Source: an uncultured Acidobacteriota bacterium (GTDB lineage Bacteria > Acidobacteriota > Vicinamibacteria > Marinacidobacterales > Marinacidobacteraceae). From it: a DNA stretch of 41,406 bases. Location of the stretch: contig CAYGAO010000001.1 in assembly GCA_964347715.1 (NCBI GenBank), forward strand, positions 1 to 41,406, given 5' to 3'. The position numbers and the translations under genes were made by a program. The notes beneath the pieces are model-generated. The model saw only the letters and a list, made by a program, of their open reading frames with translations. It did no database searches and was not told the DNA's origin. Below are positions 1 to 41,406 of this stretch, piece after piece; positions within the stretch are counted from its first letter, which is position 1; each line of letters begins with the position of its first letter.

Positions 1-116
1 AATCGCTGGCGCGATCCGTTCCGCCGTCTTTCGCGGGGAGGGAGGACCCTCCCCGTACCCCTCCCCGGCGGCGCTTCGCGCCGCGTCGGCGCACGAGGGA
101 CTTTCTCCACCGCCTG
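1..116 (-). mobile_element. MITE-like structured repeat, copy 1 (left arm only, cut by window start; has a 12-nt hairpin duplication)
   Basis: Its reverse complement aligns with the first ~115 nt of copy 1584..1792: CAGGCGGTGGAGAAAGTCCCTCG, then the GCGGCGC-GAA-GCGCCGC and GGGGAGGG-loop-CCCTCCCC hairpins. Confidence 0.85.
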
Positions 117-117
117 T

Positions 118-183
118 GAAGATCGCCGGGGCCCGAAGATCGCCGGGGCCCGAAGATCGCCGGGGCCCGAAGATCGCCGGGGG
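118..183. repeat. 17-bp perfect tandem repeat GAAGATCGCCGGGGCCC, about 3.9 units
   Basis: Units at 118-134, 135-151 and 152-168, with a partial unit at 169-183. The array starts 2 nt after the terminal repeat of element copy 1. Confidence 0.95.
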
Positions 184-542
184 ATGACGCCGTCGGATCA
201 TTCCGTCCGGGAAGTTCGGGGCGCCGCTGCGGGCGTGCGCCCCGGGCGGGGCCAGCTAGCTACGGGTGCGGATCCTCCGAGTGGTCCGCCGCTTCGCCCA
301 TCCCCGCCGCCAGCTCGCGGATCGGGGGCGCCCTTCCTTCTTGCCGCTCTCGGGGTGCTGTGTTAGCGTGTTTCCCGTTCATGAAGCGCGGGTCGGACGC
401 CTCTCCCCGTTCGCGCTCCCGCCGTCTTCCGTGCTGAGCCGGTCGGCCGGCCCGCTCGGCGGACGCCCCTTCCCGGACCGCCTCGGCGGGTGTGTCCCGG
501 CGCCTGGCTCTCGTCGCCGTGTCGGCCGGTAGCTCCCGCCCG

Positions 543-1583
543 ATGACCCGGATCCCGATCCCCGGAGGGGCCGGCCTCGCCTTCTTCGGCATCCGGGACC
601 GGAACCTCCGCTCGATCGAGGAGGACCTCGGGCTCTCGCTGTCGAGCCGCGGCGATGTGCTGCTCGCTTCCGGCCCGGAGGACCGGATGGCGCTCCTCGA
701 AGCCGCGCTCTCCGGGCTCGCGGCGCTCCAGCCGGATCTGGGCCAGCGCTGCCGGATCGGCGATGTGCGCGCCGCGATCCGGATCCTGGGGCAGGATCCG
801 GGGGCGTCGCTCCGGGAGTACTTCGTCGAAACGGTGGTCACTCCCTCTCCGGGCAAGACGGTCCGCCCCAGGAGCCTCCGCCAGCTCGAGTACCTCCGGG
901 CGATCCGGTCCCGGGATCTCGTCCTCGCGGTCGGGCCCGCCGGAACCGGCAAGACCTGGCTGGCGATGGCGGTTGCGGTCGAGGCGCTCCGCGCCCAGCA
1001 GGTTCGCCGGATCGTGCTCACCCGGCCGGCGGTCGAGGCCGGCGAGAAGCTCGGGTTCCTCCCGGGCGATCTGATCGACAAGGTGGATCCCTATCTCCGT
1101 CCGCTCTACGACGCCCTCCACGACATGATGGATGCGGAGAAGGCGCAGCGGCTGCGCGAGCGCGGCGTGATCGAGATCGCCCCGATCGCGTTCATGCGGG
1201 GCCGGACGCTGAACGACGCCTTCATCATCCTCGACGAGGCGCAGAACACCACCTCGGAGCAGATGAAGATGTTCCTCACCCGGATGGGGAACGGCACTCG
1301 CGCGGTGGTGACCGGCGATATCACCCAGAACGACCTGCCGCCCGGGCGGGTCAGCGGGCTCGTCGAATCGCTGGAGGTGATCGGCGATCTCGACGGGGTG
1401 GGGCTCGTCCGGCTCGGGGAGAGCGATGTGGTCCGCCACCGGCTCGTCCAGGCGATCGTGCGCGCCTACGCGCGGAGCGAGAAGGCGAGAACGCGGCTTC
1501 GGAGCGCACCGGAGCGGGGGACGGTGGCGGGTGCTCCGGAACGCTGGCGCGAGCCCGCGCTCGCGGCCTCCGAGCCGGTCTGA
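543..1583 (+). CDS. phoH: PhoH-like ATPase (YbeZ family)
   Basis: Frame of ORF 492..1583. Walker A is GPAGTGKT. PhoH-type blocks are present: RIVLTRPAVEAGEKLGFLPGD, PLYDAL, IAPIAFMRGRTLNDAFIILDEAQN, VVTGDITQ. ATG 543 is preferred; GTG 492 is the alternative start. Confidence 0.93.
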   Translation: MTRIPIPGGAGLAFFGIRDRNLRSIEEDLGLSLSSRGDVLLASGPEDRMALLEAALSGLAALQPDLGQRCRIGDVRAAIRILGQDPGASLREYFVETVVTPSPGKTVRPRSLRQLEYLRAIRSRDLVLAVGPAGTGKTWLAMAVAVEALRAQQVRRIVLTRPAVEAGEKLGFLPGDLIDKVDPYLRPLYDALHDMMDAEKAQRLRERGVIEIAPIAFMRGRTLNDAFIILDEAQNTTSEQMKMFLTRMGNGTRAVVTGDITQNDLPPGRVSGLVESLEVIGDLDGVGLVRLGESDVVRHRLVQAIVRAYARSEKARTRLRSAPERGTVAGAPERWREPALAASEPV

Positions 1584-1792
1584 CAAGCTGTGGAGAAAGT
1601 CCCTCGCGCGCCGACGCGGCGCGAAGCGCCGCCGGGGAGGGTTCTCCCTCCCCGCGAAAGACGGCGGAACGGATCGCGCAAGCGATTCGGGCCGCCATCC
1701 GGTGGGGGAAGCGCCCCGCATCCGCCCGGACGACGGAGTTCCCCATCGCTTCGAGGACGGATTCCCATGCGGGTCGTCTCATCCACAGGCTG
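1584..1792 (+). mobile_element. MITE-like structured repeat, copy 2 (complete, 209 bp)
   Basis: Terminal inverted repeats are CAAGCTGTGGAGAAAGTCCC and GGA..ATCCACAGGCTG. Direct CTGA repeats flank it at 1580-1583 and 1793-1796. It fills the whole phoH/pgpH spacer. Confidence 0.9.
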
Positions 1793-1800
1793 CTGAGCGG

Positions 1801-4086
1801 GTGATCTCCCCCGAAGGCGCCTCGCCGGCGCCACCCGCCCGAGAGCGCGCCGGGCGTCTTTCGCGGGTTTCGCTTCGGAGCGCCCTGCGGCGTTCGCAGG
1901 ACGCGCTCTTCTCCCGCACCGACTGGGTGGGCGGGCTGCTGGTGGCCGCGATCGGCCTCCTCCTCTGGCCGGACCTCGGTTTCCAGACGCCGCTCTACGA
2001 GGTCGGCGAGATCGCCCCGCGCACCGTCCGCGCGAGCGCCGACTTCACCTACGAGGATGCGGCGGCCACCCGCGAGCGGCGCCGGGAGGCGGTCGAACTC
2101 GTTCCGGATGTCTATGACTTCGACGCCCAGGCCCGCGAGCAGGCGCGGGGGCGGATCGCCCGGGCGTTCGCCTTCGGCCGCGCGGCGATCGCCTCGGGGG
2201 CGCACGAAGAGTCCGACTTCGCCGCGACGGTCTCCCGGCTGCTCGACGCCGAGGTGACCGCTCCCCAGCTCGATCTGCTCACCGCCTCGGGGTTCGCCGA
2301 CGAGGTGCGGCAGAACCTCGCGGATTCGGTGGCGAGCGTGCTCGCGCGCGACATCATCGAGGGAAAGGGAGCGCTCGCCGCGCTCGGTCGGCCGATCCGG
2401 CGCCGCGATCTCTCGACGGGAGCGTCGGTCGCGCTCCGGGACTACTCGAACGTGCTCTCGCTCGAGGAAGCGAGGAGCGCGGTCGAACTCCAGATCCTCG
2501 CGCTCTCGGAGCTGGCCAGCGGCCCCCGGCGCACCCTCGCCGAGCTCGCCGCCGCGCTCGTCCGGCCCACCCTGGAGCGGAACGCGGTGGAGACCACGCG
2601 CCTCCGCAGCGAGGCCCAGCAGGCGGTGGATCCGGTGGTCATCCAGGTGCGCCGCGGGCGGACCGTCGTCCGGGCCGGCGACGAGGTCACCGGGCTCGCC
2701 CGCCGCCAGCTGGAGGAGATGCGGTCGCCCGAGTCCGGCAGGTCCGGGTGGGCCGGCCTCGGGGCCCTCCTCTTCGCGTTCATCGTGGTGGCGCTCCTCC
2801 GCGTCCTGCTCCGACCCGCGCGGTCCGCCGAGCGCTGGGTCGGGCGCACGTTCGCGATGGGCGGCGCGGTCATCGCGCTGCACCTGGCGCTCACCCGGAT
2901 CCTCGGTTTCGTGAGCCGGGGGGCGGCGGCGCAGCTGGTGAGCGAGCCCTTCTCCGACCCCTCGGTCTATCTCTGGGTGATTCCGTTCGCCTCCGCCGCG
3001 CTCCTGATGGTGATCCTCGAGAACGAGGAGTCGGCGGTGGTCACCCAGGCGCTCTTCGCCGCGGCGCTCTCGATGATGACCGGGAACCCGATCCTCGGCC
3101 TCTTCGCGCTCCTCGGCGGCCTGGGCGCGATCTTCATCTACCGCCGCTCGGGGCCCGGGGCGTCGTGGATCCGGGTCGGGGCGCTGTTCGGCCTGATGGG
3201 GGCGGGACTCGTGATCGCGATCGAGCTCGTGGGCCGGGACTACGGGGGGTTTCCCCGCCTGCTGCTCGAGGCCGCGAGCGCCTTCACCGGCGGCCTGCTG
3301 GTGGCCCCGTTCGTCATCCTGCTGTTGCCGCTCTTCGAGAACCTCTTCGAGCGCACGAGCGAGATGCGGCTCATGGAACTCGCCAGGCGGGACAACCCGC
3401 TCCTGCGCCAGCTCGCGCTCAAGGCCCCCGGGACCTACCAGCACAGCGTCACCGTGGGCCTCCTCTCCGAATCGGCCGCCGACGCGATCGGCGCGAATTC
3501 CTCGTTCTGCTCGACCGCCGCGCTCTATCACGACATCGGCAAGCTGAACCGCGCCCGCTACTTCGTCGAGAACGCCGGCGGCGCGACGCCGCACGACGCG
3601 CTCTCGCCGGAAAAGAGCGCCGAGATCATCAGGAAGCATGTCACCGAGGGGATCGAGGCCGCCGAGCGCCTGAATCTCCCGAAGGATGTCGTGGATGTGA
3701 TCCCCCAGCACCACGGCACCAGGATCATCCGGGTGTTCTGGGAAAAGGCGAAGCAGCGCGCGGCCGCGACCGGGGAGATGCCCGACGAGGCGCTCTTCCG
3801 CTACCCCGGGCCCCGGCCCCAGACCCGGGAGGCAGCGATCATCATGGCCGCCGACAGCATCGAGGCCGCCGCGCGCAGCCTGAAGGACCCGACCCGCGAG
3901 AGCTTCGAGCGGGTGATCGACCGGATCATGGACTCGATCGTCGGGGACGATCAGTTCGGCGAGTGCGACCTCACCCTGAGCGACCTCGAACGGATCCGCG
4001 GCGCCTTCCTCTCGACCCTGCTCGCGATCCACCACGAGCGGCTCCCCTACCCGGGGTTCGACTTCGGGCGGCGGCGCCATGGCTGA
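1801..4086 (+). CDS. pgpH: 7TM-receptor HD-domain phosphohydrolase (PgpH/YqfF family)
   Basis: Frame of ORF 1426..4086. GTG 1801 is the first start after the repeat element. It has an extracellular N-domain, multiple TM helices, then the HD motif YQHSVTV...ALYHDIGK and HHG. Confidence 0.88.
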   Translation: MISPEGASPAPPARERAGRLSRVSLRSALRRSQDALFSRTDWVGGLLVAAIGLLLWPDLGFQTPLYEVGEIAPRTVRASADFTYEDAAATRERRREAVELVPDVYDFDAQAREQARGRIARAFAFGRAAIASGAHEESDFAATVSRLLDAEVTAPQLDLLTASGFADEVRQNLADSVASVLARDIIEGKGALAALGRPIRRRDLSTGASVALRDYSNVLSLEEARSAVELQILALSELASGPRRTLAELAAALVRPTLERNAVETTRLRSEAQQAVDPVVIQVRRGRTVVRAGDEVTGLARRQLEEMRSPESGRSGWAGLGALLFAFIVVALLRVLLRPARSAERWVGRTFAMGGAVIALHLALTRILGFVSRGAAAQLVSEPFSDPSVYLWVIPFASAALLMVILENEESAVVTQALFAAALSMMTGNPILGLFALLGGLGAIFIYRRSGPGASWIRVGALFGLMGAGLVIAIELVGRDYGGFPRLLLEAASAFTGGLLVAPFVILLLPLFENLFERTSEMRLMELARRDNPLLRQLALKAPGTYQHSVTVGLLSESAADAIGANSSFCSTAALYHDIGKLNRARYFVENAGGATPHDALSPEKSAEIIRKHVTEGIEAAERLNLPKDVVDVIPQHHGTRIIRVFWEKAKQRAAATGEMPDEALFRYPGPRPQTREAAIIMAADSIEAAARSLKDPTRESFERVIDRIMDSIVGDDQFGECDLTLSDLERIRGAFLSTLLAIHHERLPYPGFDFGRRRHG

Positions 4087-4612
4087 GCCGGAGGCGACGG
4101 CGGGGCGTCCGGAAGCGGGCCGGGGCCGTGACGACCGCCCTCCGGAACCGCCGTCCCCGGAGTTCACGGTCGAGAACCGACAGGACCGTTTCGTCGTGGA
4201 CCGGCGTCCGCTCGAGGCCCTGCTCGCCCGGGTGGCCGCGGAGGTGGCGCCCGAGGATCCGCGGGGCGCGACGCTGCGCATCGTCTCCGACCGGGACATC
4301 CGGGAGCTGAATCGCCGCTACCGGCGTCTCGACCGGGCGACCGATGTGCTCGCCTTTCCGGCGAGCCCGCCGCCGCCCGGGGTCGCCCCCGAGGAAGCCG
4401 CCTACCTCGGGGATCTGGTGATCTCGGCGGAGACCGCGGCCCGGCAGGCGGCGGCAGCCGGGCGTCCGCTAGGCGCGGAACTCGGCGCGCTCGCGGTGCA
4501 CGGCCTGCTCCACCTCGTCGGGTACGACCACGAGCGCGACCGGGGCGAAATGGTCCGGCTCGAGCGGCTGCTCTGTCTCCGCCACGGGCTCGCCGGAGGA
4601 ACCGCCGGGTGA
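4079..4612 (+). CDS. ybeY: rRNA maturation endoribonuclease YbeY
   Basis: Zinc motif HGLLHLVGYDHE. It sits in the conserved phoH-ybeY-corC-era neighbourhood and overlaps the upstream stop by 8 nt. Confidence 0.93.
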   Translation: MAEPEATAGRPEAGRGRDDRPPEPPSPEFTVENRQDRFVVDRRPLEALLARVAAEVAPEDPRGATLRIVSDRDIRELNRRYRRLDRATDVLAFPASPPPPGVAPEEAAYLGDLVISAETAARQAAAAGRPLGAELGALAVHGLLHLVGYDHERDRGEMVRLERLLCLRHGLAGGTAG

Positions 4613-5868
4613 CCGCGCTCTTCGTGGGGTTGCTCCTGCTCGCCGTCGCGCTCGTCGTCCTGTTCGCGGTCTTCGAGGTCGCGTTCTTCGCCTCGGGCCC
4701 GATCGCGGTGCGGGCGCTCGGGAGCGAGGGAGAGCAGGCGCGAGCGCTGCGCGAGCGCCTCGCCGATCCGCTCGCGGTGCTGATTCCGGCGCGCTTCGGC
4801 CTGCTCGTCGCCGCCGGCCTCGTGGTCGTCGCCCTCGCCGGCCTCGGGTTCGGGCTCACCCCCGGGTGGTGGATCCCGGGGGTGTTCCTGCCCGCGTGGT
4901 TCCTCGTCCGCGAGGTGGCGCCGGCGGCGATCCTGCTGCGCGACTCGGAGGAGGTGCTCCGCGGGCTGCTTCCTTGGTTCCGCGGCTGGGAGCGGATCGC
5001 CCGCCCCGGATCGGAGGCGCTCCGGCGGCTCCTCCGCCGCGCCGTCCCGCTCGTCGAGGAGGCCGGCGACGACGCCTCCGAAGAAGAGGTCGAGGCCTTT
5101 CTCGAGACCGGCGAGGAGGAAGGCATCCTCGAAGAAGAAGAGGCGGCGATGGTTCGGGGCGTCCTCGATCTCGACGAGATGCTCGTCCGCGAGGTGATGA
5201 CCGCGCGCCCGCATGTGGTCTCGGTTCCCGGAGGGGCGTCGCGCGCCGAGGTGGAGCGGCTGATCTCCACGAGCCGGCACCACCGGATTCCGGTCTTCGG
5301 GAACCAGGACCAGGTGATCGGGGTCGTGGACGCCGTGGATCTGGTCGCGGCGCCGCCCGCTACCGGAGAGCCCGAGCCGCCGCTCCGGAAGCTCCCGCTG
5401 CGGCGGGTCCCGGTGGTGCCCGAGACGAAGCGGGTGGACGATCTGCTGCGCGAGTTCAAGCTCGCCAAGGAGACCTTCGCCGTCGTGGTGGACGAGCACG
5501 CGAGCGTCTCCGGGATCGTGACGCTCCGCGACATCTCCGGGGAGATCGTGGGCGAGGTGCGCGAGGACGGCGGGCCCGAGGAAGCGGATCTGGTCGCCGA
5601 GGGAGAGGGTTCGTGGGTGGTCCGTGGCGAGGCGGAACTCGCCGAGGTCTCGCGCGCCACCGGTCTCGACCTCCCGGACTCGCTCGACGGGGCGGCGTTC
5701 GACACCGTTTGCGGCCTCGTCCTCGCCGCCTGGCAGCGGATTCCGGAGGTCGGCGAGGTGATCGAGCGCGACCGGGTCGCGTTCGAGATCCTCGAGGCCG
5801 ACGAGCGGCGCGTCCACCGGGTGCGCCTCCGCCGCGCCCCCCGCCCGGCCGGGCCGGCGACGGGCTGA
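4609..5868 (+). CDS. DUF21/CBS-pair/CorC_HlyC membrane protein (hemolysin-TlyC / CorC family)
   Basis: N-terminal TM helices, a CBS region (VMTARPHVVSV..., HHRIPVF, VIGVVD) and a C-terminal CorC-type domain. It overlaps the ybeY stop with GTGA. Confidence 0.88.
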   Translation: MTALFVGLLLLAVALVVLFAVFEVAFFASGPIAVRALGSEGEQARALRERLADPLAVLIPARFGLLVAAGLVVVALAGLGFGLTPGWWIPGVFLPAWFLVREVAPAAILLRDSEEVLRGLLPWFRGWERIARPGSEALRRLLRRAVPLVEEAGDDASEEEVEAFLETGEEEGILEEEEAAMVRGVLDLDEMLVREVMTARPHVVSVPGGASRAEVERLISTSRHHRIPVFGNQDQVIGVVDAVDLVAAPPATGEPEPPLRKLPLRRVPVVPETKRVDDLLREFKLAKETFAVVVDEHASVSGIVTLRDISGEIVGEVREDGGPEEADLVAEGEGSWVVRGEAELAEVSRATGLDLPDSLDGAAFDTVCGLVLAAWQRIPEVGEVIERDRVAFEILEADERRVHRVRLRRAPRPAGPATG

Positions 5869-6777
5869 GTGGAGCCCACAGCCCCCTCCGGGCGCCGGGC
5901 GGGATTCATCGCCCTCGTCGGCCTCCCCGGCGCGGGGAAGTCGACGCTGCTGAACCGCCTGGTGGGCGATCGGCTCGCGATCGTGAGCCCGAAGCCGCAG
6001 ACGACCCGGCGGCGGATCCTCGGGGTCGCGAGCCGTCCGGGGCTCGAGATGGTCCTGCTCGACACTCCCGGGATCCACCGGCCCCGGACCGGCCTCGGGC
6101 GGGCGATGATGCGGACCGTCACCGAGAGCCTCGGCGGCGCCGAGGTGGCGCTCTTCGTCGTGGACGGGACGCGGCCGGCCTCGCGGGAGACCCGGGACCT
6201 TCTCGCGCGGCTGAACGCGCTGCGGGGGCAGGGGGTCGTCGGGATCAACAAGACCGACATCGCCCCCGCCTCCCGGGTCCGGGCGCTCACGGACTTCTGC
6301 CGCGAGCGAACGCCGGGGCCGATCGTCGCCTTCTCGGCGCGGACGGGAGCGAATGTGGAAGGCGGCGGGTCGCTCGTGGGGATCCTCGGGAGCCTCCTGC
6401 CCTTCAGCCCGCGACTCTTCCCGGAGGGGCAGATCACGGACCTTCCGGATGCCTTCTTCGCCTCGGAGATCGTGCGCGAGCGGATGCTCGCGAACCTCCA
6501 TCAGGAGGTCCCCCATCACGGGGCGGTGCGCATCGAGGCCTACGACGACTCCGAGCCCCTCGTCCGGATCGCCGCCTCGCTGCTCCTCGACCGGGATTCG
6601 CAGCGCGGAATCGTGATCGGCAAGGGCGGCCGGATGCTGAAGCGCATCGGGACCGAGGCGCGCCGCGCGATCGAGAAGCGGCTCGGTCGGCGGGTGTTCC
6701 TCGGTCTCCAGGTCAAGGTCCGCTCGGGCTGGCGCGACAACCCCGGCATCCTGCGGGACCTCGGGATCCAGCCCTGA
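5869..6777 (+). CDS. era: GTPase Era
   Basis: G1 motif GLPGAGKSTL, then SPKPQTTR, G3 motif DTPGIH, G4 motif NKTD, and a C-terminal KH domain (GIVIGKGGRMLKRIG). Confidence 0.95.
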   Translation: MEPTAPSGRRAGFIALVGLPGAGKSTLLNRLVGDRLAIVSPKPQTTRRRILGVASRPGLEMVLLDTPGIHRPRTGLGRAMMRTVTESLGGAEVALFVVDGTRPASRETRDLLARLNALRGQGVVGINKTDIAPASRVRALTDFCRERTPGPIVAFSARTGANVEGGGSLVGILGSLLPFSPRLFPEGQITDLPDAFFASEIVRERMLANLHQEVPHHGAVRIEAYDDSEPLVRIAASLLLDRDSQRGIVIGKGGRMLKRIGTEARRAIEKRLGRRVFLGLQVKVRSGWRDNPGILRDLGIQP

Positions 6778-6916
6778 CCGGCGGCGCACCGGGCGCGGGG
6801 CCTCGTCCACCGCCTGCCGGCGCCGAGCGGCGACGGCCGGACCCCGAGGCGGCCGGGTCGGACGCCGGCGCCCCGCGATCCGCTTCGATCCGCGCCGCCG
6901 TTTCCGACGGAAATCC

Positions 6917-6945
6917 TTGACTCGGCGCGGGTCCCGGCGTACCCT
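6917..6945 (+). promoter_or_regulatory. Candidate sigma70-type promoter for rpsP operon (TTGACT-17 nt-TACCCT)
   Basis: TTGACT at 6917-6922, an exact 17-nt spacer, TACCCT at 6940-6945, about 60 nt upstream of rpsP. Confidence 0.35.
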
Positions 6946-7004
6946 TCGCGGCCTCGGAGGACTCGCCGGCGGCAGCCTCTCGTCCGGACTCCGACCCTTC
7001 TCCC

Positions 7005-7406
7005 GTGTTGAACATCAGGCTCGTCCGGACCGGCCGGAAACGCGACGCCCACTACCGGGTCGTCGTGTCCGATTCGGCGCGCCTCGGGCGCGTCGTCGAG
7101 ACCCTCGGCAGCTACCACCCTCGGGGTGGCGCCCCGATGGACTTCGAGGAGGGCGCGAATCGGCGGCTCGACCTCGGGCGGGTGCGGTACTGGCTCGGGT
7201 GTGGCGCCCAGCCGAGTCCCACGGTGCGGAGTTTCCTGAAGGGCGTGTCCCTGGACGCCTCCACCGGGGAGTCCCCGGCGGGGGACCCGGGCGAGACGCC
7301 TGCCGAATCGCCGGCCGAAATCCCGGCCGAAGCGCCGGGCGAATCGCCTGCCGAATCGCCTGCCGAGTCCGGGGAAGCACCCGCCTCCGAGCCCCCGGGC
7401 GCCTAG
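7005..7406 (+). CDS. rpsP: 30S ribosomal protein S16 with low-complexity C-terminal extension
   Basis: N-terminus LNIRLVRTGRKRDAHYRVVVSDSARLGRVVETLGSYHP. The tail is rich in ESPAE/PAE repeats. Confidence 0.93.
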   Translation: MLNIRLVRTGRKRDAHYRVVVSDSARLGRVVETLGSYHPRGGAPMDFEEGANRRLDLGRVRYWLGCGAQPSPTVRSFLKGVSLDASTGESPAGDPGETPAESPAEIPAEAPGESPAESPAESGEAPASEPPGA

Positions 7407-7517
7407 GCGCCGAGGGGAGCCGGCCCCGCGGCCCGGACGACGGCTCCCGACGGCGAATCAGACGAACCGAACCAGAGACCCGACTTCGACGAGCGTGACC
7501 CGAAAGTCCCCGACATC

Positions 7518-8084
7518 ATGGTTCCGAGCGTTGCGTCCCCGGCTCCCGGAGTGGAGGTGCGGGCCGAGGTGGTCGTCGGGCGGGTGGTCCGGCCCTGCGG
7601 ACGTCGCGGCGAAGTCGTCGTCGACCCGCTGACCGACGATCCGGCGCGGTTCTTCGATATCGAGACCGCCGAGGTCGGCGTTCCGGGGGCGGACGGGGTT
7701 CGCCGTTCGCTCGAGTCCGTCCGGCTCCATCGGGGCCGTCCGGTAGTCCGGTTCTCCGGGGTCGGGGACATCGGCGCCGCCGAGGGTCTCCTCGACATGG
7801 AGATCCGGATCCGCGCCTCGGAGCGAGCGCCGCTCGCGGACGGCCGCTTCTATCAGGACGACCTGATCGGCTGTCGCGCCGAGAGTGGCGGCGGCGAACC
7901 TCTCGGCGAGATCGTCGGAGTCGAGGACACCGCGGGTCCCTGCCTGCTCGTCCTGCGCGGCGAGGACGGATCCGAGGACCTGGTTCCGTTCGTCGAGGCG
8001 TTCTGCGTCTCGGTGGATCCCGCTTCCCGCCGGCTGGTCCTGGATCTGCCGGCGGGCCTTCTGGGGCTGAACCGTGCGCGTTGA
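7518..8084 (+). CDS. rimM: 16S rRNA processing protein RimM
   Basis: VVVGRVVRPCGRRGEVVV...F followed by a PRC-barrel-like C-terminus. It holds the conserved rpsP-rimM-trmD-rplS position. Confidence 0.88.
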   Translation: MVPSVASPAPGVEVRAEVVVGRVVRPCGRRGEVVVDPLTDDPARFFDIETAEVGVPGADGVRRSLESVRLHRGRPVVRFSGVGDIGAAEGLLDMEIRIRASERAPLADGRFYQDDLIGCRAESGGGEPLGEIVGVEDTAGPCLLVLRGEDGSEDLVPFVEAFCVSVDPASRRLVLDLPAGLLGLNRAR

Positions 8085-8844
8085 CATCCTGACCCTGTTG
8101 CCGGGGATGTTCGGCGAGGTCTTCGACCACGGCATCGTCCGGCGGGCGCGCCGCGCCGGCCGGCTCGACATCGAGGTCCACCCGCTCACCGGGTGGACCG
8201 ACGGGCGCTTCCAGCGCGCGGACGACGCGCCCTACGGAGGCGGCCCCGGGATGGTGCTGCGGGTGGAGCCGCTCCTCGGCGCCGTGGAGGACATCCGCGC
8301 CCGGGACCCCCGTCCGCCCCGGGTGATCCTCCTCTCGCCGAGAGGCCCCCGGCTCGGCCAGGAACTCGCCGGCGAACTCGCGCTCGAGTCGCGGCTGCTG
8401 CTCGTCGCCGGCCGCTATGGAGGCGTGGACGAACGCTTCCTGGCGCTCGGCGACGCCGAGGAGCTCTCCGTCGGCGACTATGTCCTCTCGGGCGGCGAGA
8501 TTCCGGCGATGGTCCTCGTGGACGCGGTCGCCCGGCTGCTTCCCGGCGCTCTCGGAGATCCGGAGTCGGCCGCCGGGGACTCGTTCGCCGACGGACTGCT
8601 CGGGCACCCCCAGTACACCCGCCCGCCGGTGTTCCGGGGGAGCCGGGTTCCCGAGGTGCTGCTCTCGGGAGACCACGAAGCGGTGCGGCGGTTCCGTCTC
8701 GGGCAGTCGCTCGCGCTGACCCGCCGCCGCCGCCCCGACCTCTTCCGGGCCCATGTCGGAGGAGCCGGCGCCGATGGATCCGCGGTCGCCCCGGTCGGCG
8801 CGCCGGCCGCGAGCGACGACGAACGACAGGAGGACCCCTCATGA
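8074..8844 (+). CDS. trmD: tRNA (guanine37-N1)-methyltransferase TrmD
   Basis: MRVDILTLLPGMF..., DDAPYGGGPGMVL, LLVAGRYGGVDERF, SVGDYVLSGGEIPAMVLVDAV. Confidence 0.95.
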   Translation: MRVDILTLLPGMFGEVFDHGIVRRARRAGRLDIEVHPLTGWTDGRFQRADDAPYGGGPGMVLRVEPLLGAVEDIRARDPRPPRVILLSPRGPRLGQELAGELALESRLLLVAGRYGGVDERFLALGDAEELSVGDYVLSGGEIPAMVLVDAVARLLPGALGDPESAAGDSFADGLLGHPQYTRPPVFRGSRVPEVLLSGDHEAVRRFRLGQSLALTRRRRPDLFRAHVGGAGADGSAVAPVGAPAASDDERQEDPS

Positions 8845-9278
8845 GTGTGAGCCAGACATCGGAGGCGCCGGAACCGGAGCCGTCCGCGGAGGACCGGGCC
8901 GCCGGGCCGGGACCCGTTCCGCCGCGACCCGGCGGCGAGGTGATCCGGGAACTCGAGCGAGCGGAACTCCAGTCCGGCCGTCCGGACCTCCGCCCCGGCG
9001 ATGCGATCCGGGTCCACGCCACGATCCGCGAAGGAGACCGCGAGCGGATCCAGGTGTTCGAGGGCATCCTGATCGCGATGAAGCACGGCGGGAACCGCCG
9101 CACCCTCACCGTGCGGAAGACCTCCTTCGGGGTGGCCGTCGAGCGCATCTTCCCGTTGCACTCGCCGCTCGTGGCCCGGATCGAGATCGTCCGCTCCCAC
9201 CACACCCGGCGCGCCAAGCTCTACTTCCTCCGGAAGCGGAAGGGGAAGGCGGCGCGGCTCCGCGAAAAGCGCCGCTGA
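8841..9278 (+). CDS. rplS: 50S ribosomal protein L19 with ~35-aa acidic/proline N-terminal extension
   Basis: ATG 8841 overlaps the trmD stop (ATGA), with AGGAGGA just upstream. Core sequence is RPGDAIRVHATIREGDRERIQVFEGILIAMKHGGNRRTLTVRK...GVERIFPLHSP. Confidence 0.93.
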   Translation: MSVSQTSEAPEPEPSAEDRAAGPGPVPPRPGGEVIRELERAELQSGRPDLRPGDAIRVHATIREGDRERIQVFEGILIAMKHGGNRRTLTVRKTSFGVAVERIFPLHSPLVARIEIVRSHHTRRAKLYFLRKRKGKAARLREKRR

Positions 9279-9410
9279 CCCGCCGGCGGGCTCCCACTGC
9301 TGTCCGGGCCTCGAAGCGTTCCCGGCTCGCCGGAACGCCCCGTCTGCTGTGCGATCGTCCCGGTTCGCGGGCTCACGCCGGCCCGGCTGCGGGCGCTCGC
9401 GGCCGTCGGC

Positions 9411-9977
9411 GTGGACTTCTTCCAGGTGCGGGACCGCGAGGCCACGGATGCCGAGCACGAGAGGTTCCTGACCGACCTCGGCGACGAAGCCCCGGAGATC
9501 CTTCCTCGCGTCCTCGTGAACGATCGGCTGGCGCTCGCCGCCACCTTCCCGGTGGCGGGGGTCCACCTGCCCGAGGCGGGCCTCCCGGTCCGGGCGGTGC
9601 GCTCCCGGTACCCGCGCGGGCGGCTCCTCGTGGGGCGATCCGTCCACGGGGCGGCCGCGGCGGCGGCGGCGGCCCGGGAAGGGGCGGACTACCTGATCCT
9701 GGGGCCGATCCACGAGACCGGGGGCAAGCGCCCGCTGCCGCCGGGAGCGCCGGGCGAGATCGCGCGGGCGGTCCCCGTTCCGGTGTGGGCGGTCGGCGGC
9801 CTGACCCCCGAGAACCTCGACCGGCTCCGGGGCGCCGGAGTGTCCGGAATGGCGGCGATCCGCGCCTTTCGGGACCCGCCCGCGGCAGCCGCCTTCGTCG
9901 CCAGCGCGCGGCGGCGGTTCCCCGGACTCCGGCCCTCGCGAGCGACGGTTCCGGTGCGACCGGCCGCTCCAGAATGA
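9411..9977 (+). CDS. Thiamine-phosphate synthase family protein (ThiE/TenI-like); true start probably upstream of the first canonical start
   Basis: GVDFFQVRDRE, GVHLPE, VGRSVH, GADYLILGPI, VPVWAVGGL. The conserved N-terminal part (LCAIVPVRGLTPARLRALAAVG) lies in frame at 9279..9410, where only CTG codons are available as starts. Confidence 0.6.
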   Translation: MDFFQVRDREATDAEHERFLTDLGDEAPEILPRVLVNDRLALAATFPVAGVHLPEAGLPVRAVRSRYPRGRLLVGRSVHGAAAAAAAAREGADYLILGPIHETGGKRPLPPGAPGEIARAVPVPVWAVGGLTPENLDRLRGAGVSGMAAIRAFRDPPAAAAFVASARRRFPGLRPSRATVPVRPAAPE

Positions 9978-9996
9978 TCCGGAGAACCTGGTTCCC

Positions 9997-11559
9997 ATGA
10001 TCGCTGGCGGGCGGCGGGCGGCGGCGCTCTTCGTCATCCTCGGCGCGCCGCCGCTCTTCGCGCAGCCGGAGAGCGAGCTCGATCGCGCCGCCGAACGGCG
10101 GTTTCGCAGCGCCGAGCAGTTCTACGCGGTCGGACGCCACACCCAGGCGCTCCGCGACTTCGAGGCGATCGTCGAGGCGATGCCCGGCAGCCGGCTCGCC
10201 GACGACGCGGCGCTCCGGATCGCCCGCCACCGGTTCGCGGTCGAGGGCGACCCGGCGGCGGCGGAGGCGGCGCTCGACCGGCTCTTCCGCGAGTACCCGG
10301 CCGGCGACGCCGTCCCGGGCGCGCATCTGCTGCTCGGGCAGATCGCGCTCGCGAGCGTGCCGCCCCGGCCCCTCGATGCGCTCGCCGAGTTCGAGCGGGC
10401 GCTCTCCGCCGCGGGATCCCCCAGGTCCCGCTGGTCGTTCGCGGCGCTGACCGGGATCGCCGAGGTGTCCTGGGACTTCGCCGACGACGCGCAGGCGGCC
10501 GGGGCGCTGCTCGCCGCGCTCCACGAGACCAGCCCGGACCCGGGCTCCGAGCCGGACCGCCTCGCGGCGCGGTTCTTCCTCGCCCGCGCTCTGGCCCGCA
10601 GCCGCGCCCTCGAGGCGGCGCTCGCGGAGATCGCGAGCCTGCGCGCCGATCTGCTCCGCCTCGAGCGGCGCCCGACGCCGGACCCCGAGGCCAACGGCTT
10701 CTCTCCCGCGGCGCTCGCCGACCGCGCGAGCGACCTCGCGGCGCTGATCGAGCGCTACCGGGCCCCCGGTGGTCCCGACTGGAGGGTCGCCGGAGCGGTC
10801 TCGCCGCCGCGGCGTCTCGACGATCCGCGTCGCGTCCGCTTCGCGGGCGGGCTGATCCATGTGCTCGACCAGGACACCGACGAGCTCCAGAGCTTCACCA
10901 CGGCGGGGGACTTCCAGGGGGCGCTCGGGATCGACGACCCCCGGGACCTCGTGTTCGCGGACCGGTCGGGCGCCTCCGCGGCCCTCGCCCCGCTCGCGGT
11001 GGTGGCGGCGGGGGACACGCTCGTCGTGGACGGGAACCCGATGCGCCTCGCGGTTCCCGAGGGCGGGAGCTCCGAGCCGCTGCGGCGGATCCGGGCGGCG
11101 GCGGTCACCCCCTTCGGCTTCTGGGTGTGGGACGACCGGGAGAAGGCCGTCTTCTCCTTCGCCAGGTCGGGCCTCTTCCTCGGACGGGTGCCGCATCCCG
11201 AACTCGACCGGGTCCGGCGGATCGCCCGCCACCCGGCCGGGCGCCTGATCGTCGCCACGGAGAAGCAGGGGGTGCTCGGGTTCGACGCGACCGGCCGCCG
11301 GATCTTCCACCTGTCCCGGCAGGGCGGGGTCGAGGAGCCGGTGGATCTCGCGTTCGACGGGCTCGGAAACCTGATCGTCCTCGGCCGCGACGAGCCGGTG
11401 ATCGCGGTCTTCGACCGCGACTTCGCCCATCTCGCGACCCTCGCCGGCGCTGGCTGGCCGGGCGGTTCCCGCCGCGAACCGGTCTCGCTCGATGTCGGCC
11501 CCGACGGGAGCCTGTTCGTGCTCGACGAAGGCGCCCGCGCGGTGCTGGTGCTGCGATGA
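9997..11559 (+). CDS. Secreted TPR (YbgF-like) plus NHL/beta-propeller repeat protein
   Basis: Signal-like N-terminus AALFVILGAPPLFAQP. TPR-like helices. C-terminal repeats of NHL type: GNLIVLGRDEPVIAVFD and DGSLFVLDEGARAVLVL. Confidence 0.7.
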   Translation: MIAGGRRAAALFVILGAPPLFAQPESELDRAAERRFRSAEQFYAVGRHTQALRDFEAIVEAMPGSRLADDAALRIARHRFAVEGDPAAAEAALDRLFREYPAGDAVPGAHLLLGQIALASVPPRPLDALAEFERALSAAGSPRSRWSFAALTGIAEVSWDFADDAQAAGALLAALHETSPDPGSEPDRLAARFFLARALARSRALEAALAEIASLRADLLRLERRPTPDPEANGFSPAALADRASDLAALIERYRAPGGPDWRVAGAVSPPRRLDDPRRVRFAGGLIHVLDQDTDELQSFTTAGDFQGALGIDDPRDLVFADRSGASAALAPLAVVAAGDTLVVDGNPMRLAVPEGGSSEPLRRIRAAAVTPFGFWVWDDREKAVFSFARSGLFLGRVPHPELDRVRRIARHPAGRLIVATEKQGVLGFDATGRRIFHLSRQGGVEEPVDLAFDGLGNLIVLGRDEPVIAVFDRDFAHLATLAGAGWPGGSRREPVSLDVGPDGSLFVLDEGARAVLVLR

Positions 11560-13700
11560 GCCCGAAGGGCGCGTCCGCCGGCGTCCTTCGGCGCGGGCGT
11601 TGTGTCGCGGGCCTCCCGTCCCCGCTTCGGTCGTCTCGGCGTTTCCTGCTCCCGGCGCTCCTGCTCCCGGGGCTCCTCCGCGCCGCTCCCGGGCCCCCGC
11701 AGGATCCCCCGTCCGGGTTCGACCCGGTCGCGACCGCCTCCGAACTCCGTTCGCTCCGTGCCCAGGCGCAGGATCCGGCTCTCGCGATCGAGGCGGTCCT
11801 CGCGCTGACCGGGATCCTCGACGCGCTCGACGCGCGCCGCGACCGGCGCGGGGCGCTTCCCGAACTCGAGGGCGAGCTCTTCCTGCGGGCGCTCGAGTAC
11901 CGGTCCCGCGCCCACCTGGCGCGCGGCGCGCGCGCCCAGGCCGCCGACGACCTGCGCATCCTGATCCTCCAGGACCCGGCGTGGCGACTCGACCTGACCG
12001 ATCTCTCTCCGGCGGTGCTGGACCTGTTCGAGGAACAGCGCGGCCAGTTGCTCGCCTACCTCAACGTCGTCACCGAGCCGCCGGGAGCCACGGTCCTGGT
12101 CGAGGGCGAACCGATCGGCGAGACTCCCGTGGTGGGGCGGCCGGTGTTCGCCGGCGTCCTCGATGTCCGGCTGGAGCGGCCCGGATACGCCCCCCTCACC
12201 GAGGCGCCCCGCGAAGTGCTCGCGGGCGAGATCGTCGAGATCGAACGCGAGCTGGAGCGGACCGGCCCGGTGCTCTCGGTGATCACCGCCCCCGCCGGGG
12301 CGACGGTCCGGGTGGGCGGCCGGGTCGTCGGGACCACCGGGGGCGAGCTCCCGGGCGACCTGCGCCCGCTCGTTCCGCCCCGTTTCGCCGGCGAGGAGTT
12401 CTCGGCGCCGCTGGCGCTCGCCGGCCTCTCCCTCGGGCCCAACGAGATCGCCCTCGAGGCGCCGTGCCGCCGCCCCGCGCGATTCACCTTCCACGCGGAC
12501 GAGGCGCGCGACCATCTGCCGCGCTTCGTCCGGCTGCGCCCCTCGACCGGCGGCCTGCGCATCGAGAGCGAGCCGAGCGGCGGTCGCGTGCTGCTCGACG
12601 GGGAGGAACGCGGGGTCACCCCGCTCGCGTTCTCGGCGATGTGCGCCGGCGACCACCGCGTCGAGATCCTCCATCCCGCCGGGCGCTGCGCGCGCTCCTT
12701 CAGCGTGTCCCGCGGCTCGCGCACCGCGGTCCGCTGCGAGGTCTTCCCGGTGCTGGCGCTGGCCCCCGACGAGACCGCCCCCGATCCGGCGCCGGAAACG
12801 GCGATCCACCGCGAAGTGCTCCGGGCGCTCGAGGCGGCGCCGGGTTTCTTCTTCGTCGAGGGGCGTGACGAGGACGCCCAGGCGCGGGTCGCGCTGGTGA
12901 TCCCGGAGGCGGGCGAGGGCCCGGCCCGGATCGAGTTCCGCGCCGCCGGATCGCTCGTTCCCGACATCGCCGGCTTCGACCGCTTCGCGCCCGGGGCCGC
13001 GACGGCGGCGGTGGAGCGGCTGCTCGCCCCGCCGGTGCGCCGCCGCCCCTGGATCGGCCTCACGGCGACGATCGGACCGGCCGCTGCCCCGGACGAGCCG
13101 CGGCGCCCGCTCGTGGTCTCGGGAATCCACCCGGAGGGCCCGGCGATGCTCGCCGGGATCGAACGCGGGGACGAGATCCTCGAACTCGAGGGCCGGAGCG
13201 CGAGCGACGAACTCGCCCTCGCCGAAATCACGGCCGCGACGGAGCCGGGTCAGGCGCTCGACATCCTCGTCCGGCGCGCGGGCGCCGCGCGGCCGCTGCG
13301 ACTCGTGGCCGCGGAGACGCCGGTTCTCCCTTCGCGCGGCGGCGGGCGCTGCAATCGGCGGCTCGTCGGGCTCGAGGCCGACTTCGCCCGCGGCCTCACC
13401 GACCCGAACCGCCACCTCGAGGCCGCGGCCTGCTGGATCCTGCTCGGGGACCCGTCGCGGGCGCTGCTCCACCACCTGAACGAGATCGTCGCGCCGTTCG
13501 CCGCGGGCATCGGGGAAGGGACGGCGCTCTACTACCGGGGGCTGGCGCTCGCCGCGGCGGGGGAGCGCGAACCGGCGGCGCGGGCCTTCGAGGCCGCCGC
13601 CGCGGTGCCCGGAGCGACCCTGGTGACCCACGACGGGCCGGTGCTCGCCCCGCTCGCCGAGCGCCGCGCGCGGATGCTCGGGCTGCGACCACGCGAATGA
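11556..13700 (+). CDS. PEGA-repeat / PDZ-domain envelope protein
   Basis: ATG 11556 overlaps the upstream stop (ATGA). PEGA-like units: NVVTEPPGATVLVEGEPIGETP, ITAPAGATVRVGGRVVG, IESEPSGGRVLLDGEERGVTP. PDZ-like segment: GIHPEGPAMLAGIERGDEILELEG. Confidence 0.7.
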   Translation: MSPKGASAGVLRRGRCVAGLPSPLRSSRRFLLPALLLPGLLRAAPGPPQDPPSGFDPVATASELRSLRAQAQDPALAIEAVLALTGILDALDARRDRRGALPELEGELFLRALEYRSRAHLARGARAQAADDLRILILQDPAWRLDLTDLSPAVLDLFEEQRGQLLAYLNVVTEPPGATVLVEGEPIGETPVVGRPVFAGVLDVRLERPGYAPLTEAPREVLAGEIVEIERELERTGPVLSVITAPAGATVRVGGRVVGTTGGELPGDLRPLVPPRFAGEEFSAPLALAGLSLGPNEIALEAPCRRPARFTFHADEARDHLPRFVRLRPSTGGLRIESEPSGGRVLLDGEERGVTPLAFSAMCAGDHRVEILHPAGRCARSFSVSRGSRTAVRCEVFPVLALAPDETAPDPAPETAIHREVLRALEAAPGFFFVEGRDEDAQARVALVIPEAGEGPARIEFRAAGSLVPDIAGFDRFAPGAATAAVERLLAPPVRRRPWIGLTATIGPAAAPDEPRRPLVVSGIHPEGPAMLAGIERGDEILELEGRSASDELALAEITAATEPGQALDILVRRAGAARPLRLVAAETPVLPSRGGGRCNRRLVGLEADFARGLTDPNRHLEAAACWILLGDPSRALLHHLNEIVAPFAAGIGEGTALYYRGLALAAAGEREPAARAFEAAAAVPGATLVTHDGPVLAPLAERRARMLGLRPRE

Positions 13701-13701
13701 G

Positions 13702-14394
13702 ATGACGACCTCCCCCCGCTCGGGCCGCCGCGCGAAGTCCCACTACGCGCTCGTCGTGGAGACGGCCTCGTCCGGGAGTACTCCGGGCGAGCGGCGCGCT
13801 CCGCCGGCGCGCTACGAGATCGCGGCGCGGGAGACGATCATCGGGCGCGCTCCGGCGTGCGCGATCCGGATCGACGACGCCTTCGTGAGCCGCGAGCACG
13901 CCCGTCTGCTGCTGCGGGACCTCGACCTCCACCTCGAGGACCTCGGCAGCACGAACGAGACCCGCCTCGACGGGGCGCTCGTCGAGACCCGCGTCCGGGT
14001 GCGCCAGGGGAGCGAGCTCCGGCTCGGCAGCGCCGTCTGCCGGATCGAGGGCTGCCCGTCGCCGCCGGGTCGGAAGGCGGCGGCGCCCGGCGAGAGCTCC
14101 GGGCCTTCGGAAGCCGGGCCACCCCCGGTGGCGGAGCGCCGGCCGATGGCGCCCGGTGCGGATACCGCCCCCCGGGAGAGCCGGGAACCCGACGAGGCCA
14201 GCCATCCGGGAGAGATGGGTCTCCCCGGCGAGGATCCCATCCCCCGGGAGAGCCGGGAACTCCCGGCGGGCGAGGCCCTGGTCCCGGGAAACGTCCGCCG
14301 GCTCGGGCCGACGCCGGTGATCACGCTCGTCGCGCTGGTGGCGGCGCTCGTGCTGCTCCTGGTCGCCGGCGCGCTCTGGATCTCTTGGCGATAA
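13702..14394 (+). CDS. FHA-domain protein with C-terminal TM anchor
   Basis: FHA core IIGRAPACAIRIDDAFVSREHARLLL...LEDLGSTNETRLDG. C-terminal helix VITLVALVAALVLLLVAGALWI. Confidence 0.85.
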   Translation: MTTSPRSGRRAKSHYALVVETASSGSTPGERRAPPARYEIAARETIIGRAPACAIRIDDAFVSREHARLLLRDLDLHLEDLGSTNETRLDGALVETRVRVRQGSELRLGSAVCRIEGCPSPPGRKAAAPGESSGPSEAGPPPVAERRPMAPGADTAPRESREPDEASHPGEMGLPGEDPIPRESRELPAGEALVPGNVRRLGPTPVITLVALVAALVLLLVAGALWISWR

Positions 14395-15302
14395 GGCCCC
14401 CGGCGGTTCTCCCCGGCGCGACCGTCGGCATCGTGGCGCCGGCGAGCCCGGTGGCGCCCGCCTTTCTCGAGGCCGGCGAGGCCGAGCTCGGGCGGATCGG
14501 CTTCCGGACGCGCCGGGGGAGGAACCTCCTCGCCCGGGGCGACTACACCGCGGGAGATCCCGACGCGCGCGCCGCGGATTTCCTCGACTTCCTCGAGGAC
14601 GACGGCGTCGCCGCGCTCCTGTGCGCGCGCGGCGGCTACGGCAGCCTCGATCTGCTCTCCCGCATCCCGCCGGAACGCCTGCGGGCGACGCCGAAGGCGA
14701 TCCTCGGCGCGAGCGACGCCACCGCGCTCCTGGCCCTCGCCTCGGCGGCCGGGGTCGTCTCCTTCCACGGGCCGATGGTCGCGCAGCAGATCGCGCGGGG
14801 TCCGGAGGCCTGGGATGCGCCCGAGTGCGTCCGCCTGCTCGCCGCCCGCGAGCCCGGCGTCTGCCTCCCCTGGCGCGGGGCGGAGATGCTCCATCCGGGG
14901 CGCGCCGAGGGAGTCGTCCGCGGCGGCTGCCTCTCGCTCGTCGCCGCGCTCGCCGGGACGCCGTTCGCGCCGCGGTTCGCGGGCGCGATCGCGCTCTTCG
15001 AGGACATCGCGGTGAAGCCCTACCAGCTCGAACGAATGCTCGCGCAGCTCGCGCTCGCCGATCTCCTCGAGGGGGTGCGAGGCATCGTCTTCGGCCAGAT
15101 GCCCGGGTGCGCCCAGCACCCCGACCAGGGCTATACCCTCGAAGGGCTCCTGACCCGGCTCACCGCGCCGCTCGGGGTCCCGGTCGCGTTCGGCTTCGCC
15201 ACCGGGCACACCGACGGCGCTGCCTGCCGGACGCTCCCGCTCGAGACCCGGGTGCGGATGGACGAAGCGGGGCTCACCCTGCTCGAGGGGGCGGTTTCGT
15301 GA
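14385..15302 (+). CDS. ldcA: LD-carboxypeptidase (muramoyltetrapeptide carboxypeptidase, peptidase S66)
   Basis: GATVGIVAPASP, ALLCARGGYGS, ILGASDATALL, GFATGH. TTG 14385 is the proposed start; GTG 14433 is the alternative. Confidence 0.82.
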   Translation: MAIRPPAVLPGATVGIVAPASPVAPAFLEAGEAELGRIGFRTRRGRNLLARGDYTAGDPDARAADFLDFLEDDGVAALLCARGGYGSLDLLSRIPPERLRATPKAILGASDATALLALASAAGVVSFHGPMVAQQIARGPEAWDAPECVRLLAAREPGVCLPWRGAEMLHPGRAEGVVRGGCLSLVAALAGTPFAPRFAGAIALFEDIAVKPYQLERMLAQLALADLLEGVRGIVFGQMPGCAQHPDQGYTLEGLLTRLTAPLGVPVAFGFATGHTDGAACRTLPLETRVRMDEAGLTLLEGAVS

Positions 15303-16765
15303 TCGTCGGCCTCGAACCGGACGCGCGCCTCCACCTGCTCGGGGTCGCGGGTACCGCGATGGGTTCGCTCGCCGTCCTGCTCGCCCGGCTCGGCTACCGG
15401 GTGACCGGATCCGACGAGGCCGCGTTCCCGCCGATGTCCGACCTGCTCGAGCGCGAGCGGATCGGGATCCGGGCGCCCTTCGCACCGGCGAACCTGCCTG
15501 CCGACTGCCGCGCGGTCGTCGTCGGGAACGCCGTCTCGCGCGGGAATCCGGAGCTCGAGGCGGCGCTCGACCGGCAGCTGCCGCTCGTCTCGTTCCCCGA
15601 GACGCTCCGCGAGCTCGTGCTGCGTTCCCGGGTCCCGGTGGTCGTCGCCGGAACCCACGGCAAGACGAGCACCACGGCGCTTCTCGCCTGGATCCTCCGG
15701 GCCTCCGGCCGGGACGCCGGGTTCCTCGTCGGCGGCGTCGCCCGAGGTCTCGGCGGCAGCTCCCGCCTCGGCGCCGCCGGGGAGCCCTTCGTCCTCGAGG
15801 GGGACGAGTACGACACCGCCTACTGGGACAAGGGGCCGAAGTTCCTCCACTACCTCCCCGAAGTCGCGATCGTCGGGAATGTGGAGTTCGATCACGCCGA
15901 CATCTACGCGGACTTCGCCGCGGTCCGCCGGGCGTTCGGTTTCTTCGCCCGCCTGCCGCCCCGGCGCGGGCTCCTGCTCCTCGGGGCGGAGTCGCCGGCG
16001 GCGCTCGCCCTCCGCGAGCGCGCCCATACGACGGTGCAGACCTTCGGGCTCGCCGGGCCGTCCGACTGGACGGCGGCGGTCGAGGCGGCAGGTCCGGCGG
16101 GGACCCGAATCGCGCCCGCGTTCCGCGGCGCGCGCCGGCCTGCCCTCGAGGGGCCCTTCTGGGGGAAGGCGCAGACCCGGAATGTCCTCGCCGCCGCCGC
16201 CGCCGCCGACTGGCTCGGAGTCCCCTGGGGCCGGGTCCGGGAGGCGGTGGCCCGCTTCACCGGCGTCGCGCGGCGTCTCGAGGTCCTCGCCGGGCGCGAG
16301 AACGGCGGGGTCCTCGTCGCCCGCGACTTCGCCCACCACCCGACCGCGGTGGCGGCGGTGCTCGAGGCCGCCTCCCGGCGCTGGCCGGACTCCCGGCTCG
16401 TCGCCGTCTTCGAGCCGCGTTCGTTCACCGCGAGGAGCGCCCGGTTCCAGGAGGCCTTCGGGTCGGCGCTCGCGGCGGCGGGCCGGGTGCTGCTCGCGTC
16501 TCCCGCCGCGGAGTCCCGCGGGAGGCGTCCGGATCGGGGCGCCGAACTCGACCTCGAACGCCTCGCCGGGGACCTCGACGCCGCCGGAACTCCGGCGGCG
16601 GTCGCGGCCGACCGCCCGGAGCTCCTCGAGCGGGTCCTGGCGCTCGCTGCCGATCCGGGCCCGATGGTTCTCCTCTTCCTGTCGAACGGCCACTTCGGTG
16701 GCGTCCCGGAAGAGGTCGCCAGCCGGATCGCCGCGACGGCGCCCGCGCCGGATCCGGCCGGCTAG
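15299..16765 (+). CDS. mpl: UDP-N-acetylmuramate:L-alanyl-gamma-D-glutamyl-meso-DAP ligase (Mpl)
   Basis: HLLGVAGTAMGSLAVLLARLGYRVTGSD, VAGTHGKTSTTALLAWIL, EGDEYDTAYWDKGPKFLHY. It overlaps the ldcA stop with GTGA. Confidence 0.88.
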   Translation: MIVGLEPDARLHLLGVAGTAMGSLAVLLARLGYRVTGSDEAAFPPMSDLLERERIGIRAPFAPANLPADCRAVVVGNAVSRGNPELEAALDRQLPLVSFPETLRELVLRSRVPVVVAGTHGKTSTTALLAWILRASGRDAGFLVGGVARGLGGSSRLGAAGEPFVLEGDEYDTAYWDKGPKFLHYLPEVAIVGNVEFDHADIYADFAAVRRAFGFFARLPPRRGLLLLGAESPAALALRERAHTTVQTFGLAGPSDWTAAVEAAGPAGTRIAPAFRGARRPALEGPFWGKAQTRNVLAAAAAADWLGVPWGRVREAVARFTGVARRLEVLAGRENGGVLVARDFAHHPTAVAAVLEAASRRWPDSRLVAVFEPRSFTARSARFQEAFGSALAAAGRVLLASPAAESRGRRPDRGAELDLERLAGDLDAAGTPAAVAADRPELLERVLALAADPGPMVLLFLSNGHFGGVPEEVASRIAATAPAPDPAG

Positions 16766-18447
16766 CGCCGGATCGGGTGGGGGAGCAGCGCCTCGCGGTC
16801 GAGATCGGCGCGACGGGCGATCCGGGGGGTGATCGTCAGGATGATGTCGGACTCGAGCGAGTCTGCCGCGTTGCTCGCGAAGAGCCTGCCGAGCACCGGC
16901 GCCTCGGCGATGCCCGGGAGCCCGTTCAGGCTCCGGCGCTCCTCCTTGCGGATGAGTCCGGCGATCATGCTCGTCTCGCCGTTCTCGAGGCGGAGCGTCG
17001 TCTCCACCTGGCGGTTCCCGAAGGTGGGAAGCCCCGAGTAGCCCGCGCCGGACACGTTGTCGAGCCGGACCTGCAACTCGAGGGTCACGCTGTCGTCGTG
17101 GTGGATCCGGGGCAGGACCTCGATGCTCACCCCGACGTTCTCGTACTCGAAGGTCGTCGTCGGCTGCTGCGCGAGCCCGCCGGTGGCGATCGGGGCGAAG
17201 GTGGTCACCGGAACCGGCACCCGCTCTCCGAAGTCCGCGGTGGCGGGCTTGCCGTCCGAGGCGCGGAGCTGCGGATTCGCCAGCACATGGGTGTCCTGGT
17301 CGGAACGGACCAGGTCCAGGATCGCGCCCGGCAACCCGGCGACGCGCAGGTTCGAGCGGGTGTAGGGATTCGTGAGCACGGTGTCGATCCGCGGAGCGAG
17401 CGCCACCGCGATCCCCTCGGATTCGGGAGAGACGAGCGGGATGCCGTACTTCTCGAGGCGCGTCCGGTTCACCTCCATGAGCTCCACATCCACGAGCACC
17501 TCGCCCGGACTCCGGTCGAGCGATTCGATGATCCGCGCCGCCGAGCGGATCTGCTCCCAGGTGTCCACGAGCGTGATCGAGTTCGTTCCCGTGTGCTGGG
17601 CGATCTCCCGCGCCCCGAGGACCAGCCGCAGGGCGTCCGTGGTCTCGGTGAGATCCGCCGAAGAGAGATAGAAGGTCTGCGCCACCAGCTGCGCGTACTG
17701 CTGGCGCTTCGTCTCGGTGTCCGGCACGATCGTGATCAGGTGCGGCGATTCGACCCGGAAGAAGTGGCCGGTCGTCGCCGTCAGGCCCCGGATCGCGTCC
17801 TCGAAGGTGGAGTCCTCGGCCTCGATCGACACCGGTTCGTCCACGAAGTCCTCGTCGAAGGCGATGTTCACGCCGCCGAGCTCCCCGAGCGTCAGCAGCA
17901 CCTCGCGCAGGCTCGCGTCCCGGAACACGAAGCTCGCGGGGGCGCGAGCCTCGGCGAGCACCTCGAGGCCGAGCGGCCGCCCGAGCGCCTCTTCCTTGAG
18001 TCCGGCGATCGTCGTGGCGCGGGCGTCTTCCTCGTGGGCGGCGGCCGCCGCCCGGATGGCGGCCAGCCGCTCCTGGTACGAGGTCTCCTCGGGAGCGAAG
18101 ATGATCGCAGTGCGGAGCGAATCTTCGGCGGCGCGGTAGTCGCGCGCCCGGGCGTGGCGCTCCGCCTGCTGCGCGTGTTCCTCGGCCGCCCGGAGCTTCG
18201 CCCGGGTCAACGAGAGCGCCGCGGCGGTGTCCCCGGGGTCTTCGGAAACGGCCTGCGCGTAGTGCGCCACCGCATCGTCGTAACGCCCCATCCGCTCCGC
18301 CGCCTCCCCGGCGGCGAGGCGCCGGTTCGCCGCGCAGCCGACGAGGCTCCCGACGGCGAGCGCGAGCAGCCCGAGCCGGGCGGTCGCTCGGGCGGCTCCC
18401 GAGCCGGCGCCCCGACCGCCCGGGCGGTTCCGTTCAGGTCCGGACAT
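16762..18447 (-). CDS. Secretin (GspD/PilQ superfamily) with lipoprotein signal and N-terminal TPR-like region
   Basis: ATG 18447. Lipobox LVGC. Secretin core: VLVDVELMEVNRTRLEKYG, HVLANPQLRASDGKPA, YENVGVSIEVLPRI, GLPGIAEAPVLGRLF. Confidence 0.88.
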   Translation of the reverse strand: MSGPERNRPGGRGAGSGAARATARLGLLALAVGSLVGCAANRRLAAGEAAERMGRYDDAVAHYAQAVSEDPGDTAAALSLTRAKLRAAEEHAQQAERHARARDYRAAEDSLRTAIIFAPEETSYQERLAAIRAAAAAHEEDARATTIAGLKEEALGRPLGLEVLAEARAPASFVFRDASLREVLLTLGELGGVNIAFDEDFVDEPVSIEAEDSTFEDAIRGLTATTGHFFRVESPHLITIVPDTETKRQQYAQLVAQTFYLSSADLTETTDALRLVLGAREIAQHTGTNSITLVDTWEQIRSAARIIESLDRSPGEVLVDVELMEVNRTRLEKYGIPLVSPESEGIAVALAPRIDTVLTNPYTRSNLRVAGLPGAILDLVRSDQDTHVLANPQLRASDGKPATADFGERVPVPVTTFAPIATGGLAQQPTTTFEYENVGVSIEVLPRIHHDDSVTLELQVRLDNVSGAGYSGLPTFGNRQVETTLRLENGETSMIAGLIRKEERRSLNGLPGIAEAPVLGRLFASNAADSLESDIILTITPRIARRADLDREALLPHPIRR

Positions 18448-19081
18448 GCGCGGCGGGCTCCGCCCGGGTGGCCACGGCGCCGGGATTCCGCATCCCGACC
18501 TGCTCGACCAGAGCACCGAAGAAGGCATCGAACGGCTGCGACATCGCCCGAATCGTCGCATCGGCGCCGAAGTCCACCTCGACGAGCAGGAAGTCCTCGA
18601 CGGTCCCGGTCGTCCACGAGGGCGGTCGGCGCCCGGACAGCAGCGTCAGCCGCTCCCGAAGCAGCTGGCGCCAGGTCGAGCCGCGTCTCGCGGAGGGGTG
18701 GTCTTCCGCAGTGTCGAAGATCACGACATATCCGATCACGATCTCGGGCGAGTGGAGCTGGGCGTTCGCGACCTCGCCGATCAGGTCGTCGATCCGGTTC
18801 GGAACCGCCCCGCCGAGGTTCCTCAGGATCGACTTCAGGGAGATCGCCAAACGGTACTTTCCGTCGTGGCGCCACCCCACATCCCACCTCTTCGGCCGAC
18901 CGGCGCCGGGAATCGAAGCCTCCTTCGTGGCCTCCGGCAGTCCGCGCTCGGTGAGTTCCTGGACGCAGAAGTCCGCCAGCAGGTCGAGCCGCGCGGTCGA
19001 GGCCGTCTTCCGCTCGGTGATGGCGATTCGATACAGATCGGAGACGGCCGCCTGGGCGGTGATCGCGCCGCGCCGGTTCAC
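18434..19081 (-). CDS. Putative type II restriction endonuclease (specificity unknown)
   Basis: GTG 19081 overlaps the methylase stop (GTGA). PD-(D/E)xK-like segment WDVGW...RLAISLKSILRNLGGAVPNRIDDLIGE. It lies immediately downstream of a DNA methyltransferase. Confidence 0.6.
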   Translation of the reverse strand: MNRRGAITAQAAVSDLYRIAITERKTASTARLDLLADFCVQELTERGLPEATKEASIPGAGRPKRWDVGWRHDGKYRLAISLKSILRNLGGAVPNRIDDLIGEVANAQLHSPEIVIGYVVIFDTAEDHPSARRGSTWRQLLRERLTLLSGRRPPSWTTGTVEDFLLVEVDFGADATIRAMSQPFDAFFGALVEQVGMRNPGAVATRAEPAAHVRT

Positions 19082-19968
19082 GCCGTCGCCGGCCGGGCGG
19101 CGTCGATCTCGCCGGCGGTCACTTCGGCGCCGGTGAACAGCCGGGCGGTCTCGGCGCGCAACCGGGTCAGACCCTGTTCGTGGTACGTCGGATCGACCTC
19201 GATGCCGATGCTGTTTCGGCCGCAGGCGGCCGCGGCGACCTGGGTGGACGCAGTTCCGGTGAAGGGATCGAGCACCGTATCCCCGACGAAACTGAACATC
19301 CGGATGAGGCGATCGGCCAGCGTGACCGGATAGGGGGCGGGGTGGTGGCGGGTGGACGCGCCGGGGATGTCGTCCCAGACCTGCCGGAACAGCGCGCGGA
19401 AGCTCTCCTGCGGCAGCAGGCTGAGCGTGCGCGCCGCGAGGCTCGGCCGCCGGTAGCCGCCCGGTTTCCGCTGCATCAGGATGAACTCGACATCGTTCTT
19501 GATGACCGCGTTCGGCTCGTAGGGCTTGCCGAGGAAGCCGCCGGTTCCGCGTTCCACCTCGTGGACCGCGTTCGCGATCTTGTGCCAGAGGATCGGCGTC
19601 AGGTTGTCGAACCCGAGCGATCGGCAGCGTTCCTGGATCGAGGCGTGGAGCGGGACCACGGTGTGCCGGCCTCCGTTCTGGCGCCGCGACAGACAGACAT
19701 CGCCGACCACGGAGATGAGCCGCCCGCCCGGAACCAGCGCCCGGCGGCACACCCTCCAGACCGCATCGAGCTGGTCCAGGAACTCCCCGTAGTCGGAGAT
19801 CCCCCCCAGCTGGCCAGGACTTCGCCGGTACTCCTTCAGCGTCCAGTACGGCGGAGAGGTGAGCACCAGGTGGACCGACCCCTCCGGGAGCGACGCCTCG
19901 CGGGAGTCCCCGAGCAAGAGCCGGTGGCGGGTCGGCACCCGCGCCACGGCGGCGCGGATCGCCGCCAT
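19078..19968 (-). CDS. DNA methyltransferase, N4/N6 beta-class (SPPY motif)
   Basis: LLLGDSRE..., catalytic LVLTSPPYWTLKEY, and AdoMet motif VLDPFTGTASTQVAAAACGRNSIGIEV. ATG 19968 has AAGGA 10 nt upstream. The alternative GTG 20100 overlaps the lolA stop. Confidence 0.85.
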   Translation of the reverse strand: MAAIRAAVARVPTRHRLLLGDSREASLPEGSVHLVLTSPPYWTLKEYRRSPGQLGGISDYGEFLDQLDAVWRVCRRALVPGGRLISVVGDVCLSRRQNGGRHTVVPLHASIQERCRSLGFDNLTPILWHKIANAVHEVERGTGGFLGKPYEPNAVIKNDVEFILMQRKPGGYRRPSLAARTLSLLPQESFRALFRQVWDDIPGASTRHHPAPYPVTLADRLIRMFSFVGDTVLDPFTGTASTQVAAAACGRNSIGIEVDPTYHEQGLTRLRAETARLFTGAEVTAGEIDAARPATA

Positions 19969-20096
19969 CGCCGACGGATCCTTCGCGATCCGCGGCAGGT
20001 CTCGCGCCGGATCGGCGAGCCGCGCGACGGCCTCGGGAACGAACGATGCGATCCCGCCGTCGGCCCTCGCGCCGGCGCCGGGCCGCCCCGGGGGGC

Positions 20097-20813
20097 TCAC
20101 TCGCGGAGTTCCGCAGCCGTCACCACTTCGGTCCCCGGAGGGATCCGGAAGCGGAAGAGCGAGTCGGGCGGCATCTCCCCGGAGCGAAGCCCGGTGAACC
20201 GGAAGGTCGTGCGGTTTCCTTCCGGATCCTCCGACTCGATCCGGTGGATCCTGCCGCTCTCCGCTTCGACGACGAGCGCGAGCGACTGGATCTCTCCGCC
20301 GGGTTCGCGCGGAATCAGCGAGACGGTGCGGAATCCGGGCGCGGCATCCCCCTCGCCGAGAAGCGCGTCGAAGTGGTCGAGGATCGCCCGGCTTCCGGTC
20401 AGGAATTCGAGCGGGTTCAGCGCGCCCGCCGCGGCAGCCCCGCCGGCGCCGGCGAAGCTGCCGACGATCACCTGGCGATCCGCCGGGACATGGAACCAGG
20501 TGGCCACGCCGTCGCTCACGAAGGTCTTCGGCTCCGGGATCTCGTAGTCCCAGCGCATCCGGTTCGGCTGCTTCACGGTGAGTCGTCCCGCCTCGACCCG
20601 TTCGCGCCCGAAGATCCGGGGCTGGAAGCGCTGCTCGAAGCGGGCCTCGAAGTGGGGCAGCGATCCGTGGTAGGCGCTGATCCGCTCGATCAGGGCGCGG
20701 GCCTCGGGATCGTCCGGGGGAGGGGCGGGGGAAGCCCCGAGGAGCACCGGAACGGCCCCGGCGAGCGCCACCGTCCAGCCGGCGCGGGCCGGAATCCGTG
20801 TGCGTGGCCGCAT
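20097..20813 (-). CDS. lolA: Outer-membrane lipoprotein carrier LolA
   Basis: Signal peptide, then FEARFEQRFQPRIFGRERVEAGRLTVKQPNRMRWDY...TFVSDG..W. Confidence 0.85.
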   Translation of the reverse strand: MRPRTRIPARAGWTVALAGAVPVLLGASPAPPPDDPEARALIERISAYHGSLPHFEARFEQRFQPRIFGRERVEAGRLTVKQPNRMRWDYEIPEPKTFVSDGVATWFHVPADRQVIVGSFAGAGGAAAAGALNPLEFLTGSRAILDHFDALLGEGDAAPGFRTVSLIPREPGGEIQSLALVVEAESGRIHRIESEDPEGNRTTFRFTGLRSGEMPPDSLFRFRIPPGTEVVTAAELRE

Positions 20814-20859
20814 GATCTCGAGGTCCCCGGGAGCGATCTGCTGCGGGCGATTCCTCCGG

Positions 20860-20935
20860 TGGTGGACGGCACGGGGTTCGAACCCGTGACCTCGGCATTG
20901 CGAACGCCGCGCTCTCCCAGCTGAGCTAGCCGCCC
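20860..20935 (-). tRNA. tRNA-Ala (anticodon CGC), CCA encoded
   Basis: Hand-folded cloverleaf. Acceptor stem GGGCGGC/GCCGTCC with G3:U70. D arm GCTCAGCTGGGAGAGC. Anticodon loop TTCGCAA. T arm ACGGGTTCGAACCCCGT. Confidence 0.93.
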
Positions 20936-20963
20936 CCCGGTGGGCTTTCCCGAAGACGAAATG

Positions 20964-22049
20964 CTAACTCGCGGGGCTCTCGCCACGCCGGAGCGCGTGA
21001 TCCGCGAGCACGAGGCACGCCATGGCCTCGACGATGGGCGCCGCGCGCGGGAGGACGCAGGGGTCGTGGCGCCCCCCGGCGGCGAGGGTGACCTCCTTGC
21101 CCCCGGAGTCCACGGTCCGCTGCGGGCGCCGGATCGTCGAGGGGGGCTTGAAGGCGACCCGGAAGACGATCGGCATCCCGGTCGAGATGCCGCCGAGCAC
21201 CCCTCCGGCGCGGTTCGTCTCGGTGGCGACGCGCCCCCCCCGGGCGACGAAGCGGTCGTTGTGCTCGCTGCCGAAGAGCTCGGTCCCGGCGAACCCCGAG
21301 CCGATCTCGAAGCCCTTGCTCGCGTTGATCGCGAGCATCGCCTTCGCGAGGTCGCTCTCGAGCTTGTCGAAGACGGGTTCCCCGAGGCCGACCGGGACGC
21401 CGAGCAGGGCGCACTCGACGACCCCGCCGACGGAATCGCCCGCGTCCCGGGCGCTCCCGATGAGCGCCGCCATCCGCGCGGCGGCGCCCTGGTCGGGGCA
21501 GCGCACCGGGTTCCGGTCCACCTCGGCGCGCGTCACCCGCTCGGGATCCACTTCGGCCTCGAGGTCGCGGACGCGCTTCACCCAGGCCGTGCACGAGACC
21601 CCGAAGCGCTCGGCGAGGAAGACCCGCGCCACCGCTCCGGCGGCGACATGCGCCACGGTCACGCGCGCCGAGGAGCGGCCGCCGCCGCCCGGATCCCGGA
21701 TCCCGTATTTCGCCGCGAAGGTGTAGTCCGCGTGCCCCGGCCGGTACACCGTTCGGAGTTCCTCGTAGTCCTCGGGCCGCTGGTCGCGGTTCCGGACGAC
21801 CATCGCGATCGGATGTCCGGTGGTGCGCCCCGAGATCGTCCCGGACTGGATCTCGACGCGGTCCGCTTCGGAACGCGAGGTGGTGAGCCGGCTCTGACCC
21901 GGGCGGCGGCGGTCCAGATCGCGCTGCACATCCGCCGCGGTCAGGGGCAGGCGCGGCGGGCAGCCGTCCACCACGACGCCGATCGCCGGCCCGTGGGATT
22001 CGCCCCAGGCGGTGACCCGGAACGCCTGTCCGAGGGTGCTACCGGGCAT
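20964..22049 (-). CDS. aroC: Chorismate synthase
   Basis: [46 protein letters not shown]. Confidence 0.95.
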
Positions 22050-24090
22050 CGGCGGCGAGGCGCGCCGCCTCGGTCATCGCGGCGACGGGAGGGGGCCGCC
22101 CGGTCCAGCGCGCGAACGAGGCGGCCGCCTGGTGGATCAGCATCCGGAGCCCCGGCGCCACCCGCTTCCCGAGCTCGCCGGCGCGCCGGAGCAGCGCGGT
22201 CGGGCGCGGTCGGACCACGAGGTCGAAGACGACCTCGTGGCCGGCGATCGCGGCGTCCGGGGCCGGGCAGGCGTCGCTGCCCGGCGCCATCCCCACCGGG
22301 GTGGCGTTCACCAGGATGTCGCCCGTGGCGCGACCGAGATCGGCGAACCGGCGCCAGCCGACCCCGAACTCCCCGGCGAGTTCCCGGGCGCGGTCGTCGC
22401 GGCGGGCGATCACGACGACCTCCGCGTCCGCCCCGGCGAGCCCGCACACCACCGCCCGCGCCGATCCGCCGGCGCCGAGGACGGTGGCGCGACGCCCGGC
22501 GAGGGGGGTCACCTCCCGGAGCGCCTGTACTGCCCCCGCCCGGTCCGTGTTCGCGCCGACGAGCCTGTCTTCCACCGCGACGATCGTATTCACGGCGCCG
22601 ATGCGCCGGGCTTCGGGGTCGAGCGCGTCGAGCAGCGGGATCACCGCGGTCTTGTGGGGGATCGTCACGTTCAGCCCCCGGATTCCGGCGAGCCGGGCCG
22701 CCGCCAGGAACTCGGCGAGCTCTTCCGGCGGGACCGGGAACGGCAGGTAGGCGGCGTCGAGCCCCAGCCGCCGGAACGCCGCCTCATGCATCGGCGGGCT
22801 CAGACTCTGGCGAATCGGGGATCCGACCACGCCGTACACCGGGACGGGGGCGAACAGCCCGCGCCCCCAGCGACGGTGGCGCGCGCGGATCGCGCCCGCC
22901 GTCAGCTGGCCGGAGGCCACCGCCGGGAGCCGGTCCGGCGGGGCGTAGGTCGTAACGGAGGCGCCCGCCGATCCCGCGATCACCCGGAGCGGGATACCGG
23001 GCCGGCCCATCGCGATCCCGATGAACCGCGAGCCGGCGGCGGCCTCGCGCCGGATCAGCCGGTACACCCGCCGGACCCCGGCCGCCCCCGAGGCGCGGAC
23101 CGCGACCTTCCGGGTGTGGGGGCGCATCGCCGCCATCCGCGCCGGAATCCCCTCCAGGTCGCGCGGGACGCCGTCCTGGTCGTGGAACGAGGCGATCAGT
23201 CGGGCGCCGGGGGCCGCTCTCCGGATCCGGGCGGCCGCCCGCCCGCCGCTCTCCCGGTCCGCCTCGGACTCCAGGTCCAGATATCCGGCGCCGAGCCGTC
23301 CGGCCTCGGCGAGCAGCCCGATTCGCTCCGCCTCCGCTCCGGCGTGGAGCCCCCCCTCGCTCCGGCGCCGGACGGTCACGATCAGTCGGGCGAGGAGCGG
23401 CGGGGGCGCCCCGGCGAGGATCGCCGCGAGCGCCTCCCGCGTGGGATCCCGCAGGGAGTCGAAGCGGAGCTCGACGAGATCGTCCGGCCCGGCCTCGGCG
23501 TTCGCCCGCTCGAGCCCCGAGCGCGCCTCGGCCGCCGTGGCTCCGGAGACCACGAGAGCGAGCCGAGGGCCGAAGTGCAGTGCCCGGAGCCGATCCGCAG
23601 CTTCCCCGGCGGCGTCGCTCCAGACATCCGCGTCCGCCGCTTCCCGGTAGAGGGGAGTCCGCCTCGCGAGCGCCGTCGCCGCTTCCTCCCCGGCGGGGAT
23701 CCCCGGAAGCGGCGGGCGGGCGGCGCGCTGTTCCGGCCGGGCGAGCCGCTCGGTCAGGACCGCGAGCGGCGCGCGGACCCAGTACACGGCGCCGAGCGCC
23801 CGCAGGCGAGGGAGGTTCTCCGGGCGCTCCACGATGCCGCCGCCGCAGTCCACCACGAGCCGGGTCCCCGAGATCGCCGCGAGCGCCGCGCTCTCTTCCT
23901 CGCGGAACCGCTCCCACCCGAACCGTTCCACGAACTCCGGGATCGGGCCGAGCCGCTCGGCGAGCGTCTCGTCGAGGCTGACGCGCGTCCAGCCCACCGC
24001 CGCCGCGAGCCGCCGGGCCGCGCGGCTCTTCCCCGAGGCGCGCGCGCCGACGAGGACGAGGTTCGGGAATTCCCCGGGCGGGCACATCAT
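22039..24090 (-). CDS. aroKDE: Trifunctional shikimate kinase / type I 3-dehydroquinate dehydratase / shikimate dehydrogenase fusion
   Basis: ATG 24090. The N-terminal domain is shikimate kinase ([16 protein letters not shown]). The middle domain is DHQase I (LIASFHD, RKVAVRA, IGIAMG). The C-terminal domain is SDH ([34 protein letters not shown]). Confidence 0.85.
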
Positions 24091-24299
24091 CAGCCTGTGG
24101 ATAAAGGGCCCCGCCTGGGAATCCGTCCTCGAAGAGATGGGGAACCCGGTCGTCCGGGGGGAAGCGGGGCGCTTTCCCCACCGGATGGCGGCCCGAATCG
24201 CTGGCGCGATCCGTTCCGCCCGCTTTCGCGGGGAGGGCGGACCCTCCCCGGCGGCGCTTCGCGCCGCATCGGCGCGCGAGGGACTTTCTCCACCGCCTG
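24091..24299 (-). mobile_element. MITE-like structured repeat, copy 3 (complete, 209 bp)
   Basis: It occupies exactly the space between the aroA stop (24300) and the aroKDE start (24090). My hand alignment to copy 2 gives about 20 mismatches and no gaps. Flanks are TCAT and TCAA. Confidence 0.9.
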
Positions 24300-25595
24300 T
24301 CAACGCCCGGGGTCCCCGGAGACGCGCGCGCCGAGTCCGGCGAGCGCTCCCCAGAACCCCGGATACGACTTCCGCACCACTTCGGGAGTCGCGATCCGCA
24401 CTCCGGCGACCCGGATCCCGACGAGCGCGAGCGCCATGGCGATCCGGTGGTCCCCGCGGGGGTCCAGCTCCGCCGCCCGGAGCGTCGCCGGGGCGATCCG
24501 CATCCCGGAGTCCCCGGCGGAGACGCGCCCGCCGAGGCGCGAGAGTCCCTCGGCGAGCGCCGCGATCCGGTCGCTCTCCTTCAGCCGCAGATGGCCGATT
24601 CCGGAGATCCGCGTCGGCGTCCGGGCGAAGGAGGCGATCGCGGCGAGGTTCGGGACGGCGTCGGGCATCGAGCCCATCTCGACCTCCACGCCGCGGAGGC
24701 GCCGGGGGCCCCGGACGGTGACCCGCGCGCCGGCGTCCGCGCGCGCTTCGCCCACCTCGCAGCCCATCCGGGCCAGCACCTCGGGAAACCGCCGCTCCCC
24801 CTGCGGCGATCCGGGGTCGAGCCCGGAGACGGTGACCGTCCCCGGGGCGAGCGCCGCCGCCGCGAACCAGGTCGAGGCGGCCGTCCAGTCACCCGAGACC
24901 CGGTGGACGCCGGGCCGGTAGCGCGCCCCGGCGCCGATCCCGAAGGATCGCGCCCCCTCGCGCCGGACCCGGACCCCGCAGCGGGCCATCACCGAGACGG
25001 TGAGGTCGAGATAGGGGGCGGACACCGGCTCGCCGGCGAGCTCGACCGCGACGGCGCCCCGGGCCCGGGGCGCGGCGAGCAGCAGCGCGCTCGCGAACTG
25101 GCTGCTCTCCCCGGCGGCGACCCGGACCCTCCCGCCCCGGAGCGTCCCGGAGCGCACCCGGACCGGGGCGTGGCCCGCCGTGGTCTCCACCTCGGCGCCG
25201 AGCTGTTCGAGCGCCTCGACGAGCCCGGAGATCGGTCGCTCGGGGATCCGCCCGCTCCCCCGGATCGAGACCGTCGCCGGCAGCGTCGCCGCCGCCGCGG
25301 TCAGGAACCGGAGCAGCGTCCCCGATTCGCCCACCGAGACCGAGACCTCGGAACCGGCCGGGTGGTCGGCGAAGCCGCGCACCCGGGTCTCGTCGCCGTC
25401 GCTCTCGATCCGGGCGCCGAGGGCGCCCAGCGCCTCGGCCGCGGCGCGGAGGTCGTCGTTTTCGGGGATCCCGAGGATGCGGCTCTCCCCCCCGGTGAGC
25501 GCCGCCGCGAGGAGGAGCCGGTTCGCCTCGTACTTGCTGCCGGGGGGCGTCACCGACGCCCGGATCGGGCCGGGCGCGGGGCCGATCCCGATCAC
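24300..25595 (-). CDS. aroA: 3-phosphoshikimate 1-carboxyvinyltransferase (EPSP synthase)
   Basis: GTG 25595. VTPPGSKYEANRLLLAAAL, and C-terminal LKESDRI, DHRIAMA. Confidence 0.92.
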   Translation of the reverse strand: MIGIGPAPGPIRASVTPPGSKYEANRLLLAAALTGGESRILGIPENDDLRAAAEALGALGARIESDGDETRVRGFADHPAGSEVSVSVGESGTLLRFLTAAAATLPATVSIRGSGRIPERPISGLVEALEQLGAEVETTAGHAPVRVRSGTLRGGRVRVAAGESSQFASALLLAAPRARGAVAVELAGEPVSAPYLDLTVSVMARCGVRVRREGARSFGIGAGARYRPGVHRVSGDWTAASTWFAAAALAPGTVTVSGLDPGSPQGERRFPEVLARMGCEVGEARADAGARVTVRGPRRLRGVEVEMGSMPDAVPNLAAIASFARTPTRISGIGHLRLKESDRIAALAEGLSRLGGRVSAGDSGMRIAPATLRAAELDPRGDHRIAMALALVGIRVAGVRIATPEVVRKSYPGFWGALAGLGARVSGDPGR

Positions 25596-25603
25596 GGCCC
25601 GAG

Positions 25604-25813
25604 CCGGCGGTGGTGAAAGTCCCCCGGGGCGCAGACGCGGCGCGGAGCGCCGCCGGGGAGGGTTCCCCCTCCCCGCGAAAGACGGTGGGGCGAATCGCGG
25701 AAGCGATTCGCCCCACCTGCCCGTGGGAAGAGTGCCCCGCATCCCCGAATCGGGTTGGATTCCGGTTCCCTTCCCGAAGCGGTGCGGATGCGGGGGACTT
25801 TTTCCACGGGCTG
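25604..25813 (+). mobile_element. MITE-like structured repeat, copy 4 (complete, divergent subfamily, 210 bp)
   Basis: It has the same order of hairpins as the other copies. The termini are near-perfect inverted repeats: GGTGGTGAAAGTCCCCC and GGGGGACTTTTTCCACGGG. The inner stem is changed in a compensatory way (GGTGGGG...CCCCACC). Confidence 0.85.
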
Positions 25814-25818
25814 CTGGC

Positions 25819-26931
25819 TCAGAGCCCGATGCGGGCGAGCCCGGAGGCCACGACCGGCGACGGCAGCGGGAAGGACACCACCGCTCGTCCCCCGTCGCTC
25901 TCCTGCCGCGCGCTGCCGATCGCCCGCAGCACGACGAACCGGGGCTCGCCACCGCGCGCCTTCTTGTCGCTCGCCATCGCGCGCACCACGGCGGCGCGGT
26001 CCATCCCGCCTCCGGCGCGGCGGGGCAGCCCGAGCGACGCGACCGCGGCCTCGAGCCGCGCCTCCGCCGTGGCGGCGAGGAAGCCCGCCTCCCGCGCCAT
26101 CCGGCTCTCCGCGATCATCCCGATCGCCACCGCGGCGCCGTGGGGGAGCCGGTAGCCGGACGCGCGCTCGAGCCCGTGGCCGACGGTGTGCCCGAAGTTC
26201 AGCACCTCGCGGAGCCCGGCTTCGTGCTCGTCCGCCCGGACCACCGCGGCCTTGATCCGGACGCTCGCCGCGATCAGCCGGGTGAGCGCCGCGTCCTCGC
26301 CGGCGAGGAGCTTCTCGACGCTTCCCTCGATCTCGGCGAAGAACGCCCGGTCGCTGGTCGCGGCCATCTTGAGCGCCTCGGCGAGCCCGTTCCGGAGCTC
26401 GGCCTCCGGAAGCGTGGCGAGGAGCGCGGTTTCGGCGAGCACCGCCGCCGGCTGGCGGATCACCCCGATCCGGTTCTTCCCGTGCCCGGTGTTCACCCCG
26501 ACCTTCCCCCCGACCGACGCATCCACCGCGGCGAGAAGCGTCGTCGGCGCGGCCACGAAGGGCACCCCCCGCAGCCAGGTCGCGGCGACGAAGCCGGCCA
26601 GGTCCGTCGCCACCCCGCCGCCGAAACCGAGGATCACGGTGTCCCGCCCGAGGCGGAGCGATGCGAGCTCGTCCTCGAGGCGTTCCTTCTCGGCCCGGGT
26701 CTTCGTCTCCTCGCCGGAAGGAACCTCGAGGACCGGGGTCTTCGCCGGGAGCACGGAGGCGAGGCGCTCCCGGTGGAAGCCGAGCGCCCCGGCGTCGGCG
26801 ATGACGGCCACCCGGCGCCCGCCGAAGCGCCCGGCGAGCAGCGCCGGCAGCGCGTCGAGCGCCGCCGGCCCGACGAGGATCTCGTAGGCGGTGTCCCGCC
26901 CCGGTGTCTCGACCGGGACGCGGGTCGTCAC
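25819..26931 (-). CDS. aroB: 3-dehydroquinate synthase
   Basis: GTG 26931 overlaps the DAHPS stop (GTGA). LGFGGGVATDLAGFVAATWLRGVPFVAAPTTLLA.VDASVGGK, NFGHTVGH. Confidence 0.93.
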   Translation of the reverse strand: MTTRVPVETPGRDTAYEILVGPAALDALPALLAGRFGGRRVAVIADAGALGFHRERLASVLPAKTPVLEVPSGEETKTRAEKERLEDELASLRLGRDTVILGFGGGVATDLAGFVAATWLRGVPFVAAPTTLLAAVDASVGGKVGVNTGHGKNRIGVIRQPAAVLAETALLATLPEAELRNGLAEALKMAATSDRAFFAEIEGSVEKLLAGEDAALTRLIAASVRIKAAVVRADEHEAGLREVLNFGHTVGHGLERASGYRLPHGAAVAIGMIAESRMAREAGFLAATAEARLEAAVASLGLPRRAGGGMDRAAVVRAMASDKKARGGEPRFVVLRAIGSARQESDGGRAVVSFPLPSPVVASGLARIGL

Positions 26932-28034
26932 GCCGGTTCCGGCGCCGGGACCCCTCCCGCCGACGCGACGGCGAGACTCTCCGCGCCACCCTCGAGCACC
27001 CCCCGCCCGAGCGCGCCCCCGAGTCTGCGGAGATCCGTCAGCAGGTTCGCGAACTGATGCGGATAGAGCGACTGGTCGCCGTCGCTCAGCGCCACCGAGG
27101 GGTCCGGGTGCACCTCGACGATCAGGCCGTCGGCGCCGGCGGCGACCGCGGCGAGCGCGAGCGGCGGGACGAGCGTCTTGTTGCCGGCGCTGTGGCTCGG
27201 GTCGGCGATCACCGGCAGGTGCGTCTCCTGCTTCAGCACCGCGATCGCCCCCACATCGAGCGTGTTCCGGTAGGCGGTCTCGAAGGTGCGGATCCCGCGC
27301 TCGCAGAGGATGACCTGCTCGTTGCCCTGGAGGATGTACTCGGCGGCGAGCAGGAACTCGCGGATCGTGTTCGCCATCCCGCGCTTCAGGATGACCGGGA
27401 TGTCGATCCGCGCCGCCTCCCGGAGGAGGTCGAAGTTCTGCATGTTCCGGGCGCCGATCCGCACCACATCCACGAGCTCGGCGGCCGGGGCCAGGTCGCG
27501 CAGGTCCATGACCTCGGTCTCGACGAGCATCCCGGTGCGCTCGCGGATCCGCTTCAGGATCTCGAGCCCGGGCGCGCCGAGCCCCTGGAACGAGTAGGGG
27601 GAGGTGCGCGGCTTGAACGCCGAGGCGCGCATGATCTCGAGGCCGAGATCCCGGAGCATGAGCGCCGAGGCGAGACCCTGCTCCTCGCTCTCGAGCGCGC
27701 AGGGGCCGCCGACGATCACGAGGTCGGAGCTCCCGAGCTCCTGGCTGCCGATCCGGATGCGGGTGCTCGCCTTCCGGTGGGTCTTGTTCGCGAGCCGGTA
27801 GGGCTTCGCGAGCCCGTAGACCTGCTCGACCCCGGGCTGGGTGCGCCAGAACGCCTCGGTCTCGCCGGAGAGATCCCCGAGCACATGGATCTGCGACCGG
27901 TCCTCGCCCCGGTAGATCGCCCGGTCGAGCGCCTTGTCCTCGATAAGGCGGATGAGATGCGAGATGTCCTGCTCGCTGGCCCACGGGTGCAGGATGAGCA
28001 CCATGGTGGCGGGCTCGAGGGGCGGCGTCATCAC
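26928..28034 (-). CDS. aroF: DAHP synthase, type I-beta, with N-terminal ferredoxin-like/ACT regulatory domain
   Basis: [56 protein letters not shown]. Confidence 0.9.
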
Positions 28035-28609
28035 GGATCCTCGCGGGTGAGGTCGAGAAAGTTCCGGACGAGTCGGCGACCCTCCGGGGTGAGGATGGAT
28101 TCGGGATGGAATTGAACGCCCCAGAGCGGTTCGCTCCGGTGCCGAAGCCCCATCACTTCACCGTCGTCCTCGGAGCGCGCGGTGACCTCCAGTTCGGCGG
28201 GCAGCGGCTCGTCGGCGACGAGCGAGTGGTAGCGCGTCGCGGCGAACGGGTCGTCAAGGCCCGCGAACAGTTCCGCGCGATTATGGCGCACCGGGGAAGT
28301 CTTGCCGTGGACGAGGCGGCGCGCGCGGCGGATCCTTCCGCCGAACGCCCGCGCCACCGACTGGTGTCCGAGACAGACGCCGAGGATCGGAACCTTCCCG
28401 GCGAGGGTCCGGACGAGCTCCACCGAGATTCCGGCGCGGTCCGGGACCCCCGGGCCGGGCGAGATCACGATCCGGCGCGGGGCGAGCGCTCGCACCTCGG
28501 CGACCGTCAGCGCGTCGTTCCGGACGACCCGCGGCGCCCCGCCGAGCTCGCCGAGCAGTTGCACCAGGTTGAAGGTGAAGGAGTCGTAGTTGTCGAGGAC
28601 GAGGGTCAT
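28031..28609 (-). CDS. trpG: Anthranilate synthase component II (glutamine amidotransferase)
   Basis: MTLVLDNYDSFTFNLVQ, ISPGPG, ILGVCLGHQ, GVQFHPES. Confidence 0.93.
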   Translation of the reverse strand: MTLVLDNYDSFTFNLVQLLGELGGAPRVVRNDALTVAEVRALAPRRIVISPGPGVPDRAGISVELVRTLAGKVPILGVCLGHQSVARAFGGRIRRARRLVHGKTSPVRHNRAELFAGLDDPFAATRYHSLVADEPLPAELEVTARSEDDGEVMGLRHRSEPLWGVQFHPESILTPEGRRLVRNFLDLTREDP

Positions 28610-28639
28610 CGGGAGCGAGGTGGGGCCGTCAGGCGTCAG

Positions 28640-28848
28640 CAGCCGGTGGACGAGGCGCCCCGCAGGGGAATCCGTCCTCGAAGAGATGGGGAACCCCGTC
28701 GTCCGGGCGGATGCGGGGCGCTTTCCCCACCGGATGGCGGCCCGAATCGCTGGCGCGATCCGCTCCGCCCTCCTTCGCGGGGAGGGAGGACCCTCCCCGG
28801 CGGCGCTTCGCGCCGCGTCGGCGCCTGAGGGACCTTCTCCACAGCCTG
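28640..28848 (-). mobile_element. MITE-like structured repeat, copy 5 (complete, 209 bp)
   Basis: Direct TCAG repeats at 28636-28639 and 28849-28852. The right one contains the trpE stop codon. The element sits between trpE and trpG. Confidence 0.9.
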
Positions 28849-30360
28849 TCAGGCGAGCCCCGAGTGGGCCATGCGGAGCGCGGCCAGCACCGCGTCCGCC
28901 TTCCGGCAGCTCTCCTCGTACTCGGCGGCCGGGTCCGAGTCGGCGACCACGCCCCCGCCGGCCTGGAAGGTGCCGATCCCGTCCTGCGCCACCAGGGTGC
29001 GGATGGCGATCGCGGTGTCGGAGGCGCCGCTGTAGGAGAAGTACCCCACCGCCCCGCCGTACACCCCGCGTCGCTCGCCCTCGAGATCCTCGATGATCTC
29101 CATCGCCCGGATCTTGGGCGCTCCCGAGAGCGTGCCGGCGGGAAAGGTGGCGCGCAGGCAGTCGAAGGCGTCGAGCCCGGGGCGCACCCGGCCCCGGACC
29201 CGCGAGACGAGGTGCATCACATGCGAGTAGCGCTCGATGCTCATGAAGTCCTCGACCTCGACCTGGCCGTAGCCGGCGACGCGGCCGACATCGTTCCGGG
29301 CGAGATCCACGAGCATCAGGTGTTCGGCGCGCTCCTTCTCGTCGGCGAGGAGCTCCCCGGCGAGCCGGGCGTCCTCCCCGGGGGTGCGCCCCCGGGGGCG
29401 GGTGCCGGCGATCGGGCGGGTCTCGACCGCGCCCGAGGCGGTGCGGGTCATCATCTCGGGGGAGGCGCCGGCGACCACGAGGCCGCCGAAATCGAGGTAG
29501 TACATGTAAGGAGAGGGATTCACCACCCGGAGCGCCCGATAGAACCCGAACGGGTGGACGGACATCGGCGTCCGGAACCGCTGCGAGGGGACGACCTGGA
29601 TGATGTCGCCGGCGGCCACATGCTCCTTGGCGCGGCGCACCATCTCGAGATATCCGGCGCGGGTCCGGTTCGACTCCGGTTCCGGGAAGGACGCGTTCGC
29701 CGCCCGGACCTCGCGCTCCGGTAGCGGCGCCCGCAATTCGGCGACGGCGGCGGCGATCCGCGCCTCGGCCTCGTCGAAGGCCGCATCCGCCGCCCTCGGA
29801 TCGGGGACGCGCGCGTTCGCCACCACCTGGATCACGTTCCTCGCCCGGTCGAAGACGAGGACCGTGTCGGTGAGCAGGAAGGCGGCGTCGGGCAGCCCGA
29901 GCGGGTCCGCCGCGGTCTCGGGCAGCCGCTCGAAACGGCGCGCGGCGTCGTAGCCCAGGTAGCCGACGAAACCCCCGTGGAACGGGGGCAGCCCCTCCAC
30001 CGGCGCCGGGCGGACCTCGGCGAGCATCTCCCGCAGCACCTCGAGGGGATCGGCGTTCGGGAGCGCCTCGGTCCGGCCCTCCCGGAGAAAGCGGCGCCGG
30101 ACCTCGTTCCCCCGGCTCTCCACGAGGACCAGCGGGTCCGATCCGAGAAACGAGTAGCGTGCGACCGCCTCGCCCCCTTCGACGGATTCCATCAGGAAGG
30201 CCGGGCCGCGGTTCCCCACCCGGAGGAAGGCGGAGACCGGGGTGTCGCAGTCGGCGAGGATCTCCCGGCGGACCGGGATCAGGTTCCCCCGGCGGGCGAG
30301 CGCCCGGAATTCGGAGCGCGACGGAACGAGCGGCGGATCGGACGCGGTGGCGGCAGGCAC
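28849..30360 (-). CDS. trpE: Anthranilate synthase component I
   Basis: LIPVRREILADCDTPVSAF, a C-terminal chorismate-binding domain, GTLSGAPKIRAMEII, GGAVGY. Confidence 0.94.
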   Translation of the reverse strand: MPAATASDPPLVPSRSEFRALARRGNLIPVRREILADCDTPVSAFLRVGNRGPAFLMESVEGGEAVARYSFLGSDPLVLVESRGNEVRRRFLREGRTEALPNADPLEVLREMLAEVRPAPVEGLPPFHGGFVGYLGYDAARRFERLPETAADPLGLPDAAFLLTDTVLVFDRARNVIQVVANARVPDPRAADAAFDEAEARIAAAVAELRAPLPEREVRAANASFPEPESNRTRAGYLEMVRRAKEHVAAGDIIQVVPSQRFRTPMSVHPFGFYRALRVVNPSPYMYYLDFGGLVVAGASPEMMTRTASGAVETRPIAGTRPRGRTPGEDARLAGELLADEKERAEHLMLVDLARNDVGRVAGYGQVEVEDFMSIERYSHVMHLVSRVRGRVRPGLDAFDCLRATFPAGTLSGAPKIRAMEIIEDLEGERRGVYGGAVGYFSYSGASDTAIAIRTLVAQDGIGTFQAGGGVVADSDPAAEYEESCRKADAVLAALRMAHSGLA

Positions 30361-30804
30361 GGCAGCGGCCGAATTGTAGGAGCGGCGCCGGATCTCCCTC
30401 CGCCGTCCGGCGGCGGAACTCGGCGGTGGACCGGGAGATCGGGGAAGTCCGGGCGGGTCGGGACGCGATCGCCGCCGTGATCGGGAACCGGCCTCCGGCC
30501 TTCCCGTCCGGGACGCCCCGCGGGAGGAACGGGTGATCGGCCGGGGGCGCCGAGGTGGTCGGACTGCTCGTGCGGCCCTCGCGCGCCGGGGAGAAATCCC
30601 CGTTCGCGCCGAAGGGCGGGGCGGCGGCGCCCGGATGGTTCGGTTTCGTTACCGATCGCGCTTCGGGCGCGCGGCGCGCGGATGGCGGGCGCGACCGCCA
30701 GCTCGAGGTCGCGACAGCCGTGGCGCGCGACGACCCCCACCGCTCGACCAGGCGGAAACCCGCGTGGCGGCGCGGTCGGAGGACGCGAGCGCCTCCGAAA
30801 GGGG

Positions 30805-32211
30805 CTACCGCCCGATCAGCCCGGCGAGCGCCCGGACCGCCCGCGCCGCCTCCGCCCCCGAGGCGAAGTCCCGCGGGCGGAACGACCCTTCGTCCGAGAC
30901 GGGGAGGAGGCCGAGCGCGACGACGACGCCTGCCGCCTCCCGGTCCCGGTGCCCCGGGGGGAGGTCGGCCAGCTCGAGTCCGGACGCCTTCGCCCGCGCC
31001 GCCTCCAGCGTCTCGGGAGCGAGCGCCCGGAGCCCCGCCGCGAGCGACTCGGCGAGTTCGGACCGGCGCACGAAGGCGCGCGGCTTGAAGGTGTGATCGG
31101 GGAAGAGGCTCAGGTAGCCCGCGCCGACCGAGGCCACGATCAGGTTCTGCGCCCAGCTCCGCTCGATGTCGATCGCGATCACCGGCGTCCCGGACCCGTT
31201 CGCGTCTCCCGCCCGTTCGGCAGAAGCCCCGAGCTCCACGGCGAGGAGCGCCGCGAGTTCTTCACGGGTCACCCGCTCCGCTTCCGGAATCTGCGCGTAA
31301 CTCTCCGGCAGCCTCGCGATCTCGAGACGGAGCCCGAGCGCCCGGGCGCGCTCGGCCAGATCGGCGTGGCGGCCGAGTCGGGCGTCCGCCGTCATCCGGT
31401 CGAGGCGTTCGAGACTCCCGGAGAGATCCCCCGCGGCCTCGAGCATCCCGGCGGCGAGGAGCCCGGCGGTCAGCGCCTGCCGCTCGCCCGCCGCCGGACT
31501 CGCCGCGACCGCGTCGAACCACTCGCGGGCGCTCTCACCCGTTCCGGCGGCCTCGGCGGCCTCGAAGAACAGATCGGGAGAATCGGGGATCACCTCGATC
31601 GCCGCCCGGTAGGCCTCGGTGACGGCGGCGGGACCGGCCCCGCCCCGCGCCGCCTCGCGGGCCGCGTCGAGGCGGGACTCGGCGATGTCGAGGGTCAGCG
31701 CGGGCAGGCGTTCGGTGACCAGCGCAGCGCCGGGTTCGAGTTCGGCGAGCCGGCGGAGCCGCGCGAAGAGCGCCTCCGGATCCGGCCCGTCGAGCACCGT
31801 GAGCACGCTCCCGAGCGCGGGGAGGGAGTCCGGTGGAGAGTGCCGGAGCGCTCGTTCGAACAGGGGGTCGGCCGCCTCGATCCGGCCGCTGCGGAGCGCG
31901 AGAAAGCCCGCGGCGGTCAGCACGCCGGGATCCTCCGGGGCGCGCTCCCGGAGCCCCGCGAGGAGCCCCCGGGCCTCCCCGAGCCGCCCGGAGACGACGA
32001 GGCGCCAGCCCTCGGCGAGGGTGCTCCCCTCGCGGGCGGCGAGCCCGGGTCCCGGCGTCGGCGTCCGGTCCCCGACATGCCGCCAGCCGTCGAACGGCAC
32101 GACGGGAACCTCCGGCGCCGGCCGGGCGCAGCCCGAGACGAGCGAGAGCGCGACCAGCCCGAGGGCGACCTCGGGGAGGCTGGCCGCGCGACGCCGCCGG
32201 AGCGAACACAT
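30805..32211 (-). CDS. Lipoprotein with TPR-like region and C-terminal SLH-like repeats
   Basis: Lipobox LVSGC. C-terminal segments resemble S-layer homology repeats: RVTREELAALLAVEL, FPDHTFKPRAFVRRSELAESL, SFRPRDFASGAEAARAV. Confidence 0.65.
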   Translation of the reverse strand: MCSLRRRRAASLPEVALGLVALSLVSGCARPAPEVPVVPFDGWRHVGDRTPTPGPGLAAREGSTLAEGWRLVVSGRLGEARGLLAGLRERAPEDPGVLTAAGFLALRSGRIEAADPLFERALRHSPPDSLPALGSVLTVLDGPDPEALFARLRRLAELEPGAALVTERLPALTLDIAESRLDAAREAARGGAGPAAVTEAYRAAIEVIPDSPDLFFEAAEAAGTGESAREWFDAVAASPAAGERQALTAGLLAAGMLEAAGDLSGSLERLDRMTADARLGRHADLAERARALGLRLEIARLPESYAQIPEAERVTREELAALLAVELGASAERAGDANGSGTPVIAIDIERSWAQNLIVASVGAGYLSLFPDHTFKPRAFVRRSELAESLAAGLRALAPETLEAARAKASGLELADLPPGHRDREAAGVVVALGLLPVSDEGSFRPRDFASGAEAARAVRALAGLIGR

Positions 32212-32224
32212 GCTCCGAGTCTAG

Positions 32225-32335
32225 CGGGCTGTGGAGAACGTCCCTCGCGCGACGACGCGGCGCGGAGCGCCGCCGGGGAGGGTCCTCCCTCCCTGCGAAA
32301 GACGGCGGAACGGATCGCGCAAGCGATTCGGGGGC
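32225..32335 (+). mobile_element. MITE-like repeat, copy 6 (left arm only, forward)
   Basis: It matches the first ~110 nt of the family, up to the GGATCGC-GCAA-GCGATTC hairpin, and then diverges. The outer flank is CTAG (32221-32224). Confidence 0.85.
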
Positions 32336-32479
32336 CTCGCCTCCGGCGAGAAGCCGCGAGACGCTCCTGCCCGGCGCAGGGCGTCGCCGCAGGGGAGGGT
32401 TCCCGAAGAAAGCCGCCGCCCCGAGGGGCGGCGCCGGGGATCGGCCCGGAGAGATCGCCGCCCCCTCCGGCGCGGCCAC

Positions 32480-32485
32480 TAGAAT
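32480..32485 (+). promoter_or_regulatory. Candidate -10 box TAGAAT placed 6 nt before the ATG (possible leaderless transcript)
   Basis: TAGAAT at 32480-32485, then CCCGAA, then ATG 32492. No Shine-Dalgarno sequence is visible. Confidence 0.3.
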
Positions 32486-32491
32486 CCCGAA

Positions 32492-33382
32492 ATGCGCCAT
32501 CTCCCGCTTCTTCTCGCTCTCTTGTGGTCGACCTCCGGCGGCGCGGCCCCGCAGTCCGAAGACGCCGAACGCCGGATCCTGGAGCACATCCGCGACACGA
32601 TGCAGCCCGGCGAGCGCGTCCTGCTCTCCCCGCTCGTCGAGCGCTTCCAGGCTCCCGACGAGCAGCGCGCCCTCGACCGGCTGAACGATGTGTTCTTCCG
32701 GATGCCGCTCTTCATCGTCGAGTTCGAGGGCCGGGAGGGGCGGCTCCCCTCGCTCGCCGAGGTCTCCGGCCAGTTCTCGCTCTACGGCGAGGAGGCGGCC
32801 GACATCGTGCTCCGCATCATGGAATCCGATCCCCGCGTCCCGAAGTTCCTCGTCCGGGACGGGCAGGGCGCGCTCGTCTCGATCGATCAGGATCTGGTGC
32901 GGGCGGACGAGCGGTTCGCGCGCGCGGTGAGCCGCAGCCTGACCGGTTGGGAAGGGCGGACGCTCCCCGAGATCGCCGGCGAGCGCTTCGGCGGCGGCGA
33001 GGCGGCGGTGGCGGACCTGATGGAAGACGCCACCCTCGTCTATGTGTGGTTCACGGATTGTCCGCCCTGCGTCCAGATCGCTCCGGTTCTCGGAGCCCTC
33101 CACCGGGATCTCGCCGGCGACGGGCTCCGCATCGTCGGGCTGAACGCCGACCGGGTGCTCAAGCTGCCCTACACCGACGAGGACCGCGCGGCGCGTCAGG
33201 AGAAGGCGGGGGTGAGCTTCGAGAACCTGCACCTGACCGACGAGGCGAGGGCCGCGCTCGGGAACGTGAACATCTTCCCGACCCTGTTCCTCGCCCGGCG
33301 GGACGGGACGATCGTCCGCCACTTCGTGAACTTCCAGCCGCGCGAGACGCTCGAACCCGCGATCCGGGAACTCCTCCCGTAG
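32492..33382 (+). CDS. Secreted TlpA-like thioredoxin-fold protein (CPPC) with N-terminal domain of unknown function
   Basis: Signal peptide MRHLPLLLALLWSTSGGAA. C-terminal thioredoxin fold: VYVWFTDCPPCVQIAPVL...IVGLNAD...FPTLFLARRDG. Confidence 0.8.
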   Translation: MRHLPLLLALLWSTSGGAAPQSEDAERRILEHIRDTMQPGERVLLSPLVERFQAPDEQRALDRLNDVFFRMPLFIVEFEGREGRLPSLAEVSGQFSLYGEEAADIVLRIMESDPRVPKFLVRDGQGALVSIDQDLVRADERFARAVSRSLTGWEGRTLPEIAGERFGGGEAAVADLMEDATLVYVWFTDCPPCVQIAPVLGALHRDLAGDGLRIVGLNADRVLKLPYTDEDRAARQEKAGVSFENLHLTDEARAALGNVNIFPTLFLARRDGTIVRHFVNFQPRETLEPAIRELLP

Positions 33383-33385
33383 CAG

Positions 33386-33498
33386 GGCGGCCCGAATCGC
33401 TTGCGCGATCCGTTCCGCCGTCTTTCGCGGGGAGGGCGGACCCTCCCGGGCGGCGCTTCGCGTCGCGTCGGCGCGCGAGGGACTTTCTCCACAGCCTG
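33386..33498 (-). mobile_element. MITE-like repeat, copy 7 (left arm only, inverted relative to copy 6)
   Basis: Its reverse complement matches the first ~113 nt of the family and breaks at almost the same internal point as copy 6. The outer flank is GTAG (33499-33502). Confidence 0.85.
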
Positions 33499-33548
33499 GT
33501 AGCGCGCCGGGGCGCCGTCGCCCCCGGCGCGTGACCGCGCTCCGCGTC

Positions 33549-33577
33549 TTGACAAGGGTTCACTCACATCTTATACT
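33549..33577 (+). promoter_or_regulatory. dnaK promoter TTGACA-17 nt-TATACT with overlapping partial HAIR-like (HspR operator) sequence
   Basis: TTGACA at 33549-33554 and TATACT at 33572-33577, in a locally AT-richer stretch. CTTGACA-N7-ACTCACA at 33548-33568 matches 10 of 14 positions of CTTGAGT-N7-ACTCAAG. Confidence 0.6.
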
Positions 33578-33645
33578 TCGCGGCAACTAAGGACCGGGTG
33601 TTCCGGTCCTTGATCTCTACTCTTCATCAGGAGTTTCAGGAAGGC

Positions 33646-35571
33646 ATGAGCAGGATCATCGGCATCGACCTCGGCACCACGAACTCGGTGGTCGCGGTGA
33701 TCGAGGGCGGCCAGCCCACGATCATCCCGAACGCCGAGGGTGGGCGGACCACCGCTTCGGTCGTGGGCATCTCGAAGTCGGGCGAACGGCTCGTCGGCGA
33801 GGTGGCGAAGCGGCAGGCGATCACGAACCCGAAGAACACGGTCTTTTCGATCAAGCGGTTCATGGGGCGGCGCTTCGACGAAGCCGCCTCGGAGCGCGAC
33901 CAGGCCCCCTACGAGATCCGCAGGAAGGACGACGGCGGGGTCGAGGTCGAGATGGGCGACAAGCGCTACACCCCGCCCGAGATCTCGGCGATGGTGCTCC
34001 AGAAGATGAAGTCGTCCGCCGAGAAGTACCTCGGCGAGACCGTCGAGCGGGCGGTGATCACCGTGCCGGCCTACTTCAACGACTCCCAGCGCCAGGCGAC
34101 GAAGGACGCCGGCGAGATCGCCGGGCTCGAGGTCGTCCGGATCGTGAACGAGCCGACGGCCGCCGCGCTGGCCTACGGGCTCGAGAAGCAGAAGAGCGAG
34201 AAGATCGCCGTGTACGACTTCGGCGGCGGCACCTTCGACATCTCGATCCTCGAGGTGGGCGAAGGGGTCGTCGAGGTGCGTTCCACGAACGGCGACACCT
34301 ACCTCGGCGGCGACGACCTCGACAAGCGGGTCATGGACTGGATCGTCAGGGAGTTCCGGAAGTCGGACGGGATCGATCTCGGCGCCGACCGGATGGCCCT
34401 CCAGCGGCTCCGGGATGCGGCGGAGAAGGCGAAGGTCGAACTCTCGACCACCCACGAGACCGAGATCAACCTGCCGTTCATCACCGCGGACGCTTCGGGC
34501 CCGAAACATCTCACCCTGACGCTCTCGCGCTCGAAGCTCGAGGCGCTCATCGGGGACCTCCTCGAACGGACCCGGAAGCCCTGCCTCCAGGCGCTCGAGG
34601 ACGCGGGCCTCCGGAACGACTCGGTGGACGAGGTGGTGCTCGTCGGCGGCACCACGCGGATCCCGCGCGTCCAGGAGCTCGCGAAGGAGATCTTCGGCGC
34701 CGAGCCCCACCAGGGGGTGAATCCCGACGAGGTGGTGGCGCTCGGCGCCGCGATCCAGGCCGGGGTGCTCGGCGGGGATGTGAAGGATCTGCTCCTCCTC
34801 GATGTGACCCCGCTCTCGCTCGGCATCGAGACGCTCGGCGGAGTCTTCACCCGGCTGATCGAGCGGAACACGACGATCCCGCACAAGGCGAACGATGTGT
34901 TCTCGACGGCGAGCGACAACCAGCCCCAGGTGGAAGTCCATGTGCTCCAGGGCGAGCGGTCCATGGCGTCGGACAACCGCACGCTCGGCAAGTTCACCCT
35001 GACCGGGATCCCGCCAGCGCCCCGCGGGATGCCGCAGATCGAGGTCACCTTCGACATCGATGCGAACGGCATCGTGAACGTCTCCGCGAAGGACCGGGCG
35101 ACCGGCCGCGAGCAGGCGATCACGATCACCGCCTCGAGCGGCCTCACGAAGGAAGAGATCGAGACGATGAAGCAGGAGGCGTCCCGGAACGAGGAAGCCG
35201 ACAAGACCCGCCGCGAGGAAGTGGAGTTCCGGAACGAGACCGATTCGCTCGTCCACCAGGTCGAGAAGCTCCTGAACGAGAACCGCGACAAGGTCGAGGA
35301 ACCCGACCGCACCCGGATCGAGAGCGCGATCTCGACGGCGCGGGCCGCGCTCGCCGGAGACGACCTCGACAAGATCCGCGCGGTCCGCTCCGAGGTGGAG
35401 TCGGCGAGCCACCGACTCGCCGAGGTCATGTACCAGAAGACGGCGGCGTCCGCGCCGGGCGAGGCCGGAGCCGACGCGCCGCCGCCTCCGCCGCCGCCGC
35501 GACGGAAGAAGAGCAAGGGGAACGGCGCCGCGGACGACATCATCGACGCGGAGGTCGTGAACGACAGCTGA
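33646..35571 (+). CDS. dnaK: Chaperone DnaK (Hsp70)
   Basis: [23 protein letters not shown] (here [11 protein letters not shown]), [17 protein letters not shown] lies upstream of ATG 33646. Confidence 0.97.
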
Positions 35572-35774
35572 CAGCCGGTGGATAGAGCGCCCTGCATGGG
35601 AATCCGTCCTCGAAGAGATGGGGAACCCCATCGTCCGGGCGGATGCGGGGCGCCTTCCCGACAGGATGGCGGCCGGAATCGCTTGCGCGATCCGTTCCGC
35701 CCGCTTTCGCGGGGAGGGAGGACTCTCCCCGCACCCCTCCGCGTCGGCGCGCGAGGGACTTTCTCCACCGCCTG
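35572..35774 (-). mobile_element. MITE-like structured repeat, copy 8 (complete, 203 bp; net 6 nt shorter than the 209-bp copies)
   Basis: Direct CTGA repeats at 35568-35571 (this one includes the dnaK stop) and 35775-35778. The element sits between dnaK and dnaJ. Confidence 0.9.
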
Positions 35775-35791
35775 CTGAGGCGCTGGCGGCG

Positions 35792-36925
35792 ATGCCTCCT
35801 TCCCCGGACTACTACGAGCTCCTGGGAGTCGAGCGCACCGCGGATGTTCTCCGGATCCGCCGGGCCTATCGGCGTCTCGCCCGCCGGATGCATCCCGACC
35901 TGAACCCGAACGACCGGGTCGTCGCCGAGCAGTTTCGGGAGATCCGGCGAGCCTTCGAGGTGCTCGGGGACCCCGAGCGGCGCGCCGACTACGACCGCCT
36001 CGGGGAGACCGAGCCGGCGCCCCCGCGGGCCGGCGCGGTCCACTACGGGTTCGCCGGCTTCGACTTCGGCCGGGAGCCGGCGCCGGACGACGGGGCGCTC
36101 AAGGAGATCCTGGGCCATCGCCCCGAGGCGCCGTCCGGGCCGTCGCCCGCCGAGGCCGACCTGCACGCGCGGGTCCGGATCTCCTTCGTCGAGTCGCTCG
36201 CGAGCCAGCAGGTCCGGCTCCGCGTGAACCGGCGGCTCGCGTGCGAGCCCTGTGGCGGTCGCGGCGAGCGGCCGGTCGCCGAGGCGGCCGCGCCGGGGTT
36301 CGAATGCCCCGACTGCGGCGGCGGCGGACGGCGTCTCCGCCACCACGGTCACATGGTCTTCCAGCGGCCCTGTCGGCGCTGCCGGGGCCGGGGGGCCCTC
36401 TACCTGGCCCGGTGCGGCGCCTGCGCCGGCCGCGGGTATCGCGAGCGGCCGGTCCGGGTGGTCGCGCGCCTTCCCGCGGGCGTCGAGGGCGGCGCCACCG
36501 TAGTCGTCGAGGGGGCCGGCCACGAGCGGCGGTCGGGCGAGCCGCCGGGCGACCTGAAACTCCATGTCGAGGTCGCCCCGCACGCGGTCCTCGAACGTCG
36601 CGGCGACAATCTGATCTGTCCGCTGCCCCTGACCTTCGCCGAGGCGTCGCTCGGCGGCCGGATCGAAGTGCCGACGCTCACCGGTCCGGTCACGGTCCGC
36701 CTGCCGCCCGGGGTGCAGCCGGGAACCCGGATCCGCCTCGTCGGACGGGGGGTCCCCTCGACCCGGGGCGAAGGGCGCGGCGACCTCTTCCTCGAGGCGC
36801 GGGTCGAAATCCCGAAGATCCACGACGACCGCTCGCGCGATCTGGTGCGCGAACTCGAGCGCCGCTACCCGGCTTCTCCGCGCGCCGCGCTCGCCGACGA
36901 GCTCGGCGCGGAGAAACCCGCGTGA
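35792..36925 (+). CDS. dnaJ: Co-chaperone DnaJ
   Basis: J domain DYYELLGV...[14 protein letters not shown]. Four CxxCxGxG zinc motifs: [32 protein letters not shown]. Confidence 0.93.
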
Positions 36926-37332
36926 GCGCCGAACGCCGCCGCGGCGTCTACATGATCAGCGCGGTGGCGGAGCTCTTCGACATCCACCCGCAGACGCTCC
37001 GGCTCTACGAGCGCGAGGGGCTGCTGCAACCGGCGCGGACCGAGGGGAACACCCGCGTGTACACCGACGAGGATCTCGAGCAGCTCCAGTCGATCCTGAA
37101 CCTGCGCGAACTCGGGGTGAACCTCGCGGGAGTGGACATCATCCTGGACATGCGCCGGAAGATGCGGCGCATGCAGGAGGAGATCGCCGAGTTCACCGAG
37201 TTCATCCACCGCGAGCTGGCGCGGGAGGAACACGCGCTGAGCGACCGGGCGCGGAACGCGCTGGTGCGGCTGCCCCGGCGGGAAATGGTCCGGACCGGCG
37301 AGCCGCGCGGCCCCGGAGGCGAAGGACGCTGA
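36922..37332 (+). CDS. hspR: MerR-family heat-shock repressor HspR
   Basis: YMISAVAELFDIHPQTLRLYEREGLLQPARTEGNTRVYTDEDLEQL. GTG 36922 overlaps the dnaJ stop; ATG 36952 is the alternative start. Confidence 0.85.
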   Translation: MSAERRRGVYMISAVAELFDIHPQTLRLYEREGLLQPARTEGNTRVYTDEDLEQLQSILNLRELGVNLAGVDIILDMRRKMRRMQEEIAEFTEFIHRELAREEHALSDRARNALVRLPRREMVRTGEPRGPGGEGR

Positions 37333-37424
37333 AGCGCGCGGGCCGCCGGTCGCCGGGCGCCGGGTGCCCGGATTGCGCCGGTACCGGCTGGAAGCCGGCG
37401 CTCCGCTCCGACGGATCCGAGGCG

Positions 37425-38075
37425 GTGGCTCCCTGTCCCTGCCGGCGGCCGGCCCCGCCGACGAGCCTGGTGGAGATCGGCGTGCCCCGGATCGTGGCGG
37501 AGAACGCCCGCTTCGACCACTTCGACGAGCTGTCGGATTTTCCCTCGCTGGGGCGGGCCAAACGGCGCCTGATCGAGTGGTCCGACGCCTGGCCCGATGT
37601 GCCGGCGGGCGTCGTGCTGACCGGCCCCTGCGGGGTGGGGAAGACGCACCTGGCGGTGTCCGCGCTCCGCCGCCTCCTCCTCGAACGACGGATCGCGGCG
37701 CGGGCGCGGTTCGTCTATGTCCCCCAGTTGCTGCGCGAGCTGCGCGGGAGCTGGAAGGATCCGGAACGGACCGAGGAGGGAGTGCTCGCCGGGGTCACCG
37801 GCGCCGACATCGTCGTCTTCGACGGGCTCGGGGAAGGGATGGGCCAGTCCTGGGCCGAGGAGCAGCTCCTCTACATCCTGAAGCGGTGCTTCGGCGACGG
37901 CGGACGGCTGATCTGCACGACCGTCTATCCCCTGTCTCCCGCTGCCGGGGAGAAGGCGCTCGGCGAGCTGATCACGGTGCGCGCCGTCTCGGTCCTCCGG
38001 GAGGCCTGCCAGTTCGTCCGGATGCTCGGAAACGACTACCGCGATACTGTCCTGAGCCCCGGGCTCGGCGTCTGA
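37425..38075 (+). CDS. DnaC/DnaI/IstB-like AAA+ ATPase (putative helicase loader); probable N-terminal zinc ribbon lies upstream of this first canonical start
   Basis: Walker A GPCGVGKTHLA, Walker B IVVFDGLGE. In-frame upstream codons 37365..37440 encode CPDCAGTGW...CPC. Confidence 0.75.
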   Translation: MAPCPCRRPAPPTSLVEIGVPRIVAENARFDHFDELSDFPSLGRAKRRLIEWSDAWPDVPAGVVLTGPCGVGKTHLAVSALRRLLLERRIAARARFVYVPQLLRELRGSWKDPERTEEGVLAGVTGADIVVFDGLGEGMGQSWAEEQLLYILKRCFGDGGRLICTTVYPLSPAAGEKALGELITVRAVSVLREACQFVRMLGNDYRDTVLSPGLGV

Positions 38076-38110
38076 GCCGCTCGGGCCGCACGAACGGAGG
38101 AGATTCGGCC

Positions 38111-38944
38111 ATGCGCACCCACCTCATCGCCCTGACCATTGCCGGCGCGCTGCCCGCGCTCGCGCCCGCCCAGGGGCCCGCACCCGACAAGCCGCGCCCG
38201 ATCCCGATCCGGGACAGCGTGTTCATCGAGGATCTCACCTGGATGGAGGTCCGCGACCTGATGGCCGCCGGGAAGACGACCGCCATCGTCGCGAGCGGCG
38301 GCGTCGAGCAGAACGGCCCCTACCTGGTCACCGGCAAGCACAACGTGCTGCTGCGCGGCGCCACCGAGGCGATCGCCAGGGACCTCGGCGACGCGCTCGT
38401 GGCGCCGATCCTGAAGCTCGTTCCCGAGGGGGACTTCGACCCGCCCACCGGCCACATGCGCTACCCGGGCACGATCGGGCTGAGCGACGAGACCTTCCGC
38501 GCGGTGGTGCGCGATGTCTGCCGGAGCCTGCGGGCGAGCGGGTTCGAGAACATCGTCCTGATCGGAGACAGTGGCGGGAACCAGGCCGGCATGAAGGCGG
38601 TCGCCGAGGAACTGACCGGGGAGTGGGGCGGCGCCCCCGGCGTCCACTACATCCCCGAGTTCTACGACTACCAGGGTCTGCAGACCTGGCTCTCGGATCG
38701 GGGCGTCGAACAGACCCCCGAAGGGATCCACGACGACTACGCGATCACCTCGATGATGGCGGCGGTGGACCAGGACTCGATCCGGACTTCGGAGCGCCGC
38801 CAGGCGGGTCTGTTCTCGATCAACGGCGTCTCCGTGGATCCGCTCGACCAGACGAAGTCGTGGGGCCGCCGGCTCTTCCGGTATCGCGCCGAGGTCACCG
38901 TGGAGGCCATCCGCGCCGCCATCGGCGGGCCCGCCACGAACTGA
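38111..38944 (+). CDS. Creatininase-family amidohydrolase with signal peptide
   Basis: GGAGGA upstream of ATG 38111. Signal peptide LTIAGALPALAPAQG. Family blocks: AIVASGGVEQNGPYL, GTIGLS, IVLIGDSGGN. Confidence 0.75.
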   Translation: MRTHLIALTIAGALPALAPAQGPAPDKPRPIPIRDSVFIEDLTWMEVRDLMAAGKTTAIVASGGVEQNGPYLVTGKHNVLLRGATEAIARDLGDALVAPILKLVPEGDFDPPTGHMRYPGTIGLSDETFRAVVRDVCRSLRASGFENIVLIGDSGGNQAGMKAVAEELTGEWGGAPGVHYIPEFYDYQGLQTWLSDRGVEQTPEGIHDDYAITSMMAAVDQDSIRTSERRQAGLFSINGVSVDPLDQTKSWGRRLFRYRAEVTVEAIRAAIGGPATN

Positions 38945-39091
38945 CGCCCCCCGGGGCGCGCCGTTTCCGGCGTGCCCCCCGGCCGGCGATTCGGGCGTCT
39001 CGGGGCCGTTCGCGCCGGCGCGCCGCGCCCGGTCGGCGTGGCCGGGCTCCCCACCGTATTCCTCCGGTCGGCGCGGTGCGCTCCCGGCGTT

Positions 39092-39123
39092 CGCCGGGGG
39101 TGTCCGAATTCGACACCCCGGCG
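39092..39123. promoter_or_regulatory. 12-bp-stem inverted repeat CGCCGGGGGTGTC-CGAATTC-GACACCCCGGCG (terminator or operator)
   Basis: Read directly from the sequence. It lies in the 222-bp spacer between the creatininase-family gene and the AAA+ gene. Confidence 0.3.
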
Positions 39124-39166
39124 CGCTACTCTTCTCCCGGTTCCGAACACCGACACGGAGAGGGCG

Positions 39167-41245
39167 ATGCAACTCACGGCCAGCGAGCGACGCCGCATCG
39201 TCGCCTGGCTGGCGAACGCCGCCGGTCAGCTCCGCCACGACGCGCCGGAAGCCGGTGATCTCGCGGAGTGGGTCGCCGGGCACACGGGCCTGCTGGAGCT
39301 CGAAGGGCTCCCGACGAACCCCTCCGGGCGCCGCGACCACGCGGACGGCGTGCCGCTGACGGAGTGGCGCCGGCTCCGGGGCGTCCTCGCGGACGCCGTC
39401 CCGCCCGCGCCCCGGTCGCGGGGAGACCGGATCGAGCAGCGGCTGCGCAGTCTCGGGCGGGAACTGGGTCTCGGGCGGACGGATCTGGCGATCCTCGAAA
39501 TCCTGCTCCGCTACCGCGTGCAACCGCTCGTCGAGGACCTGGTGGACAGCGTATTCGCCGGCGGCGGGGTCGGTCACCGGCGTCCCTTCCACCTGAAGAG
39601 TCCGGCGCTCGCGAGCCTGCTCGGCATGCGGGCGAGCACCGTTCTCGGTCGCGTCGAGTCCGACGCGCCGCTCGTGAAGTCGGGGCTCGTGTCCATCGAC
39701 GGCGACGGCGACCTCGAGCTCGTGGACCGCTTGCGCCGACTGGCCCGGACGGGTGCCGGCGCTGGCCGCGAGGCGTGCCGACTGCTGTTCGACCGCGCGC
39801 CCGCGAGCGACCTCGAGTGGGCGGATTTCGAGCATGTGGCGGAAGACCGGGATCAGGTCGAGAGAACCCTGCGGGGCGCCCTCGATACCGGCGCGGCCGG
39901 CGTGAACATCCTTCTCTACGGGCCTCCGGGCACCGGGAAGACCGAGTTCTGCCGGGTGCTCGCGGACCGGTTGGGGGTGGCGCTCTACAGCGTTGGCGAA
40001 ACGGACGAGGATGGCCACGAGCCTCGCCGCGTCGAGCGGCTCCAGGAGTTGCGGCTGGCGCAGGGTCTCCTCGCGCGCAGCGGGAGGTCGCTCCTCCTCT
40101 TCGACGAGATGGAGGATCTGCTCGCCTCCCCGGCGCCGTTCCTGCCGCTCGAGCGCTCGGGAAGCGCCGGGGCAAGGGGCTCGAAGGTGTTCCTGAACCG
40201 GCTGCTCGAGCAGAACCCGGCGCCCACGCTGTGGACCTCGAACTCCGGCGAGAGGACTTGTCGGACCCTGCTGCGACGCATGATGTTCGCCTTCGAGCTG
40301 CGCCCGCCACGACTCCGGGCGCGGGCGCGCATCTGGGCGCGGCAGCTCGCGCACCACGGCATCGCGGCGGGAGCGGGCGAGGCGCGCGCCCTGGCCTCGG
40401 AATTCGAGGTGACGCCCGGCGTCGTGTCGGAGGCCGTCGCCGCCGCCCGGCTCGCGGGCGGTGGCCTCGAAGCGGTGCGCCGCCATGTGCGGAGCCTCTG
40501 TCGGGTGATGGGGTGCGAAAAGCCGCCGCGCGGAACGCCAGAACGGTTCGATCCCGCCCTGATCCGGGCCGACCTGGACCCGACCACGCTGGCCGACCGG
40601 CTCGAGCGGAGCGGCGGCGGTCGGCGTTTCTCCCTCTGCCTCGAGGGGCCGCCCGGCACCGGCAAGAGCGCGTTCGTCCGCCATATCGCGGAGCGGATCG
40701 GTATCGAGATCCTGTCGAAGCGCGCCTCCGACCTGATGGGTCCGTTCGTCGGGGAGACCGAGCAGCGCATCGCCGCGGCCTTTGCCGAGGCGCGCTCCAC
40801 GCAGTCCTTCCTCGTCTTCGACGAAGCCGAGTCGCTCCTCCAGGACCGGCGCTTCGCCACGCGGAACTGGGAGATCAGCCAGGTCAACGAGATGCTGACC
40901 TGGATGGAGAGCCACCCGCTCCCCTTCGCCTGCACCACGAACTTCGGCGAGCGCCTCGACCCCGCGACCCGGCGCCGGTTCGACTTCAAGATCACGCTCG
41001 ACTACCTCGCCCCCGAGCAGGCGGTGGCCGCGTTCCGCCTCTACTTCGATCTCCCTCCGCCACCGGCAGTCGCTCGCCTTCCGGCCCTGACCCCGGGCGA
41101 TTTCCCGGTCGTCCGCCGAAAGGCCGCGATCCTGGGCAGCCTCGAGGAGCCGGAGGAACTCGCCGCGATGTTGCTGGCGGAGTGCGAGTCCAGGCCACAG
41201 CGCTCCCGGCGGATCGGTTTCCCGGGCTCGGCCCGCCCGGCCTGA
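39167..41245 (+). CDS. Tandem double-AAA+ ATPase with ~270-aa N-terminal domain of unknown function
   Basis: GGAGAGGG upstream of ATG 39167. Module 1: YGPPGTGKTEF, LLLFDEMED, TSN. Module 2: GPPGTGKSAF, FLVFDEAES, CTTN, RRRFD. Confidence 0.85.
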   Translation: MQLTASERRRIVAWLANAAGQLRHDAPEAGDLAEWVAGHTGLLELEGLPTNPSGRRDHADGVPLTEWRRLRGVLADAVPPAPRSRGDRIEQRLRSLGRELGLGRTDLAILEILLRYRVQPLVEDLVDSVFAGGGVGHRRPFHLKSPALASLLGMRASTVLGRVESDAPLVKSGLVSIDGDGDLELVDRLRRLARTGAGAGREACRLLFDRAPASDLEWADFEHVAEDRDQVERTLRGALDTGAAGVNILLYGPPGTGKTEFCRVLADRLGVALYSVGETDEDGHEPRRVERLQELRLAQGLLARSGRSLLLFDEMEDLLASPAPFLPLERSGSAGARGSKVFLNRLLEQNPAPTLWTSNSGERTCRTLLRRMMFAFELRPPRLRARARIWARQLAHHGIAAGAGEARALASEFEVTPGVVSEAVAAARLAGGGLEAVRRHVRSLCRVMGCEKPPRGTPERFDPALIRADLDPTTLADRLERSGGGRRFSLCLEGPPGTGKSAFVRHIAERIGIEILSKRASDLMGPFVGETEQRIAAAFAEARSTQSFLVFDEAESLLQDRRFATRNWEISQVNEMLTWMESHPLPFACTTNFGERLDPATRRRFDFKITLDYLAPEQAVAAFRLYFDLPPPPAVARLPALTPGDFPVVRRKAAILGSLEEPEELAAMLLAECESRPQRSRRIGFPGSARPA

Positions 41246-41253
41246 CCGGATAG

Positions 41254-41406
41254 CAGGCTGTGGTGAAAGTCTCCCGGGCACAGACGCGGCGCGCAGCGCC
41301 GCCGGGGAGGGTGTTCCCTCCCCGCGAAAGCGGGCGGAACGGATCGCGCAGGCGATTCGGGCCGCCATCCGGTGGGGAAAGCGCCCCGCATCCGCCCGGA
41401 CGATGG
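41254..41406 (+). mobile_element. MITE-like structured repeat, copy 9 (forward, cut by window end)
   Basis: CAGGCTGTGGTGAAAGTC followed by the same hairpin series. It starts 8 nt after the stop of the AAA+ gene. Confidence 0.88.

Follow-up and report, generated by a model that had tools for sequence, protein, structure and literature searches.

Probable non-autonomous MITE copies with the termini and target-site duplications of an IS5/IS1182-type insertion sequence in an uncultured acidobacterium

Results

Nine copies of one intergenic repeat

The nine repeats of the window (the whole stretch of 41,406 bp analyzed here) are, very probably, copies of a non-autonomous MITE that has its termini and a 4-bp target-site duplication (TSD) in common with an IS5/IS1182-type insertion sequence (IS) of Vicinamibacterales (Acidobacteriota). 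The evidence for transposition is entirely comparative. This is a new MITE family in uncultured Acidobacteriota, while the type of element is ordinary and well known; its only unusual feature is local density, since the copies take up 1,536 bp, or 3.7% of the window (the "few percent" of the preliminary description) and ~39% of the window's non-coding DNA.

All nine copies that had been described were recovered at the same coordinates or within a few bases of them, and our own gene map bears out that every one is intergenic. Both orientations occur. A 42-nt degenerate core pattern matched only these nine places, as opposed to no match in 100 dinucleotide-preserving shuffles. Five copies are full (203–210 bp), two are short (~111–116 bp) and two are truncated at the contig ends. 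Across loci, full copies measure 203–222 bp, and a short variant of about 111–129 bp is recurrent. The two sequences earlier called half copies are members of this recurrent variant, some of which carry their own 4-bp flanking duplication, and the start of one of them moves from 33386 to 33383.

Orientation is given relative to the copy at 24091. At the contig start, positions 1–116 (+) hold the right-hand part of a copy truncated by the contig start (nhmmer model positions 106–209, E = 7e-27, and alignment), with TGAA as its right flank. A full 209-bp copy at 1584–1792 (−) occupies the junction of phoH and a 7TM-HD (pgpH-like) gene; it is flanked by CTGA at 1580–1583 and 1793–1796, and the phoH stop codon TGA (1581–1583) lies inside the left TSD. 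The full 209-bp copy at 24091–24299 (+) separates aroA, whose stop (TCA/TGA) is at 24300–24302, from an aroK-aroD-aroE fusion gene, whose start (CAT/ATG) is at 24088–24090. Its flanks, TCAT and TCAA, match at three of four positions, and an overlap of the two genes (ATGA) probably preceded the insertion. At the aroB/aroA junction, the 210-bp copy at 25604–25813 (−) is full-length and divergent, with flanks that match at two of four positions only. The full 209-bp copy between trpE and trpG (28640–28848, +) shows a perfect duplication of TCAG at 28636–28639 and 28849–28852, the right one containing the trpE stop (TCA, which is TGA on the − strand).

A short variant of ~111 bp at 32225–32335 (−; left boundary approximate), in the divergent intergenic region between an SLH gene and a thioredoxin-like gene, corresponds to the right-hand part of the element (model positions ~102–207). 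In the 116-bp short variant at 33383–33498 (+), at the junction of the thioredoxin-like gene and dnaK, a residual CAGG left terminus is fused to model position ~97 onward; GTAG is perfectly duplicated at 33379–33382 and 33499–33502, with the stop codon TAG in the left TSD. Between dnaK and dnaJ, a full 203-bp copy with a variant internal segment (35572–35774, +) is bounded by a perfect CTGA duplication at 35568–35571 and 35775–35778, and the dnaK stop TGA is inside the left TSD. The copy at 41254–41406 (−) is truncated by the contig end. Its ortholog in locus L020, which comes from the same species as the window (98.8% DNA identity), is complete (17604–17823, 220 bp) and perfectly duplicated, CTAT/CTAT; ATAG at 41250–41253 of the window is one copy of this TSD.

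The copies are mutually 81–94% identical and fall into subfamilies plus the short variant. Since no pair is identical and the maximum is 94%, the sequences give no sign of current activity of the element. Copies 1584 and 24091 align without gaps at 90% identity, which agrees with the ~20 mismatches and no gaps counted by hand earlier. Copy 25604, whose left half is divergent, is 72–77% identical to other copies. Like a MITE, the element is shorter than ~500 bp and has no transposase coding capacity: its reading frames are open, but the ORFs are spurious read-through only, with no Pfam domain found in their read-through portions. Neither a Pfam search of all 34 called genes nor tblastn with the partner transposase revealed a transposase in the window, in line with what had been noted from the ORF list.

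Termini and target-site duplications

The element is bounded by imperfect terminal inverted repeats (TIRs) of ~16–24 nt that begin CAGCCKGTGGAKAAAG..., much as previously described. All full copies have the left end CAGCCKGTGGATAAAGCGCCCC and a right end whose reverse complement is CAGGCKGTGGAGAAAGTCCCTCGC. Perfect 4-bp TSDs flank six of the 14 independent full-length insertions (TCAG, TCAG, CTGA, CTAT, CCAA and TCAG). Flanks of five more match at three of four positions, so that at least 3/4 agreement is reached in 11 of 14 (P of about 2e-8, the chance per site being 0.014 for a 4/4 match and 0.116 for at least 3/4). Two short copies also have perfect TSDs, GTAG and TCAA. In the short variant, the left TIR is unrecognizable past CAGG, and a clean TSD is missing from three of the five short copies. 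The targets fit N-T-R-R at ~15 sites, a small sample that suggests a target preference.

Absence from relatives and dispersal

Gene order around the repeats is shared with five relatives whose DnaK proteins are 83–85% identical to that of the window. The element is absent from the syntenic loci of all five, with up to 22 kb searched in each. In L022–L024, trpG and trpE are separated by 33 bp without an element, vs. 239 bp in the window, and between dnaK and dnaJ the five relatives have 26–87 bp, again without an element, vs. 220 bp in the window; these genomes are too diverged for the empty state of the window loci to be read to the base. An exact filled/empty pair is available elsewhere. A 222-bp copy in L027 sits exactly at the CTGA of ...GGGGATATC-CTGA-CGGGCATG..., and the paralogous IS copy in L028 runs through the same site without an insertion. 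The two near-identical strains that were compared showed no presence/absence difference.

The expectation of an abundant, dispersed family was borne out on many contigs and in several assemblies. Assemblies made independently from other samples (L020 and L021) contain window copies at 96–99% identity, further copies are present in L027, L029 and L030, and a non-syntenic Vicinamibacterales MAG contig from NCBI carries at least six copies in 15 kb. When the six-frame translation of the element was searched against public proteins, it matched 68 read-through ORFs spread over many contigs of ENA/NCBI.

A partner insertion sequence

Following up these ORFs, we came upon an intact IS of 1,496 bp outside the window (L028, 9958–11453) that has the termini of the MITE and interrupts an amidohydrolase gene. 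Its left terminus is CAGCCTGTGGAGAAAGTCGG, the reverse complement of its right terminus is CAGCCCGTGGACGAAGGGGT, and it is flanked by the perfect duplication ATAG/ATAG. A single intact ORF encodes a 476-aa transposase, P0189, of DUF772+DDE_Tnp_1+DDE_Tnp_1_6 architecture (PF05598, PF01609 and PF13751 in precomputed Pfam annotation, the last one weak). The longer autonomous element that the preliminary description proposed to look for is at hand, as a 1.5-kb IS with a DDE transposase and the same duplication length. A second copy, 98% identical and flanked by GTAG/GTAG (L029, 9959–14486), shares its contig of 202 kb with MITE copies, as does a third, decayed copy (L027), whose contig measures 260 kb.

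Similarity between MITE and IS is confined to the terminal 16–18 nt, and the IS interior is unrelated. The MITE is thus no simple deletion derivative of the IS, and it is the termini and the TSD length that link the two; from these we infer that the partner transposase mobilizes the MITE in trans. One sample (ERZ25070786) yielded both the contigs with the IS and a sequence that matches the window at 98.8% identity. The GC content of the IS contigs is 68–70.5% vs. 73.6% in the window, and a sister species may be their source.

Among the NCBIfam IS models, P0189 scored best against the IS1182 equivalog NF033551, at 168 bits, below the cut-off of 270; of the IS5 models NF033578–NF033581 the best was IS5_4, which gave 104.7 of the 140 bits required. 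Since both scores are below their cut-offs and a Sphingobium homolog is labeled IS5, the assignment of the partner is kept at "IS5/IS1182-type". The partner has the architecture of IS1182 elements: three domains in a single ORF, a length within the range of ~1.3–1.9 kb, and TIRs. [quoted passage not shown]

Insertion at stop codons

Both flanks can be read for seven window copies, and in five of these the TSD holds the stop codon of the adjacent gene; copies abut the stops of phoH, aroA, trpE, dnaK and the thioredoxin-like gene. In four cases the pre-insertion spacer was 0–30 nt long, with 0–3 TRR sites. The position of copies at stop codons would follow from these tiny spacers and from N-T-R-R targets, which include all stop codons. 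In the model that we propose, the DDE transposase provided in trans by the 1.5-kb IS5/IS1182-type IS would recognize the common TIRs, excise or copy the element, and insert it at a staggered 4-bp N-T-R-R target that is duplicated on both sides. TRR comprises TGA, TAG and TAA, and in this genome of 74% GC the closely packed genes are only 0–30 nt apart. Very few sites would then tolerate an insertion, among them the stop codon at the end of the upstream gene, which the duplication restores. That many copies start exactly after a stop codon in housekeeping operons (phoH, aroA, trpE, dnaK) would be due to the use of TRR targets, the tolerance of insertion there and the regeneration of the stop; selection is the likely cause of the abutment.

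A stronger version, in which a stop-codon-seeking MITE settles on cistron junctions of essential operons at record density and its hairpins are possibly co-opted as intercistronic RNA that tunes expression or stability, is in our estimate rather unlikely. If it held, the operons colonized would be those for shikimate, tryptophan and dnaK-dnaJ. The density would go beyond that of a 2024 prokaryote-wide MITE census, since the window locally holds 217 copies per Mb (3.7% of DNA) and the reported maxima are 123 per Mb and 1.23%.

Alternative explanations

The preliminary description left the choice between a MITE and a repeated structured RNA. A repeat that serves first of all as a structured RNA or cis-regulatory element between cistrons (a stabilizer, processing site or attenuator), kept by selection, could account for several properties. 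On both strands, the fold of the element is more stable than that of shuffles (z = −2.4 and −4.1), there are perfect GC-rich hairpins inside it (AATCGC-N4-GCGAT, GGGGAGGG-N4-CCCTCCCC and GCGGCGC-N3-GCGCCGC), and it is necessarily co-transcribed in the aro, trp and dnaK-dnaJ operons; exaptation of MITEs into such roles is mentioned in MITE reviews (PMC10969869). Nevertheless, we consider this reading improbable. The element copies had no Rfam match at gathering or E ≤ 1 thresholds, and in the whole window only a tRNA scored above threshold; a permissive search with one copy gave at best 14–20 bits (E 0.2–1) against thresholds of 38–97. The RNAalifold covariation term was unfavorable (+2.71), nearly all pairs being invariant and the few double changes following one subfamily. 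Stop-abutting copies are three sense and three antisense relative to the upstream gene, and no promoter- or terminator-like motif was found within any copy, which counts against a regulatory reading. Moreover, the orthologous operons of five relatives function without the element, and its spread is accounted for by TSDs and the partner IS with no function needed. Of the two possibilities left open earlier, it is the MITE that agrees with the TIRs, the TSDs, the absence from relatives and the partner IS.

It is highly improbable that the copies are REP/BIME-like palindromes spread by a RAYT, i.e., an IS200/IS605-type tyrosine transposase, instead of a DDE transposase. In favor of that reading, the copies are intergenic, locally dense and contain internal palindromes, and some flanks read GTAG/CTAC, the tetranucleotide typical of REPs. 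The unit, however, is ~209 bp long with TIRs and variable 4-bp direct duplications, and IS200/IS605-type transposition yields no such duplications. Searches of the window and the fetched loci turned up neither a RAYT nor a Y1 transposase, and the termini and TSD length of the repeats are identical to those of a DDE-type IS. When REP/BIME membership was considered, the hallmarks (imperfect palindromes of 20–40 nt, a conserved GTAG head, no TIR or TSD and a RAYT gene) did not describe the element.

Least credible of all is that independently decayed remnants of full-length IS, or assembly artefacts, mimic a mobile short element. The termini do match a real IS, and decayed IS copies are present in the lineage. 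Yet ~170 internal bases are homologous in all copies and unrelated to the IS interior, so independent deletions cannot explain the copies; this common internal sequence effectively refutes the remnant reading. Against an artefact stands the presence of the same copies in independent assemblies (L020 and L021, 96–99%) and in the NCBI MAG.

Comparison with known systems

Tourist MITEs and PIF-Harbinger transposons, eukaryotic relatives of the IS5 group, offer an analogy only. Tourist MITEs are non-autonomous, have only their termini in common with a DDE transposon of the IS5-related superfamily and generate short, A/T-containing TSDs that resemble stop codons (TWA). The Tourist/PIF-Harbinger systems are eukaryotic, with a 3-bp TSD and two proteins needed.

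The classical intergenic repeats of bacteria differ from the present element in sequence, partner IS family and target duplication (e.g., TA for Correia). The likeness is one of kind: Correia/NEMIS of Neisseria, ERIC/IRU of enterobacteria and RUP/BOX of pneumococcus are small, TIR-bounded, non-coding and abundant, and they frequently share a transcript with their neighboring genes and form hairpins (PMC10969869). We found no sequence similarity of the element to annotated records.

The partner IS has relatives on the Sphingobium plasmids pLB1 (AB244976.1) and pCHQ1 (NC_014007.1), where an "IS5 family transposase" is annotated that shows 54% identity to P0189 across 85% of the protein. The Sphingobium IS measures 1,457 bp vs. 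1,496 bp, its 4-bp flanks are CTAA/CTAG, and its termini (CAGGCCGTTGACGAAGTCGG, vs. CAGCCTGTGGAGAAAGTCGG in the partner) also begin with CAG and are identical at 15 of 20 positions. It is an autonomous element of Alphaproteobacteria without an annotated MITE; its kinship is with the partner IS rather than with the MITE.

A close counterpart by description is MITEPye1 of Paracoccus yeei, an intergenic element with 4-bp direct repeats and TIRs like those of the IS1182-family ISPye18 (PMC11578231). The repeat could at first be placed in no family; it is now tied to an IS5/IS1182-type IS and is of a kind already described in that species. Both elements are short and non-coding with predicted stable stem-loops, and trans mobilization of MITEPye1, too, was inferred from TIR similarity only. 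They differ in that MITEPye1 is 159 bp long, with copies 96–100% identical and one to three per chromosome of an alphaproteobacterium (PMC11578231), whereas the present element is 203–222 bp long, its copies are 81–94% identical and nine of them lie within 41 kb.

The Repeat Family and Its Gene Context

The window (41,406 bp, G+C 73.6%) was scanned for repeats, and nine copies of the element were recovered as direct and inverted repeat families. A 42-nt degenerate core pattern (AATCGC...GGGAGGG) had exactly nine matches in the window versus none in 100 dinucleotide-preserving shuffles, and a profile built from four copies retrieved the same nine places and no others; all nine copies of the preliminary description were thus confirmed in number and position. 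Placed in a common orientation, the nine comprise five full-length copies (203-210 bp), two truncated at the contig ends and two short ones that consist of the right-hand ~111-116 bp only. Since both contig ends fall within copies, repeats of this kind probably break short-read assemblies. Full copies are mutually 87-92% identical, except for the one at 25604-25813, whose left half is deviant (72-77% identity to the other full copies). The copies make up 3.7% of the window, in agreement with the few percent estimated earlier, and ~39% of its non-coding DNA. The 22 kb between positions 1793 and 24090 contain no copy despite spacers of 95-227 bp, and the remaining complete copies all cluster at 24-36 kb.

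Genes were mapped by codon usage, and all 34 called genes were scanned with Pfam. The coding fraction is ~90%, and the genes are housekeeping only: phoH, a 7TM-HD gene, ybeY, corC, era, rpsP, rimM, trmD and rplS; a secretin cluster; aroC, an aroK-aroD-aroE fusion, aroA, aroB and a DAHP synthase gene; trpG and trpE; and a thioredoxin-like gene, dnaK, dnaJ and hspR. The earlier observations that all copies are intergenic and that the window lacks a transposase gene hold for every copy and for all 34 genes, respectively. Most copies lie between co-directional genes of one operon (phoH/7TM-HD, aroKDE/aroA, aroA/aroB, trpG/trpE and dnaK/dnaJ). The 296-aa ORF at 32492-33382, which is flanked by two inverted short copies, was considered as an autonomous parent element and rejected, since it encodes a secreted thioredoxin-like protein that is conserved at the same position in element-free relatives.

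Several other features of the window were recorded. A single 683-aa ORF (22039-24090, minus strand) joins shikimate kinase, type I dehydroquinase and shikimate dehydrogenase domains (aroK-aroD-aroE), and its ATG lies directly at the end of an element copy. A σ70-like promoter match (TTGACA-17-TATACT, 11/12; 33549-33577, plus strand), the only strong one in 13 kb, is located upstream of dnaK and ~50 bp downstream of a short copy; this copy lies between the stop codon of the upstream gene and the dnaK promoter and leaves the promoter intact. An N6/N4 DNA methyltransferase gene (19078-20100, minus strand) is present amid housekeeping genes (lolA, the secretin cluster); no adjoining restriction partner was recognised, and the gene may encode an orphan methylase. 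The tRNA-Ala(CGC) at 20860-20935 (minus strand) is backed by both ARAGORN and Rfam. The 93-nt tRNA-Ala(GGC) called by ARAGORN at 29595-29687 (plus strand) lies within trpE coding sequence, antisense to it, and is probably spurious, since Rfam gives it no support.

Termini and Target-Site Duplications

Full copies start with CAGCCKGTGGATAAAG... and end with ...CTTTCTCCACMGCCTG, forming an imperfect inverted repeat of ~16-24 nt. The four bases on each side are direct repeats that vary from copy to copy: CTGA at copies 1584 and 35572 and TCAG at copy 28640 are perfect target-site duplications (TSDs), and copy 24091 is flanked by TCAT/TCAA, a 3/4 match. Among 14 independent full-length insertions, comprising window copies and copies from other contigs, the flanking tetramers are perfect in 6 and match at three or more of four positions in 11. 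With per-site chances of 0.014 and 0.116, the binomial tails are about 2e-8 and 1e-8. The duplicated tetramers CTAT, ATAG and TCAA are rare in this DNA (0.04-0.1x the uniform expectation).

Two short copies have perfect TSDs, GTAG and TCAA, if their left end is a residual CAGG joined to model position ~97-103, and on these grounds the short form looks like a deletion variant that keeps, or formerly had, a minimal left end. No clean duplication was found at the other three short copies.

Insertion at Stop Codons

All consistently oriented clean targets (CTGA, several times, ATAG, GTAG, TTGA, TTAG and TTGG) fit N-T-R-R. The sequence TRR covers all three stop codons. Of the seven window copies for which the two flanks can be read, five have a TSD that includes the stop codon of a neighbouring gene (phoH, aroA, trpE, the thioredoxin-like gene or dnaK); likewise, the TSD of a copy on an outside contig, L030, contains the cdsA stop codon. 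The reconstructed pre-insertion spacers are 0 nt for aroKDE/aroA, a junction that was probably an ATGA overlap, ~9 nt for aroA/aroB, ~13 nt for dnaK/dnaJ and ~27 nt for trpG/trpE, and each holds only 0-3 TRR sites. The copies have no uniform orientation: relative to the upstream gene, three are sense and three antisense. An N-T-R-R preference, together with purifying selection against insertions in coding sequence, would funnel surviving insertions onto stop codons, where the TSD would regenerate the stop codon of the upstream gene.

Distribution in Other Genomes

A homolog search with DnaK showed the window to be an entire contig and found its species in two other assemblies; a contig from one of these matches the window at 98.8% identity across 17.8 kb, with the same set of copies. 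Five relatives (DnaK 83-85% identical) keep the gene order and are free of copies over stretches of up to 22 kb. The trpG-trpE spacer is 33 bp in the relatives versus 239 bp in the window, and removal of the element and one TCAG from the latter leaves ~26-30 nt; the dnaK-dnaJ spacer is 26-87 bp versus 220 bp. Base-perfect empty sites at the window loci were not obtained from the five relatives, whose spacers are too diverged.

Scanning one genome for each of 185,579 species with the strict 42-nt core pattern returned a sole match, the 23-kb contig of a Vicinamibacterales MAG, which suggests either that the family is narrow or that the pattern is too strict. This contig carries at least six copies, and since it shares no other DNA-level likeness with the window, they are independent insertions. 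A metagenome scan with the right terminus GAGGGACTTTCTCCACNGC gave 17 single matches, all of them chance occurrences in unrelated sequence without an inverted partner, and a plasmid-collection search with the element DNA gave no match. As the element is open in every reading frame, its concatenated six-frame translation was used as a query against a 5.8-billion-cluster protein collection. Retrieved were 68 deposited proteins that read through element copies, spread over many contigs of up to 454 kb, so the family is widely dispersed in this lineage. The occurrence beyond the window that the preliminary description had anticipated is borne out by the copies on the MAG contig, at three outside loci (L027, L029 and L030) and in the 68 read-through ORFs.

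Two of these loci suggest local multiplication. Directly after the cdsA stop codon, L030:9955-10594 is a fused head-to-tail array of three copies (period 210, 90% matches), in which, at the junctions, a right terminus leads into position ~10 of the copy that follows (…CCACAGCC-CGATAAA…). Such junctions are more suggestive of unequal recombination or slippage than of three insertion events. The two copies at L029:2759-2979 and 3393-3613, 634 bp apart with identical flanks, look like a tandem segmental duplication that includes one copy.

A Probable Partner Insertion Sequence

One read-through match, P0176, combines element-derived residues with a DUF772 transposase domain; the locus that encodes it, L027, contains a ~1.5-kb unit with ends CAGGCTGTGGAGAAAGTCGG and ...CTTTCTTCCACAGCCTG. 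Since the transposase frame has at least eight frameshifts and the neighbouring genes are intact, the unit is a decayed insertion sequence (IS) with a nested element copy. The stitched L027 protein, used as a query, retrieved an intact 476-aa homolog, P0189, with 92% identity. The intact IS (L028, 9958-11453; 1,496 bp) interrupts an amidohydrolase gene, has a perfect TSD, ATAG, and ends in CAGCCTGTGGAGAAAGTCGG on the left and, reverse-complemented, CAGCCCGTGGACGAAGGGGT on the right. A second copy (L029, 9959-14486), 98% identical, has the perfect TSD GTAG and is located on a 202-kb contig that also bears copies of the short element, one flanked by TCAG/TCAG. The IS is a longer, transposase-encoding element with matching termini, of the kind that the earlier proposal had asked to look for. 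L027 and L028 also provide an exact filled/empty pair: the 222-bp copy in L027 sits at the CTGA of ...GGGGATATC-CTGA-CGGGCATG..., and the same site is uninterrupted in the 93%-identical L028 paralog.

P0189 contains DUF772 and DDE_Tnp_1 domains, with DDE_Tnp_1_6 as a weak match. Among NCBIfam models, it scores best against the IS1182 family (168 bits versus a cut-off of 270), followed by IS5_4 (105 bits versus 140); since neither curated cut-off is reached, we refer to the IS as IS5/IS1182-type. The closest annotated relatives are 'IS5 family transposase' proteins (54% identity) of Sphingobium plasmids pLB1 and pCHQ1. The Sphingobium IS (1,457 bp) shares 15/20 terminal positions with the partner IS, and its flanks, CTAA/CTAG, likewise fit N-T-R-R. 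Given this likeness in termini and flanks, the partner IS is a member of an established clade whose termini begin with CAG... and whose target duplications are 4 bp long.

The IS loci have further features of their own. The decayed IS contains a run of ~40 G (L027:10190-10231) versus 7 G in the intact copy; either the homopolymer has truly expanded or the run is an artefact of long-read assembly. Some 4 kb upstream of the intact IS, L028:535-5912 carries all genes of a type I-C CRISPR-Cas system (Cas5d, Csd1, Cas7, Cas4, Cas1, Cas2). At L029:9959-14486, a DDE_Tnp_1_4 element and a member of the IS3 family (HTH_Tnp_1 + rve) interrupt the partner IS, and genes for an ISL3-family transposase and for a restriction-modification pair of SfiI-like type are found nearby; the region looks like a mobile-DNA hotspot.

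MITE or Structured RNA

The preliminary description left two readings, a MITE and a repeated structured RNA. The element does fold more stably than its shuffles (z = -2.4 and -4.1), but much of this stability is due to the inverted termini and perfect internal palindromes. In an RNAalifold analysis of eleven copies, nearly all pairs were invariant, the few double changes came from one subfamily, and the covariation term was unfavourable (+2.71). No Rfam family matched the element at gathering or permissive thresholds, and no promoter- or terminator-like motifs were found inside the copies. The structured-RNA reading thus obtained no positive support. Nothing supports a secondary, co-opted RNA role either, for which some room is left because the copies are too alike for a strong covariation test.

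The TIRs, the 4-bp TSDs, the absence from relatives and an IS with matching termini all support the MITE reading. The MITE and the IS agree in their outermost 16-18 nt and in the length of the duplication, with identities about alike whichever MITE end is paired with whichever IS end; their interiors are unrelated. Origin of the MITE by internal deletion of the present IS was rejected, as similarity is confined to the termini, and the same pattern argues for cross-mobilisation rather than simple derivation. We conclude from these sequence comparisons that the element is very probably a MITE that the described IS5/IS1182-type IS mobilises or once mobilised.

Comparison with Known Systems

The analysis adds a MITE family and a probable partner IS for a little-studied uncultured soil/sludge lineage, Vicinamibacterales, and is useful for annotating its MAGs. 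At least 68 deposited proteins (P0121-P0188) are either spurious ORFs or real genes whose annotation wrongly runs on into element copies (P0127, P0133, P0138 and P0141, for example, have genuine Pfam domains and element-derived tails), so read-through by gene callers is a class of annotation artefact for this lineage. Understanding of how MITEs work is unchanged; the family offers a tidy example of how target preference combined with purifying selection may, in a genome that is compact and rich in GC, lead to stop-codon insertions within essential operons.

The window density is 217 copies per Mb, not a genome-wide figure since the window was chosen as repeat-rich; the maximum in a prokaryote census is 123 MITE copies per Mb, in Wolbachia (PMC11602168). 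The other loci were found via the element itself, which likewise speaks against extrapolation, and L028 (14.5 kb), the one locus found via the IS alone, contains no copy. The closest parallel in kind is MITEPye1 of Paracoccus yeei, which is intergenic and 159 bp long, with 4-bp direct repeats and with 18-bp TIRs that resemble those of the IS1182-family ISPye18, and whose trans-mobilisation was inferred on the same grounds as here (PMC11578231). The present family departs from MITEPye1 in the phylum of its host, its length, its division into subfamilies, the recurrence of a short form and its local density. What is new is thus this MITE family with its probable partner IS, while the kind of element is already known.

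Follow-up and report, generated by a model that had tools for sequence, protein, structure and literature searches.

A MITE family with 4-bp target-site duplications at and near stop codons in an uncultured acidobacterium

Repeat copies between the genes of the window

The window, the whole 41,406-nt stretch of DNA analysed here (contig CAYGAO010000001.1 of an uncultured Acidobacteriota bacterium), carried among others the genes phoH, aroA, aroB, trpE, dnaK and dnaJ. Gene identities were taken from Pfam profiles or from translation. Nine copies of one repeat, plus a solo fragment of its terminal repeat, were found in the same stretch (Table 1). One core was common to all nine copies in 41 kb, the number expected by chance being 0. 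The copy density was ~1 per 4–7 kb, core operons included.

Table 1 Repeat copies in the window and genes whose stops are held in the flanking duplications.
Feature	Position	Strand	Description
Copy 1	1–116	+	MITE truncated by the window start, right part only; right flank TGAA
Copy 2	1580–1796	-	long-form MITE 1584–1792; CTGA at 1580–1583 and 1793–1796; left CTGA holds the phoH TGA stop
Copy 3	24087–24303	+	MITE 24091–24299; TCAT 24087–24090 and TCAA 24300–24303 (3/4 match); right flank holds the aroA stop
Copy 4	25604–25813	-	diverged subfamily; flanks CCAG and CTCG, no recognisable duplication; aroB stop 25819–25821, 5 nt from the end
Copy 5	28636–28852	+	MITE 28640–28848; TCAG at 28636–28639 and 28849–28852; right TCAG holds the trpE stop (minus strand)
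Copy 6	32225–32343	-	short, truncated; divergent region between SLH-like and AhpC-like genes; intact end adjoins CTAG
Copy 7	33379–33502	+	116-nt short form 33383–33498; GTAG/GTAG; left GTAG includes the stop (TAG) of the AhpC/TSA-like gene 32492–33382
Copy 8	35568–35778	+	MITE 35572–35774; CTGA at 35568–35571 and 35775–35778; left CTGA holds the dnaK stop
Copy 9	41250–41406	-	MITE running past the window end; ATAG 41250–41253; AAA-ATPase gene stop 41243–41245, 4 nt upstream
Solo terminal-repeat fragment	6794–6816	-	same family; 17 nt past the stop of ORF 5869–6777
phoH	492–1583	+	stop 1581–1583
aroA	24300–25592	-	stop 24300–24302
trpE	28849–30360	-	stop 28849–28851
dnaK	33646–35571	+	stop 35569–35571

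The long form of the repeat measured 203–221 nt, and the short forms (~116 nt) were deletion-derived. The termini were imperfect inverted repeats of 16–20 nt, starting with CAGSCNGTGGAKAAAG and having the consensus CAGSCNGTGGA; their orientation was inverted in all full copies. No protein family was recognized on the copies, and it was due only to the high GC that all of their reading frames stood open. The family was overwhelmingly intergenic. A single copy (L010 10579–10799) lay in frame within a gene, coding for an ATPase, to which it added ~75 residues and no stop. Further sites away from stops were a divergent promoter region, the inside of another IS and a position abutting a start codon.

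The repeats are a previously undescribed MITE family of a familiar kind: they are small and non-coding, their termini are inverted, their duplication has a fixed length, and they have an autonomous partner with matching termini. Two other classes were considered and rejected. IS200/IS605-derived elements have no terminal inverted repeats and no duplication, and insert in a single orientation on the 3' side of a fixed tetranucleotide; the copies here have inverted termini and duplicated flanks, with the tetramer in both orientations. REPs and REPINs are short imperfect palindromes of ~20–40 nt, linked to a RAYT gene and without duplication, whereas this element is ~210 nt long, has a duplication and is partnered by a DDE transposase.

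A 31-base degenerate core pattern gave 0 matches with the JGI metagenome contigs. The same pattern, searched in GTDB genomes, gave at least two loci among the matches listed (one Vicinamibacterales MAG). Translated MITE sequence was contained in 76 database proteins.

Target-site duplications and the parent IS

The sequence-only reading of the window had described the flanks of copies 2, 5 and 8 as 4-bp direct repeats and had taken these for target-site duplications. All three sets of coordinates were correct, the repeats being perfect and flush with the ends of the inverted repeats, and each CTGA or TCAG pair held the stop of phoH, trpE or dnaK, respectively. The incomplete match at copy 3, with the aroA stop inside, was found as described. 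Two stop-side cases can be added, copy 7 with a TAG stop inside its GTAG/GTAG pair, and copy 9. The far end of the latter was recovered in the sister contig L003 and is followed by ATAG, which completes an ATAG/ATAG pair.

For statistics on the duplication we used 25 independent copies from the window and related contigs. Tabulating their flanks gave a consistent 4-bp duplication, with exact flush direct repeats in 11 of the 25 copies, made up of eight different sequences. In seven further copies the flanks matched at three of four positions; seven of the 25 copies matched at just 0–2 positions, which counts against. When the register was shifted, as a control, exact repeats averaged 0.18 copies over 80 registers and never exceeded two, and none of 20,000 partner permutations reached 11. 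Repeat lengths from 2 to 7 nt other than 4 gave no match among the 25 copies. The tetramers matched within a copy and differed between copies. Both CTGA and TCAG occurred relative to the orientation of the element, indicating that the tetramer is not part of it. Thus, the interpretation as target-site duplications of exactly 4 bp is strongly supported, also by a parent IS with a duplication of its own.

We also considered two other descriptions of the flanks. A 3-bp TNA duplication requires one additional base, now on one side of the element and now on the other; the test at this length gave 0 matches. An extension of the inverted repeat was ruled out, the tetramers being direct repeats and variable between copies.

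The intact parent, an IS of 1,496 bp, was found at L014 9958–11453, within an amidohydrolase gene. It had the terminal sequence of the MITEs and an ATAG/ATAG duplication, and 11 IS and MITE ends could be aligned. Its transposase (P0198, 476 aa) was intact and carried DUF772, DDE_Tnp_1 and, as a weak match, DDE_Tnp_1_6. The best NCBIfam match was IS1182, with 168 bits against NF033551, below the model's cut-off of 270; against IS5_4 it scored 105 bits, below the cut-off of 140. Since both curated cut-offs were missed and the Pfam architecture fits, the parent can be placed, from its profile matches, only as IS5/IS1182-like. Degraded IS copies were present in L007 and L009. A MITE was nested in one IS copy at CTGA, and the same point was empty in the other IS copy. 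Compared with L009, the L007 copy might seem to have lost 1.3 kb, but the difference is an IS1380 insertion in L009 and not a deletion in L007.

By DnaK, the nearest relatives were either 100% identical or 86% identical or less. In relatives at 83–84% DnaK identity, synteny was kept and no copy was present, with diverged spacers; a single CTGA stood at the dnaK stop. At the copy 6 locus these relatives had an empty site reading GAGTCTAT, with an exact breakpoint and, again, diverged spacers. A strain with 98.8% identity retained every copy, and near-identical strains yielded no clean pair of a filled and an empty site.

Target motif, stop codons and selection

Stop codons were held in 9 of 23 duplications; the share expected was 0.9% if insertion is uniform and ~18% if sites are weighted by motif. 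Copies away from stops also used the motif: 7 of 15 were at CTGA or CTAN, against a background of 0.9% (P = 3e-11), showing that the sequence preference is intrinsic. Duplications other than CTGA/TCAG included GTAG, ATAG, CTAC, TCAA, CCAA and TTCA. The target is therefore the motif and not the stop codon itself. The sequence-only reading had raised a C-TGA stop context as a possible target; this is too narrow, given the other tetramers and the many non-stop copies.

The base composition bears on the same question. The genome has 74% GC; TGA makes up 85% of its stop codons, with a C before roughly half of them. As a consequence, a quarter or more of the harmless CTGA sites are stop codons. Of the CTGA/TCAG sites, 614 lay in coding and 124 in non-coding sequence, and 49 were at stops. 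The share of sites in genes was 78%, yet only one in-gene MITE was seen.

At stop-holding sites, the stop of the upstream gene stayed intact after duplication, as the earlier reading had expected. Between dnaK and dnaJ, the right CTGA of copy 8 overlaps a GAGG, 11 nt ahead of the dnaJ ATG (35792), and the duplication also left one copy of this GAGG in front of dnaJ.

We consider it very probable that this is an IS-mobilised MITE family with a 4-bp duplication, in which a loose motif, the GC composition and selection together produced the adjacency to stops. For their mobility the MITEs would depend on the DDE transposase of the ~1.5-kb IS5/IS1182-like IS of the same lineage, acting in trans. 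This enzyme would make a 4-bp staggered cut, leaving a 4-bp duplication round each insertion, and would prefer a loose YTRN tetranucleotide, with CTGA by far the commonest target, followed by NTAG/CTAN and TTGA. Insertions at the far commoner sites in genes were probably removed by selection. An insertion at N plus a stop codon would be neutral, the left duplication keeping the stop and the right one keeping whatever overlapped. The link to stop codons is thus mostly one of motif preference plus selection.

A bolder version, unlikely in our view, would have the IS5/IS1182-like transposase and its MITEs adapted to YTGA/YTAG, a pyrimidine plus a stop, which would serve them as a safe harbour throughout a high-GC genome. 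The stop and an overlapping RBS would be regenerated, allowing a very high density even in essential operons (dnaK-dnaJ, trpE-trpG, the aro genes, the atp genes), and some copies might gain 3'-UTR or intercistronic RNA functions.

It is quite improbable that the transposase evolved to recognise, as a safe haven, the contexts of stops, with a pyrimidine before TGA or TAG where genes end; in that case the association would be a targeting strategy and not a by-product. The motif YTRR does cover all three stop codons, and in the window five of eight copies had a stop in the duplication and two more were within 5 nt, which is above the motif-weighted expectation (P = 0.007) in a window chosen because of this pattern. 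Outside the window, however, the motif preference alone suffices for the 4 of 15 stop-holding copies (P = 0.28), and the same tetramers were used in a gene, within an IS and in promoter regions. We know of no way by which a DDE transposase senses the reading frame. The excess in the window could reflect a further preference for exact stop sites, or selection for them.

It is highly improbable that the repeat works as a structured RNA or DNA (a 3'-UTR stabiliser, for example, or something REP-like), placed after stops because of that function and including the tetramers. The predicted fold was very stable (about -115 kcal/mol), many copies are within operons, where they would be transcribed along with the genes, and the conserved local hairpins showed compensatory changes between two subfamilies. 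On the hairpin alignments, these changes hint at a constraint that may go beyond the need of a plain selfish element. However, Rfam at gathering threshold left the repeats in the window unmatched (its sole match was a tRNA at 20863–20935), and no terminator-like signal was found inside the copies. Relative to the flanking genes the copies point either way, the tetramers at their ends are direct instead of inverted and vary from copy to copy, the termini are shared with an autonomous IS, and the family is entirely absent from close relatives. Individual copies of the MITE family may possibly have been exapted secondarily.

Essentially random insertion, with survival only on exact stops or in neutral spacer, so that selection alone makes the CTGA/TAG pattern, would fit the rarity of copies in genes, where most CTGA/TCAG sites lie, but is almost certainly wrong as the sole cause, since non-stop copies keep the motif (CTGA/TCAG or CTAN/NTAG) and both the parent IS (ATAG) and the MITE nested in an IS copy (CTGA) are at non-stop sites; of the earlier suggestion that only such insertions survive, the action of selection is what remains.

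Significance and comparison with known systems

These results add, for a little-studied lineage of soil Acidobacteriota, a high-density MITE family together with its autonomous IS5/IS1182-like partner. The family illustrates cleanly that stop-codon targeting can be mimicked by a short target motif together with an extreme base composition, and that a 4-bp duplication renders insertions at stop sites harmless. For annotation, gene callers fuse MITE copies to real genes, leading to false N-terminal or C-terminal extensions. A literature search on stop-codon-targeting MITEs, IS1182 target rules and Vicinamibacter repeats gave nothing directly relevant.

The IS5 group of the IS5 family makes 4-bp duplications at YTAR/CTAG-like targets, and IS5 termini typically begin with GG. 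The parent IS resembles this group in its DUF772 and DDE_Tnp_1 transposase, the 4-bp duplication and the central T-purine step, including NTAG. It differs in having IS1182 as the best profile, CTGA as the commonest target and termini that start with CAG.

The REP elements of E. coli are structured intergenic repeats, often a few nt past the upstream stop and inside operons. They are not known to have terminal inverted repeats of the MITE type or to make a target duplication, and are linked to RAYT transposases. Both families are thus stop-adjacent, structured and intergenic, but the adjacency here follows from the insertion target. With the Rickettsia palindromic elements the family shares the in-frame insertion in a gene, represented here by the single L010 copy.

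Among the known bacterial MITEs that a resident IS mobilises are the Correia/NEMIS elements of Neisseria and the RUP elements of pneumococcus, the latter paired with IS630-Spn1 (properties of RUP and Correia elements are described in PMC2229807). Like these, the present elements are small and non-coding, with inverted termini matching an IS and a short duplication, and they reach a high copy number, being mostly intergenic and often co-transcribed in operons. In contrast to them, they are GC-rich instead of AT-rich, their duplication is a variable 4 bp (CTGA, NTAG and others) instead of TA, their partner is IS5/IS1182-like instead of IS630-like, and their host belongs to a Vicinamibacterales-type lineage of the Acidobacteriota.

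Element structure and target-site duplications

The window (G + C content 73.6%) carries one repeat family in nine copies, numbered from left to right, all fitting a core pattern of 31 specified bases for which the chance expectation was 0. With all copies put in one orientation, the element starts with CAGCCKGTGGA and ends with TCTCCACMGCCTG, its termini being imperfect inverted repeats of ~16–20 nt. The elements have a stable predicted fold (about -115 kcal/mol). No terminator-like signal was found inside them, and MITEs inside operons were present in both orientations. Two subfamilies, recognized in an alignment of 22 full copies (A3), show compensatory differences in four local hairpins; a constraint from either transposition or RNA structure could account for these. 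A 12–13-nt CCCTCCCCGCAC indel also separates copies in this alignment.

The sequence-only reading had placed copies 2, 3, 5 and 8 exactly, and Pfam and translation upheld its identification of the four genes whose stops fall in their flanks. An AhpC/TSA-like gene has its TAG stop inside the left GTAG of copy 7, and an AAA-ATPase gene ends in TGA 4 nt ahead of the ATAG of copy 9.

MITE copies, neighbouring genes and insertion sequences (window coordinates unless a locus is named)
Feature	Position	Strand	Flanks (left/right)	Remarks
phoH	492-1583			Stop within copy 2 flank tetramer
Copy 2	1584-1792		CTGA 1580-1583/CTGA 1793-1796	
Copy 3	24091-24299		TCAT/TCAA	
aroA	24300-25592	minus		Stop within copy 3 flank tetramer
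Copy 4				Diverged subfamily member; no recognisable repeat; aroB stop 5 nt away
Copy 5	28640-28848		TCAG 28636-28639/TCAG 28849-28852	
trpE	28849-30360	minus		Stop within copy 5 flank tetramer
Copy 6				Truncated; divergent promoter region; adjoins CTAG
Copy 7	33383-33498		GTAG/GTAG	116-nt short form
dnaK	33646-35571			Stop within copy 8 flank tetramer
Copy 8	35572-35774		CTGA 35568-35571/CTGA 35775-35778	
Copy 9	Extends past window end		ATAG/ATAG	Far end supplied by sister contig L003
Degraded IS	L007 10143-11891			Nested insertions
Degraded IS	L009, end at 3584			Nested insertions
Intact IS	L014 9958-11453		ATAG/ATAG	1,496 bp; ends CAGCCTGTGGAGAAAG and CAGCCCGTGGACGAAG; within amidohydrolase gene
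Other MITE family	L005 ~9700-9963; L005 8461-8660; L006 equivalents			One copy just upstream of dnaK

Flanks were tabulated for the 25 independent copies with both ends. In 11 of them a perfect 4-nt direct repeat directly abuts the termini, with eight sequences (TCAG four times, CTGA, CTAT, GTAG, TCAA, CCAA, CTAC and TTCA), and seven further copies agreed at 3/4 positions. Other repeat lengths gave zero matches. Over 80 shifted registers, matches averaged 0.18 and never exceeded 2, and 11 was never attained in 20,000 trials of left/right partner shuffling. The tetramer varies between copies, is equal within a copy, and appears relative to the element both as CTGA and as TCAG. It is therefore host sequence duplicated at insertion, not element sequence, as the sequence-only reading had proposed. 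In several of the 3/4 cases (copy 3, L009, and L013 at 18289) one flank contains the stop of the flanking gene; the other, unconstrained flank may have decayed later.

Other features were noted around the copies. A 17-nt unit (GAAGATCGCCGGGGCCC) is perfectly repeated in tandem, with 3.8 copies (118-182), beginning 1 nt past the right end of copy 1. A solo piece of the MITE left terminus (6794-6816, reverse complement CAGGCGGTGGACGAGGCCCCGCG) lies 17 nt past the TGA stop of an ORF (5869-6777) and is probably the remnant of a tenth copy. The sister contig, 98.8% identical, has at ~5010 (window 28637-28655) a 19-nt deletion through which copy 5 has lost its left terminus and some of the duplication, which shows that MITE termini are still decaying. 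A strong promoter-like site (TTGACA-17-TATACT, 33549-33577), kept in relatives, lies just downstream of copy 7 and upstream of dnaK. The 93-nt tRNA-Ala(ggc) called by ARAGORN within trpE, on the opposite strand (29595-29687), is likely a false positive, because Rfam does not see it.

Copies beyond the window and the parent insertion sequence

A pattern scan of GTDB genomes detected, among the matches listed, the same family in a Vicinamibacterales MAG, which assigns the window to that lineage of Acidobacteriota; scanning the JGI metagenomes gave no match to the MITE. With the six concatenated reading frames of the element as query against the protein database, 76 predicted proteins were found to contain translated MITE sequence. 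These led to seven further loci of the same lineage (L007 to L013), in which copies were enumerated by profile search. At L010 10579-10799, a MITE lies in frame within an AAA_14/DUF4143 ATPase gene (P0133), adding ~75 residues and no stop, which recalls the Rickettsia palindromic elements. Host ORFs of P0125 (cupin-like) and P0128 (RsmB-like methyltransferase) span a whole MITE, with ~70-aa C-terminal extensions. Two identical copies with identical flanks, 634 bp apart in L009 (9930-10150 and 10564-10784), may have arisen by tandem duplication or as an artefact of assembly; their right flank TCAG contains the stop of a phosphodiesterase gene.

One of the proteins carried a transposase domain, and led to IS copies with termini matching the MITE; the termini are the only sequence the two have in common. 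Homology search retrieved an intact 476-aa transposase (P0198) with DUF772, DDE_Tnp_1 and, as a weak match, DDE_Tnp_1_6 domains. Its top NCBIfam model was IS1182 (168 bits, below the curated cut-off of 270), and IS5_4 was likewise under its cut-off; because of both scores, the parent is called only IS5/IS1182-like here. The intact IS is 4 kb away from a type I-C cas operon (Cas5d, Csd1, Cas7, Cas4, Cas1, Cas2; L014 535-5912). A run of >30 G (10190-10220) in the L007 IS copy adjoins the nested MITE; it may be genuine or a homopolymer artefact of long reads. L013 has an IS1634-family IS (transposase 8231-9928) between direct duplications of >140 bp (7965-8105 and 10110-10255), which take in a 122-nt stretch of MITE and, next to it, the stop of a DsbH-like gene.

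For the MITE nested in the L007 IS copy, the L009 IS copy serves as the empty site, reading ATC CTGA CGGG in L009 vs element end followed by CTGA AGGG in L007. In the closest other genomes (83–84% DnaK identity) the order of genes is conserved (trpG-trpE ... SLH-like gene, AhpC-like gene, dnaK, dnaJ), and the 22 kb covered in each contain no copy of the window's family. In these relatives the end of dnaK reads AACTGACGG, where CTGA occurs just once, and the trpG-trpE spacer measures 33 nt. At copy 6 the alignment breaks precisely at the element end (GAGTCTA then T in relatives, GAGTCTAG then the element in the window). As empty sites these are supportive rather than clean, because the spacers have otherwise diverged. 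The relatives, which lack the 209-nt family, carry another MITE family with related termini (CAGYCCGTGGAYAAAG).

Stop codons and the insertion motif

The sequence-only reading had offered a C-TGA stop context as a possible target, with the duplication regenerating the stop. The left copy indeed keeps it: a 4-bp staggered cut at N plus stop would leave the stop codon in the left duplication copy, and the upstream gene would therefore be untouched. Between dnaK and dnaJ, the right copy (CTGAGG) also retains a GAGG that precedes the dnaJ start codon (ATG) by 11 nt.

The background came from gene calls in eight loci (124 genes plus 26 kb of non-coding DNA), where TGA accounted for 85% of stops and C preceded 48% of TGA stops. 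A whole stop codon occurs in only 0.9% of harmless 4-mer positions, and 28% of harmless CTGA/TCAG sites are located at stops. Weighted by the observed duplication tetramers, 18% of insertions are expected at stops. We found 9/23 there (P = 3e-13 vs uniform, 0.015 vs motif-weighted): 5/8 in the window (3e-9 and 0.007) and 4/15 outside it (8e-6 and 0.28). The excess in the window may stem from its tightly packed operons, or from its having been flagged because of the stop pattern.

Away from stops, CTGA/TCAG or CTAN/NTAG was used by 7/15 copies (background 0.9%, P = 3e-11), including the IS-nested copy, the in-frame ATPase-gene copy and the IS itself, which lies within a gene. The sequence preference is therefore intrinsic to the transposition machinery. 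Selection acts too: 614 CTGA/TCAG sites are coding vs 173 harmless, and only one in-gene MITE was seen. The enrichment of CTGA held, the stop codon as such is probably not the target, and survival by selection, the alternative offered, contributes but is very probably not the sole cause. A preference for CTGA/NTAG-type motifs, together with purifying selection in a GC-rich genome whose stops are mostly TGA, should take the place of the stop-codon claim.

The searchable literature held no account of this family, nor of stop-codon-biased MITEs, which is weak evidence of novelty. With its IS partner, the family fits the usual pattern of bacterial MITEs and can be compared with Correia and RUP (PMC2229807), from which it differs in being GC-rich, in its variable 4-bp duplication, in its IS5/IS1182-like partner and in its Vicinamibacterales host.

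Follow-up and report, generated by a model that had tools for sequence, protein, structure and literature searches.

The window, i.e., the whole 41,406-nt stretch of DNA that was analyzed, had a G+C content of 74% and contained an aro cluster (including aroB, aroA, and an aroK-aroD-aroE fusion gene) as well as trpE and trpG; the aro cluster ended with the chorismate synthase gene, shortly downstream of which lay a tRNA gene (20863–20935, minus strand). The aroB–aroA spacer was occupied in its entirety by a 210-base stretch (25604–25813, plus strand; copy 4), which lay antisense to the operon and carried four hairpins: three that were short and rich in G+C, and a long one on the 3′ side. Nine copies of this repeat were detected on the two strands of the window by nhmmer profile search, covering 3.7% of it and measuring 209–222 nt when full length:

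1 to 116, minus strand: copy truncated at the window start; it belongs to the long form that has the 12-nt internal duplication (see below)
1584 to 1792, plus strand: full A copy, with CTGA/CTGA target duplication, starting directly past a stop codon
24091 to 24299, minus strand: full copy of the main type (A), between aroA and the aroK-aroD-aroE fusion gene, in sense orientation, with flanking 4-mers TTGA and ATGA
25604 to 25813, plus strand: copy 4, a full-length member of MITE subfamily B, nhmmer E = 1.2e-55
28640 to 28848, minus strand: full A copy, between trpE and trpG, in sense orientation, with CTGA/CTGA target duplication
32225 to 32332, plus strand: 5′-half copy, left terminus plus hairpins 1 to 3 only
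33366 to 33498, minus strand: 5′-half copy
35572 to 35774, minus strand: full-length A copy without hairpin 1, with TCAG/TCAG target duplication
41254 to 41406, plus strand: copy cut by the window end, B-like at its 5′ end and A-like in the remainder

Next to these copies were found (i) a 17-nt sequence (GAAGATCGCCGGGGCCC) repeated in perfect tandem (3.8 copies, 100% match) at 118–182, abutting the 5′ end of the copy at 1–116, and (ii) a sigma-70-like near-consensus promoter at 33549–33577 (TTGACA, 17 nt, TATACT; 11/12), which was placed ~50 nt past the copy at 33366–33498 and upstream of a gene starting near 33598.

Copy 4 displayed a modular organization, as listed below from its left to its right end:

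25604 to 25626, plus strand: left terminal inverted repeat (CCGGCGGTGGTGAAAGTCCCCCG), with 3 mismatches to the family terminus CAGGCTGTGGAGAAAGTCCC
25637 to 25653, plus strand: hairpin 1, GCGGCGC-GGA-GCGCCGC, read in the sequence
25654 to 25675, plus strand: hairpin 2, CGGGGAGGG-TTCC-CCCTCCCCG, with the core GGGGAGGG-TTCC-CCCTCCCC at 25655 to 25674 enclosed by an outer C/G
25684 to 25717, plus strand: hairpin 3, B-type, GGTGGGGCGAATCGC-GGAA-GCGATTCGCCCCACC, a perfect 15-bp stem
25719 to 25811, plus strand: long 3′ hairpin of the minimum-free-energy fold, formed by pairing of the right terminus with a TIR-like segment from inside the element
25791 to 25813, plus strand: right terminal inverted repeat, ending GGGGGACTTTTTCCACGGGCTG

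Between the two ends of copy 4, 15 of 17 positions matched, with one wobble in addition. Its predicted fold reached −146.9 kcal/mol (z = −8.2 relative to dinucleotide shuffles; z = −7.6 for the other strand). The window contained nine instances of the hairpin-2 pattern where only 0.01 were expected, which excluded chance as the source of its recurrence. The hairpin features described by an earlier note on this DNA were present in the sequence at the positions it gave, while the strongest helix, formed between the internal segment and the 3′ end (25719–25811 in copy 4), was absent from that note. Its statement that three stems recur in all copies held for most of them, the copy at 35572–35774 having no hairpin 1, and its remark on a GNRA-type loop found no support as a conserved trait: only 15 of 31 hairpin-3 loops were of GNRA type, and the commonest loop was GCCA. 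The terminal pairings that it had listed belonged to the main type: CTGTGGA/TCCACAG was present there and replaced by CGGTGGT/TCCACGG in copy 4, and GTCCCTCG/CGAGGAC matched the main-type sequence and was broken in B-type copies.

Further copies were reached via aroA orthologues and via a protein-database search with translations of the four frames that were open in the element. The latter search returned at least 57 spurious ORFs and led to six more loci; its matches were only spurious ORFs running through copies of the element, some of these database "proteins" being fusions of the element-derived peptide to real domains. A scan of genome contigs with a degenerate pattern gave 65 loci, 64 of which were chance matches; the only real one (L009) was a Vicinamibacterales metagenome-assembled genome with three copies in 8 kb. 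In total, 36 distinct copies were present in the 280 kb of sequence gathered, and the copy sets used below (32–36 copies) came from about five genomes, with many copies from one metagenome assembly.

Four metagenome runs contained the locus; their assemblies were DNA-like, the depth being flat and the contigs extending to 107 kb. The unique flanks had a depth of 6–20, the main-type copy (24106–24307) one of 8,000–48,000, and the copy-4 type one of 700–5,800, so that the element stood ~1000-fold over its flanks. Since related strains also add to this ratio, it is an upper limit for a single genome. Hundreds of contigs from the four runs broke at 24091 and at 24299/24302, the ends of the copy at 24091–24299. 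The element is a dispersed repeat of very high copy number, and its ends are sharp. The JGI metagenome, viral, plasmid, and phage collections, searched by contig scans and BLAST, yielded no copy; as far as these collections go, the family is restricted to its lineage.

The terminal and flanking sequences were compared across 27 full copies. These copies shared terminal inverted repeats of ~20 bp, with CAGGCTGTGGAGAAAGTCCC at the left end and TCCACAGGCTG at the right end (reverse complement CAGCCTGTGGATAAAGCGCC; the shared termini are also written CAGGCTGTGGAGAAAG). The 4-mers flanking the element were identical in 12 of the 27 copies, whereas permutation gave 3.08 (P < 1e-5), and another 8 copies matched at 3 of 4 positions; duplication lengths of 2, 3, and 5–8 gave no match among full copies. 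A 3-bp TNA target and longer regular duplications had also been considered and were dropped, the flank analysis favoring exactly 4 bp. The duplicated target was Y-Y-R-R, mostly CTGA, TCAG, or TTGA, and copies abutted stop codons because TGA lies within the commonest target, CTGA. Three copies were arranged head to tail in L073 with one TCAG between neighbors, in agreement with contig joints stepping back 209 in the runs.

Some insertions deviated from the simple 4-bp duplication: (i) on either side of copy 4 stood a 10/12 repeat of the junction between the aroB stop and the aroA start (25592–25603 and 25819–25830), (ii) the trpE–trpG copy of L068 had an 18-nt flanking repeat of the trpG start (ATGACyTTCGTCCTCGAy; ~7037–7054 and ~7268–7285), and (iii) the copy at 28640–28848 had an extra 7-nt repeat CGCCTGA (28629–28635). 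Each of these longer flanking duplicates restored a gene end or a gene start.

Full copies measured either 209 nt or 220–222 nt and carried no gene of their own. A 12-nt internal duplication (GGGGAGGGGTGC) just ahead of hairpin 2 separated the 209-nt from the 221-nt size class; roughly half of all copies, from A as well as B, contained it (columns 60–71 of structure alignment A1, see below; e.g., the copy at 1–116 of the window, L009, and L072–L077). Two copies of L075 (11095–11384 and 12962–13238) were 277–290 nt long and had an extra ~60–70 nt within the 3′ hairpin region. Five "5′ halves" were observed (window 32225–32332 and 33366–33498; L009 472–594 and 1070–1195; L073 17993–18103), all ending just ahead of the internal TIR-like segment (alignment columns ~131–137), and two of them (L009c and L073e) were apparently still flanked by matching 4-mers; no solo 3′ half was seen among the copies gathered.

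The copies fell into two subfamilies, A and B, both of which were common to several genomes. The 5′ end of copy 4 and its "swapped" hairpin 3 recurred in L009c, L066a, L066b, and L075e, and copy 4 was 84–91% identical to these B-type copies but only 73% to the main-type copies of its own window. The compensatory swap that the earlier note had read in copy 4 was thus a real difference between A and B, inherited and shared with other genomes rather than a local event. From A to B, hairpin 3 changed in a compensatory manner at 105:134 (C:G to U:A), at 108:131 and 109:130 (A.G to G:C), and at 112:127 (G.U to A:U). A copies shared 91.5% identity between genomes and 90.6% within one genome, compared with 57% at third codon positions of aroA between those hosts; an identity of ~91% across hosts with saturated synonymous sites requires that the element as a whole be constrained or that it have spread horizontally in recent times.

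Orthologous sites differed in presence or absence of the element at aroB–aroA, aroA–aroK, and trpE–trpG. At aroB–aroA, five relatives displayed the uninterrupted gene overlap GGGCTGTGATCGAG and hence an empty site, while in the window copy 4 split the junction, the sequence of which was found on both sides of it (ATCGGGCTCTGA and CTCGGGCCGTGATC). The aroA–aroK genes overlapped, leaving the site empty, in L067 and L069, and the site was filled in the window. The trpE–trpG site was filled in the window and L066 (sense) and in L067 and L068 (antisense), and L069 and L070 had no insertion there. The inverted termini, together with the 4-bp target duplication, the subfamilies, and the mobility, identified the repeat as a MITE, that is, a non-autonomous DDE transposon. 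In L074 (10001–11584), an ADP-ribosylglycohydrolase gene was seemingly split into two ORFs by adjacent MITEs (10528–10748 and 10799–11018), and therefore insertions would not be strictly intergenic.

A decayed insertion sequence (IS) with the family termini (left CAGGCTGTGGAGAAAGTCGG, right CCCTTTCTTCCACAGCCTG) was identified at 10144–11892 of L072. It encoded a frameshifted DUF772 transposase, for which Pfam gave DUF772 only. A 232-aa fragment of this transposase matched the NCBIfam model IS1182 (NF033551) best, with 70.5 bits and E = 1.3e-19, a score far below the cut-off of 270 that left IS1182 membership of the transposase unestablished; the second-best NCBIfam match was IS5 (NF033581) with 43.1 bits. 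The 4-mers flanking this IS (TTAG and ACAG) did not match; the IS was itself interrupted by a MITE copy, and a run of ~36 G, either real or an assembly artefact, was present in the decayed IS immediately upstream of the MITE (L072 10186–10221). P0172, where a transposase ORF included element-derived peptide, was considered as an autonomous partner and rejected: it was a MITE inserted in a decayed IS, one that does share the termini. No intact transposase with the family termini was seen in the loci gathered, and the decayed IS with shared termini was taken as a candidate parent only. A DDE transposase of the IS1182/IS5 type would mobilize the MITE in trans.

The interior of the MITE was unrelated to that of the candidate parent IS, and the same termini were found around unrelated interiors in L067 and L068; therefore, there were several MITE families with one set of ends. 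Another element of ~180 nt with related termini (CAGCCTGTGAAAAAAGTCAC ... CTTTCTCCACAGACTG) and an unrelated interior was located at 11330–11508 of L068 and at ~8690–8870 of L067, occupying other aro-cluster spacers in more distant relatives.

Pairing was evaluated on structure alignment A1 of 32 copies. RNAalifold retained only three short hairpins from A1, with a negligible covariation term (−0.27 kcal/mol), and explicit pair counting with controls was used because this term alone was negligible. Hairpins 1 to 3 plus the 3′ hairpin had 89.9% of cells paired, and the whole structure contained 11 pairs changed on both sides, compared with 5.0 ± 1.5 after shuffling (0/500) and 0–7 in slid controls. 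These 11 changes were unevenly distributed: (i) the 3′ helix (138–161 with 211–235) accounted for 8 pairs, with 141:232 occurring as U:A, C:G, and G:C, (ii) hairpin 3 accounted for 3 pairs, and (iii) hairpins 1 and 2 had none. When the diverged L067 and L068 copies were added, hairpin 3 showed five covarying pairs in four lineages compared with 0–2 in slid controls, and its outer stem took no fewer than four distinct sequences, all of them paired, across four lineages. Hairpin 1 (96.8% of cells paired in the 32 copies) and hairpin 2 (96.5% paired in A1, with eight loop sequences) were conserved and no more, which says nothing for or against structure. The claim that pairing is kept through change was thus borne out for hairpin 3, as well as for the 3′ hairpin that had escaped the earlier note, and not for the invariant hairpins 1 and 2.

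End-to-end closure of the element into one multi-branched fold was also tried and rejected, since it gave 82.8% pairing and 2 covarying pairs compared with 86.3% and 8 for the internal 3′ hairpin. The segments formerly described as pairing termini were the terminal inverted repeats of a transposon, and the internal 3′ hairpin was the better supported partner arrangement; the termini would covary anyway because one transposase must recognize both ends.

Variation at the 62 stem sites of the alignment was compared with that at the 159 other sites. Private singletons, which arise after insertion, hit both classes alike (27/62 stem sites vs. 70/159 elsewhere; P = 1.0), breaking pairs in 13 cases and keeping them in 8. 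Variants shared by at least two copies, from which two of the three L073 array copies had been removed and which could still partly reflect local duplication, were depleted in stems (10/62 vs. 82/159; P = 9e-7). From this contrast it follows that constraint acted on propagating lineages and that resident copies decayed roughly neutrally; such a comparison of singleton and shared variants separates selection on the propagation of an element from selection on its host.

The best explanation of these data, and a highly probable one, is a MITE family of Vicinamibacterales that has no gene of its own and the stems of which are constrained in transposing lineages. The element consists of a 5′ part of ~135 nt (left end plus hairpins 1 to 3) and a 3′ part of ~100 nt that forms an inverted-repeat hairpin from the internal TIR-like segment and the right end, with the hairpins being DNA palindromes that belong to the element. 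It inserts at Y-Y-R-R tetranucleotides, with duplication of those 4 bp. Stems are kept in lineages that continue to transpose, with the differences between A and B compensated, and after insertion they decay like the rest of the element. The comparison of singleton and shared variants suggests that the interior hairpins, besides the terminal repeats, matter for mobility; against a cis role of hairpins 1 to 3 stands the point that typical DDE transposases require only terminal repeats. Most likely, with about an even chance of being correct, the stems would be needed in cis for mobility and would represent neither a strand-specific RNA nor a host function at each locus; during transposition they may work either as DNA structures or as palindromes to which protein binds, which would agree with reports of stem-loop recognition by transposases of the IS1182 family. 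We hold it possible, at a clearly lower level of confidence, that hairpins 1 to 3 and the 3′ hairpin act as a structured-DNA (or transient RNA) cis cofactor of an IS1182-type transposase in a structure-guided transposition. Such a cofactor, if real, would explain the reported hairpin targeting of IS1182 elements, the variable-length duplications, and the ~91% identity across genera.

Three other explanations were weighed against this constrained MITE family. The stems might be under no selection at all, the palindromes deriving from a recent master copy and the compensation arising from template switching or intra-hairpin conversion and from TIR-derived arms. Such an origin would fit with most covarying cells being subfamily markers (few events inherited by many copies), with the TIR-like arms of the 3′ hairpin that must covary for transposase recognition, with hairpins 1 and 2 never covarying, and with the neutral decay of resident copies. 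However, shared variants were about threefold rarer at stem sites and singletons were not, while mutation alone predicts equal treatment of both; moreover, the four or more different paired outer stems of hairpin 3 in four lineages and the ~91% identity between hosts with saturated synonymous sites argued against it, and we consider it rather improbable. Still less probable is selection of the stems as RNA (a REP- or Correia-like mRNA stabilizer, processing site, terminator, or insulator that would act after transcription inside operons or 3′ UTRs), with the host keeping the copies for that reason. Copies did occur right after stop codons and within operons, folds were very stable on both strands, and the stems of hairpins 1 to 3 were the least variable part of the element (entropy of 0.11–0.19 vs. 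0.33–0.65 elsewhere), but the CTGA/TCAG target accounts for the position after stop codons, and singletons were not depleted in stems and mostly broke pairs. The orientation between co-directional genes was balanced (about 7–11 sense vs. 9 antisense), and single-step departures from Watson-Crick pairing comprised 29 G:T and 23 A:C, without the G:U excess of an RNA. The trpE–trpG copies of L067 and L068 were 86% identical compared with 58–65% at flanking third codon positions; they were, however, truncated at opposite ends, which makes their orthology uncertain and this sign of constraint only a hint. Only a tRNA passed Rfam in the window, and the best Rfam match over the copies had E ≥ 0.08, far below gathering scores. 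Terminator and promoter readings of the copies were rejected, since no intrinsic terminator (hairpin followed by a T-run) was found inside any copy within 22000–41406 and no copy resembled a sigma-70 promoter. Of the earlier proposal that selection acts on structure, either as RNA or as single-stranded DNA, the retained pairing thus stood and a role of single-stranded or structured DNA in transposition is plausible, while the RNA half was disfavored; an orientation-independent RNA effect may nevertheless exist.

Least credible of all was a REP/BIME or IS200/IS605 (HUH) element with RAYT/TnpA recognition hairpins, or a guide-RNA module of TnpB or IS110 type. The several subterminal hairpins, the extragenic location, the great abundance, and the strong fold would be expected of REP or HUH elements, but the terminal inverted repeats were accompanied by a symmetric 4-bp duplication in both orientations, whereas HUH elements make none, and these target duplications largely refuted that origin. 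The element of 209–222 nt exceeded the 20–40 nt of REPs and had no GTAG or CGTC head, an element with the same termini encoded a DUF772/DDE-type transposase, and there was no omega-RNA or bridge-RNA match in Rfam. REPs are 20–40 nt in size, begin with GTAG or CGTC as their head, and do not duplicate the target (PMC3733652). The MITE family resembled REP/BIME elements in being extragenic, palindromic, very numerous, and often located at gene 3′ ends, and it differed from them in its length, inverted terminal repeats, and 4-bp duplications.

Bacterial MITEs that derive from or are mobilized by IS5/IS1182-type DDE transposases constitute a general class that has been surveyed (PMC11602168). The present family agreed with this class in being small, non-coding, and multi-copy, with inverted termini, a short duplication, a mostly intergenic and polymorphic location, and termini shared with an IS. 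Unlike typical bacterial MITEs, it reached ~3.7% of the window and ~1000-fold depth over the flanks, had an interior unrelated to that of its candidate parent and as conserved across genera as its termini, and was modular (5′ three-hairpin module plus 3′ inverted-repeat hairpin). The literature search found no published description of it. This MITE family of soil Vicinamibacterales (Acidobacteriota) stands out through its density and through inner hairpins that are as conserved as the termini.

Correia elements (CREE) of Neisseria are likewise abundant 100–160-bp inverted-repeat elements with a short target duplication and stable hairpins, and they are often co-transcribed. Their duplicated target is TA, they contain promoter elements along with a site for IHF, and their RNA form is cleaved by RNase III; the termini, the target (Y-Y-R-R, 4 bp), and the host phylum of the present family all differ from theirs.

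[quoted passage not shown] The present family normally makes a clean 4-bp duplication, unlike IS1272, while the variable outcomes of the latter recall the 7-, 12-, and 18-nt duplications beside some copies here; by analogy, an IS1272-like stem-loop recognition may account for these longer duplications.

The high copy number explains the shattered short-read assemblies of these abundant soil bacteria, in which contigs break at each copy, as well as the dozens of spurious proteins produced by gene callers in this lineage. For repeated DNA with compensated hairpins, the anatomy of a transposon should be checked first. At copy 4, aroB and aroA, which normally overlap and are translationally coupled, were parted by a 225-nt, very stable structure, making this locus a natural experiment on what an operon tolerates.
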